Assembly: GCA_050273025.1 (NCBI GenBank)
Contig: CP158635.1
Span: 18,352,001 to 18,416,000 of the forward strand
Source of the DNA: Cenococcum geophilum
Lineage: Eukaryota
Direction: 5' to 3'
DNA length: 64,000 nt
In this document: one piece after another, positions 1-64,000 of the stretch
Layout: each line of letters opens with the position of its first letter
How positions within the stretch are numbered: the first letter of the stretch is position 1
Translations under genes and position numbers: made by a program
Notes under the pieces: model-generated
Told to the model about the DNA's origin: nothing
Databases searched by the model: none
What the model saw: the letters and a program-made list of their open reading frames with translations, nothing else

Positions 1-1140
1 CCTAGCGGCTCTAGTTCTATAGACGTTAGTAGTAATAGTAAATAAATAAGCTATAATAAGGCGTAATAGGTATCTAGAGACTAAATTAACGGTAATACAC
101 TACTAGTAATTAGAAACAGTAAATAGATAAGCTATAATAAGGCGTAATAGATATATGGAGACTAAATTGACGGTAATATACTACTAAGAATTAGTAACAG
201 CGAATAGATAAGCTATAATAAGGTGTAATAAGTATATAGAGACTAAATCAGTAATAATACGCTACTAGTAATTAGCGACAGCGAATAAATAAGCTATAGC
301 TCTGCATAATAGGTATATAATAAGTCCTTTAATAGTGCGGTTGCTATAAATTCTACTTATATATATTAATAAATTTCTTCTAAAACTCTTATATCGTTAT
401 ATACCCTAGTTTTAGGTTTTTAACGCGGTATAATAATAGTTTAATAGTATCCCTTATTAAGCAGAACTAGTAGTTTAAGCTTAGCTAATAATCGGCACCG
501 TAATTATTACACTAATACTATTTCTACTCCCGTTCTATTCTACCCATTATAAACTAGCCTAGTAATAGCTCTACCTACTCTCTAAATACGGGATAGTATA
601 ACTAAGTAGGACTTAGGAGTCCTAATAAGGGCCAAAAGCTAACGTATATACTACTAAATTATTTAGATATTATATTAAAATGCGTCGTCCCGTAAAATAG
701 ACTATTGGGCCTATATATAAAGAGTTTATATTAACTGCTTTAACTCCTAACTTTAGTAGTATATCTAATATCTTTAACTTAAATTCCTTATTTGCGTTAG
801 CCGCTAGAGTTACTATACTAAAGTAAACTATGTTAAATATACTATTTTCGTAAGCTTATACGCTTTATTACTTTCTATAGTATCTGTTAAGGTAATAATA
901 GGTATAGTTTTGGTTAGCGTAGTCTTCTAAATCTTCTATATTGTCTCCTTTAGGCTAAATTATACGAGGTTTATATACGACTTATTAATTACAAATACTA
1001 TATATATCCTATTCCGGTAATCCTTTATTAGAGTTTTATACTTACTTATTTTTTATATTACTATATCTAATTTTACAAGCTTACTATAAGTAAAATTGTC
1101 TAAGTAGTAGGGCAGTTTAGAGGGGTAGGCTTATTAGCCT
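1..1140 (-). pseudogene. RIPed unidentified gene remnant (possible Starship cargo) including the 81-bp repeat
   Basis: Not retroelement-like; minus strand reads as codon-like sequence after mentally reversing RIP; repeat period is a multiple of 3. No family recognised, boundaries approximate. Confidence 0.3.
40..300. repeat. 81-bp tandem repeat, ~3.3 copies (27-codon period)
   Basis: GCTATA(ATAAGG) recurs at 50, 131, 212 and 293. Confidence 0.92.
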
Positions 1141-3281
1141 ATTTATATTTTACGCACTAGGTATACTAATTCACCAACACGCACGGATATTAAAATGCTT
1201 GGCATTTTAAATAAGCCTTAAACATTTAACACCCTAATGCTTAGGCTTTACCATTTTTATTAGCGAGGATTTAGTAGTAATGTTTTTAATGCCTTAAATA
1301 TACCGCTAAAGGTAAGCAACTATATAACCTATGTTTCTCTACCTATAATAGGCTACTAACCCTTATTTTTTATAGGCATACTTATAACGTCCCTTCTTAT
1401 CCTTTATAATATTTAGCGGCCTAATATAAACCCTATATATGCTCTAATAGAAACTACTACGCTATATAACCCCCCGTAACGGGACTAGCCTAATTATAGT
1501 AGAAATGTAACGGAACCTTATAGTAAGTACTATAATAGGCTCGTTAATGGGCTAGGTGTGTAGGTAATGCAAATTAAAGTTAATAACGTAATAATAACTG
1601 GTAAAGTGGTTGCCTAATAGATTAACTCTAATTATATTCTAAGAATTATTATAAGGAAGGAATTATCTAGGTAGGGACTAAGGGTCCTTAAATACACAAC
1701 CGTACTCCTATAAAATCCTCCTTATATATAATATACGTACGCTTTATCTACTCTGTTACGGATTATATAGATCCTATAGATTATATAAATTACATTATAT
1801 AACCTTAGTTATTATTCCTTATTATATAGTTCTACTAGATCTATTCTAGACTATACTCTTATTAACTAACTAGCTTCTTCTAACTCTTCTCTAAGTAGTT
1901 ATAACATTATACTTAAAGCGTCTATAACACTATCTCCCTCCTCTTTATCTTTATTCTTAAAGATTCCTAGTATCTCTAAGTCGTTTACTAGAGGTATAAT
2001 ATCCGCCTAATTAATTTGGTTAATATCGTTACTTATTATACCTAAAGTAATTTCTTCTTCCTTAACTGCTTGTCGTGTCCGCACTATTGCCGTAATATTA
2101 TCTCTTAGTAAGATTATATTATCTCCGTATTCTTATTATACGAAAGAGGGATTAGTTTACGTTATACTAGCAAGTCCTTTATCTTAGCAACCATCCTCTT
2201 ATTTAGAGTGCACTAGAGTAAATATTTATTTATCCTATAATATTTGCTCTATTTCTAATACTAAATATACGCAACTTATTACTCTTAATAGTCGTCTAGT
2301 TCCCTAGTTAATTTATCTTAGGGTTTTATATTTAATCTGCTACTATACGGCTAGATAATAAACTATCTATTACTTTAGTAGAGTTATATTGCTTCTAGGA
2401 CGTAGAATAGGAGGCTACTAATGCTTAGCAATGGGCCCTTAAGTCTCGTCTTGCGGTATCTACTTAGTTAATCCGTCTTAAGAAGGTTTATAAAAAGGTT
2501 TATTTTAAGGAGTAGAAGCTTATAAAATAAGGTCTATAAGAACTTAGTAATAAGAGAACTAACTCTCTTCCTATAGTAAAGGGAATAACTCTAAGTAGTT
2601 TAGTAGTCGCTCTTTCTAGGTCCCCCTTAGGTGACTTATTTTTTGGTAATTCTTCTTTATTAATATTACCTAACCTATTTTCTTCTAATACTCTTATACC
2701 TTTCTTATAGCGTTCCTTAAATTTTCTAGTAGTTTCTAGGTAGTCTTATTATAGCCTATCTACTTAACCTTATACTATATTTTATCGTTAATATCCTTAT
2801 AACTAACGATCTTTAAAACTTACTATTTGTCTTCTTTCTCTCCTCTATATATATCTGCCTTATAGATTAATAGCTTAATATTCCCGTATACTGGTTCTAG
2901 CATTACAATATATTATATAGGGTAGATCTTTATTTTAGCTAGTAGGTTCAACTTAAATATAACCGGTGAAATTCTCTATATAATTTTAAAAGGTCTTAGT
3001 CTAACATAGTCTAACATCTTACTTAGTCGTCAACTTTTAAAATTTTTGTATAGTAGCTATACTTTATCTCCCTCCTTAAGATCTAGTCCCTTAGATCTCT
3101 TAGCGTTATAGTATTTCTTTATTTGTTATTATACTATCTTAGCTGTTTCTATAAGGTTTTTATAAAGATTTATTAAAGTCTCCATTCTCTACCTAGCTAT
3201 ACTACTTATCTTTTTTGCTTAACGTGGCGATAGCGATGTCCTTGGCTCGTATCTATAATTCGCCTTAAATAATAACGTGCC

Positions 3282-6200
3282 TGTTGGTTATATAAGGGGA
3301 TATTACGTAGCTACGGTTCGTAAATAGTATAATAATTGTTCTATGTTCTTCTTAAAGAAAGGGGTGAGGAACTTAAGGTTCCTTACTACGCTAGTACCGC
3401 GGCGGCACGTAATGGCAACTTGCCGCACGTAACGGCAACTTGCTATATATGACGGCAATATACCTTATATAGTAACCATTTACCTTTATTCCTAACACTA
3501 GCAACTTTTCTTTTATAGTTGCCATCTATATATATATACCGCTTAACTAGCGGAATAAAAATTAATCCTCCTTACTTACTATTGCCATTATAATATAAGT
3601 CTCGCTGTCCCAAAATTTGCCTCTTAGTATATGGTACTTTCTTACTTATAAGTTATGGGTAGGTATCTTATTAGTAGGGCCGCTAAGGCGCTAGCGGTAA
3701 GCGAGCCAATAGCAATTTTCTATCCTAGGGATAGAAAATCCTAATTGGCTGGTTTAAGTTAGGGTCTGCAAAATCTAACTAATTAGACAACTTTGATTGC
3801 CGGTTAAAGTTCCTAGATATCTTAAGACCTTATATAACTAAGAAATTTTTAGGGACTCCCTTTTAACCTAACCTTTAACTTATATATATAGAGTATTCGT
3901 ATTAATAAACGTCTCTAGTGCCTTATTTGGGTTCGCCTTCGTCATTACATCTACCAGGTTATCTTAGCTATTAATTTATTAAATCTTAAAGAGTTTTTAA
4001 CGCTCGTAGGATTGCCGAAGTGCTATAATATTAATTATAAGGCGCTTCTCCTTTATAATACCGAGCTTAACTAAACACTTATAGAGGGAAAATAAATCGG
4101 TACACACGATTGTAGGGATAATAGGAAATTTAAGTCGATCTATAATTATCTTTAGGGTAGTTCCAATTGCAATTACTATATTAACTCCGCCAACTATTCT
4201 ATATATCTCTAACGCTAAAACACTTTAGGTAACGCGCTTGCTCTTAGTTAAGCTCTAATAAATAAGATTGCTATAGATTATAAAGTTATTCTCTCTAGTA
4301 AATTCGTTCGCAATAATAATCTTATATCCTAACTAGGAGCTAAAATCTTTATTATTTATAAACAATCTATTAACAAATATAAAGAGCTTGGTAGTAAGAA
4401 GATTAATAGGCACGTAGAGTAGTCCCCAATTGAGATGGTTTATTTGCTAGAAAAGACGCTTATTTAGGGTAAGGATATTATTCTTAATTAGTTTCTAGTA
4501 TTAAGCCGTAATAGAGAGATTAAATAAAGCCTTAGGTTAATAGATAGAAGTAATATAAGCTTCGTAAGCACGTTACTCCACATATCCTTACTTTGGAGAA
4601 TTAACGTTAATAACGTCGATCTTCTTACCTTAACCCTTCTAGCGCAAAGCAATGGAATCCTTATTTAGGGAGAGGATGCATCTATTAAAGAGTAATAGTG
4701 TTGTTAAGTTAAGCTTTTTCTTTAGCTTTGCTATAAGATTTGCCTTTACTAGCTTATCCTCTTTAAGAGCTAAGAATTGGTCGTCTCCTAAGATAATTAT
4801 ATTATTAGTTTATATACCGACGATTCTAAATAGGGTTCCCGTAGTTGTAATAAGGAAGTAGGGATTAAATATAGAAGTAGTTATTAAAAGCTTCTCTTTA
4901 TGGTGCTTGCTATAGGTAGCCTACTAGTAAGTTCCTACCTCTGTAATTCTATATAATGGCTTAAGCACAACTATAATCGTGTCTTTAGGATACTGGTGGC
5001 GAATTTACTCCAGAAGGTATGCCAATATTAAGCGCTAAAGGTGCGTCTCTAATTGGGTGTAGGCTTAAGTAATATCTTATAAATAAACTGCTATTTTATT
5101 CTTTATTAAGGAGGGAGCTAATATAATAATAACTTGCTAACTAGCTCGTTAAATTATAGGAGATTGTATAAGAATTATCTCTTTACTATTATTGTTATAA
5201 CCTTAGATAATAAGCCTTAATTTCTTAAATAGGGCGTTAGTAGCTTTGCCCTTAATCTTATTAACTATTTTTAACTTAAAAATACAAACTCCATTAAACT
5301 TAGTAGGGTTATATTTCTTAAATTTAAAGACTCCTCTTGCGATAAGACCGTCGATCTCCTGCTTGTTGGATGCTTGGAAAGGAGCTCCTAGGGTTATAAT
5401 ATAACCTTTCTTTTAGAGCTGTTTTACGAGCTTAAAGTTAGCCTTCTCTTTAGCTGTTATAAAGGCCATTAATAACTTAACTTTATTCTTAATAGCGGCA
5501 ACAAATTGTTCTTTAAAATTAATAAGGTGTTAGCAATTTTATAATCCCTTTGGGCGACCTTTACCGCGTTATAGTTGTGGTATATCTACTATAATTATAT
5601 CGGGATTGTAGTTACCTTTTAGAGTATATTAATTGTGGTTCTCTTCTAGGGCATCTTCTAGGGCATCCTATAAAGGCTTAAAATTGTTATCTTTATAATA
5701 AGGCTTAATAACAGTTAAATAAAATTAGGTAGGTCCGTAAGGCATCTAAATAGTATAAGTTTAACTATTAATTATAATAAGTTAATATAGGCCTAACCAT
5801 CCTCCCCTTTTACGCTATACGCGTACTTTAGACTAAAGTGGCAGATCGAGCGTAGTTAAGGTATTTAGGCCATTTCTTATTCCTAGTACGTTATTAACCT
5901 AACGTATAGTATAGAGGCGTTGCACCTCCTTTATTGCCTTATAAATTGCTTTAGCTTATTATATAACGGAGGGAGATAGTAAAGAATTATTAGTTATTCG
6001 TAGGTAGGCGCTAAAGACTAGTAATATAGGTATAAGTCTATCCGGGCTAGCGGAATTATTAATAGCTTTAACAGCTATTTATAAGGTAAGTTTTTCGCTA
6101 GTATCCTTTAGTTTTAAAGAGATAATCTTATATACGTGGCGTAATGGCGCGTAATATTGCTTTACTTTTCTAATACTATTATATGCCTTAATAGGGACTT

Positions 6201-9200
6201 CCTTAACCTTAATTGCTATTGCCTTTATTTATTATTAGAACTTTATAGATAAGAAGTTCTTTCCTATATTATGGACAATTTAATTAGGGGGTCCTAGGTA
6301 GACATTAATTTAGTATAACTAAAGGGTATTCTATATATTCCTAGCTAATATATCCTTTAAGAATTGTGCAGCTTAAAAGGAAGTTAAGAAGTTAATAACT
6401 TAGAGTACTGGCTTACCGCTAAGATATATAATATTAACAATAATATAGAAGTTAAAGTTATAGTTATCTTTAAGGGTAAACTTAAATCGGCCAGGGGACC
6501 TCTAGTTTATTTGGTAGTAGTAGTAGTATTTTATAAGATGCTTAATTGCCTTAACCTTAACTTTATAGCCTACTTGCTAAAGAACCCTAAGTAATTAGTA
6601 AACTAATAGGTAACTAAAACGACGGTATAGTTGGCGTAACTCTAACTTAGTTAAATAGCTTTAAGCAATACTCTTTTCTAGTTATTAAAGGAGCAGCTAA
6701 GGGTAACCTTACTTACGTATAATAGGCACCCAATTATCTCCCTACACGAGTATATTCTTAAGGTTATTAAGCTTAACGCCTAGTTTGTTTATATCTTTAA
6801 TACAAAATAGAAATAGGGTGTTTATAGAAATAACGTGAAAAGTAATGTACCCTAAGGGGGTTTAAACCCTAATTGTGCTGAGAGAGATTGTAGTACCTTT
6901 ACCAAAACGAATCGTATATTGGCCTGCCGTTAAATAGTTAATCTAAACAGAGCTATTAAGCTACTAAAGGGCTTAAACTTAAGGTTCTCCTACTATAGAT
7001 ACTCCTGCGGCTTTAGTATCCGGTATAATACTATAGAAGATATTTGCCGAGTATCTGTTGTTAAAGGAAAACACAAAGCTCTCCTTTGGCTTATTAAAGA
7101 TATTTAACTTTATAATAAAATGGAGCGTAAATTAGTTATTAAGAATAATAACAGTTTGTATACCATTTACCTTACCATACTTAATAAAGTATTGGTTAGG
7201 TAAGTAGTCCTTAATTTCTATATCTATAAGGAGCTGTTCGGTCTTATTAACCTTACCCTTAAGGTCTTTTACGCCTTTATATTAAACTAGGAAGCTTTAA
7301 AAGTAGGCCGTAGTAACCTTATAATTTCTAATATTTCTTATACTCTAACGGAACTTGTTATATGCCTCTTTTCGCTTATTAAGGGAGTGTCTAGTTAACT
7401 AGTAATTTGGCTTCTTATAAACGTAGTACTTCTTTTAGCAATTACTTTAAAATAAACCTCTACCGGGACCTCCATAGTTGCCTTATAGTTAACGTTAATT
7501 ATACCCTCTTTTATATTCCCTACTATAGCTACTATATATTTAATTAGTCTAGTTATAATTATGTTGGTTAGGAATACTTAGTTGGGTAGGGTTTTTGGTA
7601 TAGAACTATTAAAATTCTTATATTCGCATTATAGTACCTATAGTAAAGCGTAGCTTAGTATATACTCCTTTAAATATATCTATAGGTTTATATAGCGCTA
7701 AGTTGCACTTAGGAACGCTATAGCATACTAAGATAACCTGGTCCCTTAGGCTGTTCTTATTTTAGTAAGTTTTAGTAAAGCCACGTTAGATTTTCTAAAG
7801 TTTATTAAAGAGTAGTTAAAGGCACTCTAAATAAGTCTTTATTAGGTTAAAAGCGATAACTCTTTAGAATATAGTCTCCTGCTATTTAGATATATAAAGC
7901 TAATAATTCTTATTAGTCTTAAAGTAGGCTCTAGTAAGCTAAAGCATTATATTAAAGCTATAGTTTTTACCTATAATATGGTCGTAATAGAATATTACTA
8001 CCTATCCCTTTAACATAATAGAGAAAGCGTAGTGGTACTAGTAGCGTTAAATTTTAACCTTATTACAACAGTTATAGAAGACCTATAGTTTTACTCTAAG
8101 CATATTATATAGTTTTTCTCTAAACTTCTTCTCTTTGTCTAAATATACCTTTATTAGATTTGTGACTTCTTATAGTAAAGGCTTACCGGTTAGCTAAAGT
8201 GGAGGAGGTAGAGGTAGAGCAACTCTAAGTAGGAGAGCACCTCTAGGTAGGGGAGTAGCTTTAGGTGGGGGGTTAGCGTTCTAGGGGTTTTAATATAAAT
8301 TAAAGTTGCCTTCTAAAGAATATAGGTTGTTTTTAGGTTTCTATAGTTAACATATAATCTTAGCTTCTGTCTATATTAGTTTATCTATACTAGTAATAAC
8401 GGCCTAAATATTACTAGTAATTAGGTTACCGTTCTTAGTAATATATACCCCATTCCTATAGAGAAAGTCTTAAAAATCCTAAATAATATTAACGTTGCTA
8501 AGTGCCTAGGTATTAGTAGTCTATCCTATAAAATCCTCCCCAAAATACTCCTATAGTTGTGAGTCGGCGTAGCATCTATTTTAGTAGAATATAATATAGT
8601 GTAAAAGAAAGCCGTTAACTTGTTTTACGGTATAAGTTATTATATTAAAGGCGAATTCGTCCCAGTCTTTATTAATAAATTTCGTGTGCTTAGCTACCCT
8701 TGGTGGTAAGGAGTCTTTCCAGTTATTTAAAGTAGGCGTAGCCATGTTTTTGGAGGAAGGGAAGTGTTATTAGTATAGGGATTGTCGTTTGGTACGCGTT
8801 CGTGACGTATATTTATAATTATAGGGCTTAGGACTAGTTTTAGCCTTAAATCGTAAAGACTTATAAAGCGTGTTGTTCTGCGTAATAGACGCAAGAATCT
8901 GTAATTTTAGAAAGGCTTAGGACTAGTTCTAGCCTTTAAATCCTTAGATTTATAGAAGAGTTTTATTTAAGGTTTAGGACCAGTTCTAACCTTAAAAGAT
9001 AGCTTCCTCTAGCACAAGTAGCACTAGTACAGTGGCTTATCTCTTCTTAGTAGAATACCTTACTGTTCTATAGTATAACAGTAAAGTTAACTACTAATTA
9101 GTGTTGGTTATATAAGGGGATATTACATAGCTATGGTTCGTAGATAGTATAATAATTATTCTATGTTCTTCTTAAAGAAAGGGGTAAGGAACTTAAGGTT

Positions 9201-9297
9201 CCTCACCACGCTAGTGCCGCGGCGGTACGTGATGGCAACTTGCTGCACGTAACGGCAATATGCCTTATATGGTGACTATTTGCCTTTATTCCTAACA
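3282..9297 (-). mobile_element. Ty1/Copia LTR retrotransposon C1 (RIPed), inserted in the A1 integrase
   Basis: TG...CA LTRs 3282-3497 and 9102-9297; TSD GTGCC at 3277-3281 and 9298-9302; integrase-before-RT order; RIPed GxQTDD motif at ~4800-4820 on the minus strand. Confidence 0.96.
3706..3811. other. Shared palindromic module, copy in Copia C1 (hairpin 1 3706-3748, hairpin 2 3789-3811)
   Basis: CCAATAGCAATTTTCTATCCTAGGGATAGAAAATCCTAATTGG and AACTTTGATTGCCGGTTAAAGTT. Confidence 0.85.
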
Positions 9298-12200
9298 GTG
9301 CCCATTCCTTCTTATAGTATTATATTGTATATAAACTATATAACTAGTAATAATAATACCCAATTATTCTATGCGTAATTAATATAATATCTTAGATACT
9401 ATTCTAGTATCTAGTTTAATCTTTCTATTTAACCGTCTGTCTATAGATAATATATAGTAGAAGTTGCTGCTTAAACTCCTTATTCCGCTAAGAATACCTC
9501 CTAAAATGCTGCTATAAATCTTAGATCTCTATCTAATATAATTTTACTTAGTACTCTATGCCTTATAAATACTTCCTTAATATAGATTCTAGCGACATCC
9601 TCTACTAAGATTTCTTTTATGTACGCTATAAAGTATCCCTACTTTATAAGCTTGTCCACTATTACTAAGATTACGTTATAATCTTGTCCCGTAATAGGAT
9701 CTCTTAATTTTAGCAACTTAATAATAAAGTCCTATAATATAATCTCCTATAGCCTCTTTAGTATTTTAATAGATTATAACCCTCTATATAGCTTATGCCT
9801 AGTTAGTTTATTCCATTAACAATCTAAATACTCCTTTATAACCTTTCTAGCTATCCTCTAAATTCTATTAATAATGTATTCCTCTTAGAGTCTTAATACT
9901 AAGCCTATAGCTCCGTTGTATCCTTATATTAGTCCCTTATAGAAATCTTCTATAAAGTGCTCCGCTATACTTCTTAGGATATACTTAGCTTTTTGGTTTT
10001 CGTATATATCCGTCTATAGCTCTTCTAGCTATACTTCTAGAATTCTTTATACCTAAAAACTTTCTAGTATCTTATAGACTTTCTTTAACTTATCTTCTTA
10101 AGTTGCTATAATTTTTAGATAATTGTACCTAATTAATCCGTCTATATCTTTTTATAGTAAAGCTCCTAATAGCTTCTTATCGTTTTATAGTTCGGCTTTT
10201 TAACTTAATACATTAGCTCGTATGTTGTCTATACCTTTAGTATACTAAATCTTAAAATAGTATTCTGTAAGTATTTCCGCCTATCTAACCTGTCTTTAGT
10301 TAAGTTCCTTTATTATTAGGAATCCTATTAGGTTCTTATAATCCGTTTTAACTATAAATAGTTTCTCTATACCCTATAAGAATGCTTTTTATTTCTTTAG
10401 TACTATAACTATACCTAACAACTCCTTGTTGTAAATATTATAGTTTAACTCTAGTAGTATTATCTTCCGACTATAGTATGCCACTAGGTGCTATCTATCT
10501 TAATGCTTTTATATAAAGTATACCCCTAGTATAAAGTCTAATATATTTGTTTCTATAACCGTCTCTAGTCCTAGTTAATAGATTTTAAGAACTAGCTCCT
10601 AGGTAAACAACCGCTTAACCTTTTTAAACAGCCTTTATTACTCCTCTCCCTATACCTATAATTCTTCTTTCTTCGTTAATCGCGTAAATAGTTTAATATC
10701 TTTTAACTATTACGCTATAAACCTTCTATAGTAATTATAAAACCCTAGGAATAATTTTAACTACGTAACGTTCTCTAGTTCTTACTAATTCACTATAACC
10801 TTAATCTTCTTTAGATCTATACTAAGTTAGCCTAGTTTAATAATAAATCCTACAAAATTAGTCTTCCTAGTAAAGAACTCGCATTTCTTAATTGCTACTA
10901 GCATCTATTCTTTTTATAGTCTCTTTAAGACCTATTTAATATATCCTCCATACTCTTTTTCTATCATTAAGTAGATAATAATGTTGTTAAGATATACCAT
11001 AACAAATTTATCTAAGTATTCCTCTAATATATTGTTGATTTGCTTCTAGAACGTTATTAATATATTTATAAGCCTAAATTGCATAACTAATGGTTTATAT
11101 AGTCCTTCCTTTGACCTAAAGGCTACCTTTTATTTATTACCTTCCTTAATTCTAATCTGGTAGTACGCCTATCTTAAATCTATCTTTATAAAGATTTGCG
11201 CATTACCTATCCTATCTTAGATCTTACTAATTAAGGGTAAAGGATACATATCCTTTTTAGTAATACTATTTAACTATCTATAGTCAATACATAATCTTAG
11301 TTTACCGTTCTTTTTTAGTACGAACAGTACTAGATAACCCGCTAATAACTATAATAGTTTAATATATCCCTTTTATAAGTTTTCTTAGACAAACTCTTTT
11401 AATGCTTTACCCTCTTCTTTAGTAAGCTTATAGATTAGAAAGAACCTTAGACTTATTCCTAGTTCCAATTCTATTTTATAGTCCTATACTATATACTTTA
11501 ACAGCTTTTCACTTTCTAGTAACTATAGTTTTTTGCCATACTTATGGTATCTCTTTAGTATATAGCTTAATCCTTTCTCTATTTCTTTATAGGTCGCTTC
11601 TACTTAGTACTATACTAACTTAGCTTATTATTACATTTTGCGGCGTTAAGTATCTCTAATATTAACCTAGCCTATAACCTAATTAATCTTTAAATTATAT
11701 TCCTATAACCAAGGCATTCCTAATACTGCCTTATTATTTCCTAGTGGTAATATATTAAAAGATATCTCAATTTATCTCCCTTTAATAGTTAGCTAAATTA
11801 GTCCTATTTTAAGATTAATAATGCCTCCTCCGTAGGCTATTAGATCTCCTAAAATTGTTACTAATAGGTAAAGATACTCCTTCTATCTATATGGTAACTC
11901 TATTCTTTTAACCACTACTAGTAAGATATAGTTCCTTATTACTCTACTATCTATTAGTGCCTTAAACTGTTAATCTTACCACTTTACTTATAAATTTAGG
12001 TGTTATTCTTAAATTCCTTTAAGGGTTTAAGGCTCTACCACTAGTTCCCTTTAGTTTTATAGGCCTCCACTTTTCCTAACTATTAGCTGCTTAATTCTGT
12101 TTATACTTAGTTTAACTTAGGCCAATATTTAGTTCGCTTTTTATCTTTAATATACTATAGATAGGTATTCTCTAGGTATTCCCACTATTGTTATTTATCT

Positions 12201-15200
12201 AGGCATTCTTTTATAAGGAATCTTCCTAGTTAAAGTATTAAGTCCCCTTATTCTTAAACTTCTATAGGGTGCCAACCATATATATACTTAGCGTTTTAGT
12301 ATTTCACCTTATCTGTTAACCAATATATTCTTACTAGATACTTCCGGTTTTTATCTTTAGGTGCTCTATACATATTATATACATTATCTACGTATACTAT
12401 CTATGCCAATATATAATATACTTAGTGTCTTAGGTTAACTCTTAGCTTATCTTTATCCTTAAGTTTAAACCTTTCTTATATTAATCTAAGCGTTATAACT
12501 TTATTTATAGGTACTAAGATTTATCTCTCGCTTCTCTAATCCTCTAATTACTCCTCTAGATCCTTTAATATTATAATTAAGGCCCCTTTAATATAGGTTA
12601 TAGCCTTCTTCATAATCGGGTAGTCTTAGATAACTTTTTCGTCTAGCTATATATAGAAATCTTCCTACTTATTATTATATCGTTATCTATACTACTTTTA
12701 GTATAACCCTTTAAGTATATACGGCGTGTCCGTTAAGAAGTATCTCTTTATTACTGCGTCGTAATAGCCCTTTATATATTGTTCCTTAAACCTAGTTAGA
12801 ATCCCTAGATCCTCTTCTTATTCTAGTTTAGTAAGCTACTTAGCTCTTAGTGTACCTATCTTAGGTTTATTGGTGATTTTTTACACTAGAGCTCTGTCCC
12901 TTATACGTCCCAATATACTAGATCTCTTATCTAGTTTCTATTCTTGCTATAAGGTAATTCTTACTCTAAATTCCTCTATAGTTTCTTTTATTTACGCCTT
13001 ATAAGTAGATTCTTAAAGTCTTCTTACTTCCTAATCTTTGTATTAAACTTCCGGTCTTTAGGCTAAACACTACATTTACCTAGTAAGTCTTTTAGGTCTA
13101 TATATCTGTCTCCTAGTCTAACCGCTGTTTATATTGCAGATTCCCTAATCTATAAAGAAGCCTCTTACCTCTTACTTATAGGTGTCTTAATTTATACTCC
13201 AAATTCTTAATCCCTTAGATTCTTTAATCCTAAGCTCGCTTCTAACTTAAGCTTAGCTCCCGCCTTAGTCTAACTAGGCGTTTATAGTATTTTTATCTTA
13301 TCCTAAGAGTCTTAAATCTTACTTATCTTATCTTAAGAGTCTTATGCTATTAGGAATTCTTATCCCAAGCTTATTTATATGTTTCTAAACTAAGCTGCTA
13401 CCCTACTCCATTGGTTTTCGTCCGTTATAGGTCCTTAGGTATACCTTATCTCATTTTAAGAATCTTAGTCGTCTCTTATCTTATCTTAAGAATCTTAAGC
13501 CTTTAGCCTTTTGCCTTTATTAAGTGCCAAAGTAGTTCATTATCCTACTTCTCTTACGTCTTATAAAGTAATAGATATTATATCTAGCGGGGTTTCGATC
13601 CCTACTAATGTTCCCTATTCTATAGTGGAATTATCCTCTGCCTTTAATATAACATCTCCAAGGTCTACGTGCTCTTAGTAAGCCGCTCTTATTGCCTTAT
13701 TATTATAAAATATTTCGCCTACGTTAAATTTATTATTCTTAATATCCGGTCTATAAACTGGTTTATTAGTTCCCCTATACTCTATAGATTTTAGCTTCTA
13801 TAGCTAATAACTTACGCCATACTTAGCGTCTTTATAAATTTAGTATGTATTATTATAACAAAATATAAAACTCCTAATTAAATATTCTTTTGTTCCTCGC
13901 AGTATACTATCGTCCCTCTATATATATATATCTTCTGCTAATTAGGTTCCCTTTATTACATAGTAACTTTAACTATCTTTATAATCCCTTGCGAAATAAC
14001 CTTATTTCCCGCAATTTATATAAGCTCTATCTTTAAACTATTAACTTTGCTATAGAGTCCGCCTAAACATCTTCTGCTATTAAGATCCTTGGTTTAGCCT
14101 ATGCTTCTTAGTCCTATAATTACTAGATCCTTAACCTTTAGGTTTTTATAGTTTCTTACTCTATTTTTTATAGGCTTCTTTAATACCGCTTAGGTCTATT
14201 AGCTCTGCGCTATACTATAGTTTCTAACTTAGCTTTGGTTATTACGTATTCTACGCCTTATATAACTATAAAACTCTATCCTGGCCTCTCTTAGCTTATT
14301 CCCTTTAGTAGATCCAATTATTAATCTTAATTACTTAATCTATTAATTCCCTTAGGGTATCCGCATCTTCTATTAGGATAATTGCGTCCTAGACTTTAGC
14401 TTTAAGTCCTTATTTATACTATGCCATAAGCGCCCTATTATTCCACTTAACTTATATAGCTAATATCTGGAATTATATCGTATATTCTATTGCTAAGGTT
14501 TATTACGTAATATCTTAAAGTTTTCTTTCCGCCGTAGTAACTGCCTCTAGGTCTCTAAATATCTGTATAAGTTATTCTATAAATCCTTCCTAGCTTAAAA
14601 ATATAAACCGTACCTCCTAATTAGTAGTTGTTATTCCGCTTACTTATATTTCTATAAGGTAAGGTTTAAACTATTTAAGTGCCTTTCCTGTTAGGAATAA
14701 TCCTACATAGGCTATTCAATCCATAGGTATTAGTAGCTTTACTCCTTCCTATATAACTTTAAAGTGCATTTACGTAAGAAATCCTTTAAGTTTCGACCTC
14801 TTTCCTAAGAATCTCTTAATTAATAGTAGCTTAATCTTTGCTACTCTAATCCCATTAACCCTTTCCTCTAACGTTATATTATTTATTATTAACTAGTTAA
14901 CTATCTCTTATAGTTATCCGGCCATTACAGGTTGCTATATATTAGTATCTGCTATACTAGTATCGCCCAACCTTAAAGTAGTTACCTCCGTTAATAGTGT
15001 TATAGTAGCTGCTTTTAGTGGTATATTATTTAACTTTCTATATTTAATACCGTAACTAGGTAGTAATTATATAACGGAACCTTATAGTAAGTACTACGAT
15101 GGGCTCGTTAATGGGCTAAGTATATAGGTGATATAAATTAAAGTTAACAACGTAATAATAATTGGTGGAGTAGTTGCCTAATAGATTAACTCTAATTGTA

Positions 15201-18200
15201 TTCTAAGAATTACTATAAGGAAGGAATTATCTAGGTAGGGACTAAGGGTCCTTAAATACACAACCGTACTCCTATGAAATCCTCCTTATATATAATATAT
15301 ATACACTCTATTTGCTCTATTGTAAATTACGCAGATCCTATAGATTATACAGATCATATTATGTGACCTTAGCTACTATTCCTCATTATATAGTTTTACT
15401 AAATCTATCCTAAACCGTACTCTTATTAACCAACTAGCTTCTTCTGACTCTTCTCCAAGTAGTCGTAATATTGTACTTAAAGCGTCCGTAATAAGAAATG
15501 TCTTAGTAAAACACTCGATAGATGAATTCCGACGCTTTGACCAAATTCTACTAAATTTTGCTAGCTTAATTAACTTCTGCCAAATTCTGCCAGATTAATT
15601 AAATTCTATTAAAGTCCGTTAAAGACCGCGTGTGTATATGCGCACGCATCGACCACCAAGCCCCTAACTATTTAATTATATAATTCTCTTATTATTCCTT
15701 TCTCTTCTTTACGTAATGTCTTGTTCTTAGCAAGAGCTATATACCCTTAAATTTAGATAGAATTTATATCATTCCTTTAAATCTTCCCTAAAGTCTCTCC
15801 GCGCCCTTATATTATATTACATTAAGAATAACTACTATTAAAATAGCAAACGAACTTAAACCTACTGCGTTAACTACGAGTATTATAGCCCTAGTTAGGA
15901 AACAGTTAACTATAATACAACAGCTCTTTATAGATGCTTTGGCCCAATAGCAAGCAATATTAAAAGCTTAGTATTAGTAATTAATGGGAATAATCTATAA
16001 AGAACTCTGTAACCTTAAAGCACTTATATTAAAGACCCTAATAATAACACCTATAAATAAAATTAAAATAACTATATACGAACTTAGCCTGTTAAATATA
16101 AACCCTAAATTAGTAACGGTAACTTAACCTATACCTATAATAAACCTAATACCTACTATAAAATCTAAAAGGCTTTCTAACCCTCTAATATTTAATGGAA
16201 ATTAAAATAACCTACGTCCCTTTATAACTAAGCTCTGTCTTAAACTTTTAATAAACTATAACTAATACCCTACTAAAGCTAGCAAGATTAGCTATAGAAT
16301 ATCTTATTTAAGTAAAGACGCTATATAAACTATAGACCTATTCTTCTATAACGGCACCTTTATTATTTTTAAAATCTTTATCTCTCTACTAAAATAAATA
16401 TATAATAACGCTAGCCGTAAATATACAGCTGTTACTAAACTTAAAAACCTATAATAATAGAACCAAGACTTTACTAGCTTCTTTTTGGAATTTTTAGGCC
16501 TTATTAATAAACTAGATTAGAATAAAGCCACTAGAGTTACTACTCTCTATTAAGCTATTTTAGATAAAATTAGAGCATAGTTAGTAGGTAAAGAACTGCT
16601 AAAGGACTTACCCGAATTTGCTATAATATATTAACGAATTAATAAGGACCTTTAATATAATAAATAGACTTATTCCTTAAAGCCAACTATACCTTATGTT
16701 TAAAACTCTACGAAACCGGTATATACCCTAAAGCGCGACCTATCTCTAAGACCTAGAAGCCCTATATATAACCCTATAGACCTTAATACTAACCGATCCT
16801 ATATATTCTTAGGAACTAATAAATAAAGAACTTAAGCTATAAATGGAGAATGCTTTAGATGCGGTAAAAAGGGATATATTTAAAGGAATTATTAAACTTA
16901 CCCTTTTGAAAAGGTCTAATGTAGTTCCTCTTAGTCCTTAAATTATACTTATTCTATAAATTATACTTAATTTCTATAAAGCGTCTTACCTTTAGTTAAT
17001 TTAGAAAATGAATTATTCTAAGGCTAAGTCGCGCCTTAGGATAAGAAGTGGAAGAGTATAAGTATCTAAGCTCTTCTAGCGCTGATATATAATATAACTC
17101 CCTTAATATACTTAGCGAAATTTAAATACTTAAAAAATAGAAGGAAGTATAAATCCTTATAAATAGCGGAGCCACTAATATAGGCTTTATTAATACGAAC
17201 TACGCGAAAACTTAACGCTTAAATTTAAAGAAACTTAATAAGCCCTAAGGACTATAAGGCTTTAATAGTAAGCCTTTAATATACGGCGAATTAATATACT
17301 ACGCTTTTATAAAGATGCGGATAGGCAAATACCTTAAATATATTTCCCTATTTATAACACCCTTAAAGCATTATAAGGTAATACTTAGATATAAATAGCT
17401 AAAATAATATAACCCTTTAATTAGCTGGGTTAAAGAAATACTAAAATTCCGTATAACCTACTATTAAAGTTATTACTTAAAATACCACTTGCCCTATAAA
17501 TATACACATAACTATTTAAATTTAATATAATATAAATTACCCTTACTATAAACCTTAAATTAATATAATAAAGTTATAACTACCAATCGCGGTAAAGAAT
17601 GCGAAGATAATATATTTAAACCCTTTAAAATTTATATAGTATAAGCCGCACCCTTTTATTTATTAGTAAGAAAATGAGACTATAAGATCTTTACTATAAC
17701 ACTAGAAGATATTAAGAAGGTATTAAAACTAAAGCAATATATTAACCCCCAACCTCTTATACCTAAAGAATATTATAATCTAATTAATATGTTTAAGAAA
17801 CAATTTATAGACCAACTACCCCCGTATTAAGATAAGCATAATTTTAAGATAGAACTTAAACCTAGTATAATGCTAAAGTTTGGCCCGTTATATGGTATAT
17901 CGCAAGAAGAGCTGCTTATAATGCGATAATACCTTAAAAAACACCTAAAGAAAGGATTTCTTCGCCCTAGTTAATTACTATTTACCTTACTTATACTATT
18001 TATTAAGAAACCTAGAGGAGGCTTAAGGTTCTATATTAATTATTAAGCTTTAAATATAATTATAATTTAAAACTAATACACAATTCCTCTGCTTTAAGAA
18101 ACGCTTAACCGCTTAAAAAAAGCATAATACTTTATAAAGCTTAACGTAGTCACTGCTTTTAATTAAATCTATATTTATAAAGGAGATAAAAAGTATATAG

Positions 18201-18613
18201 CTTTCTATACACAATAGGGACTTTTTAAATACCTAGTAATGCTATTTAGTGTAAAAAACGGTCCTAGTATATTTTAGTAATATATTAATAATACGCTTCG
18301 CGAATTCCTTAATATATTTATTACCGCGTATATTAATAATATCTTAATCTATTTGTCTTTACTTTCTAAACATTAGAAGCACGTCTAAATAGTCCTTAAA
18401 CGCCTATAAGACGCGGGCTTATAATGCGATATTAAGAAATATAAGTTCTATATATCTAAAGTTACATACTTAGGCCTAATTATATCCCGTAACGGAATTA
18501 AAATAGATCCTAAGAAAATTGCTATAATTATAAACTAAGAAAGTCTTAGTAGTATATAAAACATCTAAGGATTTCTAAGATTCGCAAATTTCTACTATTA
18601 ATTTATTAATTAC

Positions 18614-21600
18614 TGTATAATTACAGCACCTAGTATACAAACGCGTAAATACGCGTTCGTGCACCAACCACCTACGTGCTGACTAATTAGGGGGGAGGCG
18701 CATCAGTATATAGACCACGTAGTCTGCTTTATACAATTAACAGTCACTATCTAAACAAGCATACAATACTACATGTATTTCGTGCCCGTGGATACGACTT
18801 ACTTATGCTATTAAGTTAGTATAAACACTAATTAGTAAGCGCGTATAGATCAGCAATTATTTAATACCTCCCCCCAAGCGATATATACGACAGCGACTAC
18901 CTATTTAGACTCCTAGTACGACCTACTAAAAGGTTAAAAGTTAGGGATTACGGACTTATCTCTAACTTTATATACTTATTTAAGTCTTAGTATAGTTTAT
19001 TAGAAGTTATAGACGCGAATATAGACCTATATGGAACCCCTATTCTTAACCCCCTCAAACCTTAAACCTCTTTGGACCTTTTGCGGAAACCTCTTACCCT
19101 CCTGCGAACTATTATAGACCCGTTAATTGATTTTACGGACCGTTATAAGACCTCCCCCACCCGTTATAAGCTGCTACTACCCGCTATGCACCACACTATA
19201 CTATAATATGGTAGATATTAGCAAGCAAGTTAGCGAAGGTTAAAAGAAGTGGAGATAAGGCGTCGACGTTACGTCTATAAATGACGTTAACAACTATATT
19301 AGCTTTAAAATCCTTAAATATAGATACTTTGAGCTTATAAATAACGACCTGTGGGAGCAATATAAGGAAGACTTTACAGACTTTACGGAAGCTATTTTTA
19401 AGGCTTGTAACCCTACTGCTATCCGTAACCTATAAACCCTTTTACGTTACTAAGGCGTATGGGTTAAAAGGGATAAACGAGTTACTGTTGCACGGTCTCT
19501 ATATAATATACTACGTAAGGAGGACTAAACGGAATGGACTAAAGAGTAGATCTTAGATTACATTAAAACCAGCAACCTCTTCGCCTCTTTTAAACTTAAT
19601 AGAATCTCTAGCCTTATAGCTGACCCATTTAACTAAATTCGTTCTATAAACCTAAGTGGTATTAGAATTAATCTTACTGGCTAAAGTATATCTAATACTT
19701 AAGTTACGGACCACAATACCCCCGTAACCCAAATTATGGACTATAATACCCCTGTAAACCAAAATACGGACCAAATTACCCCCGTTATTTAAGTTATAGA
19801 TCCGTAAGCTATATATCCGCAAGCCATAGATCCGTAAGTTATAGATTCGCAACCTACCTAAGTAAAGACCTACGGTAAGGAGCTAGCTAACCTGGCTAAG
19901 CTCTATACTGACGAATCTAAGTACAGCGGTAAAAACGATAACTTTAACTTTAAACTTACTATCTTTACGGACCTCTGTTGGAAGGCTGATATTCCTAAAT
20001 AGGAATTTAGCTAAGCCTACTCCACTATGCTGCGCGGCCTAGCACTTAACTATTACTATACTAACCTTAAGAGCAACCCCCTTAGTGTTCCCTTTAATAA
20101 GCTATGCAAAGCTACGCGTAACTACTTTAAAGGACCAGAATATAAGTGTGATATTCTTACCTAATGGAATGCGACTAAGCTACGGACCGTAATTGATAAG
20201 AATACTAAAAAATCGACTATAGAGTGCCTACAAATTCTTATTAAAGACCTTCGGCACCTATAGTACGGCCTTAACACCAAGCTTTGAATAGACGACTTCC
20301 TATATAATAAACTTATTATAGCCTACTAGGAAGTAGAGCCCTGTAAGTATACCTACTATAAGCCTACAGATACCTTAGCTGGCCTCATTAATAACCTACG
20401 CTCCTTTATTGTAACGTATAAAGTCTTAAACCTACTAGGCAGCACTTAAGCCTTTATTGCGGATATTTAATATCCGTAAACAGACTTAGACGTCTACTTT
20501 ACGGACCGCCGCTACCGCTAGCAGCACCTATACCGACTAAATCCTACCCGTAACCCTTATAGCAACCCCCGTATAAAAATATACCCCCGTAGACAAACCA
20601 GCTAGAAGTGCTTTGTGTGCGGTAAGGAAAGATGTTAGTCTATAAGGCATACCTAGGAAGAACGTAATAAATCTAGGAAGAGACTTAATAGCCATATTAA
20701 CTAGTTTATTTTGGAATATAAAGGAAAGGAAGTAGAAGAGCCCCCTAATAAGTTAATAGAAGCCCTTATAATTAACTTTAACTTAGACGCTTAGGAATAA
20801 GAGACCTTAGAGATATTCCTAACTACTTTTAGACCTTTTACGGATAGCTAAGCCTTTAATATTACGACCGTATTAGCTAACCGTTTCTTTATACACTTAG
20901 TTACGCCCAAAAACTATTCCGTAAGTACCCCTATTATAGATATTATAGATTATAAACAGGACCTATTTGCATATATTACTACAAAACGCTATACCCCTAA
21001 AGAATTCTATGGTGTTATAATCGACACAGGTGCCTCTAAGAAGTCTACCGTAGGCTATGGATAATACCTCATATATAGGACTACTATAAATAACAATACG
21101 GACATTGATATTACGTAAACTGGGGCCGTAAACGTCTAATTCGGCATCGGCTTAACCGCATTAATTGGATTAGTTAAAGTTAAGACTCTAATTGGCCTAG
21201 TTAACTTCTATATAGTAAAAGCGGATACCCCCTTTCTACTCTGTCTTGTAGACATGGATAGGTTATAGGTGTACTATAATAATATTACGGACACCCTAAT
21301 TAGCCCCGTAACTGCCCTAGGAAGCAAGTATATTACCCTACCAATTATATAACGATTTAGACACCCGTTCCTTATATAGGGAGAGACTTTACGGACCTAC
21401 ATTTAGGAATCTTTCGACTATAACCCGTGCTACCTTACCAGTACGGAGATCTACTACCTATACTGCTGTTTCGGCCACCTGTTAGCCGAAAAGCTGTATA
21501 GAGTCCTTAAACGCTCTGGATATAACAACATTAATAGAAAGGCAATTAACTACCTAACTAAATACTGCTCCTTCTGCTAGAAATACGGACGTTCCCTAGG

Positions 21601-24600
21601 CCGATTTAAGTTCACCCTTTATAAGGACCTTAACTTTAACTACTTAGTGTACGTAGATATTATATATATTAACGGCAGTCTAGTATTATATATAATTGAT
21701 AAGGTAACCCGCTATTAAGCCGCCCGTTAGTTGTAAAATATATCCATAAAATATACTTGGGATATTTTACGGACCTGCTAGATCGATATATACGTTAGAC
21801 CTCCGCAGTATATCACCTATAACGCCGGTAGGAACTTTATTAGCAAGGAATTCTAGCAGTATACTACGGCCATGGCTATATTAACAAAAGCTGTTCCAGT
21901 TAAGGCGCATTGGTCCGTTAGGCTTATTAAGTAAGCTTACCTAGCCTTATAGAGAGCTTACTAGATTATTACAGACGAATGCAAGGACATCTAAAAGGAA
22001 CTGGCTCTATAGATGGCCGTAAAAGCCGTTAACGACACTGCTGGCCCGGACGGACTAGTACCTACCCTCTTGGTTTACGGAGCCTACCTAAGGATAAGCA
22101 ACCTAGGCCCTCCTACCCCGTCTATTACGGAACGAGCAGCTACAATATAGAAGGCAATAACTAAAATAGTCAAGCTACGGGCCAAGTAAGCTATTAATAA
22201 CGCCTTGTACTACCGCAACGGACCTAACACGACCCTAGTACACGACCTCCCACTTAACTCTGAAGTCCTTGTATGGCGTAAAAGCGGCAGTTAAAATGGA
22301 CCTTATTATCTACTGGCCGTAGAAAACGAGACGTGCTGCGTATAGCTTCCTAGTGGGCCAACCAGCTTTAGAAGCACGTCCGTAAAACCCTACTTTTGGC
22401 CCAAAAATACCTATAACGTCAAACTAGACAAACTGGAAGCACCCGTTAAACTAGACGAACCGAAAGCACCCGCCAAATTAGACAAACTAGAAGCACCCTT
22501 ACCTACCCCAGAAGTCCCCTAGAAACCCACTAAACCTACTAAACCTACCGTAAAGTATAGTTGAGGACGCCCCTAAAAGCACCCCATAACTAAGAATACT
22601 ATAATAGAAAATTACCTAACCTCCGCAGGAATATCCGTAAGGTAATCTCCGCCTATAGATATATTAGTTCTAGTATAGGAAACCCTGTTTACGGACTTAT
22701 AACATAAAGAGATTAATAGACTACTTAAAAAGGGTATCTTTGCGGTTATAATAGAGAAAGACGTCCCGTAAGGCGTCCGTATATTTAACTTACGCTTTAT
22801 TAATAAGATTAAGCACCCTAGTACTAATAAAGCCTTTAAGAAATTAAGGCTTATTGTATAAGCTTATAACGACAAGGGAAAGAACTTAGTCCTTACGCAA
22901 TTGCCTATAATTTAACGAGTTAGCTAACGAATTATACTTATACTTACGCTGGGACTACAGTAAACTAAACCCGTAGCCCTATACTTACAGGATATCTCGC
23001 AAGCCTATATACAGTCCAACACCTACCTAAGTAGGGACATCTTTATACGACCACCCCGTGAGCTTAACCTATAACTAGGAATAATTTTATAGGTTATAAA
23101 ACCTCTTTACAGAGTACTAAAAGCTAGGAACCACTAGTTTAAGATATACCACCAGCATCACGTTAGTAAGCTTAAAATGGAATAGTTAACCTATAACCCC
23201 TGCCTCCTATACAGCCTATTAAACGGCCTTAGTATTATTAGACTTTAAATAAACAATACCCTATTCCTAGCAGACTAGACCTTTGCGGATGCTAAAGAAA
23301 CTAAACTATAAAAGGCTAAGTTCTTAGTAAAGCCGTAAGAGTAGTTAACTAAGTAAAATCTAATTAAGTTTAATAGAGGCCTAATTATATAAAAGGGTAA
23401 CCTAATTAAGCTAACTTAGGAACGCTAAGCTTAAAACCTAAAGCTTATTATAGTAAAGCCTACGGACCTTACTAGTTCCCGCGGAGAGACCTATAAGACC
23501 GTAAATATAAAGGACTAATACGCTATATAGCGTATAAGAGGCGCCTATATTACCATAGTCTGCTAACCCAAATCTACCTACGACTTATCCTTTACGGCCT
23601 AGGTAGTAGATCCATAAGAAGAAAATATTAAGCAGCTTAATAAGCGCATTTAGTAGCAAATTAATAATGCAGTAAGGGGACTTACTTTTATACTACTAGA
23701 CCTAAATTCCCTTAGCCTACTGGTATTTATAAACGCCTCCTTTGCTAATAATAAAGACCTATTATTACAAATTGGCTTTATAATTGTACTTATAGACCGC
23801 AATTAGGACGTAAATATACTGTACTAGTCTTCAATTAAGTATAAATAAGTAACCCGTAGTGTACTAGCTTCTAAACTATATATACTAGCTTATGGATTTA
23901 ATATAGCAGCTGCAATTAAATTAACGGTCTAGAAGATTCTATAACTGGAGCAGTTACCTCTGGTTTTATACACCAATTTAAAGTCCCTTTACGACTGCCT
24001 AGTTAAACTAGGTACGACATAAGAGAAGAGGCTTATAGTTGACCTAATGTGCTTACGTTAGGCCTACGAACGACGTAAGATTATGAAGGTTAAATAGATT
24101 AGCAGCGGAGATAACCTAGTAGACGCCATAACTAAGGCAAAGCCGTGTTAAGCCCTTAAAACCCTAATTAATACAAATAAGCTTAACCTAAAAGTTATAG
24201 AATGGGTAGAACGGGACTAATGGAGCACCTATGGTATATCTACGGCCCGTTAGAAGGCCGTATAACTCGTTATATGGTATAGGTAGAAAACGGTAGAAAG
24301 CTACGGTGGAACTTGGTAGACTCACGTAACCTACTAAATTTTACAGGGTGGTTAAATTAACCAATTACAATTTTCTATCCCCGGGATGGAAAATCGCCAT
24401 TGGTTCGCTTAGCACTAGCGCCTTAGCGGCCCTTAAAATCTAACTTATAGCTCGTTTACTGCCCGTTAAAAGGCCGTATAGTTTATTTTACGGACCGTAA
24501 GTAGAACTTACGGCTAGCTTGGGGCACCGTTTGGAAGGCAGCCTAGACGGCACCTTAGGGAGATTTCCTATATATTTTCTTATGTGTTTTATGGTTCTAT

Positions 24601-24868
24601 TAAGGCAATTACGGAGGCTGTATATAAGTGGTTTTATTTTCCAAGTACCGCTAGTGTATAATTATAGCACCTGGTGTATAAACGCGTAAATACGCGTTTG
24701 TGCACTAACTACCTACGTGCTAACTAATTAGGGGGGAGGCGCATCAGTATATAGACCACGTAGTCTGCTTTATATAATCGACAGTCACCATCCAAACAAG
24801 CATACAATACTACATGTATTTCGTGCCCGTGGATACGACTCACTTATGCTATTAAGTTAGTACGAACA
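18614..24868 (+). mobile_element. Ty1/Copia LTR retrotransposon C2 (RIPed), inserted in B pol
   Basis: 214-bp TG...CA LTRs 18614-18827 and 24655-24868; TSD ATTAC at 18609-18613 and 24869-24873; protease IDTGA (~21020), RT DISQAY (~22990) and GLQTDD-like (~23240) motifs. Confidence 0.97.
24361..24432. other. Shared palindromic module, copy in Copia C2 (hairpin 1 only)
   Basis: CCAATTACAATTTTCTATCCCCGGGATGGAAAATCGCCATTGG followed by CTAGCGCCTTAGCGGCCCT, the reverse complement of the C1 copy. Confidence 0.85.
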
Positions 24869-26739
24869 ATTACTTTTTAAAAATTATTTAGCTATTAGTA
24901 AACTTAATAAGGAAAAACGTAAGACTTAAATAGATTACTAAATATAAATAAACTTTTAACGACCTAAAATATTATTTTATAACTACTTTAATTCTCGCCT
25001 ACTTTAATCTGGACCTTAAATATATTGTTAAAATAAACTTATTTAATTATATACTAGGAGGAGTATTATTACAATATAATAAGAACGGCGAGCTACGCCT
25101 AGTAGCCTTTCTCTTCCGGAAACTTACCCCTACTAAATTAAACTATAAGATATATAATAAGGAACTACTTATAATTATTAAATGCTTTAAATAATAGCGT
25201 CTAAAACTTAAAGGATTGTTATTCCTAATACGCGTATTAACAGACTATAAAAACCTATAGTACTTTATAACTATAAAGTAATTAATATAGCGCCAAATTC
25301 GTTAGGCCGAATACCTCTTATAATTTAACTTTAAGATTACGTACCGACCTAGTAAACTTAATTAAAAGCCTAACTTATTAGTATAATAATTATAAAACTT
25401 ACCTATAAACGCCTCTAATAAACGGATTATAAATTAATTATAAATTCTACTGCCCCCTAAACGCTTTAAGAAACTACGCCCTATATTTTTAAATATAAAG
25501 CTTAATAAAAATAAATTAAAAATTAATAAGTAGGATATAGAAATTAATAAATTAATAGAGCACAAATATAAGAATAATCCTTAGATAGTAGATATAATAA
25601 AAGCAATTTAAATAGGGAAATGGCAATATAAGGATATTACACTCGCTAAATATAAAATCTATAATAATCGGTTATACTATTAATAGAAGATAGTAGTCCC
25701 AAATTCCAAACCCTTACGATTTAAAATACTTAAATTTATACATAATTCCCCTATAGTAGGGCATCCTGGCCGTATAAAGACCTATAATATTATCTAACGA
25801 GTATATTACTGGCCTATAATATATAACTATATATAAAAATACGTTTAAGTATACAGAATATACATACGTGGGAAGACCTCTTATGTAAAGAAGTAAGGAG
25901 TACTTTAACTATTACTAATTCTAATATAAAGATAGCGAGATATCTTAATTAACTTTATAGTTAACCTACCTAATAGTAATGGGTTTATAAATATTATGGT
26001 AGTTATTAACTATCTTATAAAAATACGATATATAATTCCTATAGACTTAATTAATGCAATATTAGTAGCCAAATGTTTTATTAAGTACGTCTTTAAGCTA
26101 TATAGACTTTCTAATTTAATAATATCCTACCGCGGAAGCCAGTTTATTTTAGACTTTTAGTAAGCCCTATATAAACGATTAAGCATATAAATATAACTCT
26201 TAACTATATTTTATCTAAAGACAGATAGTTAAACTAAAACTATAAACGCGATTATAGAACAATACCTATAAATATACTGCTCCTACCTATAAGATAACTG
26301 GGAAAAGTAGCTACCTTTAACTAAGTTTACTTTAAATAATATAAGAAACAAATTAATAGGCGTAACGCTATTTTACGTAACCTACAAATAAGACCCTTAA
26401 CTTAGATTTAAACCACAACCCAAAATCAATACAACAGGACCTATAATTAAGAGGATTTAATTAATTAACGTGTATAACTTTACTAATTAAATAAAGCAGT
26501 TAACGAAACTATTATAAAGTAAATTAGCATACGCTTAAATAGTATAGAAATAGCATATAAATAAAGAATAAGCTCCCGCGTAGGACTTTAAAAAAGGTAA
26601 TATAATTTACCTAAATATAAAAAACCTAAAGACTTAATAACCCTTAAAGAAACTAGACTAGAAGTTTACGGGCCTATACTAAATTAAGAAAAAACTAAGC
26701 CTATACGCTTATAAGCTTAAACTGCTAATTAAGATAAAA

Positions 26740-29700
26740 TATTATAGTGCTATAATAAAGTAGACTAAATAACTACGTTATAGCATAAAGAGGGGAAGAA
26801 GGTAGAAAGGGGGTATTGTATATAAATAGTAGGGCTAGCCGCTAAGTCATTAGTAGTGGGCTAGCTAATATTAGGAAATAGTACAAGACAGTATAAAACA
26901 GTATACGTTAGGTTAGTGCCGTAACAGTACTCTTCTCCCCTAAATAGTTTAGTCCCTAAACTAAATAAATAACTTAAAAATAGGCAGTATACAGGATTGC
27001 CTATTTTTTACTATAAAGATATTAGTTCCGCTTACCGCCCTTAACTAAGCTAATAGCGATTTTCTATACCGGGCATAGAAAATCCTAATTAGTTAGTTTA
27101 GTAAGTAAGGTTAGCAGAACTTTATACCGCCACCTAAATTAATCCGCATGGCGTTTTTTAGTAAGAGTTTAGCTAATTAGATAACTTTAACCGCTAGTTA
27201 AAGTTTTATAACATCTTAACTACTACAAATTTTAATACGGTGGTTAGCCGCAACTTTAGTATGACTTTTTCTTATCTTGTGCCCAGTCTGGGGGTCCTAG
27301 CTTCTTAGGGTATTACTTATAAAAGCGCTATATAGCTTATTTATAACCCTTTAGGTCTTTTTTTTAGCTGCTAAGTTATATCCTTATAATATTTCCATTT
27401 AATCTTATAAGTTAGGCCCTGGGGGTCTTTATTATATATATTAAGGATTTTCTTAAACTCCTATTTATCTTCTATATTGCCGTTATTATCTCTCTCTCTA
27501 CCACTTATCCTTATATATTACGGCGCTCTATAGTATTAATATTTACTTAGCTAGGGATCTCTTTAGCAGCCTAGAGGCGGACCTTAGATATATAAAAGAA
27601 TTTATTTACTTAAATATGGTTTAGGAGGTCTACTATAACTACCCCTTAGTATACTGCAAGTATGGGGTATAGGCCGTCCCATTTATCGTCCTATTTCTTC
27701 TTAAGTTTTTTTATCTTTATATTTTCTAAGCTAACTATAACTATATCGCCTTCATAGAATAACGCGCTCTTATCCCTATAGGTATTAGTATTATCTTTAT
27801 AGCGTTACTGTAAAATCCGGGCTAGGGCCTTAAGCTATATTAATATCCGCTTAAAGCGGTTGGCTATAGAGTTTACGCAAAAAAACTCCTTCTTTACTTA
27901 TACTAATAGTGTTAATAGGTAGGGGCTAGTAGGCTTAATTCCGAGGCGAGGGTTAAAGCTATAGTTTATAAAAAAATGGGGAGATACCTGTGCTCTTATT
28001 AACTTGGTTATTTATAGTAAACTTAGTAAGCGGTAGGTAGTTAACCTAGTTATTTTATATAAAGCTAATAAAGGTATAGAGGTATTTATTTACGGCAGCG
28101 TTAATAATTATAGTTTAGCTGTCCGTTTCTAAGTATTAGGCTAAGCTTAGTTATAAGGTTGTCTTAAGGCGTTTACTTAGTTATTGCTAGAAGTCGCTAA
28201 TAAATTATATACCGTAATTAGAGATAATTGTACTTAGTACATTATAGAGCTTATATACGTTATTAATAAAGCTATTAACTAGCTCCTTTATTAAGAGTCC
28301 TATTACTAAAATAAGGTGTTATATTTTAGTTAAGCGGTTTATAATAATAAGGATATATTTATATATTTTACTATAGTATTAATATACCGGTAGCGTTATA
28401 ATATAGTTAATTAAGATATTAGTTTATAGGCAGGTAGGTAATTTTAATAGCTTTAAAAAACCGGGTAAGGTAGAATAGGGGGTCTTAGTATAAAAATATA
28501 GGGTATAGTCTTTAATAAAGGTAGCTATAAACTAGGAGATTCCTAGCTACTAGTATATTTGGTTTAAAAGGTTAAGAGTTTTAACCCAGCTAGGGTAACT
28601 AGTAGGGCCGCTACTATAAGAGCGATAGGTAACTTTTAGGTAAAGGTTTAGGGCGTTAGGGACAAAGAGATATTAGCGGAAGTAGATTTATCTATTAATA
28701 ATATTATATTCTAACTTATTACAACAAAGTAATTTCCTAATTTTTTTTAGCTAATAGTAAGCTTTCTAATTATATAGGGCCGCTATTATATCTCTTACGA
28801 GTTTATTCTCCTAGTATTCTAACTAGATTAACTTATCTAGTAACTTTTCGGCTATTTTAGGGTCTAGAGTGGCTATAAACTCCGTATTATTAGAATTATA
28901 GGACTTATATAGTAATTCTTCTAAGATTATAGGGTTAACTTTTTAGGGCGGTATAATAACTTAGGCTTAGTAGTGGAGGTATTTATTATTAGTGTCCTTA
29001 GGCCTTATTTCTAGTAGCTAGCTTAGGGTATTAGGGAGCGTAGCTTTGCTATTAGGTCTATATATAACTATAAAGTTAAACTATAAAAGGGACTCTGCCT
29101 ACTAGACTTAGCACTAATTTAGCTGCTTAGTAATTATAAACGTCTATAGATTTTTATAGTTAGTAATAATTTTAAACGGCTCCTTAGTCCCTTATAGCTT
29201 AGGACGCTATTTCTTTAAAGCTTTAATAATAGCTAAGAGTTCTTTATTATAGATCTTATAGTTATACTCTAGCGTAAAGTGCTTTATAGAGAAGAATACG
29301 ACCAGTTTTAATTTTCCATCGTTATTATACTAGGAAAGGACTCCGCTAAAAGCCTAATTTAATACATCTGTCTCTACTACTATTTTCTTTATATAGTTAT
29401 AGTATGCTAATACTGGTGCTAAAGTAAAGGCTCCCTTAAGGGCCTTAAACAATTTAGCTTGTTTTAGTCCCTATAGCCATCTAATATCCTTCTTTAGGAG
29501 TTTTATTATAGGTATAGCGATATTAGAGTAGCCTTAGATAAATCGTTAGTAGAAGTTCGCAAAGCTAAGAAATTATTATAGTTCTTTAGTTAATATCGGG
29601 TCCTTTTATTCCTATAAGGCCTGTACCTTTTCAGGGTCTATAGTTATGCTATTAATTAAGATAATTAAGCTAAGGTATTTTATTTTAGTAGAGTAGAACT

Positions 29701-32700
29701 TAGACTTATTAATATTAATCTAAAGTCTAGCATTACTAAGTCTTTAGATAACTTTATTTATATACTTAGTATACTTAGCATATATTTTAGAAAAGATAAG
29801 GACGTTATTAAGGTAGGTAGTATAGTAGCTATTAAGGGCGTTATATAGAATATAGTTAATATAGTTTTAAAATATAGTAGGTGCGTTATAGAGGCCAAAT
29901 AGTATAATTAGTATCTTATAGAGTCTAAACCGGGTAATAAATACTATAAGCTACTTATGGCTCTTTATAATCCGGATCTGGTTAAACGCAGTAATTATAT
30001 TAAGTTTAGTAAAGTACTTAGCACTATAAAGTACGTTAAGTGTCTCGCGGATTAGCGGTAATAGGTACCGATTTTTAATAGTAACTATATTTAGGCCTTA
30101 GTAGTTATAGTAAATTCGTATACCGCTGCCAGGCTTAGCAGTAAGGAGGAGTGGTATAGTAGCTAGTAAGGTTAATTTGCGGATAAAACCCTTATCTAGT
30201 ATCTTATTAATCCACTTCTTTATATACCTAAGTTTAGTAGGTAAGAGTAATCTATTTTTATAGTACGGGGCCTAGTTTCTAGAGATAATCTTAATTTTAT
30301 GGTCCTATAGTTGGTAAGGGGGCAGCTTATCTATATTCTTAGGGAGGAAGTGCTTAATATATTTACGAAACTCCTCTAGTAGGCGTTATAGAATATCTTT
30401 ACGGGTTAATTCTAGTTTGCTTTTTAGGAATTTTTAATATTAGTATTAACTATCTTCCAACGTAAAAGCTTGGGTTTAGTTTTTAGATTTATTTTAAGGA
30501 AGTTATAAAAATAGGGGGGGAGCACTTTATAGGCTTCCTTTATTATATAGTCGCCTTCTACTAGCTAGCGAAAAAACCTTTCTAATAGGTTTAGTACTTC
30601 TATTAGGCCTATAGGCAGCTCTTCCAGCAGCTATTAGTGCTTATCTTATTTAACTAGTTCTACTAGCTTCGCTATATAGATCCTTATTACCTTTACGTCT
30701 TTTTATTTATAGAACTAGGTGAAATTAATAGTATAAGTGTATTTAATATTGTCTAGGTTAGGGCGTATTTAGTTCTTCGGTGCTATAGCTAAGCTAGTAT
30801 AGCTTAGTTAACCTAGGGGGGCGGAAATAAGGCAGTAGCCTTATATAGTACGCGCGGGAGATAGGTATAAGGTTAGGCGTTACAGTAGCGCGGTTTCTAT
30901 TATCTAGGTTTTAGTAGTTCTATAGCTAATCCTTACTATAACGCGAGCTATAATATGCGTATATAGTATATAGCTTAGTTCTAAGTATTAGACTAGGTAG
31001 CTAGGGTTTAAATAGTACCTAGGTTAGGGTTAGATTCTTAGTAGTAGCGGTATAAAGCGGACCTTATTTCTAGGTCTTAGCAAGGCTAGCTAGCCCGTTA
31101 TTTTAGTCTTAAGTACTAAAATAGTCCAGTTTTCCACTGTCTTATTTCTTTGCAGCTATATAAGCTCCCCTTTATTAAGAACGTCTTTTACTATTAGGGC
31201 TTTATATATAGTCCTAGGTACTAGGCTTAGTAGTGCTAAGTATCTATATAAGGCGTCCCTACTACCGTTAGTTATCCCCTATAGGAGGTAGTGCCTAGAG
31301 TAGTAGTCTAAGTTAAAGTAGATCTTAAGTTTCCTAAAGCTAGGACGGGGCTTATACTTTTAAAGCTAAGGCATACCTAGGATAATTAGGGTAGTAGGTA
31401 AGAGTTTAATAATAAAAAAGAGCATAGCTTTAGTATAGAGGCCGATTAACATTTAGGTGGTAAAGTAGTCCGTAATAAGCAAAGTTAGGATACTATTTAT
31501 AAGGCGCAGTGGCCTAGGTACTAGTAGCTTCTTAGTTATAATATTATACTTTCTTATAATAGACTTTGCGTCGGCAAATGCTATTATAGTACTACTTAAG
31601 TCGACTAGGCTTACTATATTAATATAAACTTAGGGGTATAGGTTATGTAATAAGAAGAGTTAGGTTTAAATAAGGATTAATTTCTTATTACTATTTACTA
31701 ATCTAAGATTAAGTAGTAGCTTACTAATAGAAAGGACTAATTAATTTAGTAATAGGGACCTAATCTTCTTATCTTCCTCCTTATATAGTTTAGACCCTTA
31801 AATACGACTTAGTCTAAAGGTTTACCTTTTAATAACTAGGGTACGGGGCTGTCTTAGCAGGGCGGTCTAGTGTCCGTCTAGCTAGCGGTATTAGTTTTAG
31901 TCTTAGTTAGGGTATAGGAAGATAATACCTCGCTAATAACATAGCTATATTTGTATTCGCTAGTACGGAGTCGCCAATACTAGGCATTATTAACGGGTTA
32001 GGCTCCTATATAGGGTATGGTTTAGAGTAACTAAGCTATAGGGTTAAAGGGGGGGAGTCGTCCGCCGCGGCTATAATAGGCTCTATAGTTGCCGCGTTTA
32101 TAATAAACTCTATAGTCGCCGCGTCCGCGGTTATTAGTTCGCGTTATTTAATAGGGTGGTATTAGGACTAGGTTTACTATCTTAGTGGGGTTATAGGCGT
32201 CCTTTTAGTGGCTAGGTAGGCCATAGGCAAGGTATAGTCTATTATTAACGCGGCGCTTACGCTTTATATCTAAGATTCTATTAAGGTCTATAGGTTCTCC
32301 AGTTACTGCTAGGGTTAGGGTTAATATAGGGGCAGAGGCTTAGGTAGGTAGGCGGTAGTTAGCGTTCTTCTTAAGGTTAGCTTAGTGTGTATAGTTTATA
32401 AGGTTCTTAGCAAATATATCTATCTACTTACTTTAACCTATATAGTCGCTATTATTAATTTTATAGGTAAGTTTAAGTACCAGCTCTTCTATCTTTAGAG
32501 AGATAAACTTTTAGAGTAGGTCCACCTTCTATTTATCTATTTTCTTAGCGCGGACTATTAGCTTATTAAGCTCACCCTTCTAGGACTAGTAATTACGCTC
32601 GCCCTAGGAAAAATAGTTAAGCTTATTCTTTGTAACCTAGGTTATATTAAGGACCTTATAGTAGGCAGTAAGGTCTTTAAGTATATCTTTTTTAGTGGGC

Positions 32701-33657
32701 CATTTCTACGCAGATATATTGTTTAGGTTCTTATATATAAGCTTTAGGCCCTACTTAATAAACTTATAGGCCTTATCCTCTAGTATATCTAAGATATAAA
32801 GGATCTGGGACTAAACTATATTAAAGTAGTCCTAGTCCCGGTTAAAGACTCCCTTAATCTTAATATGCTAGGTCTTAAAATTAGCTTATTATTCTAGCGG
32901 GGTACCTTTTCCGCTAAATATTAGTGGGTCTTTAGATCTCCGTTTTTTCTACTAGGTTATTACCATTATTATAGGGGTCAATTATTTTAGAACGGCGATA
33001 GTCTCTATTTAAGAGTTAATAGTTCCTATTTAGAAAGCAATAAGGGCACTAAGGTTTTCGTTAGCTTTCTTATTGGCGGTATTTATATTATATATATACT
33101 ATAGTCCTACTTTAATATTATTAAGGAACTCATTAGTATAGTTAATAAGGGTAAGGTAAACTTTACTAGGCTTAAAGGTCTTAGGGTACGGTAGGGAGCA
33201 GCGGATTGTTTACGCGATATTAGGGTATATTTCTATAAAGAGGTTTACAAAAACGTTGCGGGGGTTCTAGGTTTTAGCAATTTTGGCATTATTAGTGTCG
33301 CCTATTTAGGCGCTAGGTAAAAACTAAGGATTATTCTAGGACTATACTAGGGATATATTAGTTTTAGCAGAGGCGCGTATAGGTTGCAATTGCTTTAGGG
33401 CGGAGGTTAATTAGCTAGGGTATAAGGAATTAGTAATCACAATAGGGCGTAAATTAAATATACTATAAACTATTATAGTGCTGCAATAAAGTAGACTAAA
33501 TAACTACGTTATGGTATAAAGAGGGGAAGAAGGTGGAAAGGGGGTATTATATATAAATAGTAGGGCTAGCCGCTAAGTCACTAGTGGTGGGCTAGCCAAT
33601 AGTAGGAAACAGTACGAGACAGTATAAAACAGTATGCGTTAGGTTAGTGCCGTGACA
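26740..33657 (-). mobile_element. Ty3/Gypsy (chromodomain-bearing) LTR retrotransposon D (RIPed), inserted in the B integrase
   Basis: 187-bp LTRs 26740-26926 and 33471-33657; TSD TAAAA at 26735-26739 and 33658-33662; minus-strand RT motifs KYFTKL..AFNQIRI (~29970-30020) and YLNN (~29810); chromodomain-like YxIKWK at ~27400. Confidence 0.96.
27009..27205. other. Shared palindromic module, copy in Gypsy D (hairpin 1 27050-27092, hairpin 2 27183-27205)
   Basis: CTAATAGCGATTTTCTATACCGGGCATAGAAAATCCTAATTAG and AACTTTAACCGCTAGTTAAAGTT. Confidence 0.85.
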
Positions 33658-34092
33658 TAAAAATATATCCGACGTTTTATATAAACTTACTGTAACCTTT
33701 AAAAGGTAAACCTTTAACTCGCGAAGTGCCGCCGCTATCTTCTATAATTATTAATAAGGGCAATAGTTTTTACTTTATTAACTTAATTAATAATATACGA
33801 TAGAAAATATAATCTAAATAATTTAAACTTCTTATTAAATAGGAAGGATATAAAATATAAACCTAGAAAACCTATAACTAGATTAAGGCTAACGCGCCTT
33901 CCTTAGTAAAAGAATTTTATAAGGACTATTCTTTGCGGCCTACTTTAGCTAAATAGACATAATATAAAGGCAAATAACTGCTACCTAATATAAATATATA
34001 AAACATAGTAGCAGAAAGCTCGAAATTAAAAAAAAACTTAAAATATATTATAATGTTTATAATATAATTATATAATACATAAAATATTAAGG

Positions 34093-34274
34093 AACTTTAA
34101 CCGCCAGTTAAAGTTATCTAATTAGTTAAATCCGCCTTACTAAGACCTACTATAAAGATATTAGTTCTGCTTACCGCCTTAACTAAGCTAATAGCGATTT
34201 TTTATCTTAGGGATGGAAAATCTTAATTGGCCTATCTAACGATAGAATTAGTAAAACTCTATACTGCTACCTAA
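34093..34274. other. Shared palindromic module, copy in Gypsy B (hairpin 2 34093-34115, hairpin 1 34188-34230)
   Basis: AACTTTAACCGCCAGTTAAAGTT and CTAATAGCGATTTTTTATCTTAGGGATGGAAAATCTTAATTGG. Confidence 0.85.
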
Positions 34275-34899
34275 CGCGATAAGTTATAAGTCTTAACTAA
34301 AATTAAATTATTTGGACCTTTGGCTAAAAGGGGGGGTACTATAACGGGACTAGCCTAGTTATAGTAGGAATATTTTAATAAAACACTTAACAGATAAATT
34401 CTAACGCTTTAACTAAATTCTGCCAAATTCTACTAGCTTAATCGACTTCTGCTAAATTCTGCTAAATTAATTAAATTTTACCGAAGTCTATTAAAGACCG
34501 CGTGCGTATATACGCACGGATTGACTACTAAGCCCCTAACTATTTAATTATATAATTCTCTTATTATTCCTTTCTCTTCTTTACGTAATGTCTTGTTCTT
34601 AGCGAGAGCTATATACCCTTAGATTTAGATAGAATTTATATCATTCCTTCAAATCTTCCCCGAAGTCTCTCCCCGCCCTTATACCTTTAAACAATCTCCG
34701 CTACGTATAGCATTCTATAATTAATATATATAATAGCCGCTGTGCAGGCCGCTATATATATTAGACGCCTAGTATCCTATCTATATAAATATATTTATAG
34801 TCCCTTCCTACTCTTTATAATATTTAGCGGCCTAAATTTTATATATAGCTGTAATTAGACCTTTAAATAGTATACTATACGCGACTATTAACTAATCTT

Positions 34900-35390
34900 T
34901 CCCGCGCCTAGTAACCCTTTATAAATACATCCCCTTTCCTAATATTTAATAGTTTTTAATTTTAACCTCTACTCTAAAATAGGCGTTTAAATAGTATATA
35001 GCTAATACATCTATAAAACTAGCGGCGGGGTAAAGAACTTAGAGGTATATAGGATGTGCTTTAGTAGATTTATTTATAGCGTCTTCTTACTATCTAGCAA
35101 CCCTAACTTACGCCTTAAGCACTATTCTTAGCCTTTACCGATCTTTACTACCCGCGATATTAATAGTGTCCTTATATTTTATAAACGTCTAATATAGCTA
35201 GGGGTAAGAAGATATTTACCCTATAGAAACCCTCTTTTTACCTTAATACGTTTAATAACCTTTATTTAAGACAGGTATTTACTAGTCTTTATTACTTATA
35301 GCACTAGCATTAATTAGGCATTAGTACTTCTAGAAAAAGTCTTTATTACCTACCATATATATATTTTTTTAGGCTAACTTAGCTAGTTTA
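34900..35390 (+). pseudogene. Probable 5' part of the same unidentified gene, separated by the A2 insertion and the inversion
   Basis: TSD pairing (GTTTA) makes 35390 originally contiguous with the reverse complement of 52235 downwards; coding status of this half is inferred. Confidence 0.35.
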
Positions 35391-38300
35391 TATTACGGAC
35401 GCTTTAAGTACAATATTATAACTACTTAGAGAAGAGTCGGAAGAAGCTAGTTAGTTAATTTAGGCACGGTTTAGGATAGAGCCGATAGAGCTATATAACG
35501 AGGAATAGTAACTAAGGTTATATAATGTTGTACGTAGTATACGCAGTATATAAAGGGAATGTACGTATAATATATATAACACGTACCTTACGTATAAAGG
35601 GGATTTCTTAGGAGTACGGTTGTGTATTTAAAGGACCACAGTCCCTACCTAGATAGTTCTCTCCTTTATAGTAATTTTTAGAATATAATTAGAGTTAATC
35701 TATTAGGTAACCACTCCACTAGTTATTATTACGTTATTAACTTTTGTCTTTATATTACCTATATACCTAGTCTATTACGGAACACCCCTATAATACCTTG
35801 CACACGTCCACCTATCTCTACTAACTCAGCAATTAGAGACTAACCGCGAAATGGCAATCTAACGGCAATCTAATGGCAATTTAACGGCAATCTATGGCAT
35901 TCTGCTATATTCTGCCAAGTTCCACTAAATTCTACTAAGTTCTACTAGGACTACAACCTAAACCCTATTCTGCCTATATACGTGTTAACTAAGTAACTAA
36001 GTTAACAATATATACCCTTTCTTCCTATTTTCCTACCTTCTTTCCTTACGCAACGTCTTAACCTCCTTACACAGTTTATATACATAGCTTAATAATATCT
36101 ACCTTGCTATATATTATCGTCGCTTATACTTACTCCGTAACACTACGTTGCGTCAACTACCTATACTACCGTTAATATGCAGAACAAACCTAAAGCCCCT
36201 ATAACGGCCGCTAGTATTATATCTATACTTTAAGAATAATTAGTAGAGATATAGAAGTCTTTTATAAACGCCATTAAACAAAACTAAGCTACTTTAAATT
36301 AACAATAAGCCAAATAAAAAGCACGATACTAGTAATTAATTAAGAACCTCTAAGAAGAAGTCCGCGCCCTTAAAATACCTACACCAGAACCTTAAGACTA
36401 AACGCTATCTCTAGAGATAAATACGCGGAGCGCAAGCCCTAAACCTATAGTAGCTACTATACTAAAACGATCCAAACAACTCCTAGATCCCCTAGTATTT
36501 ACTAGTAAATAATAAAAGCTCTAATTATTTCTAAGCCAGCTTAAAAATAAGCTAACTAATAACGCTAACTATTACCTAACTAAAGCCAACTAACTCTGTT
36601 ACGCCCTAAGTTAACTAGAAGGAGATATAGCTAACCTTATTAAACCGCTTTAGCCAAACTTAGTATAAAGCCTAGTTATACTTCTTAAAGCTATATATAG
36701 TAACCTAAACCGCTAAGCTACTGCTTAAAGAAAGATAAACTATATAACTTAAGGAATAAAAAGTTTCCCAGTATACTTCTCTAAATTTAACTATTATGTA
36801 AAGGAAATAGGCTAGAACAACTCCGCACTAATTAACAGCCTTATTAAATCCTTAAGCCCCAAACTAAAAACCTCCCTAATAGGCGTAGACCTACCGGGAG
36901 CCCTTAATGCCTGCGCAAATATTATTAATAAATAATATAATAATATACTACGCCTAACACCGAAACCCACTCTATAATATAATACGGCAACCCCGCGAAT
37001 GTTTATTAAGTTATTGTCACAGCCTAAGCACCCTAACGCTATAGATATTAACACTAGGACCCTAGGGTACGCCCCACTAGGGTCCTCTAAATAAGAATAA
37101 CACATTAAGCTAGGCCTCTGCTTTAAATATAGAAGTAGCTCTTACCTCTCTAACTACTGCTCCGTCCCTATACCTAAATATAAATTACAAACGGCTAATA
37201 CTAGCAGCCGTTTACCGTATTAATCCCCCGGCTACCGTCCCTAATCTCTATCTGGTTCCAGCCCTATATCTAATAAGTACTATTTATAAAGACAAAGCTA
37301 TAGCCGACGTCCTATAAGAACCCCACCCTAATCGCCTCTAAAAGGAAGGTCCTAGAGCTAAGTCGCTCTTTAGGACGGCTCTACTATAGAATCTCATTAA
37401 ACGCATTTAACGTCATAAACTCCAACTCTTAGGACCGTAGCATAACTATTAACTGCCGTCTTCAGCAGAATAGTTAATAGGCTAATACTTAAATCCTAAT
37501 TAACACAGGAGCTAGCGGCATAGGATTTATTAATAAGATCTTTATATAAAATAATGGTTTTACCCTAACCCCCCTTAACTAGTATATTAATATATTTAGA
37601 TTTAATAGTAAACGCACCGTCTTAGGCCGTATTACCCACGTAGTATTCCTAAGACTCTAATACCTAAACTATAAAGAATTAATTAAACTTTTCGTTACCA
37701 CCCTAGGTTACTTAGTAATTTTTAAATAACCCTAGATAAAGCTATATAAGGTAACTATTAATTAGGATAACCTTAAGCTTCTATTTACCGCCTCCCGCTA
37801 TAAGTAAAAGTGCCTTATAACTTATTACTTAGACCTAAAACTAAAATCTAAGAAATCCACCACAATCTACTAGTCTAAAATTTCTATAACTGTCTACCCT
37901 ATACCTAAGAAATCTACCAGATTCTACCAACCTAGGAATTCCACTAAATTCCACTAATATAAGATTTCCACTAATGTCCACTCCACGTTTAAGAATTCTA
38001 CCGACATCCATTAAGGATCTAAAAACTCTACTAAATTCTATAAGTTATTACTAAGCACTATACCGCCCCGAGCTAAGTAAAAGCTTAAGCTCTATATACA
38101 AAAATACTAAAAGGACTAATATTCTACTATAAAAAGGATTCTTAAAGAACCCGAACCTAAATCTAATACTAACTCTATACCTAATACTAAACCTAAACCT
38201 AAATAAGAAACTATAGACAACCCAAGCAAGCTTAGTACCCTAGATATCCGCATAATTAGAGCTACCCCGCTAGCGCAACTTACTAAGAAACCCGAGTATA

Positions 38301-41300
38301 TAATCTTCGCTGTTACAACGGCTAATATTAAGAAGGCCTTAGCACTAAAGAAGCACACTAACCCTACCACGAAGGTACTAATAGAGTATTATTATCGCCT
38401 AGATATATTCTTATAAAAGGAAGCTAATAAGCTACCAAAATACCGACTATACAACTATAAGATTATACTTAAAGAAGGAAAGCAGCCCGGATTTAGACCC
38501 TTATATAAGATGTCCTAAAATAAACTCTAAGTGCTATAAAAGTATTTAAACGAGAACCTAAGTAAAGGATTTATTAGAGTAAGCTCGTCGCCTATAGCTG
38601 TATTAGTGATCTTTATTAAGAAATCTAGCGGTAGTCTACGCTTCTGTATAGACTACTAAGCTCTTAACGCTATTACCATTAAGAACTAATATCTGATCCC
38701 GTTAATATAAAAGACGCTAAACTAATTAAGTAAGGCTTGTTACTATACAAAGCTCGATATTATCTCTACATTTAACTATCTCCGCATTACAAAAGGGGAC
38801 AAATAGCTTACTGCATTTCGTACCTAATATAGACTATTTAAATACTTAGTAACACCCTTCGGCCTTACAAACGCTTTAAGCTCGTTTTAACATTATATAA
38901 ATAATACCCTACGCCCCTACCTGGATATCTTTTATACTACTTATATTAACGACATCTTAATATACAGTAATAACCTAACTAAATATTAGAAATATGTTAA
39001 CCTTATCCTATAAGCCCTATACGGAGCTAGTCTATAATTAGATATAGATAAATATAAGTTCCATAAAACGGAAGTTCTATACCTTAGACTCCTTATTTCT
39101 ATAAACGGTATATAAATAGACCTAAAGAAAGTCAAAGTAATTATAAACTGGTAAGAACCTAAGAACGTTAAAGACGTAAGAGACTTTATAGGATTTGCTA
39201 ATTTCTACTAACAGTTCATTAATAACTTCTCCGCCCTAGTTTTACCTCTTATAGCTCTAACCTAAAAGGATAAAGTTTTTATCTTTAATAAGGAATGTAA
39301 GAAGGCCTTTACCTATCTAAAGGTTATATTTACTACTGCGCCTATACTCTAACACTTTAACCTAAACTAAATAAGTGTTATAAAAGCTAACTCATCTAAC
39401 TATGTTACTAGAGGCATCCTATCTTAATATAATAAGGATAGAGTATTATACCCTATAGTATACTTCTTAAAATAACTAAGCCCAGCTAAATACAACTACG
39501 AGATCTACGATAAGAAATTGTTAGCTATTATTAGATATTTTAAACAATAGCAACCTAAACTAGAAGGCGCTAGATTTTTAATTAAGGTCCTTAGCAACTA
39601 TAAGAACCTGCAGTACTTTATAACCACAAAATAGCTAAGTTATCGTTAGGCCCGCTAGTTAGAATACCTATCTTATTTCCAATTCTTAATTATATACCGT
39701 CTAGGCGTTTAAGGTTAGAAGCCTAATACCCTAACCTAACGCTTATAAGACGCGCCAGCCCTAAAAGAAGCGCGCTCTTACTAAAATTAGACCCTACTTC
39801 GCCCTAAACTATTTAACCCTTCTACTAAAGATCTTATGGTATACGTCCTTAAAATAACTAATTAATCGATTAAATAGATTATAGTTAATAAATACCTAAA
39901 TAACAAGTTTATCTAAGAGACGCTTAAGCTAATACAAAATAGCATCAGACGCTCTAAAAAGATTTCTCTAAGTAAATGCGAAGCCTACAGAAACCGCTTA
40001 TATTACTAAAACCGTTTAGTTATCCCTAATCACAATAAGCTTAAGCTTAAACTCCTTAAACATATATACAATCTACCTATTGCCGGCCACCTAGGCTAAG
40101 GAAAGACCCTAAAACTACTCTAATAGGAGTATTATTGGCCAAACATATATAATATAACACGAAGGTATGTCTCTAGTTACTACACCTACTGACGAGCTAA
40201 AGCCTCGCATAAGACATATAACGGTCTTTTAAAGCTACTACCTATTCCAGACCAAAGATAGAAGGATATCTTAATTAATTTTATTATTAACCTTCCTAAG
40301 AGTAGAGGCTATATAAACATTATAGTAGTTATAGACCGACTATCTAAAATAAGACACTTAATCGCCTGCCCCAATATATTAACGCCTACCGTCGCCTAAC
40401 TATTCCTAGATTATATATAGAAACTCTACAAACTCCCTAAAACGATTATCTCCAATAAAGGCAGCCAGTTTATCTTAGCATTCTAGAAAAAACTAACTAC
40501 TTAACTCCATATTAAAGCACTGTTATTTACCGCGTATTACCTAAAAACGGATAGCTAAACAAAACGCGTAAATACTATAATGGAACAGTATATTCGGATA
40601 TATATGTTATATTTACAGGATAACTAGATTAACTGGCTTATATTCACTAAGTTTACAATAAATAATTCCGTCTCGGAAACTACAAAAGTCTCCCTATTCC
40701 TATCCAATTACGGCTAGCACCCATAAATAGGTTTTAACCCCTTTAATAATATTCCTCACCCCGCTTATTACACCTTATAAGTTATAGAAGCAAATAAATT
40801 TGTAGAGAAGATAGAGAAACTATAACAGTTCCTACTAATAAGATAATATATGCTTAATCTGTCTATAAAGCCGCAGCAAATAGGAAACGAACCCCAGCAC
40901 CAGCCTACTAAATTAGTAATTTCGTCTAGCTAGATATAAGAAATCTAAACACAAAACAACCTACTAAGAAACTTAATTAGAAGAACGCTGGCCCTTATAA
41001 GGTTAAAAAGGTTATCTCTCCTTATGCCTACTAACTGAAGCTCCCTAATACGGTTAAAATCCACCCTATATTCCATACGTTAGTTCTCCACCCTACTACC
41101 CCCGTATTAGACGCCCTGCCTAGACAGATATAAGACCCTCCCCTACTAGTTAAAGTAGATAGTAAGAACGAGTACTTTATTAAAAGAATTAATAATATTA
41201 AGTATAATAAACGGAAACGCCAATATATGTATCTTATAAAATGGAGAGGCTTTATTAAGTCCTTATGGGAACCCGTTAACTCTGTAGGACTTATATAAGC

Positions 41301-44300
41301 CACAGAAGACTTTTATAAACTCCACTTAGAACTACCATAGCCCCATCTCGCAGAAGCTTAAGTTTAAAGGGGGGGTACTATTACGGGACACCCCTATAAC
41401 ACCTTATACACGTCCACCTATTTCTACCGACTTAGCAATTAGAGACTAACCGTAAAATGGCAATTTAACGGCAATCTAATGGCAATCTAACGGCAATCTA
41501 CGGCATTCTGCCATATTCTGCCAAGTTCTACTAAATTCTGCTAAGTTCTGCCAGGACTATAACCTAAACCCTATTCTGCCTATGTACGTATTAACTAAGC
41601 AACCAAGTTAACAATATATACCCTTTCTTCCCGTTTTCCTACCTTCTTTCCTTACGCAACGTCTTAACCTCCTTACACAGTTTATATACATAGCTTAATA
41701 ATATCTACCTTGCTATATATTATCGTCGCTTATACTCACTCCGTGACAGCCTATTAATAAGCCCATCGTAGTCCTTACTATAAGGTTCCGTTATATAATT
41801 ACTACCTAGTTACGGTATTAAATACAGAAAAGTTAAACAATATGCCACTAAAAGCAGCCACTATAACGCCATCGACAGCGGTAACTACTTTAAGGTTAGG
41901 AGGCAATACTAGTATAGCAGATACTAACTTGCAATAACCTATAACGGTTAAATAACTATAAGAGATAGTTAACCAGTTAATAACAAATAATGCGGCGCTA
42001 AAAGAAAGGGTTAATAGAATAGGAGCAGCGAAGATTAAGCTACTATTAATTGAGAGGTACTTAGGAGAAAGATTAAAGCTTAAAGAATTCCTTACGTAAA
42101 TGTACTTTAAGGTTATACAAGAAGGAGTAAAGCTACTAATACCTATAGATCGAATAGTATACGCGGGACTATTTCTATTAGGAAGAGCACTTAAGTAGTT
42201 TAAGCCTTACCTTATGGAAATATAGGTAAATAGAATAACGACCACTAATTAGGAAGTACGATTTATATTCTTAAGCTAGGAAGGATTTACGGAATAACTT
42301 ATATATATATTTGGAAACCTAGAGGCAGTAACCACGGCGGAAAGAAAACTCTAAGATATTACGCAATAAACCTTAGTAATTAAGTATATAACGCAGTTCC
42401 AGACGCTAGCAATATAAGTTAAATAGAATAATAAGGCGCTTATAGCATAGTATAAATAGGGACTTAAGGCTAAAGTCTAGGACGTAATTATCCTAATGGA
42501 AGATGCGGATACCTTAAGGGAGTTAATAGATTAAGTAATTAAGATTAATAATTAGATCTACTAAAGGGAATAGGCTAAGAGAGGTTAGGATAAAGTTTTA
42601 TAGTTATATAAGGCGCAGAGTACGTAATAACTAAAGCTAAGTTAAAAACTATAGTATAGCGTAGAGCTAATGGACCTAAGTAGTACTAAAGAAGCCTATA
42701 AGAGATAAAGTAAAAAACTATAAAAACCTAAGGATCTAGTAATTAAGGACTAAGGAGTAAAGGCTAAGCCAGGGATCTTAGTAGCAGAAGACGTTTAGGC
42801 GGACTCTATAGTAAGAAAAATGGTTTAAAGAGGAAGCTTATATAAATTACGGAAAATAAGGTTATTACGCTAAAGACTATAGAAGTAGTTAAAGTTACTA
42901 TATAGTAAAAGGAATAAGACTAGCAGACAACGTATACGTATAGAGGGATAATAACATACTATAAGGAACAAAAGAATGTTTAATTAAAAGTTTTGCGTTT
43001 TATTATAATAACGTATACTAAATTTATAAGGACGCTAAGTATAGCGTAAGCTATTAGCTATAGGAGCTATACTTAGTAGAATATAGAGGAACTAATAAAC
43101 TAGTTCATAAATCGGATATTAAGGACGATAAATTTAACGTAGGCGAAATATTTTATAATAATAAGGTAATAAAGGTAGCTTACTAAGAGTATATAGACCT
43201 TAGAGATATTATATAAGAGGTAGAGGATAATTCCACTATAGAATAGGGAACATTAGTAGGGATTAAGACCCCGCTAGACACGATATCTATCGCTTTATAA
43301 AACGTAAGAGAAGTAGGACAGCGAGCTACTTTAGCACTTAATAAAGGTAAAAGGCCATAAACTTAAGACTCTTAAGACAAGATAAGGCAAGCTTAAGGAC
43401 CTATAACGGACAATAATCGATAGAGCAGAGTAGTAGCTTAATTTAGTAATATATAAATAAGCTCGGGACGAAGTTTCCCAAAGGCACAAGATTCTTAAGA
43501 CGAGATGAGTAAGATTTAAGACTTTTAGGACGAGATAAGAACACTAAGTAAGCCTAGTTAGACTAAGGCTGGAGCTAAACTTAAGATAGAAGCAAGTTTA
43601 GGATTAAGAATCCTATAGGACTAAGATTTTTAGACACAAATAAGGACTATTAAAGAATATAACACCAAGATTAAGAAGTAAGAAGACTTTAAGGATTTAC
43701 TTATAAGGCGAAAACCAAAGGAAACTATAGAAGAGTTTAGGTAAAGAATTATCGTATAGTAAGAATAGAAACTAAATAAGAGATTTAATATACTAGGTCG
43801 TATAAGGGACAAAGCACCTATATAAAGAATCACTAATAGGCCTAGGGTAGGTATACTAAGAGCTAAGTGGCTTATCGAACTAGAAAATAAAGAGGATTTA
43901 GGGATCTCTACTAGGTTCGAAGAACGGTATATAAAGGGCTGTTATAATATAGTAATAAGAAAATACTTCCTTACGGATAAGCTGTATACACTCTAATAGC
44001 TATACTAAAAGTGGTATAGATAACGATATAATGACGAGTAGGAAGATTTCTATATATAGTTAGATAAATAAGTTATTTAAGACCACCTAATTATAGAGAA
44101 GGCTATAACTTATATTAAAGGAGCCTTAATTATAATGTTAAAGGATCTAAAGGAATAATTAGAGGACTAAAGAAGCGAGAGGCGTATCTCCGTACCTATA
44201 AATAAAGTTATAACGTTTAGATTAGTATAATAAAGGTTTAAACTTAAAGATAAAGATAAGTTAAGAGTTAGCCTAAAGCACCTAGTATACTATACGCTAT

Positions 44301-47300
44301 TATGGATTGTATATATAGATGATATATATAAAATATATAAGAATCCAAAGGAAAAGAATTGGAAATACTTTATAAGGATATATTAGGCGCTAGATAAGCA
44401 ATAGTATAGAAATGCTAAGTATATATATAGATAGTATCTAGTAGAAGTATAAGAGTTAGGGGACCTAATACTTTAACTAGGAAGATTTCTTACGGAAGAA
44501 TGCTTAGATAAATAATAGTAGTAGGAATGCCTAGAGAATATATATTTATAGTATATAGAAGATAAAAAGCGAACTAGGTATTAGCTAAAGAACGAGCTAA
44601 GTATAATAGGATTAAGCAGCTAATAGTTAGGAAAAGTAAAGGCTTATAGAACTAGAGGGAGCTAGTAGTAGAGCCTTAAACCCTTAAAGGAATTTAAGGA
44701 TAATACCTAAATTTACGAGTTAAATAGTAAGATTAGCAGTTTAAAGCGCTAATAGATAGTAGAGTAACGCGAAACTATATCTTACTAGCAGTAGTTAAGA
44801 AAATATGATTACCTTATAGATAGAAGGAATAACCTTACCTATTAGTTATAATTTTAGGAGATCCAATAGCCTACAGGAGAGGGATTATTAATCTTAAAAT
44901 AGGACCTATTTAGATAACCATTAAAGGAAGACGAATTAAGATATCTTTTAATATCCTACTATTAGGACAGGATAAGGTAGTATTAGGAATGCCTTAGTTA
45001 TAGGAATATAATCTAAAGATTAATTGGATTATAGGTTAGGTTAATATTAAGGATACTTAATACTATAAGATATAACAATAAACTAAGTTAGTATAGTACT
45101 AAGTTAAAGCGATATATAAAGAGACTAAGCGAGGCTTAAGTTATATACTAAAGAGATACTATAAATATAGCAAGAAACTATAGAGCCTAGAAAGTAAAAA
45201 GCTGTTAGACTATATAGTATAGGATTATAAAATAGAATTAAAACTAGAAATAAGTCTAAGGTTCTTTTTAACCTATAAGCTTACTAAAGAGGAAGGTAGA
45301 GTATTAAAAGAGTTTATCTAGGAAAACTTATAAAAGGGATATATTAGACTATCGCAGTTATTAGCGGGTTATCTAGTACTATTTATATTAAAGAAAAATA
45401 GTAAACTAAGGCTGTGTATCGACTATAGATAGTTAAACAGTATTACTAGGAAGGATAGGTATCATTTACCCTTAATTAGCGAAATCTAAGATTGGATAGG
45501 TAATGCGTAAATCTTTATAAAGATAGATCTAAGATAGGCGTACTATTAAATTAGAATTAAGGAAGGCGATAAATAGAAAGCAGCTTTTAAATTAAAGGAA
45601 GGGCTATATAAACTATTAGTTATGCAATTTGGGCTTATAAACGCACTAGTAATATTCTAGAAGCGTATTAATAATATATTAGGAGAATACTTGGATAAGT
45701 TTATTATAGTATACTTTAATAATATTATTATCTACTTAATAACTGAGGAAGAATACGAGAAATACGTTAAATAGGTTTTAGAGAGACTATAAAAAGAACA
45801 GATGCTAGTAGTAATTAAAAAATGCGAGTTCTTTACTAGAAAAACCAATTTTGTTAGATTTATTATTAAACTAGGCCAACTTAGTATAGATCTAAAAAAG
45901 ATTAAGGCTATAGTAAATTAGTAAGAACTAGAGAACGTTACGCAGTTAAGATTGTTTTTAGGGTTTTGCAATTACTACAGAAGGTTTATAGTATAATGGT
46001 TAAAGAATATTAAACCATTTACGCGGCTAACAAAAAAAGAAGAACTATAGGTATAGGGAAAGGAACAGTAAGAATTATTTAAGAAAGTTAAGGAATTATT
46101 TACCTAGGAGCTAGTTCTTAAGATCTATTAACTAGGACTAGAGATAGTTATAGAAATAGACGTATTAGACTTTATATTAGGGGCGTGCTTTATATAAAAA
46201 TATTAAGATAGATAGCACCTAGTGGCATACTATAGTTGAAAGATAACACTACTAAAGTTAAACTATGATATTTATAACAAGGAGTTATTAGGTATAGTTA
46301 CAGTACTAAAGAAATAAAGAGCATTCTTACAAGGTACGGAAAAACTATTTATAGTTAAGATGGATTATAAGAACCTAATAGGATTCCTAATAATAAAGGA
46401 ACTTAACTAAAGATAGGTTAAATAGGCAGAGATACTTACAGAATAATATTTTAAGATTTAGTATACTAAGGGAACAGACAATATATAAGCAGACGCTCTA
46501 AGTTAAAAAGCTAAACTACAGAATAATAAAAGCTATTAAGGGCTTTACTGTAAAAAGACATAGATCGATTAATTAGGTATAATCACGTAAAGATTATAGT
46601 AACTTAAGAAGATAACGAACTAGAAAGAGTCTATAAGATACTAGAAAGCTTTTAGGTATAAAGGATCTTTAAAGTATAGCTAGAAGAATAGTTAGAATAT
46701 CTAGGAGAGGAGATATTATATAAGCATAGAGAGGCAAAATATATCCTAAGAAGTATAGTAGAGCATTTTATAGAAGATTTCTATAAGGGAATAACTTAAG
46801 GATATAACGGAGCAATAGGCTTAGTATTAAGACTCTAGAAGGAATATATTATTAATAGAATCTAAAATATCGCAAGAAAAGTAATAAAGGAGTGTCTAGA
46901 TTGCTAAAGAAATAAACTAATAAGGTATAAGCTATATAGAGGGCTATAACCTATTAAAATACCAGAGAGACTATAGGAGGTTATATTATAGGACTTTATT
47001 ATTAAGTTACTAAGGTTAAGGGACCCTATTACCAGATAAGATTATAATATAATCTTAATAATAGTAGACAAGCTTATAAAGTGGGGCTATTTTATAGCAT
47101 ATATAGAAGAAATATTAGTAGAAGATATTGCTAGAATCTATATTAAAGAAGTGTTTATAAGATATAAAGCACTAAGTAAAATTATATTAGATAGAGATCT
47201 AAGATTTATAATAGTATTCTGGGAAGTATTTTTAGTAAAGTAAGGAGTTAGAGCAGCAACTTTTACCGCATATTATTCGCAGATAGACGGTTAAACGGAA

Positions 47301-47378
47301 AGGTTAAATTAGACGCTAGAATAGTATCTAAGATATTATATTAATTACGCGTAGAATAATTAGGTATTACTATTACTA
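35391..47378 (+). mobile_element. Ty3/Gypsy LTR retrotransposon A2, 5' part (LTR, gag, protease, RT, RNase H, most of integrase)
   Basis: 5' LTR 35391-35772 + 41749-41795 (split by E); gag ATG at 41842; collinear with the reverse complement of A1; breaks abruptly at ...TATTACTA (47378); left TSD GTTTA 35386-35390. Confidence 0.95.
35773..41748 (+). mobile_element. Ty3/Gypsy LTR retrotransposon E (RIPed), inserted in the 5' LTR of A2
   Basis: 370-bp LTRs 35773-36142 and 41379-41748; polypurine tract AAAGGGGGGG before the 3' LTR; RT YINDIL at ~38942; chromodomain-like YLIKWRG at ~41230; TSD degenerate (GTCTA/GCCTA-like). Confidence 0.95.
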
Positions 47379-47918
47379 CTAGAATCTTGTTATTGGGGAG
47401 GACGCAGCCGGATTTAGAGGTTCCTCCCCCCCGTTTTAGGAGGCTGTTTCTCCTTACTTAGACCTATATTTATCGCCGCTTTTATAATATACTAAGCATG
47501 CTAAGGACGGCAGGGTCTTCCTTACTTACCTACTAAACCTAAAAGCTCCCTAAACGTCCCTTGGCGGCTAACGTTATTTAAAAAGCTATAGACGTCTACC
47601 GCCTACTTTTATCCTTATCCTTTTCTAAAAGCACTACCCTTATATAACGAAACCTCCCTTCTATACTACGCTCCTTTAACCCTTTTCCTACAGTAGCTAT
47701 ATATGCATTTTCCCCTATTATTATATTGTTTACTTCTAATACTTAATTTCTAGGTTTCTACCTATAGGGTTTTTTTGCCCTATTCCGCTCTTAAGAACGC
47801 CGATCTTCTATAGAGCCTTTTTTAGCGTTCCTATTAATAGCAGTCGCTCTTAAGCTAGCTTCTATATATAGGCAACTAGTAGCTGCTAAGGTACTAAAAT
47901 ACTACGCGTTTAACTACT

Positions 47919-50440
47919 ATACCTTCTTAAAGTAAGAAATGGCGAAATATAGATCTAGTCTTTAGCTTAGACTCTAAACTAGGTAAGCCGTCTTATTCTA
48001 AGCCAGCTTCGGACTTAAATTTAAGCTTTAACTCTAGAGCTAGGGAAGACGCTAATTCTAAGGGGGAATATTTGTAGTAGAGAATTGCGTATTATAAGGA
48101 CTAAAGAAGGGCAAAGTTAAAACAGAAGCCCTGCTCTACTTCTCTTATTAAATATAAGTTTTAGAATTAGAAAAAGTTCGTTTATATTTAAACTAAAATT
48201 TACCTTGTAATACTAACGATTTGTATTTAGGTTCTACCTAAAAGTTAAGTCTAACCCAATTAAGGCCCTTTATTAGTATATAGCTAATATATTTAAAATA
48301 TACCTTAAATAGCGCGTAAAGAATTCTTAAATTAAGAAGGAAAGTATAATCTAGGCGTACTAAAGACGAATACTATATAAATTTATAAATATAGCAGGCT
48401 ATAGTATAAATAATAGTGCAGAATTTAATATACAAGATATAGGTAATCTTTAATTTTTAAAAAAAAAATCCTAGCTAATTTGTTATAGTGGATCCTAACC
48501 TACTTAACTCTAATATATAAGCTAGATACGTTAAAGAAAGAAAAGGATATAATATATATGCAGGACTTATATATAATTATTAATACCTATTAGATAACGG
48601 ATATAAAGCCTTACTATAGTTGTTTTCAAGTGCAGATAGGAGTAATCCTCCTCCTCTTTAGTGCTACGGCAATAAGACCCTAAGCTCTTATTAAAAGTTT
48701 AAGCGCGAGAGGCTCTAATAAAGCGCTTTTATATAAATATATTATAATCCTAAAAGTTTATAATATAAAAAACTTCAATTAAACTATAACTGTTACCCTT
48801 GTAAGTCTTATATATATTAAGAATTCTAAAGGTATAGGTAGATGGTATATAGCGACGTTAATTAAAGATAGCGCGAATGGTGTTAATAGACCTATAGTAA
48901 GAGGTTTATTTTCCGTCTTAAAAGCATCTTAGCTTTTTATATTCTATCCTATCTTATAAGCCTTACTATTACGGATAATATATTTTAACGCCATTACACT
49001 TTACCAAAGAAGATTTTTAGACTTAAAATCCTAGCAAAAAAAAAAAGTCTTAAAGTAAAGTTTAAGAAGGAGATAGAGAAACGACCCATCTTTTAAGATA
49101 TTAAGATAATGGCTAGTTATAGGGGAGTGTTAGACACTAAAGCGTTCCCTTACCAGAAATGCCGTAATTACTATATATAGTTAGGCCGAATGGCTAGGTT
49201 TAAATAATTACTTAAACTTTACTAGCTACGATAAGCGTTTAAAAGGAAATTAAATAGTAAGTATCTAATTTAATATAAATATATATATTAACTAAGTTTT
49301 CTAGGCGCCCTTACTTTAAAAGAGCAAAATTAGATAATAGGTTATTACGGCGATACCTACTAACGGTTTTATTTACCTAATTTAATTAAGTGTAATTTCT
49401 AGTTAATCTACTTTAGGACTCTATTATAGGATAACCTTATCTAATATACCGCGTAGATAGGGATCTTAAGGAATAAGCGGGCCCCTATAGGTCTAACTAA
49501 TAAGCAAAAGCTTAAATTCTAGCTAGAACTTAATTAACACCCTAATATTTTATAGCTTTATAGGAAATAGGAGCAATATAAGTAAAAGATTAAAAGCTAG
49601 GAATATTACCCTATTAATACCATAAAGGGAATAAAACTATATAACCGTTATAATAAAGCCAGATATAAACTTTATAGTATTATAAATATCCTACGTAAAT
49701 AAAAAGAGGACTAGGTTATTTTTAATTTTTATAACGCCATTAATAATTATAATATTAAAAGATAGCTTAGTAGTAGCGTTAGGATGGAAATTCCTACCCG
49801 TTTAGCTATATAGTATAAATTTTATAAACATACTGCTATTACTAAACTACTATCTTAGGCGCTAAATAAGCTTAAAGAAGGACACGCTATAAAACTCCGT
49901 ATAAAGTTTATCCGTAATCTTATTAAGTATTATAATTAATAAAAGAGTTAGCAGAATAGGATTCTAAGCAAGGCTATTAGATTTTAACTTAGGTCTAAAG
50001 TAGATTAAAGTATAATAGGCGTAAAAAGAGGTATAAGTAACGCTAATACTAGTACCTATTAATAGGTAAAGCAGTAAAAAGAATAGATTAGCTTAGACTT
50101 ACCTTTCTAAGAAAACCTAGATAAGACGTAGAGCGCGGTCCTAATTAAGGAAGAGGGTGTTAAGATAATATAGCTATTATATCCTATAACGTTTACTAAT
50201 CTTATTTATTTTATCTATATCGGTAATAACTAACTCTTAACGCTAAGGTAGACCCGCCTATTTACGAAAAAGGATATACTATAGAAGTATTTTAATAATC
50301 ACGTTATAGAAGGAGTGTTTAGGTAGGGGTTCTACTATAAGCATCCTTATTACTTAGAGTAGATTAAAGGACTTAAGTATTTTAAAAATTACGTAGCCCT
50401 TATACATGGCGTATAGCATCTAATTAAGAGGTACCACTAG
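47919..50440 (+). pseudogene. RIP-inactivated DUF3435 tyrosine recombinase (Starship captain type)
   Basis: De-RIPed by eye: acidic N-terminus, FKxYLxWRVKNSxIKKES, LLLFxATAxRP (catalytic R), HIKNS-like, FIFRLE, LYQLRR, MMGH, YxRFY, FQSIYFG, RAPxGL and C-terminal CxHPxC...HFKNHxxxxHG finger; introns at ~48176-48230, ~48440-48488, ~48845-48897, ~49257-49304. Start ATG appears as ATA. Confidence 0.88.
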
Positions 50441-50699
50441 GTAAGTCGCCTTACCTATATAAGAATCTTATACTAACCCTCTAGTACCTATAGAAAGGTA
50501 TATAACTGGTAAATTTAGAACTATACGTTCTTTATATATGGGACCTTTTCCTAGTTATTACGCGCTTATCTTATTATTCTTTACCATTTTTTATTTTATT
50601 TTAATCTATTATTATCTAATCCTATTCTAGTATTTAGTAGAATAGATATAATAACTAAGATTTTATAATTCGTTTAGTTACCTATTAGTTAGTTAGTTA

Positions 50700-52235
50700 G
50701 GGTTAATTATACTAGATATTTAGTTAGCTTTTACCTAAAAGCCTCTATTATAGGCAGCTGTAAGTATAGGAGATTAGGTATATATAATCGCTTTATAGAC
50801 TTTAAACTTTAGCCCCTAGTATATAAGTTTTAAGTTGCTATATTTCTTACTTTTTATAAACTATGCTAAGCTAAGCAAAGCATTTTTAAATAATATGTTT
50901 TATTAGTTTTCTTTCCTAGTTCTAGTTTTAACTGCGTTTTAAGTAATATTTAAGGGTATAATTTAGTATTAAACAGGACAATTAAGAATAAGAACTTTGC
51001 TTTATTAAATATGGCTTTAAAGCCTCTATATATATATTAAGAAGTCATTATTAGCTTTATCTAATCTGTAACGGATTTAGTTAATTAGTTAGAGCTTTAA
51101 ATATTAGTCGCTTAACTACGGACTAATATAACTTCTAAAGTTTTAGGTTAATATTTAGCTTATATATATGCTAAGCATTTTCCGCTACCCCTTTAACCGG
51201 ATAAAGCCAGTTATATAACTAGAAAACCCTACTATCTATATTTAGTAAAAGTAATATCCGCGCTTTTTATAGATTATTTACTATAATGGTAACTTAGACT
51301 ACTAAAAGCGGTAAACCCTTCGCTAAAACCTTAGCAATACTAATACTAAAAAGGGCCTTTCTTAACTTAAGGAAAGAGCGTAAAAATATATTAGGAATCC
51401 CCCCACTACTAGCCTATAGAATAACTTTAACGCTTAATCTATTGCACTATATTTAATAGCGCTAGCTTCTAACCCACTACGTAATAAAACCCACGCCTAT
51501 AAAAATTAAAAAGTGCTTAGTAGCGTTAATACCTATTTAAACCTTCTCTACTATCTACTTTAGATATTTAAACTCCTTTATCTAATCTTTAGAGATTATA
51601 GTATAGCAGATTTTAGAGTTAAGAGTTAATTTAATTGCGATATAGTTAGTATTTAAACCAATAATATAAATACGCTATTGTAATATTAATTAATAATTTT
51701 TAAAATTAGTCTTTTACTTACCCCTTTATTAACGTTAAAAAGTTATTTAGTTAAAACACTTTCCTTAAAATTAACTTAGCTAGTAAATGTATTATAGAAA
51801 TAGAAAAAATCCAGGTCCTATATCTAGCTATTAAATTCCTTTACTAATCTACTATAGTTAAGCAATTCCCTATACTAGGCTTCTCTATCCTATATATTAA
51901 GTTTAAGGGTAGATTTACGACTTAAAGCTATATATAGGATTTCGGATATTTTGTTAAGCAATAGGGATATTTAATTAGAATTAATAAATAGCCTAAAAGG
52001 GGAGAACTAGGCGCTACTAGTATATCTAAAAAGATAAAGGTATTAGCAGCCCCATCTTAGTATAGAGAGGTGCGGTTTTTACTTACCTAAAAGTTAAGTG
52101 TAGTTAATAGTAATAAGGTCTTTATAAGATAGGATTGATAATCCTTAGGAGTCTATTATATATATAAAAGACTTAATTAGCCGAAACCGGCGCCCTTAAT
52201 GCCGTATTATAAATAGTAAGATATAGGTTGCGGTA
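50700..52235 (-). pseudogene. RIPed unidentified intron-containing gene, 3' part, convergent with the captain
   Basis: Two minus-strand GTAAGT...TAG introns (52086-52026 with GCTAAT branch site; 51721-51675). Product not recognised; ends approximate. Confidence 0.5.
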
Positions 52236-52240
52236 TAAAC

Positions 52241-54043
52241 TGTAACGGAACCTTATAGCAAGGACTATAATAGGCTCGTTAATGGGCTAGGTATATAGGT
52301 AATGTAAAGATAAAAGTTAACAACGTAATAATAACTGGTGGAGTAGTTGCCTAACAGATTAACTCTAATTATATTCTAAGAATTACTATAAAGGAGAGAA
52401 CTATCTAGGTAGGGACTGTGGTCCTTTAAATATACAACTATAATCCTAAGAAATCCCCTTTATATATAAGGTACGTGTTATACGTGTTATATATACATTC
52501 CCTTTATACACTATATACACTATGTATAACGTTATATAACCTTAGTTACTATTCCTTATTATATAGCTCTATCGGCTCTATTTTAGACCGTGCCTAAATT
52601 AACTAACTAGCTTCTTTCGACTCTTCTCTAAGTAGTCGTAATATTATACTTAAAGCGTCTATAATACTATCTCCCTTCTCTTTATCTTTATCTTTAAAGA
52701 TTCCTAATATCTCTAAGTCGTTTATTAGAGGTATAATGTCCATCTAATTAATTTAGTTAATATTATTACTTATAATACCTAAAGTCCTTTCTTTTTCGTA
52801 AGCGCAACGTCGTGCTTATACGGTTGCTGCGATATTATCTCTTAATAAGATTATGCCGTCTCTATATTCTCGCTGTTTAAAAAAGGGGTTAGTTTATATT
52901 ATATTGGCAAGCCCTTCCTCCTAGTAACCCTCTTCTTGTTTAGAGTGTACTAAAGTAAATATTTATTTGTCCTATAACGTTTACTCTATCTCTAATATTA
53001 AATATATACAACCTATTATCCTTAATAGCCGTCTAGTTCCCTAATTAATTTATCTTAGGGTTTTGTGTTTAATTAGCTGCTATAAAGCTTAATAGTAAGC
53101 TGTCTTAAGCTCTTACTAATTTAGAATATTCTTAGGACGTAGAGTAGAAGGCCTTAAAGGCTTATATTACGGCATCCGCTTAGCTACTCCATCTTAAAAA
53201 GGTTTATAAAAAGGTCCGTTTTAAAGAGTAGAAGCTTATAGAATAAGGTTTACAGGAACTTAGTAATAAAAAAACGAATTCTCTTTTAATAAAGAAGGAA
53301 ATAGATCTAAGTAGTTTAGTAACTGATTTTCTTAGGTCCCCCTTAGGTAACTCATTTTTTAATAATTCTTTTTTATTAATATTGCCTAACCTAATCTCTT
53401 CTAATACTCCTATATCTTTCTTATAGCATTTTTTTTAAATTTTCTAATAGTTCCTAGGTAGTCTTATTATAGCCTATTTACTTAACCTCGTACTATATTT
53501 TATCGTCAATATTCTTATAACTAATAATCTTTAAAACTTACTATTTATCTTCTTCCTATCCTCTATATATATCTGCTTTATAAACTAGTGGCTTAATATT
53601 CCTATATACTGGCTCTAGCATTATAATGTATTATATAGGGTAGATCTTTATCTTAGCTAATAAGTTTAACTTAAACGTAATTAGTGAAATTCTTTATATA
53701 ATTTTAAAAGGTCTTAGTTTAACGTAGTCCAACTTCTTACTTAGTCGTTAACTTTTAAAATTTTTATATAGTAACTATATTTTATCTCCCTCCTTAAAAT
53801 CTAGTCCCTTAGATCTCTTAGCGTTATAGTACTTTTTTATTCTCTTTTATACCTTCTTTACTAATTCCATAAGGTCTATATAAAGATTTATTAATATCTT
53901 TATTCTTTCTTTAGCTATATTACTTATTTTCTTTGCTTACCGTAGTAATAATAATGTTCTTGGTTTATATCCGTAATTTGCCTTAAATAGTAATATATAT
54001 ATTCCTTCTTACGGTGTTGCGTTATATATAAATTATATAACTA
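52241..54043 (-). mobile_element. Ty3/Gypsy A2, inverted 3' part (integrase end, 3' region, 3' LTR 52241-52666)
   Basis: Resumes on the minus strand exactly where the 5' part stops; LTR carries A2-specific variants (GGGACTGTGGTCC, AAGGAGAGAAC) absent from A1 LTRs; flank TAAAC 52236-52240 is the reverse complement of TSD GTTTA. Confidence 0.95.
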
Positions 54044-54044
54044 G

Positions 54045-54426
54045 TTATATTTCAATAATTTAATTTCGCGATGCAGATGCAAACAACTTAAATTCACGTG
54101 ATGTTCTAACTTAATCAGGAAGGAACTAAACTCAATCAATGGGGGTGGGGTCTATAATTAAATAGTCGAGGGTGGGCACGTGCACACGCAGTCTTCGACA
54201 GACTTCGGCAGAATTCGATGAAGTGGCAGAACTTGGCAGAATTCGCTTCAAGCGGTTTTCATCTATCGAGCGTTTCACCGAGACATTTCATTGGCAGAAC
54301 TCGGCAGAATTCGATCGAGTTGGCAGAATTCGGTAGAATTCGGCAGAATTCGACTAAAGCGTCGGTTTTCATCTGTCGAGTGTTTCACCGAGACATTCTT
54401 ACTGTGACTGGGCTAGTTCCGTTACA
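54045..54426 (-). repeat. UnRIPed LTR remnant related to the B-family LTR
   Basis: Minus strand starts TGTAACGGAACTAGCCCAGTCACAGTAAGAATGTC, matching B LTR starts (1475, 34340); GAATTCTGCC-type decamer repeats; internal duplication with 110-bp offset (54256/54366). Similarity to B is lost left of ~54150, so the left boundary is inferred. Confidence 0.8.
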
Positions 54427-54590
54427 CTGCCCTATAATCTGCTTCTAAAGTGATTATTATATTTTTATTGAAGGAGAGTCCACCTTTAGATGATTAATGA
54501 CCATGACAAGGCTATGCTCGAATATATGAAACTCTGTGGAAAACCAGAGCGGGGCATACGCTGCAAATGCTCTCGAAAAAGAAAAAATAA

Positions 54591-55269
54591 GGGGTCGTTC
54601 GGTTGCAAATGAGCTCAAGATCATAATCTGTTCGATCTGTGCGCCTTTTAGTGTCGCCCGTTTCGTAATTAGTGGCGGCTACTACCGTGGCTCAGTTGAA
54701 TCTGTAATTGAGTCGACCGTTCGGTAAACCTCCAGATTGGTAGGCGATTTGAGTGACCCCCTCTGCCACTAGGCCTCTATCGCGACTCCCTGCTTTGGTG
54801 TAGTATGGAGCCTCCTCCACGGCCAACACCCTCTCGCCGGTCGATCTTTTCTACACCTGCGCCAACCTCCCGTACGAGCCGCAGTACGAACCCCCCCCCC
54901 CCGGAAATAAGCTCATCGTGATCACGAAGGTTAAGATAATGACAACATAAAATAAGGCTTACAACTGCGACAGCAGTATCACAACTGGGGCGTGTGGAGT
55001 CGCCATATCATAAGAATTCGTCACTTTGGCATGTATGCGAAAGCTCCGGGGTCAATATGGAATATATAGAACGTATTGAAGCGGTGCCAAGAGCCTCATT
55101 TCAACTACTGTATACGGTATAGCTTGCAAATTTGCTGCGCTTACCAATATGGAGGAGCTCCATATTCAAAAGTCGTCAGATCTACCGAACAACAGCCTCA
55201 TATTCAGATTTGAGCTCCAGATCAGTTACATTATGGAGCCTCAATATGAAGTTGCAACCGAACGATCCC
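54591..55269. mobile_element. PIF/Harbinger-type non-autonomous element (MITE), 679 bp
   Basis: Terminal inverted repeats GGGGTCGTTCGGTTGCAA / TTGCAACCGAACGATCCC (17/18) flanked by TAA on both sides (54588-54590, 55270-55272). Confidence 0.75.
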
Positions 55270-55607
55270 TAATCCGGACACCATCAAATCCGAATATTAT
55301 CCACTTCGAAGCTTCTGAGAGGTCCTAAAGAGGATATCCAAGGATGCCACACCCTTATCTGAAACATGTCAAGCCCGAGGTGGTGACTTGCAATCGTAGA
55401 TGGTCGATCGGTAAGAGTAGTCGAAGATTTGCGAACGGGAAGGAGGGTTGGGTGTTGGAGTGAACGAGTGGCAAAACGGCGCCGATCAAACAGTCTGTAT
55501 GGCAATTTGACCCTGTGCATCGAGTTGTGGGGTAAAGCGAGAAGGCGAAAGATGACGATCGCAGCAGCTCACAAGGGCCCACCCTGACACGCTACTTACG
55601 GCACCTA

Positions 55608-56130
55608 CTCGTGGCACCCACTAGTAAGCAGCGCTTACTAGTGGTCCCGGGCTCAATGCAACAACCGAGCTCAATGCAACTTTTATATTTGTATGGCGTC
55701 TCATACAAAATCGACCTTTTTCCAAGTTGAATAACTTAACAATACTACATAGAAATTATATAAGAATTTAAAGGCTTATATATAATCCTTTAAAAATCAA
55801 TAATATAACTTATTTAAAGCTGATATTTATTGTATTTATTGTATTTCTATACTTTTTATTATTATATTTTATTTAAGGCCAGTAAATACTAAAACTTCTA
55901 TAAAATAGAAAATTAATATTAAAATTAAGTTTCTTTATACTTATTTAGGTATAAAAAAAAGAAGTATATATATTTAATAATTTATTATAGCGTTGTTGTT
56001 GAGTTATTCAACTTGGAAAAAGGTTGATTTTGTATGAGACGCCATACAAATATAAAAGTTGCATTGAGCTCGGTTGTTGCATTGAGCCTGGGACCACTAG
56101 TAAGCGCTGCTTACTAGTGGGTGCCACGAG
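55608..56130. mobile_element. Tc1/mariner-type MITE, 523 bp, ~135-bp TIRs
   Basis: Near-perfect long inverted repeats starting CTCGTGGCACCCACTAGTAAGC; TA on both flanks (55606-55607, 56131-56132); AT-rich non-coding core. Confidence 0.93.
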
Positions 56131-57409
56131 TACGGCGTAGCTGCTTCGTGCAGCGCAGCTACTCCACAGTTCCCCCGCTGATGGATTGAAGCTTGTCTGC
56201 AGTGAACGGCAAGGCCGGAAGCTGGAGCTACCATGCAAGTGTACCTCACACTCTAGCGCACATATTCGATTATTAAAACCGATCCCATAGCTAGCAGAGA
56301 CGCTCTGCTATTTTCGTCCCTCGTCTGTCCGGGCTCCGAGGCGTGTTAGTGTTTGGCCCAAGATGGTGTGATAACGTCCGATAAGCTGTCCAAGCGCTGG
56401 CTCTACAGTCTTGGTCGACGCCGAACGGCTACGGAGAAGATTGCATTGGTGTGCATTTTGCCCAAAATAAAGGCTAGCAGTTGGACTCGGGACGAAAGAA
56501 GAGGGCTGATGGCTGCATGCGCTGTGCCTTATTCGCACTGACCCCCTCGCCCATTCACTTGGCTTGGCCAACCGAGCGTTCCGCGCAAAGCCACTGGCCC
56601 ACTGATAACTGGGGTGAGGGCGAGCTTCCAGCATGGCGCTGTTCGAATCGATGAGGGCGGGGACCAAACAGAGGCATTCCCTCGTTGCCATCTGTACCAC
56701 CACTCCCACCATTCCCGCGACCTTTCTTCCTCTCCAAAATGCTGCCCATTATCGTCCATCCATACCAGAAGCCATAGCGATTCTTGCGCTGTCCGGCCTT
56801 GATCTCATTGTGCATCTTTATTGTAATTCGCTATCTGCTATCAACTGTTAGCCCTTTGGTCCAGATTCCCAATTATCATCTGCCGATCCTCCAGCGCGGC
56901 GTTGAAACACTTGATGCAAAGCCCGAAACTGTTCATCCAGGTACGAGACCATGCATCATTGTCACAGAAGATTGCCACTCATGCTCACGAATTGCTCTTT
57001 CAAGGCTCGTTACGTCTTCGCCCGTAATATTGTGGCACTTCAGCTGCATCATCACACCTCTATTCACCCACTCTAGTCTTTAACGACTCTACATCCGCAC
57101 AATCGCTACTGCAGCCACCCGCGGACTATTACCCTCTGATACCATTACATGAAACGGCCCTCCTGTGCTATTCACAATCCACAGCCTCCTACGCGGTTTT
57201 GAGCCCACTAGGTTGGCTTTGAGGTTTGCAGATTTTATGCTTTACCTTGGTTATGATGCGGCAAGCGCCCAAGCACTGAGGCAGTGAAGTGCTGAAGCAC
57301 CAAAACTCACTCGTGCCCCACCATCGTTCGACCCATCTCACACAAACTCTCGTCCGTTCGCCACGATTCTGGCCCCCGAAATACCTAGATCTCACAAATA
57401 TCGGTCGTC

Positions 57410-59761
57410 ATGGCTGCTGCGGTAGCTAGGGCACCTCCTATGCCTGGACGCTCTTCGACACCACCTCCCCACCTTACATTAAACACGTCCTCACGAGGAA
57501 CACCGGCAGCCGTTCCTAACAAGCACATTCCCGTTTGCTCTCCAGGCCCGGTACCAGTCCGAGGTCTTGAGACGCCTCCAGCATCACCGCCCTCCAAGGA
57601 TTGCCTTATCGAGACATCGTCAATCACCTACCCTCCGAGCAGTTACTGCAGCGAATACTCTAAAGATCCACCTGTGTGGATGATTAGCGCAAAGAGGCTA
57701 GCACAAGCCTTGGAGCACATATCTACCCAGCCTCTACCTTACCCTGAACAAGTGTTTCCGTGGCTTCATGGCCTCCATGCGGAGAACCAGATACAACTTG
57801 CCTTTTTCGTGTCTCGCCGGAAAAGCATAAGAAAGGTGCCCAAGTGCATTCGAGGTATCACAATTGTCAAGACGGGTGGCGATTTGAGCTCGTCGAAGTT
57901 GAAAGGCGCTATTGCACCCGATGAATTACTCCAATGCAAGGGTATGACCGATGATTCTAACTCTTTTATCGAATGTGATCCCAGAGATGGCTTCTCCGTC
58001 CGAAACTTTCAAATTCAGGCTTGCAAGATGGCTATGGTGTCTGATATCGTTATCTATGGTGACGAGGGGACACATCCGTACGACACAATCGCTCTGGCTA
58101 AAAAAATATCCCGGGCTCAGAGGGCCTACGAAGTGAAAAATGGTGTTCAACGGGGTTTATTCAATACTTTCATGTTGGCCGGTAAGTCCTTTTTGGATAA
58201 GATGCCTCGCGATATAGTGAATAAATAAGATTTCGGATAAGAACGCTGACTCAGCTAGATCCATTTGGCCTAGTAGAACAAAGGTATCCTGATCTCGTAG
58301 CAGTAGATTCCGAAGGATGCATGACCGGAAAAATTATGGATTTCTGTAGGTCCTCTCATTCATATAGCAGTCTTGCTTCGGAGTTAACACTACCAGTTCA
58401 CTGGGAGCGACTAGAGATGTGTGCAATGTCCAAAGCTTCCGAAATTAGCGCCAATGTGTATATGGGTCCTACTCCCGACACAACGATAGAATCGTCATCG
58501 GGAGATCAGGAATTCGATGTTCATATCGAAGCGAGCGACCTAGCCCACGTTCCCGAACCGAGGTATCTCAATAATTTACGGGCTGGATTTCGAGATCCGA
58601 ACCATCTACCTCTACACATTGAGTTCCCTTCTTCCGGTAGTATCATACCTCCGACATGGTCTCATGCAGAAGTCGATAGCCTAATGGAGACATGCAAATG
58701 GATCTATGAGGTTGCGAATCCTCAAGAGGTCAACAAGGCAAAAGAAGAAAAAGATAGTGAGGGTGGCAGCATTGAGCTCGCAACTATTGCACGACCACAG
58801 AAGATCTTGATACATTGCACAGACGGCTACACCGAATCATCGCTACTTGGTTTAGCTTACTTCATGTATGCCGAAGGCTTACCAGTACACGATGCTTGGG
58901 TACAACTCCATCGGGAGAAAGGCCGCAACTTCTTCGCGTATCCAACAGACGTTGCGCTTCTGACGGCAATCCAACCTCGCATCCTCCAGGCATCACCTCG
59001 CTGGCGAGGAGATTTCCTATCTATTTCTGAGCCACAGTGGTTATCACGTATTGATGGCAGCCTGCCCAGTAGGATCCTGCCCTACATGTACCTCGGTAAT
59101 CTTGGACACGCAAATAATCCTGAATTGCTCAGAGAGTTAGGCATTACACGGATCCTTAGCGTTGGAGAGTCCATCTCGTGGCCCGAGGACTTGAAGAAGA
59201 AGCTTAATTGGTCTAATGATAACCTGCTTTCTGTCGACCGAGTTCAGGATAATGGGGTTGATCCTCTCTGGAATGAGTTCGATCGCTGCTTGAAATTTAT
59301 TGGTGAGTGGTGTGACAATCAGGATGCAGCATATTTCTAACCCCATGGTTATTTAGAACGCGGGAAATTAGATGGTACAGCTACACTAGTGCACTGTCGA
59401 GTCGGTGTCTCTCGCTCGGCCACTATTTGCATCGCGGAAGTTATGAACGAACTAGGCTTATCTTTCCCAAGAGCATAGTAAGTTAATATTCTACCCCTAC
59501 GCACCCAGGTGCTTACAATTTACATAGCTGTTTCGTACGGGCCAGGCGCCTTAATGTTATTATTCAGCCTCATCTTCGTTTTACGTAAGTACATACTAAT
59601 GACTTTCATTACGGATTGTTTGTTGATGACGTTGTAGATACGAGCTCCTTAAATGGGAAGAATTTCAGCGCCAGAAGCGCAACGAACCTCTCCGCCGCGA
59701 ACTTGAGTGGGCAACAATTGCCCGAGAGATCGCCCTCATGAACAAGCCTTATTCGCGATAG
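57410..59761 (+). CDS. PPS1: Dual-specificity protein phosphatase, Pps1-like (6 exons)
   Basis: Exons ~57410-58181, 58259-58345, 58397-59302, 59357-59477, 59528-59584, 59638-59761 with GT-AG introns; FPWLHGLH, ILIHCTDGYTESSLL, PSRILPYMYLGNL and catalytic VHCRVGVSRSAT motifs. Confidence 0.93.
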
Positions 59762-60537
59762 AAACAGGCTTGTGGATACGCCTTCAATTTTTTTGACTTT
59801 TAATGATGCTATCATACGATATAATCACGACGATATGGCTTTTGATCACGGGCACGAACTTTCTGAAACTGGATACGACACATGTTTAGGATCGGGAATC
59901 AACTACGGCGTTTTATCCAGCATCTGGGTATTCCTTTTAGTGTCAGAAATGGCGGTGCAGCGAATGGGAGCGAAATGAGCAAGGTTTACGATCTTTTGTG
60001 GAGCTGGATTTGTTCAGTCATCAGCAGAAGATTCTGGTAATCTTTGCGTCCGTGTTTCACTTCTATCTCGCTGAAAAAGGTCTGCTCAGGACTTTTCTAT
60101 TCTACTGTTGTATTTTTTCTCCACACTTTGCCTTTTTTTTAATTAGCTCATCTGGCTTCGATGGACCTGCTTTCATCTCTCAAGAAGATTGTGTGAACAT
60201 TACGTTACGCTCGTTGAGAGTCCAAGGTTAAGGGTTTGCTTTTTGTTGGGGCTTTGCATGTGGAAATCTCCTTGCTGCACTTACTATAGTGCTCTTCTTA
60301 TTAGATGTGAAATCAAAGGAGATTTTGAAGAATCGAAGAAGCCCATTCATTATGTGCTTTGGTCTAAGAATGCCAAGCATCAAAGCTCAACAATTAACAC
60401 ATGCATTCAAGGAAGACATTAATCCCATATTCAAGCCCTTCCCAGTACGCCGAACTCCGCATCCACGGTGTTCTGAGAATCATGCTGACGACGACATGTA
60501 TGAAACAGCATAAGTAAATCCAAAAAAAACTCTACTT

Positions 60538-61247
60538 TTACGACTCCCCAAACCGCGAGTTCATCAACTCATCAACATGCGCTCGCTGCGAAGCGATATT
60601 TTGCGCTTCCTGCTCTTTCAAGAGCACAGCTAGCACCTCGAGAGGCGGGTTCAGACCTAGTCTGTGCGCGCGCTTCCAACGCTTCATGCGGGCGACACCG
60701 ATGCAGGGCTATTATCAAAACACATCAGTATACACAGCACCCCAAAAAATACTCTCCAGGTAACCGCACAAAATCCACCGGAACGGTTCACCGGATTGGG
60801 AAAAAGGTAGGAAGAGTATACCCCATACTGGCCGCTAGTATCCCACTCCCTCAGCACCTTCTCATGCAAGCCCAATGCCTGCTGGTGCACGCGTGGCGCC
60901 ATGCGCGCATCCTCCTTCGCTGCCCAGTACTTCTTGATGCGCGCTTCGGTGACATGACTCGCTTCTTCTTCCTCTGGCGTTAAGGCTACTGCCTGCGCGG
61001 CGGCTTCTTGCGCTGCTTGCTCGAGGATCGCTGCTTCGACTGTTGTCGGGGAGGTGGGTTCGGGGTCGCTTGGGGCTGAGAGATCTGCTTTTTGGAGTGA
61101 GGAGATGGGGTGGGCGAGAGAGTCCTTTTTTTGGGAGCGGGTGCCGCTGGTCGGTTTGGTTACTTTGTTGGTGGCGCCGTGGAAGGCGAGGGTCGATTGG
61201 GTGGAGGACCTGGTCGCGGGACCGGAGGAACGGCGCTTAGGTGGCAT
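60538..61247 (-). CDS. DNA polymerase delta subunit 4 (Cdm1/POLD4 family), 2 exons
   Basis: Exons 61247-60822 and 60708-60538; spliced protein gives LREWDTSGQYGPCIGVARMKRWKRAHRLGLNPPLEV, the family signature; N-terminal QSTLAF PIP-box-like motif. Confidence 0.93.
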
Positions 61248-62083
61248 ATTGAATCGATTGAGGTGGATGAGATGAGCGAGTGGGGGCGATGCTGGGGTAG
61301 TGATGAGGTCGGCTTGGGATAGATCGATGGTGGTGAGTGTGCGGAGAGGGGATGATGAAATGAGATCGCTTGCGTCGCCTGGGTGATCGTCGGCGCGCGG
61401 AAGGAGACGCGGGAGCAGGTGACTTTAATAGGACAGGGTCTCGACAATTTCTTGCCTGCCATATCGCCGTCTGGTTTGCTGCGACTTGTATTTTTTCAAA
61501 ATTGCTTCGCTATTTTTCCTTGCGGCGAAACTTATCTGTCCTTTGCGGCTTTGGCGATCTGTAAGTGCATTTTCGTCTGAGCTCTCTGGCTCAGGCTTTG
61601 GCTGTGGCTCGTCCTCTGTTTTCGTGTTTCTTTGGTGCATCTTCTTCTGTTCTGCGAATATCTTCCACAAGCGTTTCTTGCTTCTGAACATCGGGAGAAC
61701 TACCGGAAGCACTATTGGAAGTAACTGCCCCAGGTATCTGACTCGCCGCTGTTGCTACAATCATCCGAGGAATCGCTGCCGCTATCACTGGACTCGGAGG
61801 AGGGACCGTCGCTATCCGTATCTGTTAACCACTAGTCATCAGTATCCATCGTGAGCCTCAGCACGCCGAATGGGCCAGGGAGGGTTATTTTGTCCATCGC
61901 TTCGCGCTGTAGTTTCGATTCGAGTGAAGGGTGGGTTTGTGAGAAGGTAAGACTTCAGCAGAGGAGATGGGGAGCAGTGTCTTATATACATATTCTGTCA
62001 GAGCGCATCGAGTGTTGTTGTAAAACCAATCTCCCAACACATAACTTAAAACCAACTTACTTTCGACCGGCTACCTCTATCCC

Positions 62084-63249
62084 ATGAAAATGGCTTCAGA
62101 GCCCCCCGCAGCGGCAGCAGAAGCCCTGATACCACAATTCCAACTCGAACGGCTGCTCAACCAAGGTAGTCCCTTCTCCCCATGCCTTCCCGCACATCAG
62201 TGTCATTTACCAGCCACAAACAGACCAAGCCGGGCGCCGCATTGTGCTCCTAGGTACCATCGCTTCTAAACCTGCCATCCTCCTTGCCGAGCGCGCCGCC
62301 TTTGCCACCGACACCGCACACCTCTCCTCGTTCGCTAGCTCGCTCGAAAATATCAAGAACCTGGGCGCCAACGATATCTACAACTGGTTCCTAGCGTCCT
62401 CGACTTCGACCCCGGATCCTGCATCGCAACCACCAGATCTCAAGCTCAATCTAATCTATCCGTGTGGCGAGCAGCATGTCAAGAAGTACTCGCAGCAGGG
62501 CATGCGCATGGTCACAGAAACACCTGAGATCTACCGCGATTATGTAAGGCCGTTTATACAGAAGAAGAGGGAGGAAGGACGGCTAAACTGGGTCTTTAAT
62601 ATTATTGAAGGCAGGACGGAGCAGGAGGATGTCATTTATCGCGAGCATGGGGAAGAGGGTTTTTTGCTACTTCCAGACCTGTCAGTACTAGAATGGAGTT
62701 TCGCTTAGACCCACGGAGAAATCGAGCTAACGAGAACTACCATATAGCAACTGGGACCGCAAAACGATGACGAGCCTTCATTTGCTTGGCATTGTTGAGA
62801 GGCGGGACGTTTGGTCCGTGAGAGACTTGCAGAGGAAGCATATCACATGGGTAAAGCATATGCGCCAGAAACTGCTAGATGCGACTGTCAAACTGTACCC
62901 TGAGCTTGAAAAAGACCAGTTGAAGCTCTACGTGCACTGTGAGTGTACCTCCTCCCCTGTATCTAGCAAGACGCTAAAGGTGGCTTTAGATCAACCCACA
63001 TACTACCATTTTCACATCCACATTGTGCACGTGGCTTTGGAGGCTAGCGGTACGCAGGCTACTGGCAAGGCTCTGGGACTGGAGAATATCATCGGCCAGC
63101 TGGAAATGCTACAAGCAAAGCCAGCGGAGGTGGGTGATGAGGCAGGTATGGCGGATGTGAGCTTGACGTATCATTTGGGAGAGGCAAGTGAGCTTTGGAC
63201 GGATGTCTTTCAACCTCTTAAAACAGGACGCAACAGAGAGATGAAATAA
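62084..63249 (+). CDS. DCS1: Scavenger mRNA decapping enzyme (m7GpppX diphosphatase, DcpS), 4 exons
   Basis: Introns ~62166-62223, 62681-62747, 62939-62989; NDIYxWF, LIYPC, ETPEIY, WVFNII, LLPDLNWD and HIT motif HYQPTYYHFHIH. Start at 62084 or 62090. Confidence 0.96.
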
Positions 63250-63653
63250 GTTTTCGGCTAGAAGTTAGTGATAGATTGGACAAGAGCTAAGCGCTTATCA
63301 GCGTTATGGTAAAGATTCCAGCTCACTACTTGGTGCCTTTTATATTCAAGAAAAATCTTCTATTGGGTTGGCTATCGAAATCGAAGATGAAAATTAAGTA
63401 GCAAGCATTCAGCACAGAGACTGCGCTATCTCATACTTCACACAAACTGGCTGAGAAACATTGACGTTGAGTGTCCCTTCGAGCAATATTCATAATTGAA
63501 TATGCTCCAATCTCTCCTTCAATGCCCTCGAGTATTTTCAGATACCCAGAACACCCAATGCGCAGGTCGCATTCGCAAGACATCTTCTCAGTTTAGTAAC
63601 AATTGTGAAAAGCTCCTCACATGAGTCATCAATATCACGACGCCTGCCTCTCA

Positions 63654-64000
63654 CTAATATCTTCCCTTCTTGTAGCAATTCTCTTCCCCCTTTGCGTGTT
63701 CGTGGTACTCGCAGGATTCCCTTGCGGGGCATGTGAAGTCTCTTTTAGTTTTCTTCGCATTCATGAAGGCTAAAGCCACATCTTGGAGGCACTCTGCATT
63801 CCCAGCAGCCATTTGTATGAATGCTTCACTATCATAATATAAACAAACCTCTACAAACAATCGTCGAGCTGGTGAGTTTTGCGGAGTGTTCTGATATACT
63901 TGTTGGACCTCATGCGGAAATGTGCGTATCGTGTTCATTTTATTGATGATTGCGTCCATAAGGGCATCTCTGAAGTGCGAATCCTGTATTTTCTTCCCAA
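63654..64000 (-). CDS. BTB/POZ-domain-type protein, C-terminal part (runs off the window)
   Basis: KIQDSHFRDALMDAI...VYQNTPQNSPARRLFVE...CEYHEH is typical of the C-terminal half of fungal BTB proteins; the BTB domain itself lies outside the window. Confidence 0.75.
   Translation of the reverse strand, partial: GKKIQDSHFRDALMDAIINKMNTIRTFPHEVQQVYQNTPQNSPARRLFVEVCLYYDSEAFIQMAAGNAECLQDVALAFMNAKKTKRDFTCPARESCEYHEHAKGEENCYKKGRY

Follow-up and report, generated by a model that had tools for sequence, protein, structure and literature searches.

Palindromic modules in four retrotransposons

The window analysed here is a stretch of 64,000 nt from Cenococcum geophilum (GCA_050273025.1 CP158635.1:18352001-18416000), and positions are counted from its start. 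Four different elements in it, two Copia elements of the GalEa clade and two Gypsy elements, each carry a copy of a palindromic module, in every case between pol and the polypurine tract (PPT). The first Copia, C1, occupies 3282..9297 on the minus strand (LTRs 3282-3497 and 9102-9297; PPT within 3498-3517), and its insertion site is the Gypsy element A1. Its main unit, M1, spans 3676..3776 on the plus strand, antisense to the host, and is composed of a hairpin core (3706-3748) and a conserved left flank, GGGCCGCTAAGGCGCTAGCGGTAAGCGAG. A second palindromic unit, M2, lies pol-proximal to M1 at 3773..3840, also on the plus strand, with its palindrome at 3789-3811 and a flank of the CCAATTAG type. 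The second Copia, C2 (18611..24868, plus strand; LTRs 18611-18827 and 24652-24868, 92% identity), has landed within the RT of the plus-strand Gypsy; its own pol keeps to one frame from 18803 to about 24220. Relative to the host, its M1 (24352..24433, minus strand) is oriented as in C1, and M2 is missing. Direct repeats of 37 nt, at 24241-24277 and 24457-24493, enclose this copy in a cassette (24241..24493, plus strand), and each of them contains the palindrome TACGGCCCGTTAGAAGGCCGTA.

The minus-strand Gypsy occupies 26734..33657 (LTRs 26734-26926 and 33465-33657, 92% identity; PPT 26930-26941; RVT_1 and RNase H at about 30130-29110). Its copy, D, has M1 at 27009..27137 and, pol-proximal to it, M2 at 27165..27237 (palindrome 27183-27205), both on the plus strand and M1 thus antisense to the host. 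The plus-strand Gypsy, host of copy B, extends over 15494..34835 and has been interrupted twice: its RT (17699-18649) is followed by the C2 insertion, RH-IN (24869-26733), the insertion of the minus-strand Gypsy, and a final segment (33658-34325). The 5' LTR starts at 15494 and the 3' LTR at 34337, behind a PPT at 34326-34336; 15494-15811 matches 34366-34683 at 88%. Here M1 (34148..34274, plus strand) is in the same sense as the host, the rarer orientation, designated B. M2 (34060..34131, minus strand; palindrome 34093-34115) is on the opposite side of M1 and inverted on the window strand, and is again pol-proximal.

The preliminary description had placed the imperfect palindrome in C1, C2, D and B, had reported the second palindrome in C1, D and B, and had seen neither in elements A and E, and the counts agree with it on each point. 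The core pattern RTTTTYYATN7ATRRAAAAY matches at 3715, 24370, 27059 and 34197, four matches against 0.69 expected (sd 0.84), a number reached in 0 of 100 shuffles; homology covers the M1 spans given above, that of C2 running from 24433 to 24352, inverted on the window strand. For M2, three sites were counted where 0.00 were expected, and none of 100 shuffles did as well. A search with a profile had also been proposed; a profile HMM made from 101 related copies fully matches the window at the four M1 places only and has no match in A or E. Two weak partial matches fall in the LTRs of the minus-strand Gypsy.

Assignment of the Copia hosts to GalEa relies on published features of the clade (available part of PMC5445492): no PBS, the hairpin-site sequence CHSeq1, short LTRs, a single ORF, and the motifs KSRLVI, QTDD, CQPEA and ADxxTK. 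In C1 and C2, CHSeq1 (CTGATCAGT or CTAATTAGT) directly follows the 5' LTR, as CTAATTAGT in C1 and at 18828 in C2; the host LTRs are 216-217 bp; and gag-PR-IN-RT-RH lie in one frame, with the GalEa motifs in RIP-altered forms. ADAMTK is intact in one metagenome locus (L032). CHSeq1 (ACTGATYAGT) stands right behind the 5' LTR in all 11 Copia checked, namely C1, C2 and 9 metagenome Copia. Pfam yields just a weak rve match on the Copia host (E 0.04), and the assignment therefore rests on the published motifs. For the minus-strand Gypsy, Pfam identifies RVT_1 (E 1.6e-12), RT_RNaseH_2 (2.1e-19) and RT_RNaseH (9.3e-16), and the RT and RH-IN of the plus-strand Gypsy are homologous to it by tblastn; the hosts of D and B are accordingly classed as Gypsy/Ty3 elements, a group marked by the RT - RNase H - integrase order and by RVT_1 and RT_RNaseH domains.

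Architecture and distribution of the module

The module is 60-130 nt long, with an imperfect palindromic core of about 60 nt. The inner dyad of the core is GATTTTCCATCCC-G-GGGATGGAAAATC, with 13-bp arms, bracketed by two inverted CCAAT boxes (AGCCAAT / ATTGGCT). As a hairpin, M1 thus has a 13-bp inner stem with an unpaired centre G, a conserved 3x3 internal loop (AGC/CTA), and a 7-bp outer stem, AGCCAAT/ATTGGCT; its asymmetry gives the module an orientation. It folds strongly on both strands (z -2.7 to -4.9). Type I copies (C1, C2) have a conserved flank of about 30 nt on one side of the core, and in type II copies (D, B) the arms of the palindrome are extended. M2, which often joins the core, has a core of the CCGNCGG type and contributes a third CCAAT box together with the conserved CCAATTAG; it is always pol-proximal, with the same side towards the module. 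Across 145 copies the two inverted CCAAT pentamers are kept or RIP-changed to CTAAT, and their context presumably matches the flank consensus of CCAAT boxes (NF-Y/Hap). Conservation is of sequence, beyond mere pairing, and far exceeds the pentamers. At one stem position 133 copies have C:G, 6 have G:C and 2 have A:T; these double changes preserve the dyad and suggest that it is constrained.

These 145 distinct copies come from a metagenome scan of RIP-like fungal contigs that gave at least 130 loci and 161 sites; the loci were chosen for carrying the module, so frequencies derived from them are biased. The module is near-universal downstream of pol in GalEa Copia: it follows within 450 nt in 39 of 41 Copia pol C-termini of these module-selected loci, and it is present in both GalEa Copia of the window (2/2). 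In 9 Copia with LTR pairs it lies 194-274 nt inside the 3' LTR; LTR pairs thus put the module beside or within the 3' LTR. Hosts were assigned to 53 of 101 copies, by a rule that places copies downstream of pol by construction, and comprise Copia in orientation A (33) and B (8) and Gypsy in orientation A (10) and B (2). One orientation is thus seen in 43/53 assigned copies and the inverted one in 10/53; the inverted module belongs to two lineages, each multi-copy. Several Gypsy families carry the module. Depending on the family it is found upstream of the PPT, as in most families, or inside U3, and among the 145 metagenome copies it is just 3' of pol or in U3 wherever a host can be assigned, which supports the earlier proposal that an equivalent position is kept. 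Tandem double modules occur in two loci (L053 and L100), and another copy (L070) forms the centre of an inverted repeat of about 850 bp.

Exchange between Copia and Gypsy

Copia and Gypsy have had separate histories since early eukaryotes. Over 60 nt, the window copies are identical at 42-49 positions and differ by 10-15 transitions and 1-4 transversions. Copies from Copia and Gypsy differ by 2-4 transversions, the remaining differences being RIP-type transitions, and identity across the superfamilies before RIP would have been about 93-97%. Outside the module, no nucleotide similarity was found between the Copia and Gypsy elements of the window. C1 and C2 themselves share 84% identity over the module and 66-73% over pol. 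The few transversions, together with the absence of other nucleotide similarity, support the proposal of the preliminary description that a cis unit was exchanged between retrotransposon lineages.

In an LTR of the E family (L076), the module occupies the exact place where the window E LTR has four copies of GGCAATCTAA and six repeats of the ATTCTGCC type; the difference between the two LTRs is a U3 cassette swap. In the C2 family, variants without 24263-24454 were found in sequencing runs, and joints that skip the segment occur in DNA and in putative RNA assemblies. The 37-nt direct repeats and skipping joints are read as a signature of transfer. Cross-superfamily identity, placement on both sides of the PPT, both orientations, flanking duplications and "empty" variants all document that the cassette has moved between element families. 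Since the same palindromic module stands just before the downstream repeat of otherwise unrelated Copia and Gypsy elements, it is probably a control element passed between unrelated retrotransposons.

Two conventional identities for such a unit find little support. A miniature DNA transposon (MITE, foldback or Helitron-like) inserted independently into each element would account for the palindromic structure, the occurrence in either orientation and the copy centred in the 850-bp inverted repeat, and yet it is a very improbable source. The palindrome is internal to the unit, whose conserved left end (GGCCGCYAAGG...) does not recur in inverted form as its right end (...ATTGGYT); no target-site duplication, as judged by eye from alignments, is consistent across families, and the 37-nt repeats of the C2 family are not of the transposase type. 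Half-cores outside the module numbered 0/111, insertion points in assigned hosts are confined to the 3' zone of retroelements, and although 10 of 23 copies on long loci have no recognisable pol nearby and cannot be placed in any element, none has MITE-like ends. The copies thus do not look like the scattered MITE that the preliminary description had named as its counter-case.

A tRNA- or SINE-derived segment, or an embedded Pol III unit, was considered because the flank GCGCTAGTGGTAAGCG resembles a D arm; by eye, there is a possible 4-bp D stem with an AGTGGTA loop and, after it, a 5-bp stem where an anticodon stem would be expected. ARAGORN, however, finds 0 tRNA genes in the window and 17 loci, and the families have no conserved T arm or B box in common, which makes this derivation extremely improbable. 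Nor does the module match any Rfam family, including ribozymes, miRNA precursors and known cis-RNAs: the search suggested earlier gave 0 matches at gathering score in the window and none over the module on 8 loci at E up to 5. An unrelated hairpin in one locus (L098) matches miRNA models below threshold.

Possible functions of the cassette

No published description of the module was found, and the nearest relatives are analogues. Plant Sireviruses have palindromic repeated-motif (RM) boxes and a PPT-flanking inverted repeat (Bousios et al. 2010, PMC2829016, in the part available); the dyad-symmetric boxes, in LTRs and internal regions, have been read as cis-acting transcriptional activators. 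According to that account, these boxes resemble the module in being dyad-symmetric and highly conserved within otherwise divergent non-coding regions, in occurring both in U3, ahead of the TATA box, and internally near the 3' end, and in a CGG/CCG-type core, found here in the second palindrome, CCGNCGG. However, they are 11-17 bp long, form high-copy tandem arrays and are restricted to one plant Copia genus (PMC2829016), whereas the module is 60-130 nt long, present once or twice per element, near-identical in Copia and Gypsy, and fungal. The dyad and, in some families, the U3 position are thus shared, but the length, the lack of arrays and the fungal hosts make the RM box an analogue only. 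Within the GalEa elements of fungi themselves, a Conserved Hairpin Site (CHS) and an "extended CHS" have been described (Donnart et al. 2017, PMC5445492, available part). Like the module, the CHS is a conserved hairpin-forming non-coding element common to distant families within a species, and the host clade is the same; unlike it, the CHS consists of two 9-nt arms at the PBS position behind the 5' LTR, whereas the module is at the 3' end, has another sequence and is also in Gypsy. The available description of the CHS (PMC5445492) makes no mention of a 3' element.

Retroviruses and endogenous retroviruses offer further comparisons. Inverted CCAAT boxes in the RSV LTR and NF-Y sites in human ERV9/LTR12 are CCAAT enhancers; similarly, paired or repeated CCAAT boxes in U3 would bind a host activating factor, but the retroviral sites are short and confined to U3, whereas here the boxes bracket a long conserved dyad that is mostly upstream of the PPT. 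Among RNA hairpins, the MPMV CTE likewise lies between the last ORF (env) and the 3' LTR and has a symmetric internal loop, and DIS dimerisation hairpins are likewise palindromes able to pair between two genomes. Both are orientation-dependent and limited to a single lineage, in contrast to a module that is inverted in some lineages and has DNA-type motifs.

Among the functions listed in the preliminary description, a CCAAT-bracketed protein site appears to fit the sequence best. We tentatively read the module as a cis-regulatory cassette of modular build, in which paired CCAAT boxes surround an inner dyad and which LTR retrotransposons have exchanged with one another; this remains somewhat short of an even bet. 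It would be a discrete element of the U3 / 3'-untranslated zone in the LTR retrotransposons of a RIP-active lineage of filamentous ascomycetes, and would act as DNA, much as an enhancer does, by offering a binding platform tolerant of inversion. The CCAAT boxes would probably be bound by the CCAAT-binding complex of the host, and the inner dyad by a dimeric factor; binding may raise transcription or keep the chromatin open at the element. Elements resident in the same genome could pass the cassette on through recombination or template switching. In favour of the cassette, the module of one Gypsy family is part of U3, with four ATTCTGCC repeats on one side and, about 95 nt downstream on the other, a TATA-like box; the core is often accompanied by ATTCTGCC arrays and by the second palindrome with its third CCAAT box; and the density of ATTCTGCC rises from 0.046 per kb to 0.78 per kb within 200 nt of modules, a 17-fold enrichment. 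The multiple copies of the two inverted lineages suggest that inversion is tolerated, and orientation independence rests on those two only. Several observations argue against the cassette. In most families the module is upstream of the PPT and so is not copied into the 5' LTR; at about 5.5 kb from the promoter, an enhancer would need long-range or looping action, which to our knowledge is not established in these fungi. Orientation is conserved in most assigned copies, sequence conservation extends far past the CCAAT pentamers, we know of no factor for the inner dyad, and the "empty" C2-family variants suggest that the cassette may be dispensable. All copies seen are RIP-mutated, and selection therefore cannot be read from them.

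In every context the genomic RNA, too, contains the module, at its 3' end and never in the 5' leader, and an RNA role fits this equally well. A hairpin about 23 bp long could be cut by Dicer, could be recognised by an RNA-binding protein of the host that promotes export or stability, or could serve dimerisation or co-packaging. Two RNAs could pair through the palindrome, and sharing it would let the RNAs of different elements interact and recombine. Such a role, which we regard as possible but rather doubtful, agrees with the strong folding, the pairing-preserving double changes, a palindromic core nearly identical in either orientation, and the conserved hairpin at the PBS position that GalEa elements already use (PMC5445492, available part). 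One RNA run includes reads with the module, and the read depth of two putative RNA assemblies peaks there, though these peaks may merely reflect a module common to many families. Against it, the asymmetric parts (30-nt flank, internal loop, ATTCTGCC arrays) are complemented in the inverted lineages, yet those multiplied; conservation is not of pairing alone; recurrent CCAAT boxes and short tandem motifs typify DNA-level control regions; and the module region shows no complementarity to the 5' leader longer than 7-9 nt. An unlikely alternative is that the palindrome has no function and spreads selfishly through hairpin-provoked template switching or recombination, and that it survives only where insertions are tolerated, in the two non-coding zones next to the PPT. 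Recent spread of this kind could alone explain the high cross-family identity, and would be consistent with both PPT sides and orientations, with the C2 repeats and "empty" variants, and with Gypsy families that have no module (A and E in the window). It is harder to reconcile with near-universality in GalEa Copia whose pol genes have diverged so far, with conserved partners (M2 in its fixed placement and ATTCTGCC arrays enriched nearby), and with dyad-preserving changes; long palindromes are normally unstable, and the persistence of this one suggests a benefit.

Among LTR retrotransposons, conserved modules in non-coding sequence are known from single lineages; the Sirevirus boxes (PMC2829016) and the GalEa hairpin site (PMC5445492) are examples. 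Here one long module is near-identical in two superfamilies and occurs on both sides of the PPT and in both orientations, which is direct sequence evidence that unrelated retroelements within one genome trade control modules. The module points to a host factor or an RNA interaction needed by many elements. We think it improbable that the palindrome is a "common currency" through which unrelated Copia and Gypsy RNAs pair, are co-packaged and recombine across superfamilies, or through which all recruit one host factor; if so, the cassette would both cause and record a cross-superfamily network of control-sequence exchange in one fungal genome. The module profile also serves as an easy landmark for locating 3' ends when heavily RIP-mutated elements are annotated. 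If many elements do depend on a common host factor or RNA interaction, the module would offer a way to approach how such elements become active in the fungi whose genomes they have enlarged.

Host elements in the nested retrotransposon pile

Positions 1497-54049 of the window form a deeply nested pile of transposable elements, with RIP indices that are extreme to about 54 kb and normal beyond. Signatures of RIP are strong over 1-54 kb (TpA/ApT 1.70, (CpA+TpG)/(ApC+GpT) 0.38) and give way at the genic end to values of 0.77 and 1.31, respectively. The nest was mapped from self-similarity, from tblastn searches using stop-masked translations of the window itself, and from Pfam where this was effective.

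Two Copia elements, C1 (3282-9297, minus strand) and C2 (18611-24868, plus strand), have LTRs of 216-217 bp and the PR-IN-RT-RH order in one frame. Motifs characterising fungal GalEa Copia elements are given by Donnart et al., and C1 and C2 contain RIP-altered versions of them (PMC5445492). Directly after the final A of the 5' LTR, both elements carry CTAATTAGT (18828-18836 in C2; about 9093-9101, minus strand, in C1), which is the RIP form of CHSeq1, the GalEa conserved hairpin site (CHS); ACTGATYAGT is carried by nine of the nine metagenome Copia elements checked among the matches listed. Pfam found only a weak rve match (E 0.04) with stop-masked pieces of C2 and no match with stop-masked translations of C2 in three frames or of window positions 1-3700 and 28501-34103 (plus strand), nor with the RNase H pieces of the metagenome loci L029 and L032. 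The failures on stop-masked translations are likely due to RIP damage. Because Pfam gave almost nothing, the Copia assignment rests on domain order and published motifs.

The other two hosts are Gypsy elements. The host of module copy D (26734-33657, minus strand) has LTRs that are 92% identical, RVT_1 and RNase H domains recognised by Pfam, and a polypurine tract (PPT) at 26930-26941. The host of copy B runs on the plus strand from a 5' LTR beginning at 15494 to a PPT at 34326-34336 and a 3' LTR; its RT is split by the insertion of C2, and its 3' part by the minus-strand Gypsy. Once that 6924-bp insertion is subtracted, RNase H and the module are about 1865 nt apart, matching the 1905-1941 nt of related metagenome elements. 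Elsewhere in the pile, C1 splits Gypsy A1 (1497-3275 and 9304-15493), which is itself inserted in an LTR; Gypsy E (35772-41748) interrupts the 5' LTR of a second A copy (41748-47378); and 52233-54049 holds a third fragment of A. At the left edge of the window, 30-319 is tandemly repeated (period about 81 bp, shifted copies 82% identical).

Four module copies in four elements

The preliminary description had reported a palindromic module in the 3' non-coding region of two Copia and two Gypsy elements, and direct reading of the sequence bears this out. A RIP-tolerant core pattern has exactly four matches in the window, at 3715, 24370, 27059, and 34197, compared with a chance expectation of 0.69; this number was reached in 0 of 100 shuffles. 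Transition-tolerant local alignment with strict scoring, together with sensitive self-blast, places the first unit, M1, at 3676-3776 in C1, 24433-24352 in C2 (inverted on the window strand), 27009-27137 in D, and 34148-34274 in B. Element mapping confirms that each of the four copies has a different host element and sits between its pol and its PPT, as had been claimed. The second palindrome, said to accompany the first in C1, D, and B, was likewise recovered there, with three matching sites in the window versus 0.00 expected; this unit, M2, spans 3773-3840 in C1, 27165-27237 in D, and 34131-34060 in B, and its pattern has no match in C2. A profile HMM found no copy in elements A or E of the window, in agreement with the first reading. 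A weak match to a flank of the module (the type I flank, profile positions 4-42) alone, without the hairpin, is seen in the LTRs of the minus-strand Gypsy at 26834-26870 and 33566-33603 (E 0.0085 and 0.00036).

Over the central 60 nt, in which 42-49 positions are common to the four copies compared, there are 10-15 transitions and only 1-4 transversions, with 2-4 transversions in Copia-Gypsy pairs. Given the strong RIP signatures of this region, the transitions are most plausibly damage that arose later in nearly identical sequences. Apart from the module, the window self-comparison shows no nucleotide similarity of the Copia elements to the Gypsy elements; the module is 84% alike in C1 and C2, whose pol genes are only 66-73% alike.

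Relatives, anatomy, and position of the module

A single scan of metagenome contigs with the un-mutated core yielded at least 130 loci. Among the matches listed, most come from three related datasets, with contigs of up to 197 kb, and a few from three other soil datasets; the module-bearing contigs are about 36% G+C, are polymorphic for C/T and G/A, and encode ordinary fungal genes. No intact ORF adjoins a module in these loci, in which the only ORFs of at least 450 aa are host genes (TRAPPC9, a phosphatase, and a P450). The profile HMM recognised 161 sites, representing 145 distinct copies, all of which can be oriented by an asymmetric internal loop and the centre base (among the matches listed). 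The module has two forms. Type I, to which C1 and C2 belong, has a conserved flank of ~30 nt (GGCCGCYAAGGCGCTAGYRGTAAGCGAG) at one side, with outer flanks of many kinds, and type II, represented by D and B, has extended palindrome arms.

Across the 145 copies among the matches listed, an inner stem of 13 bp gives way to a 3x3 internal loop (AGC against CTA) and then to an outer stem of 7 bp, AGCCAAT/ATTGGCT, with weaker pairing that continues to about 29 nt per arm. Conservation covers the sequence itself, beyond pairing, and one stem position occurs in three complementary states (C:G in 133, G:C in 6, and A:T in 2). Hairpin folding is strong on both strands (z -2.7 to -4.9), which is trivial for a palindrome. 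M2, of about 55 nt, consists of a palindrome between CTGACCAATTAGAC and CCTAGATATCTTAA and contains a third CCAAT; among the matches listed, it turns its CCAATTAG side towards M1 in 29 of 31 cases, and it is pol-proximal wherever the host is known.

Individual loci show further arrangements. L053 (6065-6150) and L100 (176-261) contain an additional module copy, some 80 nt away from the first, with the variant core CCATACCGGGTATGG also present in window copy D. The module of L070 (at 6001) is centred in an inverted repeat of ~850 bp (arms of about 200 bp, 79% identity), with no recognisable pol within 6 kb of the module. On the apparently un-mutated contig L098, a second hairpin (399-487) lies about 170 nt from the module and scores far below threshold with miRNA-precursor models on both strands (35 bits; gathering score 97).

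A host could be assigned for 53 of 101 module copies among the matches listed. Type I copies in Copia are antisense to the host (orientation A) in 33 cases and inverted (orientation B) in eight; the seven type I copies in Gypsy are in orientation A, and type II copies in Gypsy are divided between A (three) and B (two). Of the 48 copies without an assigned host, 25 are in loci of at most 625 nt, and extra queries of the other 23 brought up pol-like matches no more than 4.5 kb away in 13 cases and none in the remaining 10. Among these matches, a module is present no more than 450 nt downstream of 39 of the 41 distinct Copia pol C-termini, a biased sample since the loci were chosen for holding the module. 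No half-core was found outside a module (0/111, among the matches listed).

In elements with visible LTR pairs, module position differs by family. Nine Copia elements have it 194-274 nt inside the 3' LTR, and the Copia family with orientation B has it between pol and LTR. Its centre precedes the 3' LTR by 149 nt in the type II Gypsy L022. Another Gypsy family (L037, L038, L045) has the module inside the LTR, in the order PPT, LTR start, four ATTCTGCC units, hairpin, type I flank, TATA-like box (about 95 nt on), and LTR end. L076 belongs to the E family (89% identity to the E element of the window) and has a type II module in U3 exactly where the E LTR of the window has four GGCAATCTAA units and six ATTCTGCC-type repeats. 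ATTCTGCC is enriched 17-fold within 200 nt of modules among the matches listed; its occurrences in the window are all in LTRs or LTR-like sequence. Repeats of 10-11 nt, of the ATTCTGCC and GGCAATCTAA types, form arrays in the U3 of Gypsy LTRs (41440-41580, 35909-35974, 34395-34493, 15584, and 54199-54397), the one at 54.2-54.4 kb being inverted at the edge of an AT-rich block, and the array motif also flanks the module in many metagenome families.

Identity, transfer, and possible roles

Several identities fit poorly. The preliminary description had allowed for a known MITE with its own target-site duplications; this is very unlikely, as the unit has no terminal inverted repeats and, where a host is assigned, is confined to one retroelement zone, and inspection of the alignment by eye revealed no common target-site duplication around the module. 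A tRNA or SINE is rejected, with no tRNA found in the window or in 17 metagenome loci, and the Rfam search that had been proposed matched the module to no family, at gathering score in the window or at E up to 5 in 8 loci. The GalEa conserved hairpin site is ruled out as its identity, since C1 and C2 carry that site separately at their 5' ends. Two described systems come nearest: in plant Sireviruses, the dyad-symmetric RM boxes together with an inverted repeat flanking the PPT (PMC2829016), and in fungal GalEa elements, the CHS and 'extended CHS', non-coding hairpins common to families within a species (PMC5445492). Unlike the module, neither is a long unit shared by Copia and Gypsy. The full-text literature search found no description of such a unit.

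Signs of transfer are seen in C2, whose cassette is bounded by 37-nt direct repeats. More palindromes of the TACGG-N-CCGTA type surround this module (24241-24262, 24457-24478, and 24489-24518), two of them forming part of the direct repeats. Joints that skip 24263-24454 are present in public-run contigs (two putative RNA assemblies, with a similar form in one DNA assembly) and in one RNA read; thus, filled and empty forms of the C2 family coexist. The flanking duplications would be the expected remains of two template switches during reverse transcription, which do not by themselves explain the inverted lineages. A candidate internal promoter TATA just upstream of the 3' LTR in the C2 family is a product of RIP, because the least mutated copy, L043, reads GTACATAGG.

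A role for the hairpin in RNA is a serious if unlikely rival to control at the DNA level. It would fit the constant location of the module in the 3' end of the genomic RNA, and module-bearing RNAs are shown to exist: one true RNA run gave 68 reads at 80% likeness, five of which cross the hairpin with the type I flank. The strands of reads over the module are mixed, in numbers too few to use, and no RNA run is listed for the C2 stretch among sequencing runs. In two assemblies guessed to be RNA, depth is 162-173 in the C2 module bin, 49-80 in the D module bins, and 0-16 in pol, peaks that may only reflect a module common to many families. Pairing of the 5' leader or CHS with the module, for cyclisation or self-priming, was considered in 11 elements and gave only 7-9-nt matches at inconsistent places. 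That the module is a functionless hitchhiker, the other serious rival, seems quite improbable.

We tentatively prefer, at somewhat less than even confidence, the idea that the module is a DNA-level control cassette bound by host factors. The chief difficulty for this idea is the location of the cassette upstream of the PPT in most families, which means that it is not copied to the 5' LTR. Pointing to such control are the three conserved CCAAT boxes and two dyads, the association with short tandem motifs otherwise found in U3, residence in U3 in some families, the swap for a different U3 repeat block seen in the E family, tandem duplication on occasion (L053, L100), and the survival of inverted versions in lineages that later multiplied. 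The obvious candidate to bind the cassette would be the CCAAT-binding complex, whose flank consensus is presumably matched by the CCAAT flanks of the module.

Follow-up and report, generated by a model that had tools for sequence, protein, structure and literature searches.

Breakpoints and junctions of the inversion

In Cenococcum geophilum, a dead fungal retrotransposon, here called Gypsy A2, is split at two points of the 64-kb stretch of DNA that was analysed (the window), and the locus raises the question of which process produced the inversion that divides it. An earlier note on this DNA proposed that the captain of a Starship had joined one end of its element to a TTAC(N7)A target inside the element's own retrotransposon passenger. 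The features of Gypsy A2, its junctions and its right-hand flank are listed below in positions of the window.

9326..9352, plus strand: site in the paralog Gypsy A1 that has stayed unbroken, ..CTATATAACTAGTAATAATAA.., taken as proxy for the intact or empty state
35386..35390: first copy of the A2 target-site duplication, GTTTA (plus strand) or TAAAC (element sense)
35391..47376, minus strand: Gypsy A2 3' portion, internal region to 47376
35391-35777, minus strand: Gypsy A2 3' LTR
about 35772-41748: nested LTR element inside the 3' portion
47375..47378: ACTA, 4-bp crossover microhomology of the left junction, read directly; the cut is written between 47376 and 47377
52236..52240: second copy of the target-site duplication, TAAAC
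52241..54043, plus strand: Gypsy A2 5' portion, with the 5' LTR at 52241-52666 and then internal sequence
54035..54050: right junction, a 16-bp perfect palindrome, ATATAACTAGTTATAT, composed of the ATATAACTA of A2 (54035-43) and the inverted copy of the flank (54042-50), with ACTA at 54040-43
54044..56283: non-RIP but repeated flank, holding tandem LTR-like units (54165-54432) and a foldback (55606-56132)
from about 56284: single-copy genes

Self-BLAST of the window matches the minus strand from 47378 to 43660 with Gypsy A1 9345-13045, and the plus strand 52233-53993 with Gypsy A1 1499-3275. Read at base level, the minus strand of Gypsy A1 runs ...TATTAC and directly on into TAGTTATATAG..., and TTAC-TAGTTAT-A is intact there, as the earlier note had it. 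From 47370 the left junction reads CTATTAC followed by TACTAGAATC; the minus strand of the right junction reads GAAATATAAC followed by TAGTTATATAATTT. When A2 was rebuilt by flipping and aligned with A1 (after removal of the nested element of A1), 656 of 800 columns were identical, and none of the 11 gap columns fell within ~100 bp of the join. The two halves, cut between 47376 and 47377 and between 54043 and 54044, thus rejoin base-perfectly against the paralog with nothing lost and nothing gained, which bears out the observation that A2 stops at ~47376-47378 and resumes without loss on the minus strand at ~54043. Both junctions carry the same 4 bp, ACTA (47375-47378 and 54040-54043), in line with the ~4-5 bp of homology suggested for a clean reciprocal inversion.

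Other marks of a single divided element were confirmed as well. The A2 LTRs, said to share variants specific to A2, are 89.7% alike and 78-80% alike to either A1 LTR (self-BLAST), and the 5-bp target duplication reads TAAAC in element sense on both flanks: 35386-35390 (GTTTA) adjoins the end of the minus-strand LTR, and 52236-52240 (TAAAC) the start of the plus-strand LTR. The reciprocal junction does coincide with a RIP/non-RIP boundary, the RIP substrate index being 0.25-0.33 over 53400-53999 and at least 0.92 from 54000. In the assembly the inversion is genuine, and its two junctions are reciprocal to the base. That an assembler flipped the segment is most improbable: the region is a dense repeat nest, and among the matches listed none of the reads or contigs was seen to bridge a junction, but the breakpoints share 4 bp only, rather than a long inverted repeat, which could mislead an assembler, and both junctions are exact and reciprocal.

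Flipping ~47377-54043 restores A2, as had been proposed. It is not a unique history, however, since flipping 51222-54043 instead is equally clean and leaves A2 with a nested 3.8-kb insertion.

A candidate DUF3435 element at one breakpoint

The DNA between the left junction and the 5' portion of A2 holds a candidate mobile element, here called S, with the following features.

47377..51221, plus strand: element S, a RIP-mutated DUF3435 unit of ~3.84 kb with putative ends; its 5' end is the inversion breakpoint, and candidates for its 3' end are 51120-51148, 51221, or a point beyond 51250
48030..50431, plus strand: captain-type tyrosine recombinase pseudogene, start near 48030 extrapolated; homology blocks at 48232-48438, 48489-48842 and 48899-50431, in three frames and with many stop codons
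51126..51140, plus strand: ATATAACTTCTAAAG, 12/15 like the reconstructed 5' junction, within the interval of a 20-fold drop in depth
51211..51222, plus strand: TTATATAACTAG, identical to 54033-54044
51213-51221, plus strand: ATATAACTA, core of TTATATAACTAG, candidate for both the direct repeat and the attachment core of S
51222..52235, plus strand: spacer Z, RIP-like and low-copy, between S and the A2 5' LTR

A frame read through its stop codons matches DUF3435 (Pfam PF11917) at E = 8.5e-19. The recombinase has 168 homologs at E <= 0.001, the top matches being DUF3435 proteins, and its best intact relative (P0001) matches the family at 2.6e-74, covering positions 2-392 of the 418 in the profile. 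DUF3435 is the sole Pfam match of S and its intact relatives; a search for GCR1_C found none in the six frames of S (E <= 0.01) and none in 10 relatives. By its sequence, the local copy of S is a RIP-killed pseudogene, and the enzyme would therefore have come from the time before RIP or from another copy. The match to the intact relative begins at 48232 with residue 68 of that protein, hence the extrapolated start near 48030. The gene reads inward and lies just inside the breakpoint, as the earlier note recognized, at ~650 bp from 47377 by this start rather than the ~540 bp given there. That 47377 is a terminus is argued solely from the direct repeat.

Copy number and length can be gauged from word depth. 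In all four runs (X1, X5, X6 and X9, from three studies besides the possible source), the summed word depth of 47604-51075 was 60-240 times that of the adjacent genes at 56284-58000, a measure that is not a copy number and is read solely as 'many copies'. The core of S is many-copy in this genome. Depth falls 20-fold, from 11,980 at 51119 to 553 at 51149, which gives a repeated unit of about 3.5-3.9 kb and places the main drop ~80 bp ahead of the 9-mer ATATAACTA. Paralogous contigs, ~8-9% divergent, are colinear beyond 51221, to 51226 in X5 and to 51250 in X9; together with the early drop in depth, they mean that the 3' end of S may differ or that the unit may be longer. The placing of the termini at 47377 and 51221 is thus an inference. 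No terminal inverted repeats (TIRs) were found: when the 120 nt at the 5' end were aligned locally, in inverted sense, with three candidates for the 3' end, the scores were no better than those of shuffles. Spacer Z matches no Pfam family, and a second version of it in X1 (18 differences in 242 nt) indicates that it is not strictly single-copy.

These measurements bear on the larger element that had been proposed, in which a giant Starship of the Hephaestus kind would have its 5' terminus at 47377 and run through Z, A2 and beyond, with A2 as its passenger and its captain joining that end to an internal TTAC(N7)A. The site in A2 fits the published Hephaestus consensus TTAC(N7)A (PMC10104507), the second version of Z and some colinear paralogous contigs allow a longer, low-copy unit, and the Serenity and Prometheus families are described from TE-rich or AT-rich DNA (PMC11162782). 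Against this, the captain region is many-copy, with a sharp 20-fold depth drop at 51119-51149, whereas Starships are expected to be low-copy (PMC11162782); ~1 kb separates A2 from the likely 3' end of S; and the window to the left of A2 consists throughout of nested LTR retrotransposon sequence, in which no cargo genes were seen. The motif itself occurs 289 times in the 64-kb window, the other site involved, as reconstructed, reads TAAC(N7)C, and there is no Hephaestus among the 25 of 37 C. geophilum captain genes whose family was read from the survey tables (PMC11162782). A giant Starship is accordingly highly doubtful, and neither its passenger nor its target motif could be upheld; S looks like a small (~3.8 kb) many-copy DUF3435 element instead.

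A motif shared by the proposed sites of exchange

Three sites have ATATAACTA in common: the reconstructed 5' junction, 51213-51221 and the A2 breakpoint. There are nine occurrences on both strands of the 64 kb, of which three are at the two junctions and the 3' end of S, and one is the paralogous site of Gypsy A1. The 12-mer TTATATAACTAG is found in the window at 51211 and 54033 only. Of the two motifs, ATATAACTA and not TTAC(N7)A is the shared sequence that matters. In a post hoc comparison with 20,000 random pairs of cuts, drawn to share a 4-bp inverted microhomology, direct identity of at least 9 bp within +-14 bp was found in 1.5% of pairs, and of at least 8 bp in 4.7%. The window holds 23 matches to the junction 15-mer at up to 3 mismatches, about as many as the 21.7 expected by chance.

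How the inversion may have arisen

Two processes compete to explain these observations. At a probability of roughly 0.5, the inversion is the work of a recombinase of the S family, which exchanged strands in cis between one end of S and a target-like site, inside the shared ACTA core of ATATAACTA. The event could have followed either of two histories. In history 1, S would have integrated at ..GAA[ATATAACTA]GAAAACC.. beside A2, creating a 9-bp direct repeat, and its 5' junction would then have recombined with the A2 site, flipping 47377-54043; this exchange would use ACTA only, and is possible in inverted sense because the A2 core, ACTAGT, is palindromic. In history 2, S would have integrated into A2 itself between TTAC and TAG, becoming flanked by ACTA (Gypsy A1 serving as proxy for the empty site), and its 3' junction would have recombined with an inverted ATATAACTA site 2.8 kb away, flipping 51222-54043. 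Inversion is the standard outcome for two recombinase sites in inverted orientation. The two histories appear equally parsimonious: each has an element end at a breakpoint, and in each one of the two steps relies on 4 bp of identity only. If the proposed termini of S are right, one breakpoint is an end of S and the other its target motif.

The other process is break repair: after a pair of double-strand breaks, or through a template switch during replication, the DNA would have been rejoined in inverted order by way of ACTA or, in a variant, of the 9-10 bp of inverted identity in history 2. The proximity of the DUF3435 element and the shared motif would then be due to chance or to the simplification of sequence by RIP. 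RIPed DNA has a low complexity, and the frequencies of identity near random cuts and of the junction 15-mer are compatible with this reading, as is the death of the local S copy; history 2 would also turn the left junction into a plain nested insertion and leave a single coincidence, the breakpoint at the 3' end of S. The junctions themselves point the other way. Both are perfect, with neither deletion nor filler, whereas the inversions unlinked to transposons that are described from Chlamydomonas mutation-accumulation lines lacked homology and several carried short deletions (PMC9977147). An S end lies at a breakpoint in either history, and TTATATAACTAG is common only to the A2 site and the 3' junction of S. 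Base-exact reciprocity with ACTA at both junctions, and with no loss or gain, is the signature of conservative site-specific exchange. We therefore favour recombinase action, and consider break repair less likely. A recombinase joining an element end to a target-like site in cis, in keeping with the earlier note, is the best explanation and has a published precedent among Cryptons (PMC9977147); an internal TTAC(N7)A site of a Starship is not supported.

Significance

To our knowledge, the one experimental record of a transposon recombinase acting on chromosomes in this way concerns a Crypton in an alga. If the link of the inversion to an element end and a target-like site holds, this locus would provide evidence from nature that DUF3435 recombinases, besides moving their own element, remodel the chromosomes of fungi. 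Had break repair made the inversion, the locus would be an ordinary rearrangement in a repeat nest. A wider reading is more tentative, and we hold it with less than even confidence: S may belong to the Starship (DUF3435) superfamily as a bounded element of Crypton size that carries no cargo, amplified to very many copies in a RIP-active, TE-bloated ectomycorrhizal genome, which targets ATATAACTA-like sites and whose recombinase also rearranges host DNA between an element end and target-like sites in cis. On this reading the locus would be the counterpart, in nature and in a fungus, of the inversions that a Crypton drives in Chlamydomonas, and would show directly that solo captains can move by themselves. 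The starfish survey reports about 10,000 solo captain genes and about 560 bounded Starships, discards all candidates below 15 kb and leaves lone transposition open (PMC11162782). A many-copy unit consisting of a captain alone, with a target motif and with ends that can be defined, would settle part of the question of solo captains and would blur the line between Cryptons and Starships.

Comparison with known systems

Inversions between a copy of CryptonF-1_cRei and target sites in cis are described from mutation-accumulation lines of Chlamydomonas reinhardtii (PMC9977147). Both cases have a tyrosine recombinase transposon at one breakpoint, a copy of a short target or terminal motif at the other, and clean junctions. 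The algal events, as described there, involve a CryptonF in a green alga and the motif CAYCG, and were observed as they arose. The present case is of DUF3435 type in a RIP-active ascomycete, with the motif ATATAACTA/ACTA, and is an old fossil deduced from a single assembly.

For Starships, a circular intermediate and recombination at short cores have been proposed or shown, and many of them, though not all, have TIRs. S resembles Starships such as Hephaestus in having a DUF3435 gene near one putative end that reads inward, and candidate short direct repeats that would reflect a match between terminus and target, as the direct repeats of Starships and Cryptons are described to do (PMC10104507, PMC13465315). 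It differs in its size of ~3.8 kb without cargo, the elements of the starfish survey measuring 15-511 kb (PMC11162782). Moreover, S is many-copy where Starships are few, and no TIR was found in it.

In the literature, DUF3435 denotes the Starship clade, distinct from Cryptons. The CryptonF elements of fungi are described as multi-copy, a few kb long, with a single recombinase gene, no TIRs and short terminal direct repeats that serve as recombination substrates (Goodwin 2003; Kojima and Jurka 2011, PMC3212892). S is likewise a few kb long and multi-copy, with one recombinase gene and no TIR found. Its repeat would measure 9 bp in history 1 and 4 bp (ACTA) in history 2, compared with 4-6 bp in CryptonF, whose proteins combine a tyrosine recombinase with GCR1_C, whereas S and its intact relatives match DUF3435 only.

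For C. geophilum, the starfish survey lists 37 solo captain genes and no bounded element; the 25 genes whose family was read from Table S4 comprise 15 Prometheus (fam05), 6 Serenity (fam04), 3 Phoenix (fam01) and 1 Enterprise (fam06), with Hephaestus being fam02 (PMC11162782). Those captains and S are alike as DUF3435 genes without an assignable cargo element. They differ in that the survey leaves the movement of lone captains open, whereas this locus offers a candidate for a bounded, captain-only unit.

Genomic setting and base-level structure of the inversion

The window is AT-rich (GC 26-38%) up to ~54.0 kb and gene-like (45-54%) beyond. Self-comparison and Pfam scans resolve 1497-34683 as a nest of LTR retrotransposons, and ordinary genes lie towards the right edge.

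Main neighbouring features
1497-15493: Gypsy A1, with target duplication AGAAA and a nested LTR element at 3282-9297
15494-34683: element B, with LTRs at 15494-15811 and 34366-34683 and matches to RT, RNase H and integrase
18611-24868 and 26734-33657: LTR elements nested inside element B
57.4-63.3 kb: genes for a dual-specificity phosphatase, DNA polymerase delta subunit 4 and DcpS

At 15489-15494 no base separates the AGAAA duplication of A1 from the 5' LTR of element B, which means that A1 inserted exactly at the edge of B, or the reverse. The left edge of the window (30-318) is a tandem array of an 81-bp unit, with at least three copies that are 80-87% alike. On the other side, at 54165-54432, two tandem ~95-bp units that are not RIPed resemble, in reverse orientation, the start of the element B LTR (15495-15653, 34334-34504) and may be a short repeat of LTR origin spared by RIP. 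Further right, a foldback at 55606-56132 consists of two 137-nt arms (98% complementary) separated by a 253-nt spacer, part of which has 14.5% GC amid otherwise non-RIP DNA. Summed depth over it is raised in all four sequencing runs, and a MITE-like or foldback element would fit.

The second Gypsy copy, A2, a paralog of A1, is split between 35391-47376 and 52241-54043. In the self-comparison, the minus strand of 47378-41748 pairs with A1 9345-15117, and the plus strand of 52233-53993 with A1 1499-3275. The uninterrupted site in A1 reads ..TATTATTATTAC TAGTTATATAG.. on the minus strand; the left junction is ..TATTACTATTAC|TACTAGAATCTTG and the right junction, in minus-strand reading, GAAATATAAC|TAGTTATATAATTT. 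Base-by-base comparison of A1 with both junctions shows an exact Gypsy sequence when 47376 is followed by the reverse complement of 54043, bearing out the proposal of the earlier note that a flip rebuilds A2 without loss. The rebuilt A2 aligns with A1 (nested element removed) at 656 identities in 800 columns, with 11 gap columns, none of them within ~100 bp of the join. Two further observations of that note also hold: the target duplication, TAAAC in element sense, flanks A2 on both sides (35386-35390, as GTTTA on the plus strand, and 52236-52240), and the two LTRs share an A2-specific likeness, being 89.7% alike and only 78-80% like those of A1.

The short homology described at the breakpoints amounts to ACTA, present at 47375-47378 and 54040-54043, and since these bases are common to both junctions the exchange was conservative within the four. 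The right junction was also correctly placed at a RIP/non-RIP boundary, the RIP substrate index jumping from 0.25-0.33 to at least 0.92 within 54000-54199. A single-stranded hairpin at this palindromic junction (54035-54050) is not unusual (z = -1.19). That the strand change is a misassembly is very improbable, four shared bases being too few to mislead an assembler; among the contigs listed none spans 47376|47377 or 54043|54044 and none has a strand-changing joint, which is uninformative either way.

The recombinase gene

Next to the left junction lies S, a RIP-mutated unit with candidate termini at 47377 and ~51221. A frame from 47378, with stops read through as X, matches DUF3435 in Pfam at E = 8.5e-19, and six frames of 47377-52240 contain no other Pfam family. 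A word-indexed protein search with the RIPed frame returned no relatives; a full HMMER search with the recombinase frame returned 168 at E <= 0.001, and in each of the ten scanned DUF3435 is the sole domain. The closest named relative is a hypothetical protein of Cenococcum geophilum, with 77% identity over short stretches; this one hit suggests that species or a near relation as the origin of the window. To map the gene, the best intact relative (P0001, 738 aa, Coniosporium apollinis) was aligned by tblastn.

tblastn blocks of P0001
Residues 68-136: 48232-48438
Residues 137-254: 48489-48842
Residues 256-692: 48899-50257

The three blocks lie in three frames, separated by ~50-nt gaps that could be two introns or frameshifts. 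This layout indicates a pseudogene at roughly 48030-50430. A DUF3435 gene does lie inside one breakpoint, as had been reported. By domain content (DUF3435, without GCR1_C) S is grouped with Starship captains.

Size, copy number and ends of S

Outside data were Logan contigs of four runs: X1, a possible source run, and X5, X6 and X9 from three other studies. X9 is without cover at 51510-51943 and runs X13-X20 contribute only small shares; neither was counted as evidence.

Summed word depth
Genes, 56284-58000: X1 71-96; X5, X6 and X9 4-7
S core, 47604-51075: X1 6,986-16,978; X5, X6 and X9 403-1,081

The S core therefore stands at 60-240 times the depth of the genes in all four runs, sums that are not copy numbers and are read only as many copies. 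Point depth in X1 is 11,980 at 51119, drops to 553 by 51149 and to 387 by 51196, and an exact contig is at depth 74 by 51340. Published counts fit: five 'Crypton-F' families, with 1,079 copies, are tabulated in the supplement to the C. geophilum genome paper (PMC12910237), and for this species the starfish survey predicts 106 YR gene pieces, counts 37 captains and has no bounded elements (PMC11162782). Depth and the sharp drop, together with these counts, indicate that the DUF3435 unit behaves as a small multi-copy transposon of ~3.5-3.9 kb rather than a low-copy giant. No cargo was seen, the spacer 51222-52235 being without a Pfam match and everything left of A2 being LTR element sequence. 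This small, multi-copy, cargo-free behaviour speaks against the Starship proposed in the earlier note.

Paralogous contigs, 8-9% divergent, run colinear past 51221, to 51226 in X5 and 51250 in X9, and X1 holds a second version of the spacer with 18 differences in 242 nt. Both speak against a clean small unit, and 51221 is a candidate 3' end. The spacer is RIP-like throughout (substrate index 0.17-0.40) though its exact contigs are at single-copy depth. Both X1 and X6 contain the second version, which is ~7% divergent. In X6 one of its contigs ends at 52239, where A2 is inserted, which would suit either a paralog or an allele lacking A2.

Comparison with shuffles found no terminal inverted repeats or other terminal similarity of S; one direct match was reached by 10 of 500 shuffles and is internal in position. 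A GC-rich inverted repeat, GGGGAGGA..(19 nt)..TCCTCCCC, lies at 47394-47432, 17 nt inside the 5' end, in a stretch largely spared by RIP (45% GC), and might bind a protein or have a structural role at the end of the element. One X1 contig at single-copy depth joins S-like sequence up to 47776 to 55123 with 23 letters between, which may represent another locus where both repeat families are adjacent. A RIP-tolerant pattern from the 5' region of S had no match in a metagenome scan. When the non-RIPed family fragment P0004 was the query, the metagenome scan found a single weak relative, encoded on a 25-kb contig (L001 6001-6147, 35% over 49 residues).

A motif shared by the breakpoints and the candidate 3' end

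With the inversion undone, the old 5' junction of S reads ..ATTGAAATATAACTA|CTAGAATCTTG. At 51211-51222, close to the 3' end suggested by depth, the sequence is TTATATAACTAG and continues as AAAACCC; the A2 breakpoint site reads AAATTATATAACTAGTAATAG on the other strand. Their common core, ATATAACTA, has nine occurrences in the window, both strands counted: the two junctions and the 3' end of S account for three, and the paralogous site in A1 for one. The 12-mer TTATATAACTAG is found within the window only at 51211 and 54033. Direct identity of at least 9 bp within ±14 bp was seen in 1.5% of 20,000 random cut pairs with 4-bp inverted microhomology. A weaker copy of the junction motif, ATATAACTTCTAAAG (12/15), lies at 51126-51140, within the 30-bp interval of the depth drop; across the window, matches with three mismatches are at chance level (23 found, 21.7 expected).

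We also considered that S had sat in another Gypsy-A copy, making the inversion Gypsy-Gypsy recombination. The flank, non-RIP repeated DNA from 54044, does not resemble Gypsy A: equally good scores were reached by 183 and 133 of 200 shuffles, and with transition-tolerant scoring by 19 and 10 of 200. The motif sharing is thus not hidden homology.

Mechanism of the inversion

We put at about 50% the probability that a family recombinase produced the inversion by acting in cis on an S junction and a target-like site. Such an exchange would explain the base-perfect reciprocity, the breakpoint positions and the motif. Microhomology-mediated break repair is a less probable source. In its favour, RIPed DNA is simple in sequence, the motif statistics are post hoc and the S termini are only candidates; against it, inversions unlinked to transposons in Chlamydomonas are described with breakpoints lacking homology, several with short deletions (PMC9977147).

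Exchange by a giant Hephaestus-like Starship between its own end and an internal TTAC(N7)A site is unlikely. TTAC(N7)A is a genuine published consensus, but it is present 289 times in the window and the partner site is TAAC(N7)C. Furthermore, of the 37 C. geophilum captains, the 25 examined for family comprise 15 Prometheus, 6 Serenity, 3 Phoenix, 1 Enterprise and no Hephaestus.

Two histories can be drawn. In the first, which follows the earlier geometry, S would integrate at GAA[ATATAACTA]GAAAACC, beside 54044; its 5' junction would later exchange with the A2 site, flipping 47377-54043. All three 9-mers would beforehand be in direct orientation, for which a recombinase would predict excision, not inversion. 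The exchange would instead align ACTA alone, in opposite sense, which is possible because the A2 core ACTAGT is a palindrome. In the second, S would integrate into A2 at TTAC|TAG, flanked by ACTA, with A1 as the uninterrupted counterpart; the 3' junction of S would then exchange with the inverted ATATAACTA site 2.8 kb away, over 9-10 bp of identity, and 51222-54043 would flip, the textbook outcome for inverted sites. Insertion of S in A2 parallel to its sense strand was ruled out by reasoning, as it needs more than one inversion. The two histories are equally parsimonious, each with one integration and one inversion and one step on four bases only, and in both an S end is a breakpoint and a target-like motif its partner.

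Comparison with Cryptons and Starships

The literature searched contains no account of a DUF3435 element that is both small and present in many copies, nor of any Starship in Cenococcum, and in the C. geophilum genome paper 'Starship' is confined to the reference list (PMC12910237). The starfish paper does not settle whether 'solo' captains can move by themselves, and it drops candidates <15 kb (PMC11162782); one preprint describes DUF3435 repeats initially annotated as Cryptons and then reclassified. S resembles Cryptons in size, copy number and absence of cargo, and Starship captains in having DUF3435 and no GCR1_C. For both groups, short direct repeats have been taken as DNA matching between terminus and target (the Goodwin model for Cryptons, the Urquhart data for Starships) and, by analogy, the motif pattern of S is what these would predict. 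A direct precedent for the proposed recombinase action at the A2/S junctions is provided by Chlamydomonas mutation-accumulation lines, in which the inversions reported have a CryptonF-1_cRei copy on one side and an independent CAYCG target site on the other (PMC9977147).

Follow-up and report, generated by a model that had tools for sequence, protein, structure and literature searches.

What is the stop-ridden, gene-sized sequence inside a RIP-damaged block of DNA next to ordinary genes, and how did the sequence around it reach its present arrangement? The window analysed here is the whole 64,000-nucleotide stretch G000:C1:18352001-18416000 of a 178-Mb genome (G000) in 7 contigs. Positions 1-54040 of the window are AT-rich and carry a RIP signature (composite index of about 0.9-2.1), with ordinary genes beyond. 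We consider it very probable that the sequence is the captain of a Starship, probably of the Serenity family, and that the locus records the spread of that family, its death by RIP, the nesting of a Gypsy element in one copy and an inversion with a captain-type far junction.

The identity of the gene was investigated with stop codons read as X. One of the six frames of 47901-50503 matched the Pfam DUF3435 profile above its cut-off (E 2e-19, 70.3 bits against 25.8), and the gene could be aligned exon by exon with intact captains, which confirms the DUF3435-type recombinase of the original prediction. A phmmer search with the central block of the captain returned 135 proteins at E<=0.001, and all of the best seven long proteins, when scanned, contained DUF3435. 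The closest intact protein was K469DRAFT_715808 of Zopfia rhizophila, with 46.7% identity over 754 residues (the best among 59 proteins of at least 500 residues). Five exons, amounting to 772 codons, and four introns were placed between 47919 and 50440 on the plus strand. The four introns had also been predicted, and intact captains align to the window gene in four blocks whose ends coincide with those splice sites; the alignment of the Zopfia protein extends to its C-terminus at 50437. Introns 1, 3 and 4 have GT...AG ends, and branch-like motifs occur in all four. The donor of intron 2 reads AT in the window copy and in all five of the commonest variants among 36 copies; consequently, the position of this intron was set by phase and alignment. 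The captain and the sequence on either side of it are laid out as follows:

47377..47918, plus strand (542 bp): left arm of the Starship, with a sharp 5' boundary in all copies
47919-48175, 48231-48438, 48489-48844, 48898-49256 and 49305-50440, plus strand: the five exons of the captain
50678..51145, minus strand: remnant of a second, convergent gene, with a weak BTB/POZ match in sister copy L052 (E 0.015, below the cut-off)
51146..52240, strand not assigned: cargo module, entire only in the sister copy at G000:C1:32.85 Mb (one of 40 scored candidates, besides the window copy itself)

The gene is heavily mutated. It contains 55 internal stops, 32 TAG and 23 TAA but none TGA, and its start codon reads ATA, where 24 of 36 copies have ATG. 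The RIP composite index over the gene is 1.1-1.6, and comparison of the window captain with 38 copies gave 10,188 transitions and 518 transversions. The predicted RIP of the gene is thus supported by the index, by the excess of transitions and by stops that are exclusively TAA or TAG. Residues of functional interest were followed through the copies by alignment. At the C-terminal zinc finger, also part of the original prediction, the window copy has Tyr where 4-15 of 38 copies have Cys or His, and these positions align with Cys and His of intact relatives. For the putative catalytic residues R-K-H-R-Y, the first Arg is aligned in the window copy and in 37 of 38 copies, the Lys in 38 of 38, and the tyrosines appear to be kept. 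The presumed Arg-Arg motif of the catalytic region reads Arg and stop in the window copy, with Arg in 14 and 10 of 38 copies, respectively, and the candidate catalytic His is found in just 2 of 39.

A DNA search of the genome recovered at least 39 other copies of the captain at 85-91% identity (40 scored of 382 candidates). Exact patterns for the two ends of the element matched 41 places (left end; the window's own left end lies outside these) and 52 places (right-end core), and controls matched none. Every one of the 39 other captain copies examined carries 28-52 stops. The captain family is present at about 45-55 places in the genome, and RIP killed every copy examined. Including other captain families, the genome contains 165 DUF3435 matches, nearly all with stops. 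Multicopy status had been predicted on the argument that the damage lies several kilobases from any LTR element. The conclusion holds by counting copies, not by distance: a Gypsy pol ends 543 bp upstream of the gene, and an LTR begins 1.8 kb downstream. In the captain region of L046, L048, L051, L052 and L054, the transversion pattern changes copy group along the gene. These mosaic patterns suggest that the captain copies probably recombined among themselves, and commonly.

Two captains with little RIP were also observed. At G000:C6 about 8,404,000-8,407,200 (L075 4499-7702, minus strand) lies a diverged captain of the group to which the window gene belongs, with 68% DNA identity to that gene and a protein 70-80% identical to that of Zopfia. 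Its final exon lacks a stop, its RIP index is about 0 (GC 45-49%), and its left end is homologous to that of the window family and also lies at the Gypsy site t1 described below. Another, at G000:C3:7969165-7970527 (L074 about 4100-5900), belongs to a different captain family and has the best DUF3435 score in the genome.

The extent of the element was established from its copies. All 36 aligned left ends are conserved from 47372 onward, and the DUF3435 gene starts 542 bp inside the boundary common to all of these copies. Copies have about 5 kb of common sequence from the left end, beyond which there are several cargo haplotypes. Four copies were walked end to end (27.1, 27.3, 37.1 and 37.7 kb), and all reached the same right end. 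Matching ends by proximity and strand gave 36 pairs that span 27-150 kb (median 40 kb) and sum to 1.74 Mb, nested repeats included. Homologues of the empty sites, compared with the flanks of sister copies L048, L052 and L058, contain the repeat once, and direct repeats with a single-copy empty site were also found for L055, L060 and L069 at t1. Among 13 candidate frames, the cargo encodes a fungal protein kinase (Pkinase_fungal, E 1.5e-28) and the one weak BTB match. These observations identify the window gene as the tyrosine recombinase, or captain, of a Starship with cargo, placed at its 5' end.

The window copy has a private deletion of about 1.0-1.1 kb at 50677/50678. In six frames of 50601-52252, Pfam gave no meaningful match, one holin match falling below the cut-off. 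Pieces of this region, 50678-51253 and 51227-51651, recur about 1.6-2.2 kb downstream of DUF3435 matches of two other captain families (L079-L085 and L078), which suggests that modules were exchanged between captain families.

The target of the family reads ATWHC|T-N6-A. Base by base, the left ends have A (44/44), T (44/44), A or T (43/44), A, C or T (44/44) and C (44/44), followed by T; at the third position, A occurs in 25 ends, T in 18 and C in one. On the right, the first base after the terminus is T in 47 of 48 ends, and the eighth is A in all 48, against a background A frequency of 38%. These counts cover 48 of 55 right-end loci, leaving out seven without the terminus, and represent about 37 distinct sites. 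Bases 2-3 of the element (47378-47379) vary by transversion among the 36 aligned left ends, with A, T or C at the former and C, A, T or G at the latter, and they often mismatch the current right flank. Conjugative transposons carry coupling sequences over from their previous site, and by analogy these two bases may have been carried over in the same way.

Several targets were used repeatedly. Site t1, in the integrase gene of a Gypsy element, flanks six of 44 left ends and four right ends. Five t1 copies were tested; they differ by 13-40 transversions, form no clade and contain differing cargo, so they are separate insertions, and t1 was used independently at least five times. Segmental duplication was considered as a source of the site-sharing copies and ruled out, as four of the five t1 copies have clearly nearer relatives elsewhere. 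Other reused repeat sites, homologous to window positions 17477, 40327, 7551 and 53682, flank 5, 2, 2 and 2 right ends, respectively. All flanks examined, 44 left and 48 right, are RIP-type sequence. The family lands in retrotransposons, although in a genome so rich in repeats RIP-type flanks need not mean a preference.

In the window copy, the left end is followed by just 4.9 kb of the element, and the rest lies leftward on the opposite strand. The arrangement involves these features:

1..1310, minus strand: further Starship cargo, equivalent to positions 7774-9083 of full copy L052
34683..35390, minus strand: Starship cargo after the second TSD copy, uninterrupted in a sister copy with a single TSD copy
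35391..47376, plus strand: Gypsy 5' half, from the 5' LTR to t1 (RVT_1, E 6.6e-20; Integrase_H2C2, E 8e-4)
35772-41748: second LTR element, which interrupts the LTR of the Gypsy
47371..47376, plus strand: left junction, with the direct-repeat or target half TATTAC, here the hotspot site t1 in the Gypsy integrase
52241..54043, minus strand: Gypsy 3' half, from t1 to the end of the 3' LTR (SH3_Tf2-1, E 4e-5)
54044..54049, minus strand: target half TATAAC at the far inversion junction, a hybrid of host repeat and Gypsy 3' half
54050..54145, strand not assigned: host repeat cut at the target motif, probably the original left flank of the Starship, with unRIPed DNA and genes beyond

Intact Gypsy copies align to 41748-47378 and then continue from 54049 back to 52243. 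The TSD TAAAC occurs at 52236-52240 and at 35390-35386, in each case beside one LTR end, and the two Gypsy LTRs are 89.7% identical, compared with 78-79% to other LTRs of the family in the window. The matching TSD and the best-matching LTR pair indicate that both halves belong to one Gypsy insertion in the Starship, and since both stop at t1 on opposite strands, 47377-54043 has been inverted. The 6,667 bp between the Starship left end and t1 are thus inverted, with both junctions at the crossover point of the target. Read on the minus strand, the far junction runs from host repeat through TATAAC into the Gypsy 3' half. Fourteen uncut homologues of the host repeat have (A/C/G)TAAC at the place of the cut, and 12 of them have A at the eighth base after it.

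Toward the left, cargo runs on past the window edge for about 90 kb, as far as a right end at G000:C1:18261697. Comparison of 36.8 of these 90 kb showed that five of 16 stretches match the cargo of full copies well and collinearly; with this partial match, the right end was assigned by collinearity and by the sole match to the right-end pattern nearby. The window copy therefore spans 144 kb, whereas a full copy measures about 37 kb. Inside the window, Starship sequence makes up about 7 of 54 kb; nested repeats, which include at least seven LTR pairs, account for the remainder. Segments of two other nested LTR elements gave nothing meaningful with Pfam, and these were consequently named from their LTR pairs (with TSDs for two). 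The locus had been described as a dead giant transposon serving as a landing pad for retrotransposons. The 144-kb span, mostly nested repeats, agrees with that description, but the layout it implied does not stand, the cargo lying leftward on the opposite strand. The landing-pad relation also runs the other way, as the captain family itself inserts into retrotransposons.

The flanks of the window copy form no single empty site. On the left is Gypsy site t1, the original flank would be the repeat at 54044, and on the right is Gypsy site t2. The right end was expected beside the rest of the host repeat; it adjoins t2 instead, and the expected host-repeat sequence was absent from all 48 right flanks examined. 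A further event, such as a flank swap or deletion, is needed to account for this mismatch. A host-repeat piece inside the cargo of L186 was considered as the reciprocal product and rejected, its junction not being clean. Mismatched left and right flanks were also observed in L043, L045 and L174/L154. On C5, a left end at 4741595 and a right end at 4770724, both on the minus strand, stand in an order that one intact element would not have and may mark a second rearranged copy.

The events can be ordered as follows. The family spread by integration at ATWHC|T-N6-A, after which RIP killed every copy examined. The left end of the window copy would first have stood at the target motif of the host repeat, 54044-54049. 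The Gypsy then inserted into the cargo with TSD TAAAC, bringing an inverted copy of t1, the favoured target of the family, and the 6,667 bp between the Starship left end and t1 were inverted afterwards. More than 100 kb of other repeats piled into the element before or after these steps. A captain-type reaction probably accounts for the far junction at least, either directly or when a second copy was excised. We tentatively favour, at a probability a little short of even, a course in which the captain recombined the left end directly with t1 inside its own cargo, carried there by a passenger retrotransposon. It is also possible, with a probability clearly under one half, that a second copy landed in t1, that the inverted left arms recombined homologously and that the resulting chimeric copy excised precisely. 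The latter needs only reactions already shown for Hephaestus in the accessible parts of PMC10104507. Both courses predict identical junctions, so sequence cannot separate them. In the sister copy that shares the cargo module, the right end sits at t1, so the left junction of the window copy could go back to an insertion at t1.

Other origins of this arrangement were weighed. The inversion could be purely homologous: after a Starship had entered site t1 of a first Gypsy, another Gypsy would have nested inside the Starship in the opposite orientation, the two 5' halves would have recombined, and an unrelated deletion would have taken the outer half. The use of t1 as a hotspot, the right end of the sister copy at t1, the abundance of inverted Gypsy copies and the mosaic transversion patterns of the captains are all in keeping with such a course. 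It requires, however, a chance deletion ending exactly at t1 and at the target motif of the host repeat; the six bases at the junction are those of the host (TATAAC) and not of the Gypsy (TATTAC); and the Gypsy 3' half predicted beyond the right end is replaced by t2. We regard it as improbable. An assembly artefact in a repeat-rich region is less probable still, and we hold it to be very unlikely. Both junctions join repeats, and no independent sequence bridging them was found: when contigs of four public runs were compared with 53800-55200, none of the pieces listed bridged 54043, but the matches were swamped by repeats, and this comparison weighs neither for nor against the junction. Against an artefact, each breakpoint coincides base for base with the recombinase target motif, and the TSD has survived. 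A mis-join would be expected inside long stretches of near-identical sequence, of which the far junction has none.

The captain might instead have belonged to a compact, cargo-less transposon of 3-5 kb lying among unrelated retrotransposons. In favour of this, just 3.3 kb matched in the first search, and most copies diverge after about 5 kb. The 3.3-kb limit, however, is the deletion private to the window copy, and beyond 5 kb there are shared cargo haplotypes, the protein kinase among them, that lead to a common right end with a direct repeat. The paired ends and empty sites refute a compact element for the captain family, and for the locus we consider it extremely unlikely.

On the right of the window, between the RIP-affected block and the genes, a small MITE-like element with 137-nt inverted arms (98% complementary) and an AT-rich core occupies 55606-56132 in unRIPed DNA. 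Ordinary genes follow at 57389-63998. Judged by their translations, the frame at 57389-59340 (plus strand) resembles a dual-specificity phosphatase, that at 60684-61424 (minus strand) DNA polymerase delta subunit 4 and that at 62130-63249 (plus strand) a scavenger decapping enzyme.

Derelict Starships are known, and a relic alone would be ordinary. The scale is of more consequence: the family amounts to at least 40 copies with about 50 right ends, all unseen by gene callers, against the low copy number described for Starships in the accessible text of PMC11162782. As dead copies escape gene callers, counts of captains with intact reading frames may miss whole bursts. About 37 distinct sites in one genome unite the repeat of Sanctuary with the N7-A rule of Hephaestus and a reused Gypsy integrase site, and an inversion with both breakpoints on the target motif makes the captains' own role in Starship rearrangements assayable. 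If the captain did recombine its left end directly with t1, captains would be one-ended invertases and deletases with site specificity. Given about 50 copies and thousands of Gypsy elements that bear the target, they would directly drive the rearrangement of chromosomes, and this would account for the mismatched flanks of the present family as well as for the way breakpoints are known to cluster at Starships.

Membership in the Serenity family (fam04) is likely, as judged from the labels of relatives and a repeat match to Sanctuary rather than from a tree. The relatives cocsat1_310320, decgau1_636434 and photra1_502719 are assigned to fam04 in table S4 of Gluck-Thaler & Vogan 2024 (PMC11162782), and the captain COCSADRAFT_310320 of B. 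sorokiniana (fam04) is among the better matches to the window gene, with 31% identity over 613 residues. The placement is indirect, since the nearest proteins (Zopfia 715808 and Coniosporium) did not turn up in that table. Serenity (fam04, clade 1) is described, in the accessible text of the same source, as always lying in TE-rich regions, and the window family is likewise flanked by RIP-type sequence.

Sanctuary, from Bipolaris sorokiniana, offers a close likeness. According to the parts of PMC12506042 that are accessible, its upstream direct repeat is ATWHCT, identical to that of the window family, and in both the 3' repeat is fixed within the element, as ATACCT in Sanctuary and ATAACT here. 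Sanctuary also has a conserved first 3.8 kb or so and last 3 kb or so, with variable cargo haplotypes between. It differs in being intact, 47-196 kb long and present in few copies per genome, whereas the window family comprises dozens of RIP-dead copies with a core of 27-38 kb. Neither a +8 A rule nor an inversion between end and target was found in those parts of the description. Hephaestus of Paecilomyces variotii has the target form core-N7-A, as in the window family (PMC11162782, in the sections available), and in the accessible text of PMC10104507 it likewise leaves the repeat once in the empty site, excises precisely and is killed by RIP when duplicated. The core of Hephaestus (fam02) is given in PMC11162782 as an invariant TTAC, whereas that of the window family is ATWHC, with T as the third base in only 18 of 44 left ends; judged by this core, the window element is not a strict Hephaestus-type TTAC element.

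Starship insertion into TEs, RIP and nearby rearrangements have already been reported in the literature available to us. Subscription papers lie largely outside that literature, and within it we found no Starship family of such copy number and no inversion resolved to a target motif. In Verticillium, Macrophomina and Cryphonectria, inversions and translocations are concentrated in or near Starship regions, as described in the accessible parts of PMC12289983 and PMC11848846. The rearrangements in those accounts are associations, or have breakpoints ascribed to other TEs, whereas in the window both breakpoints fall on the captain's target motif.
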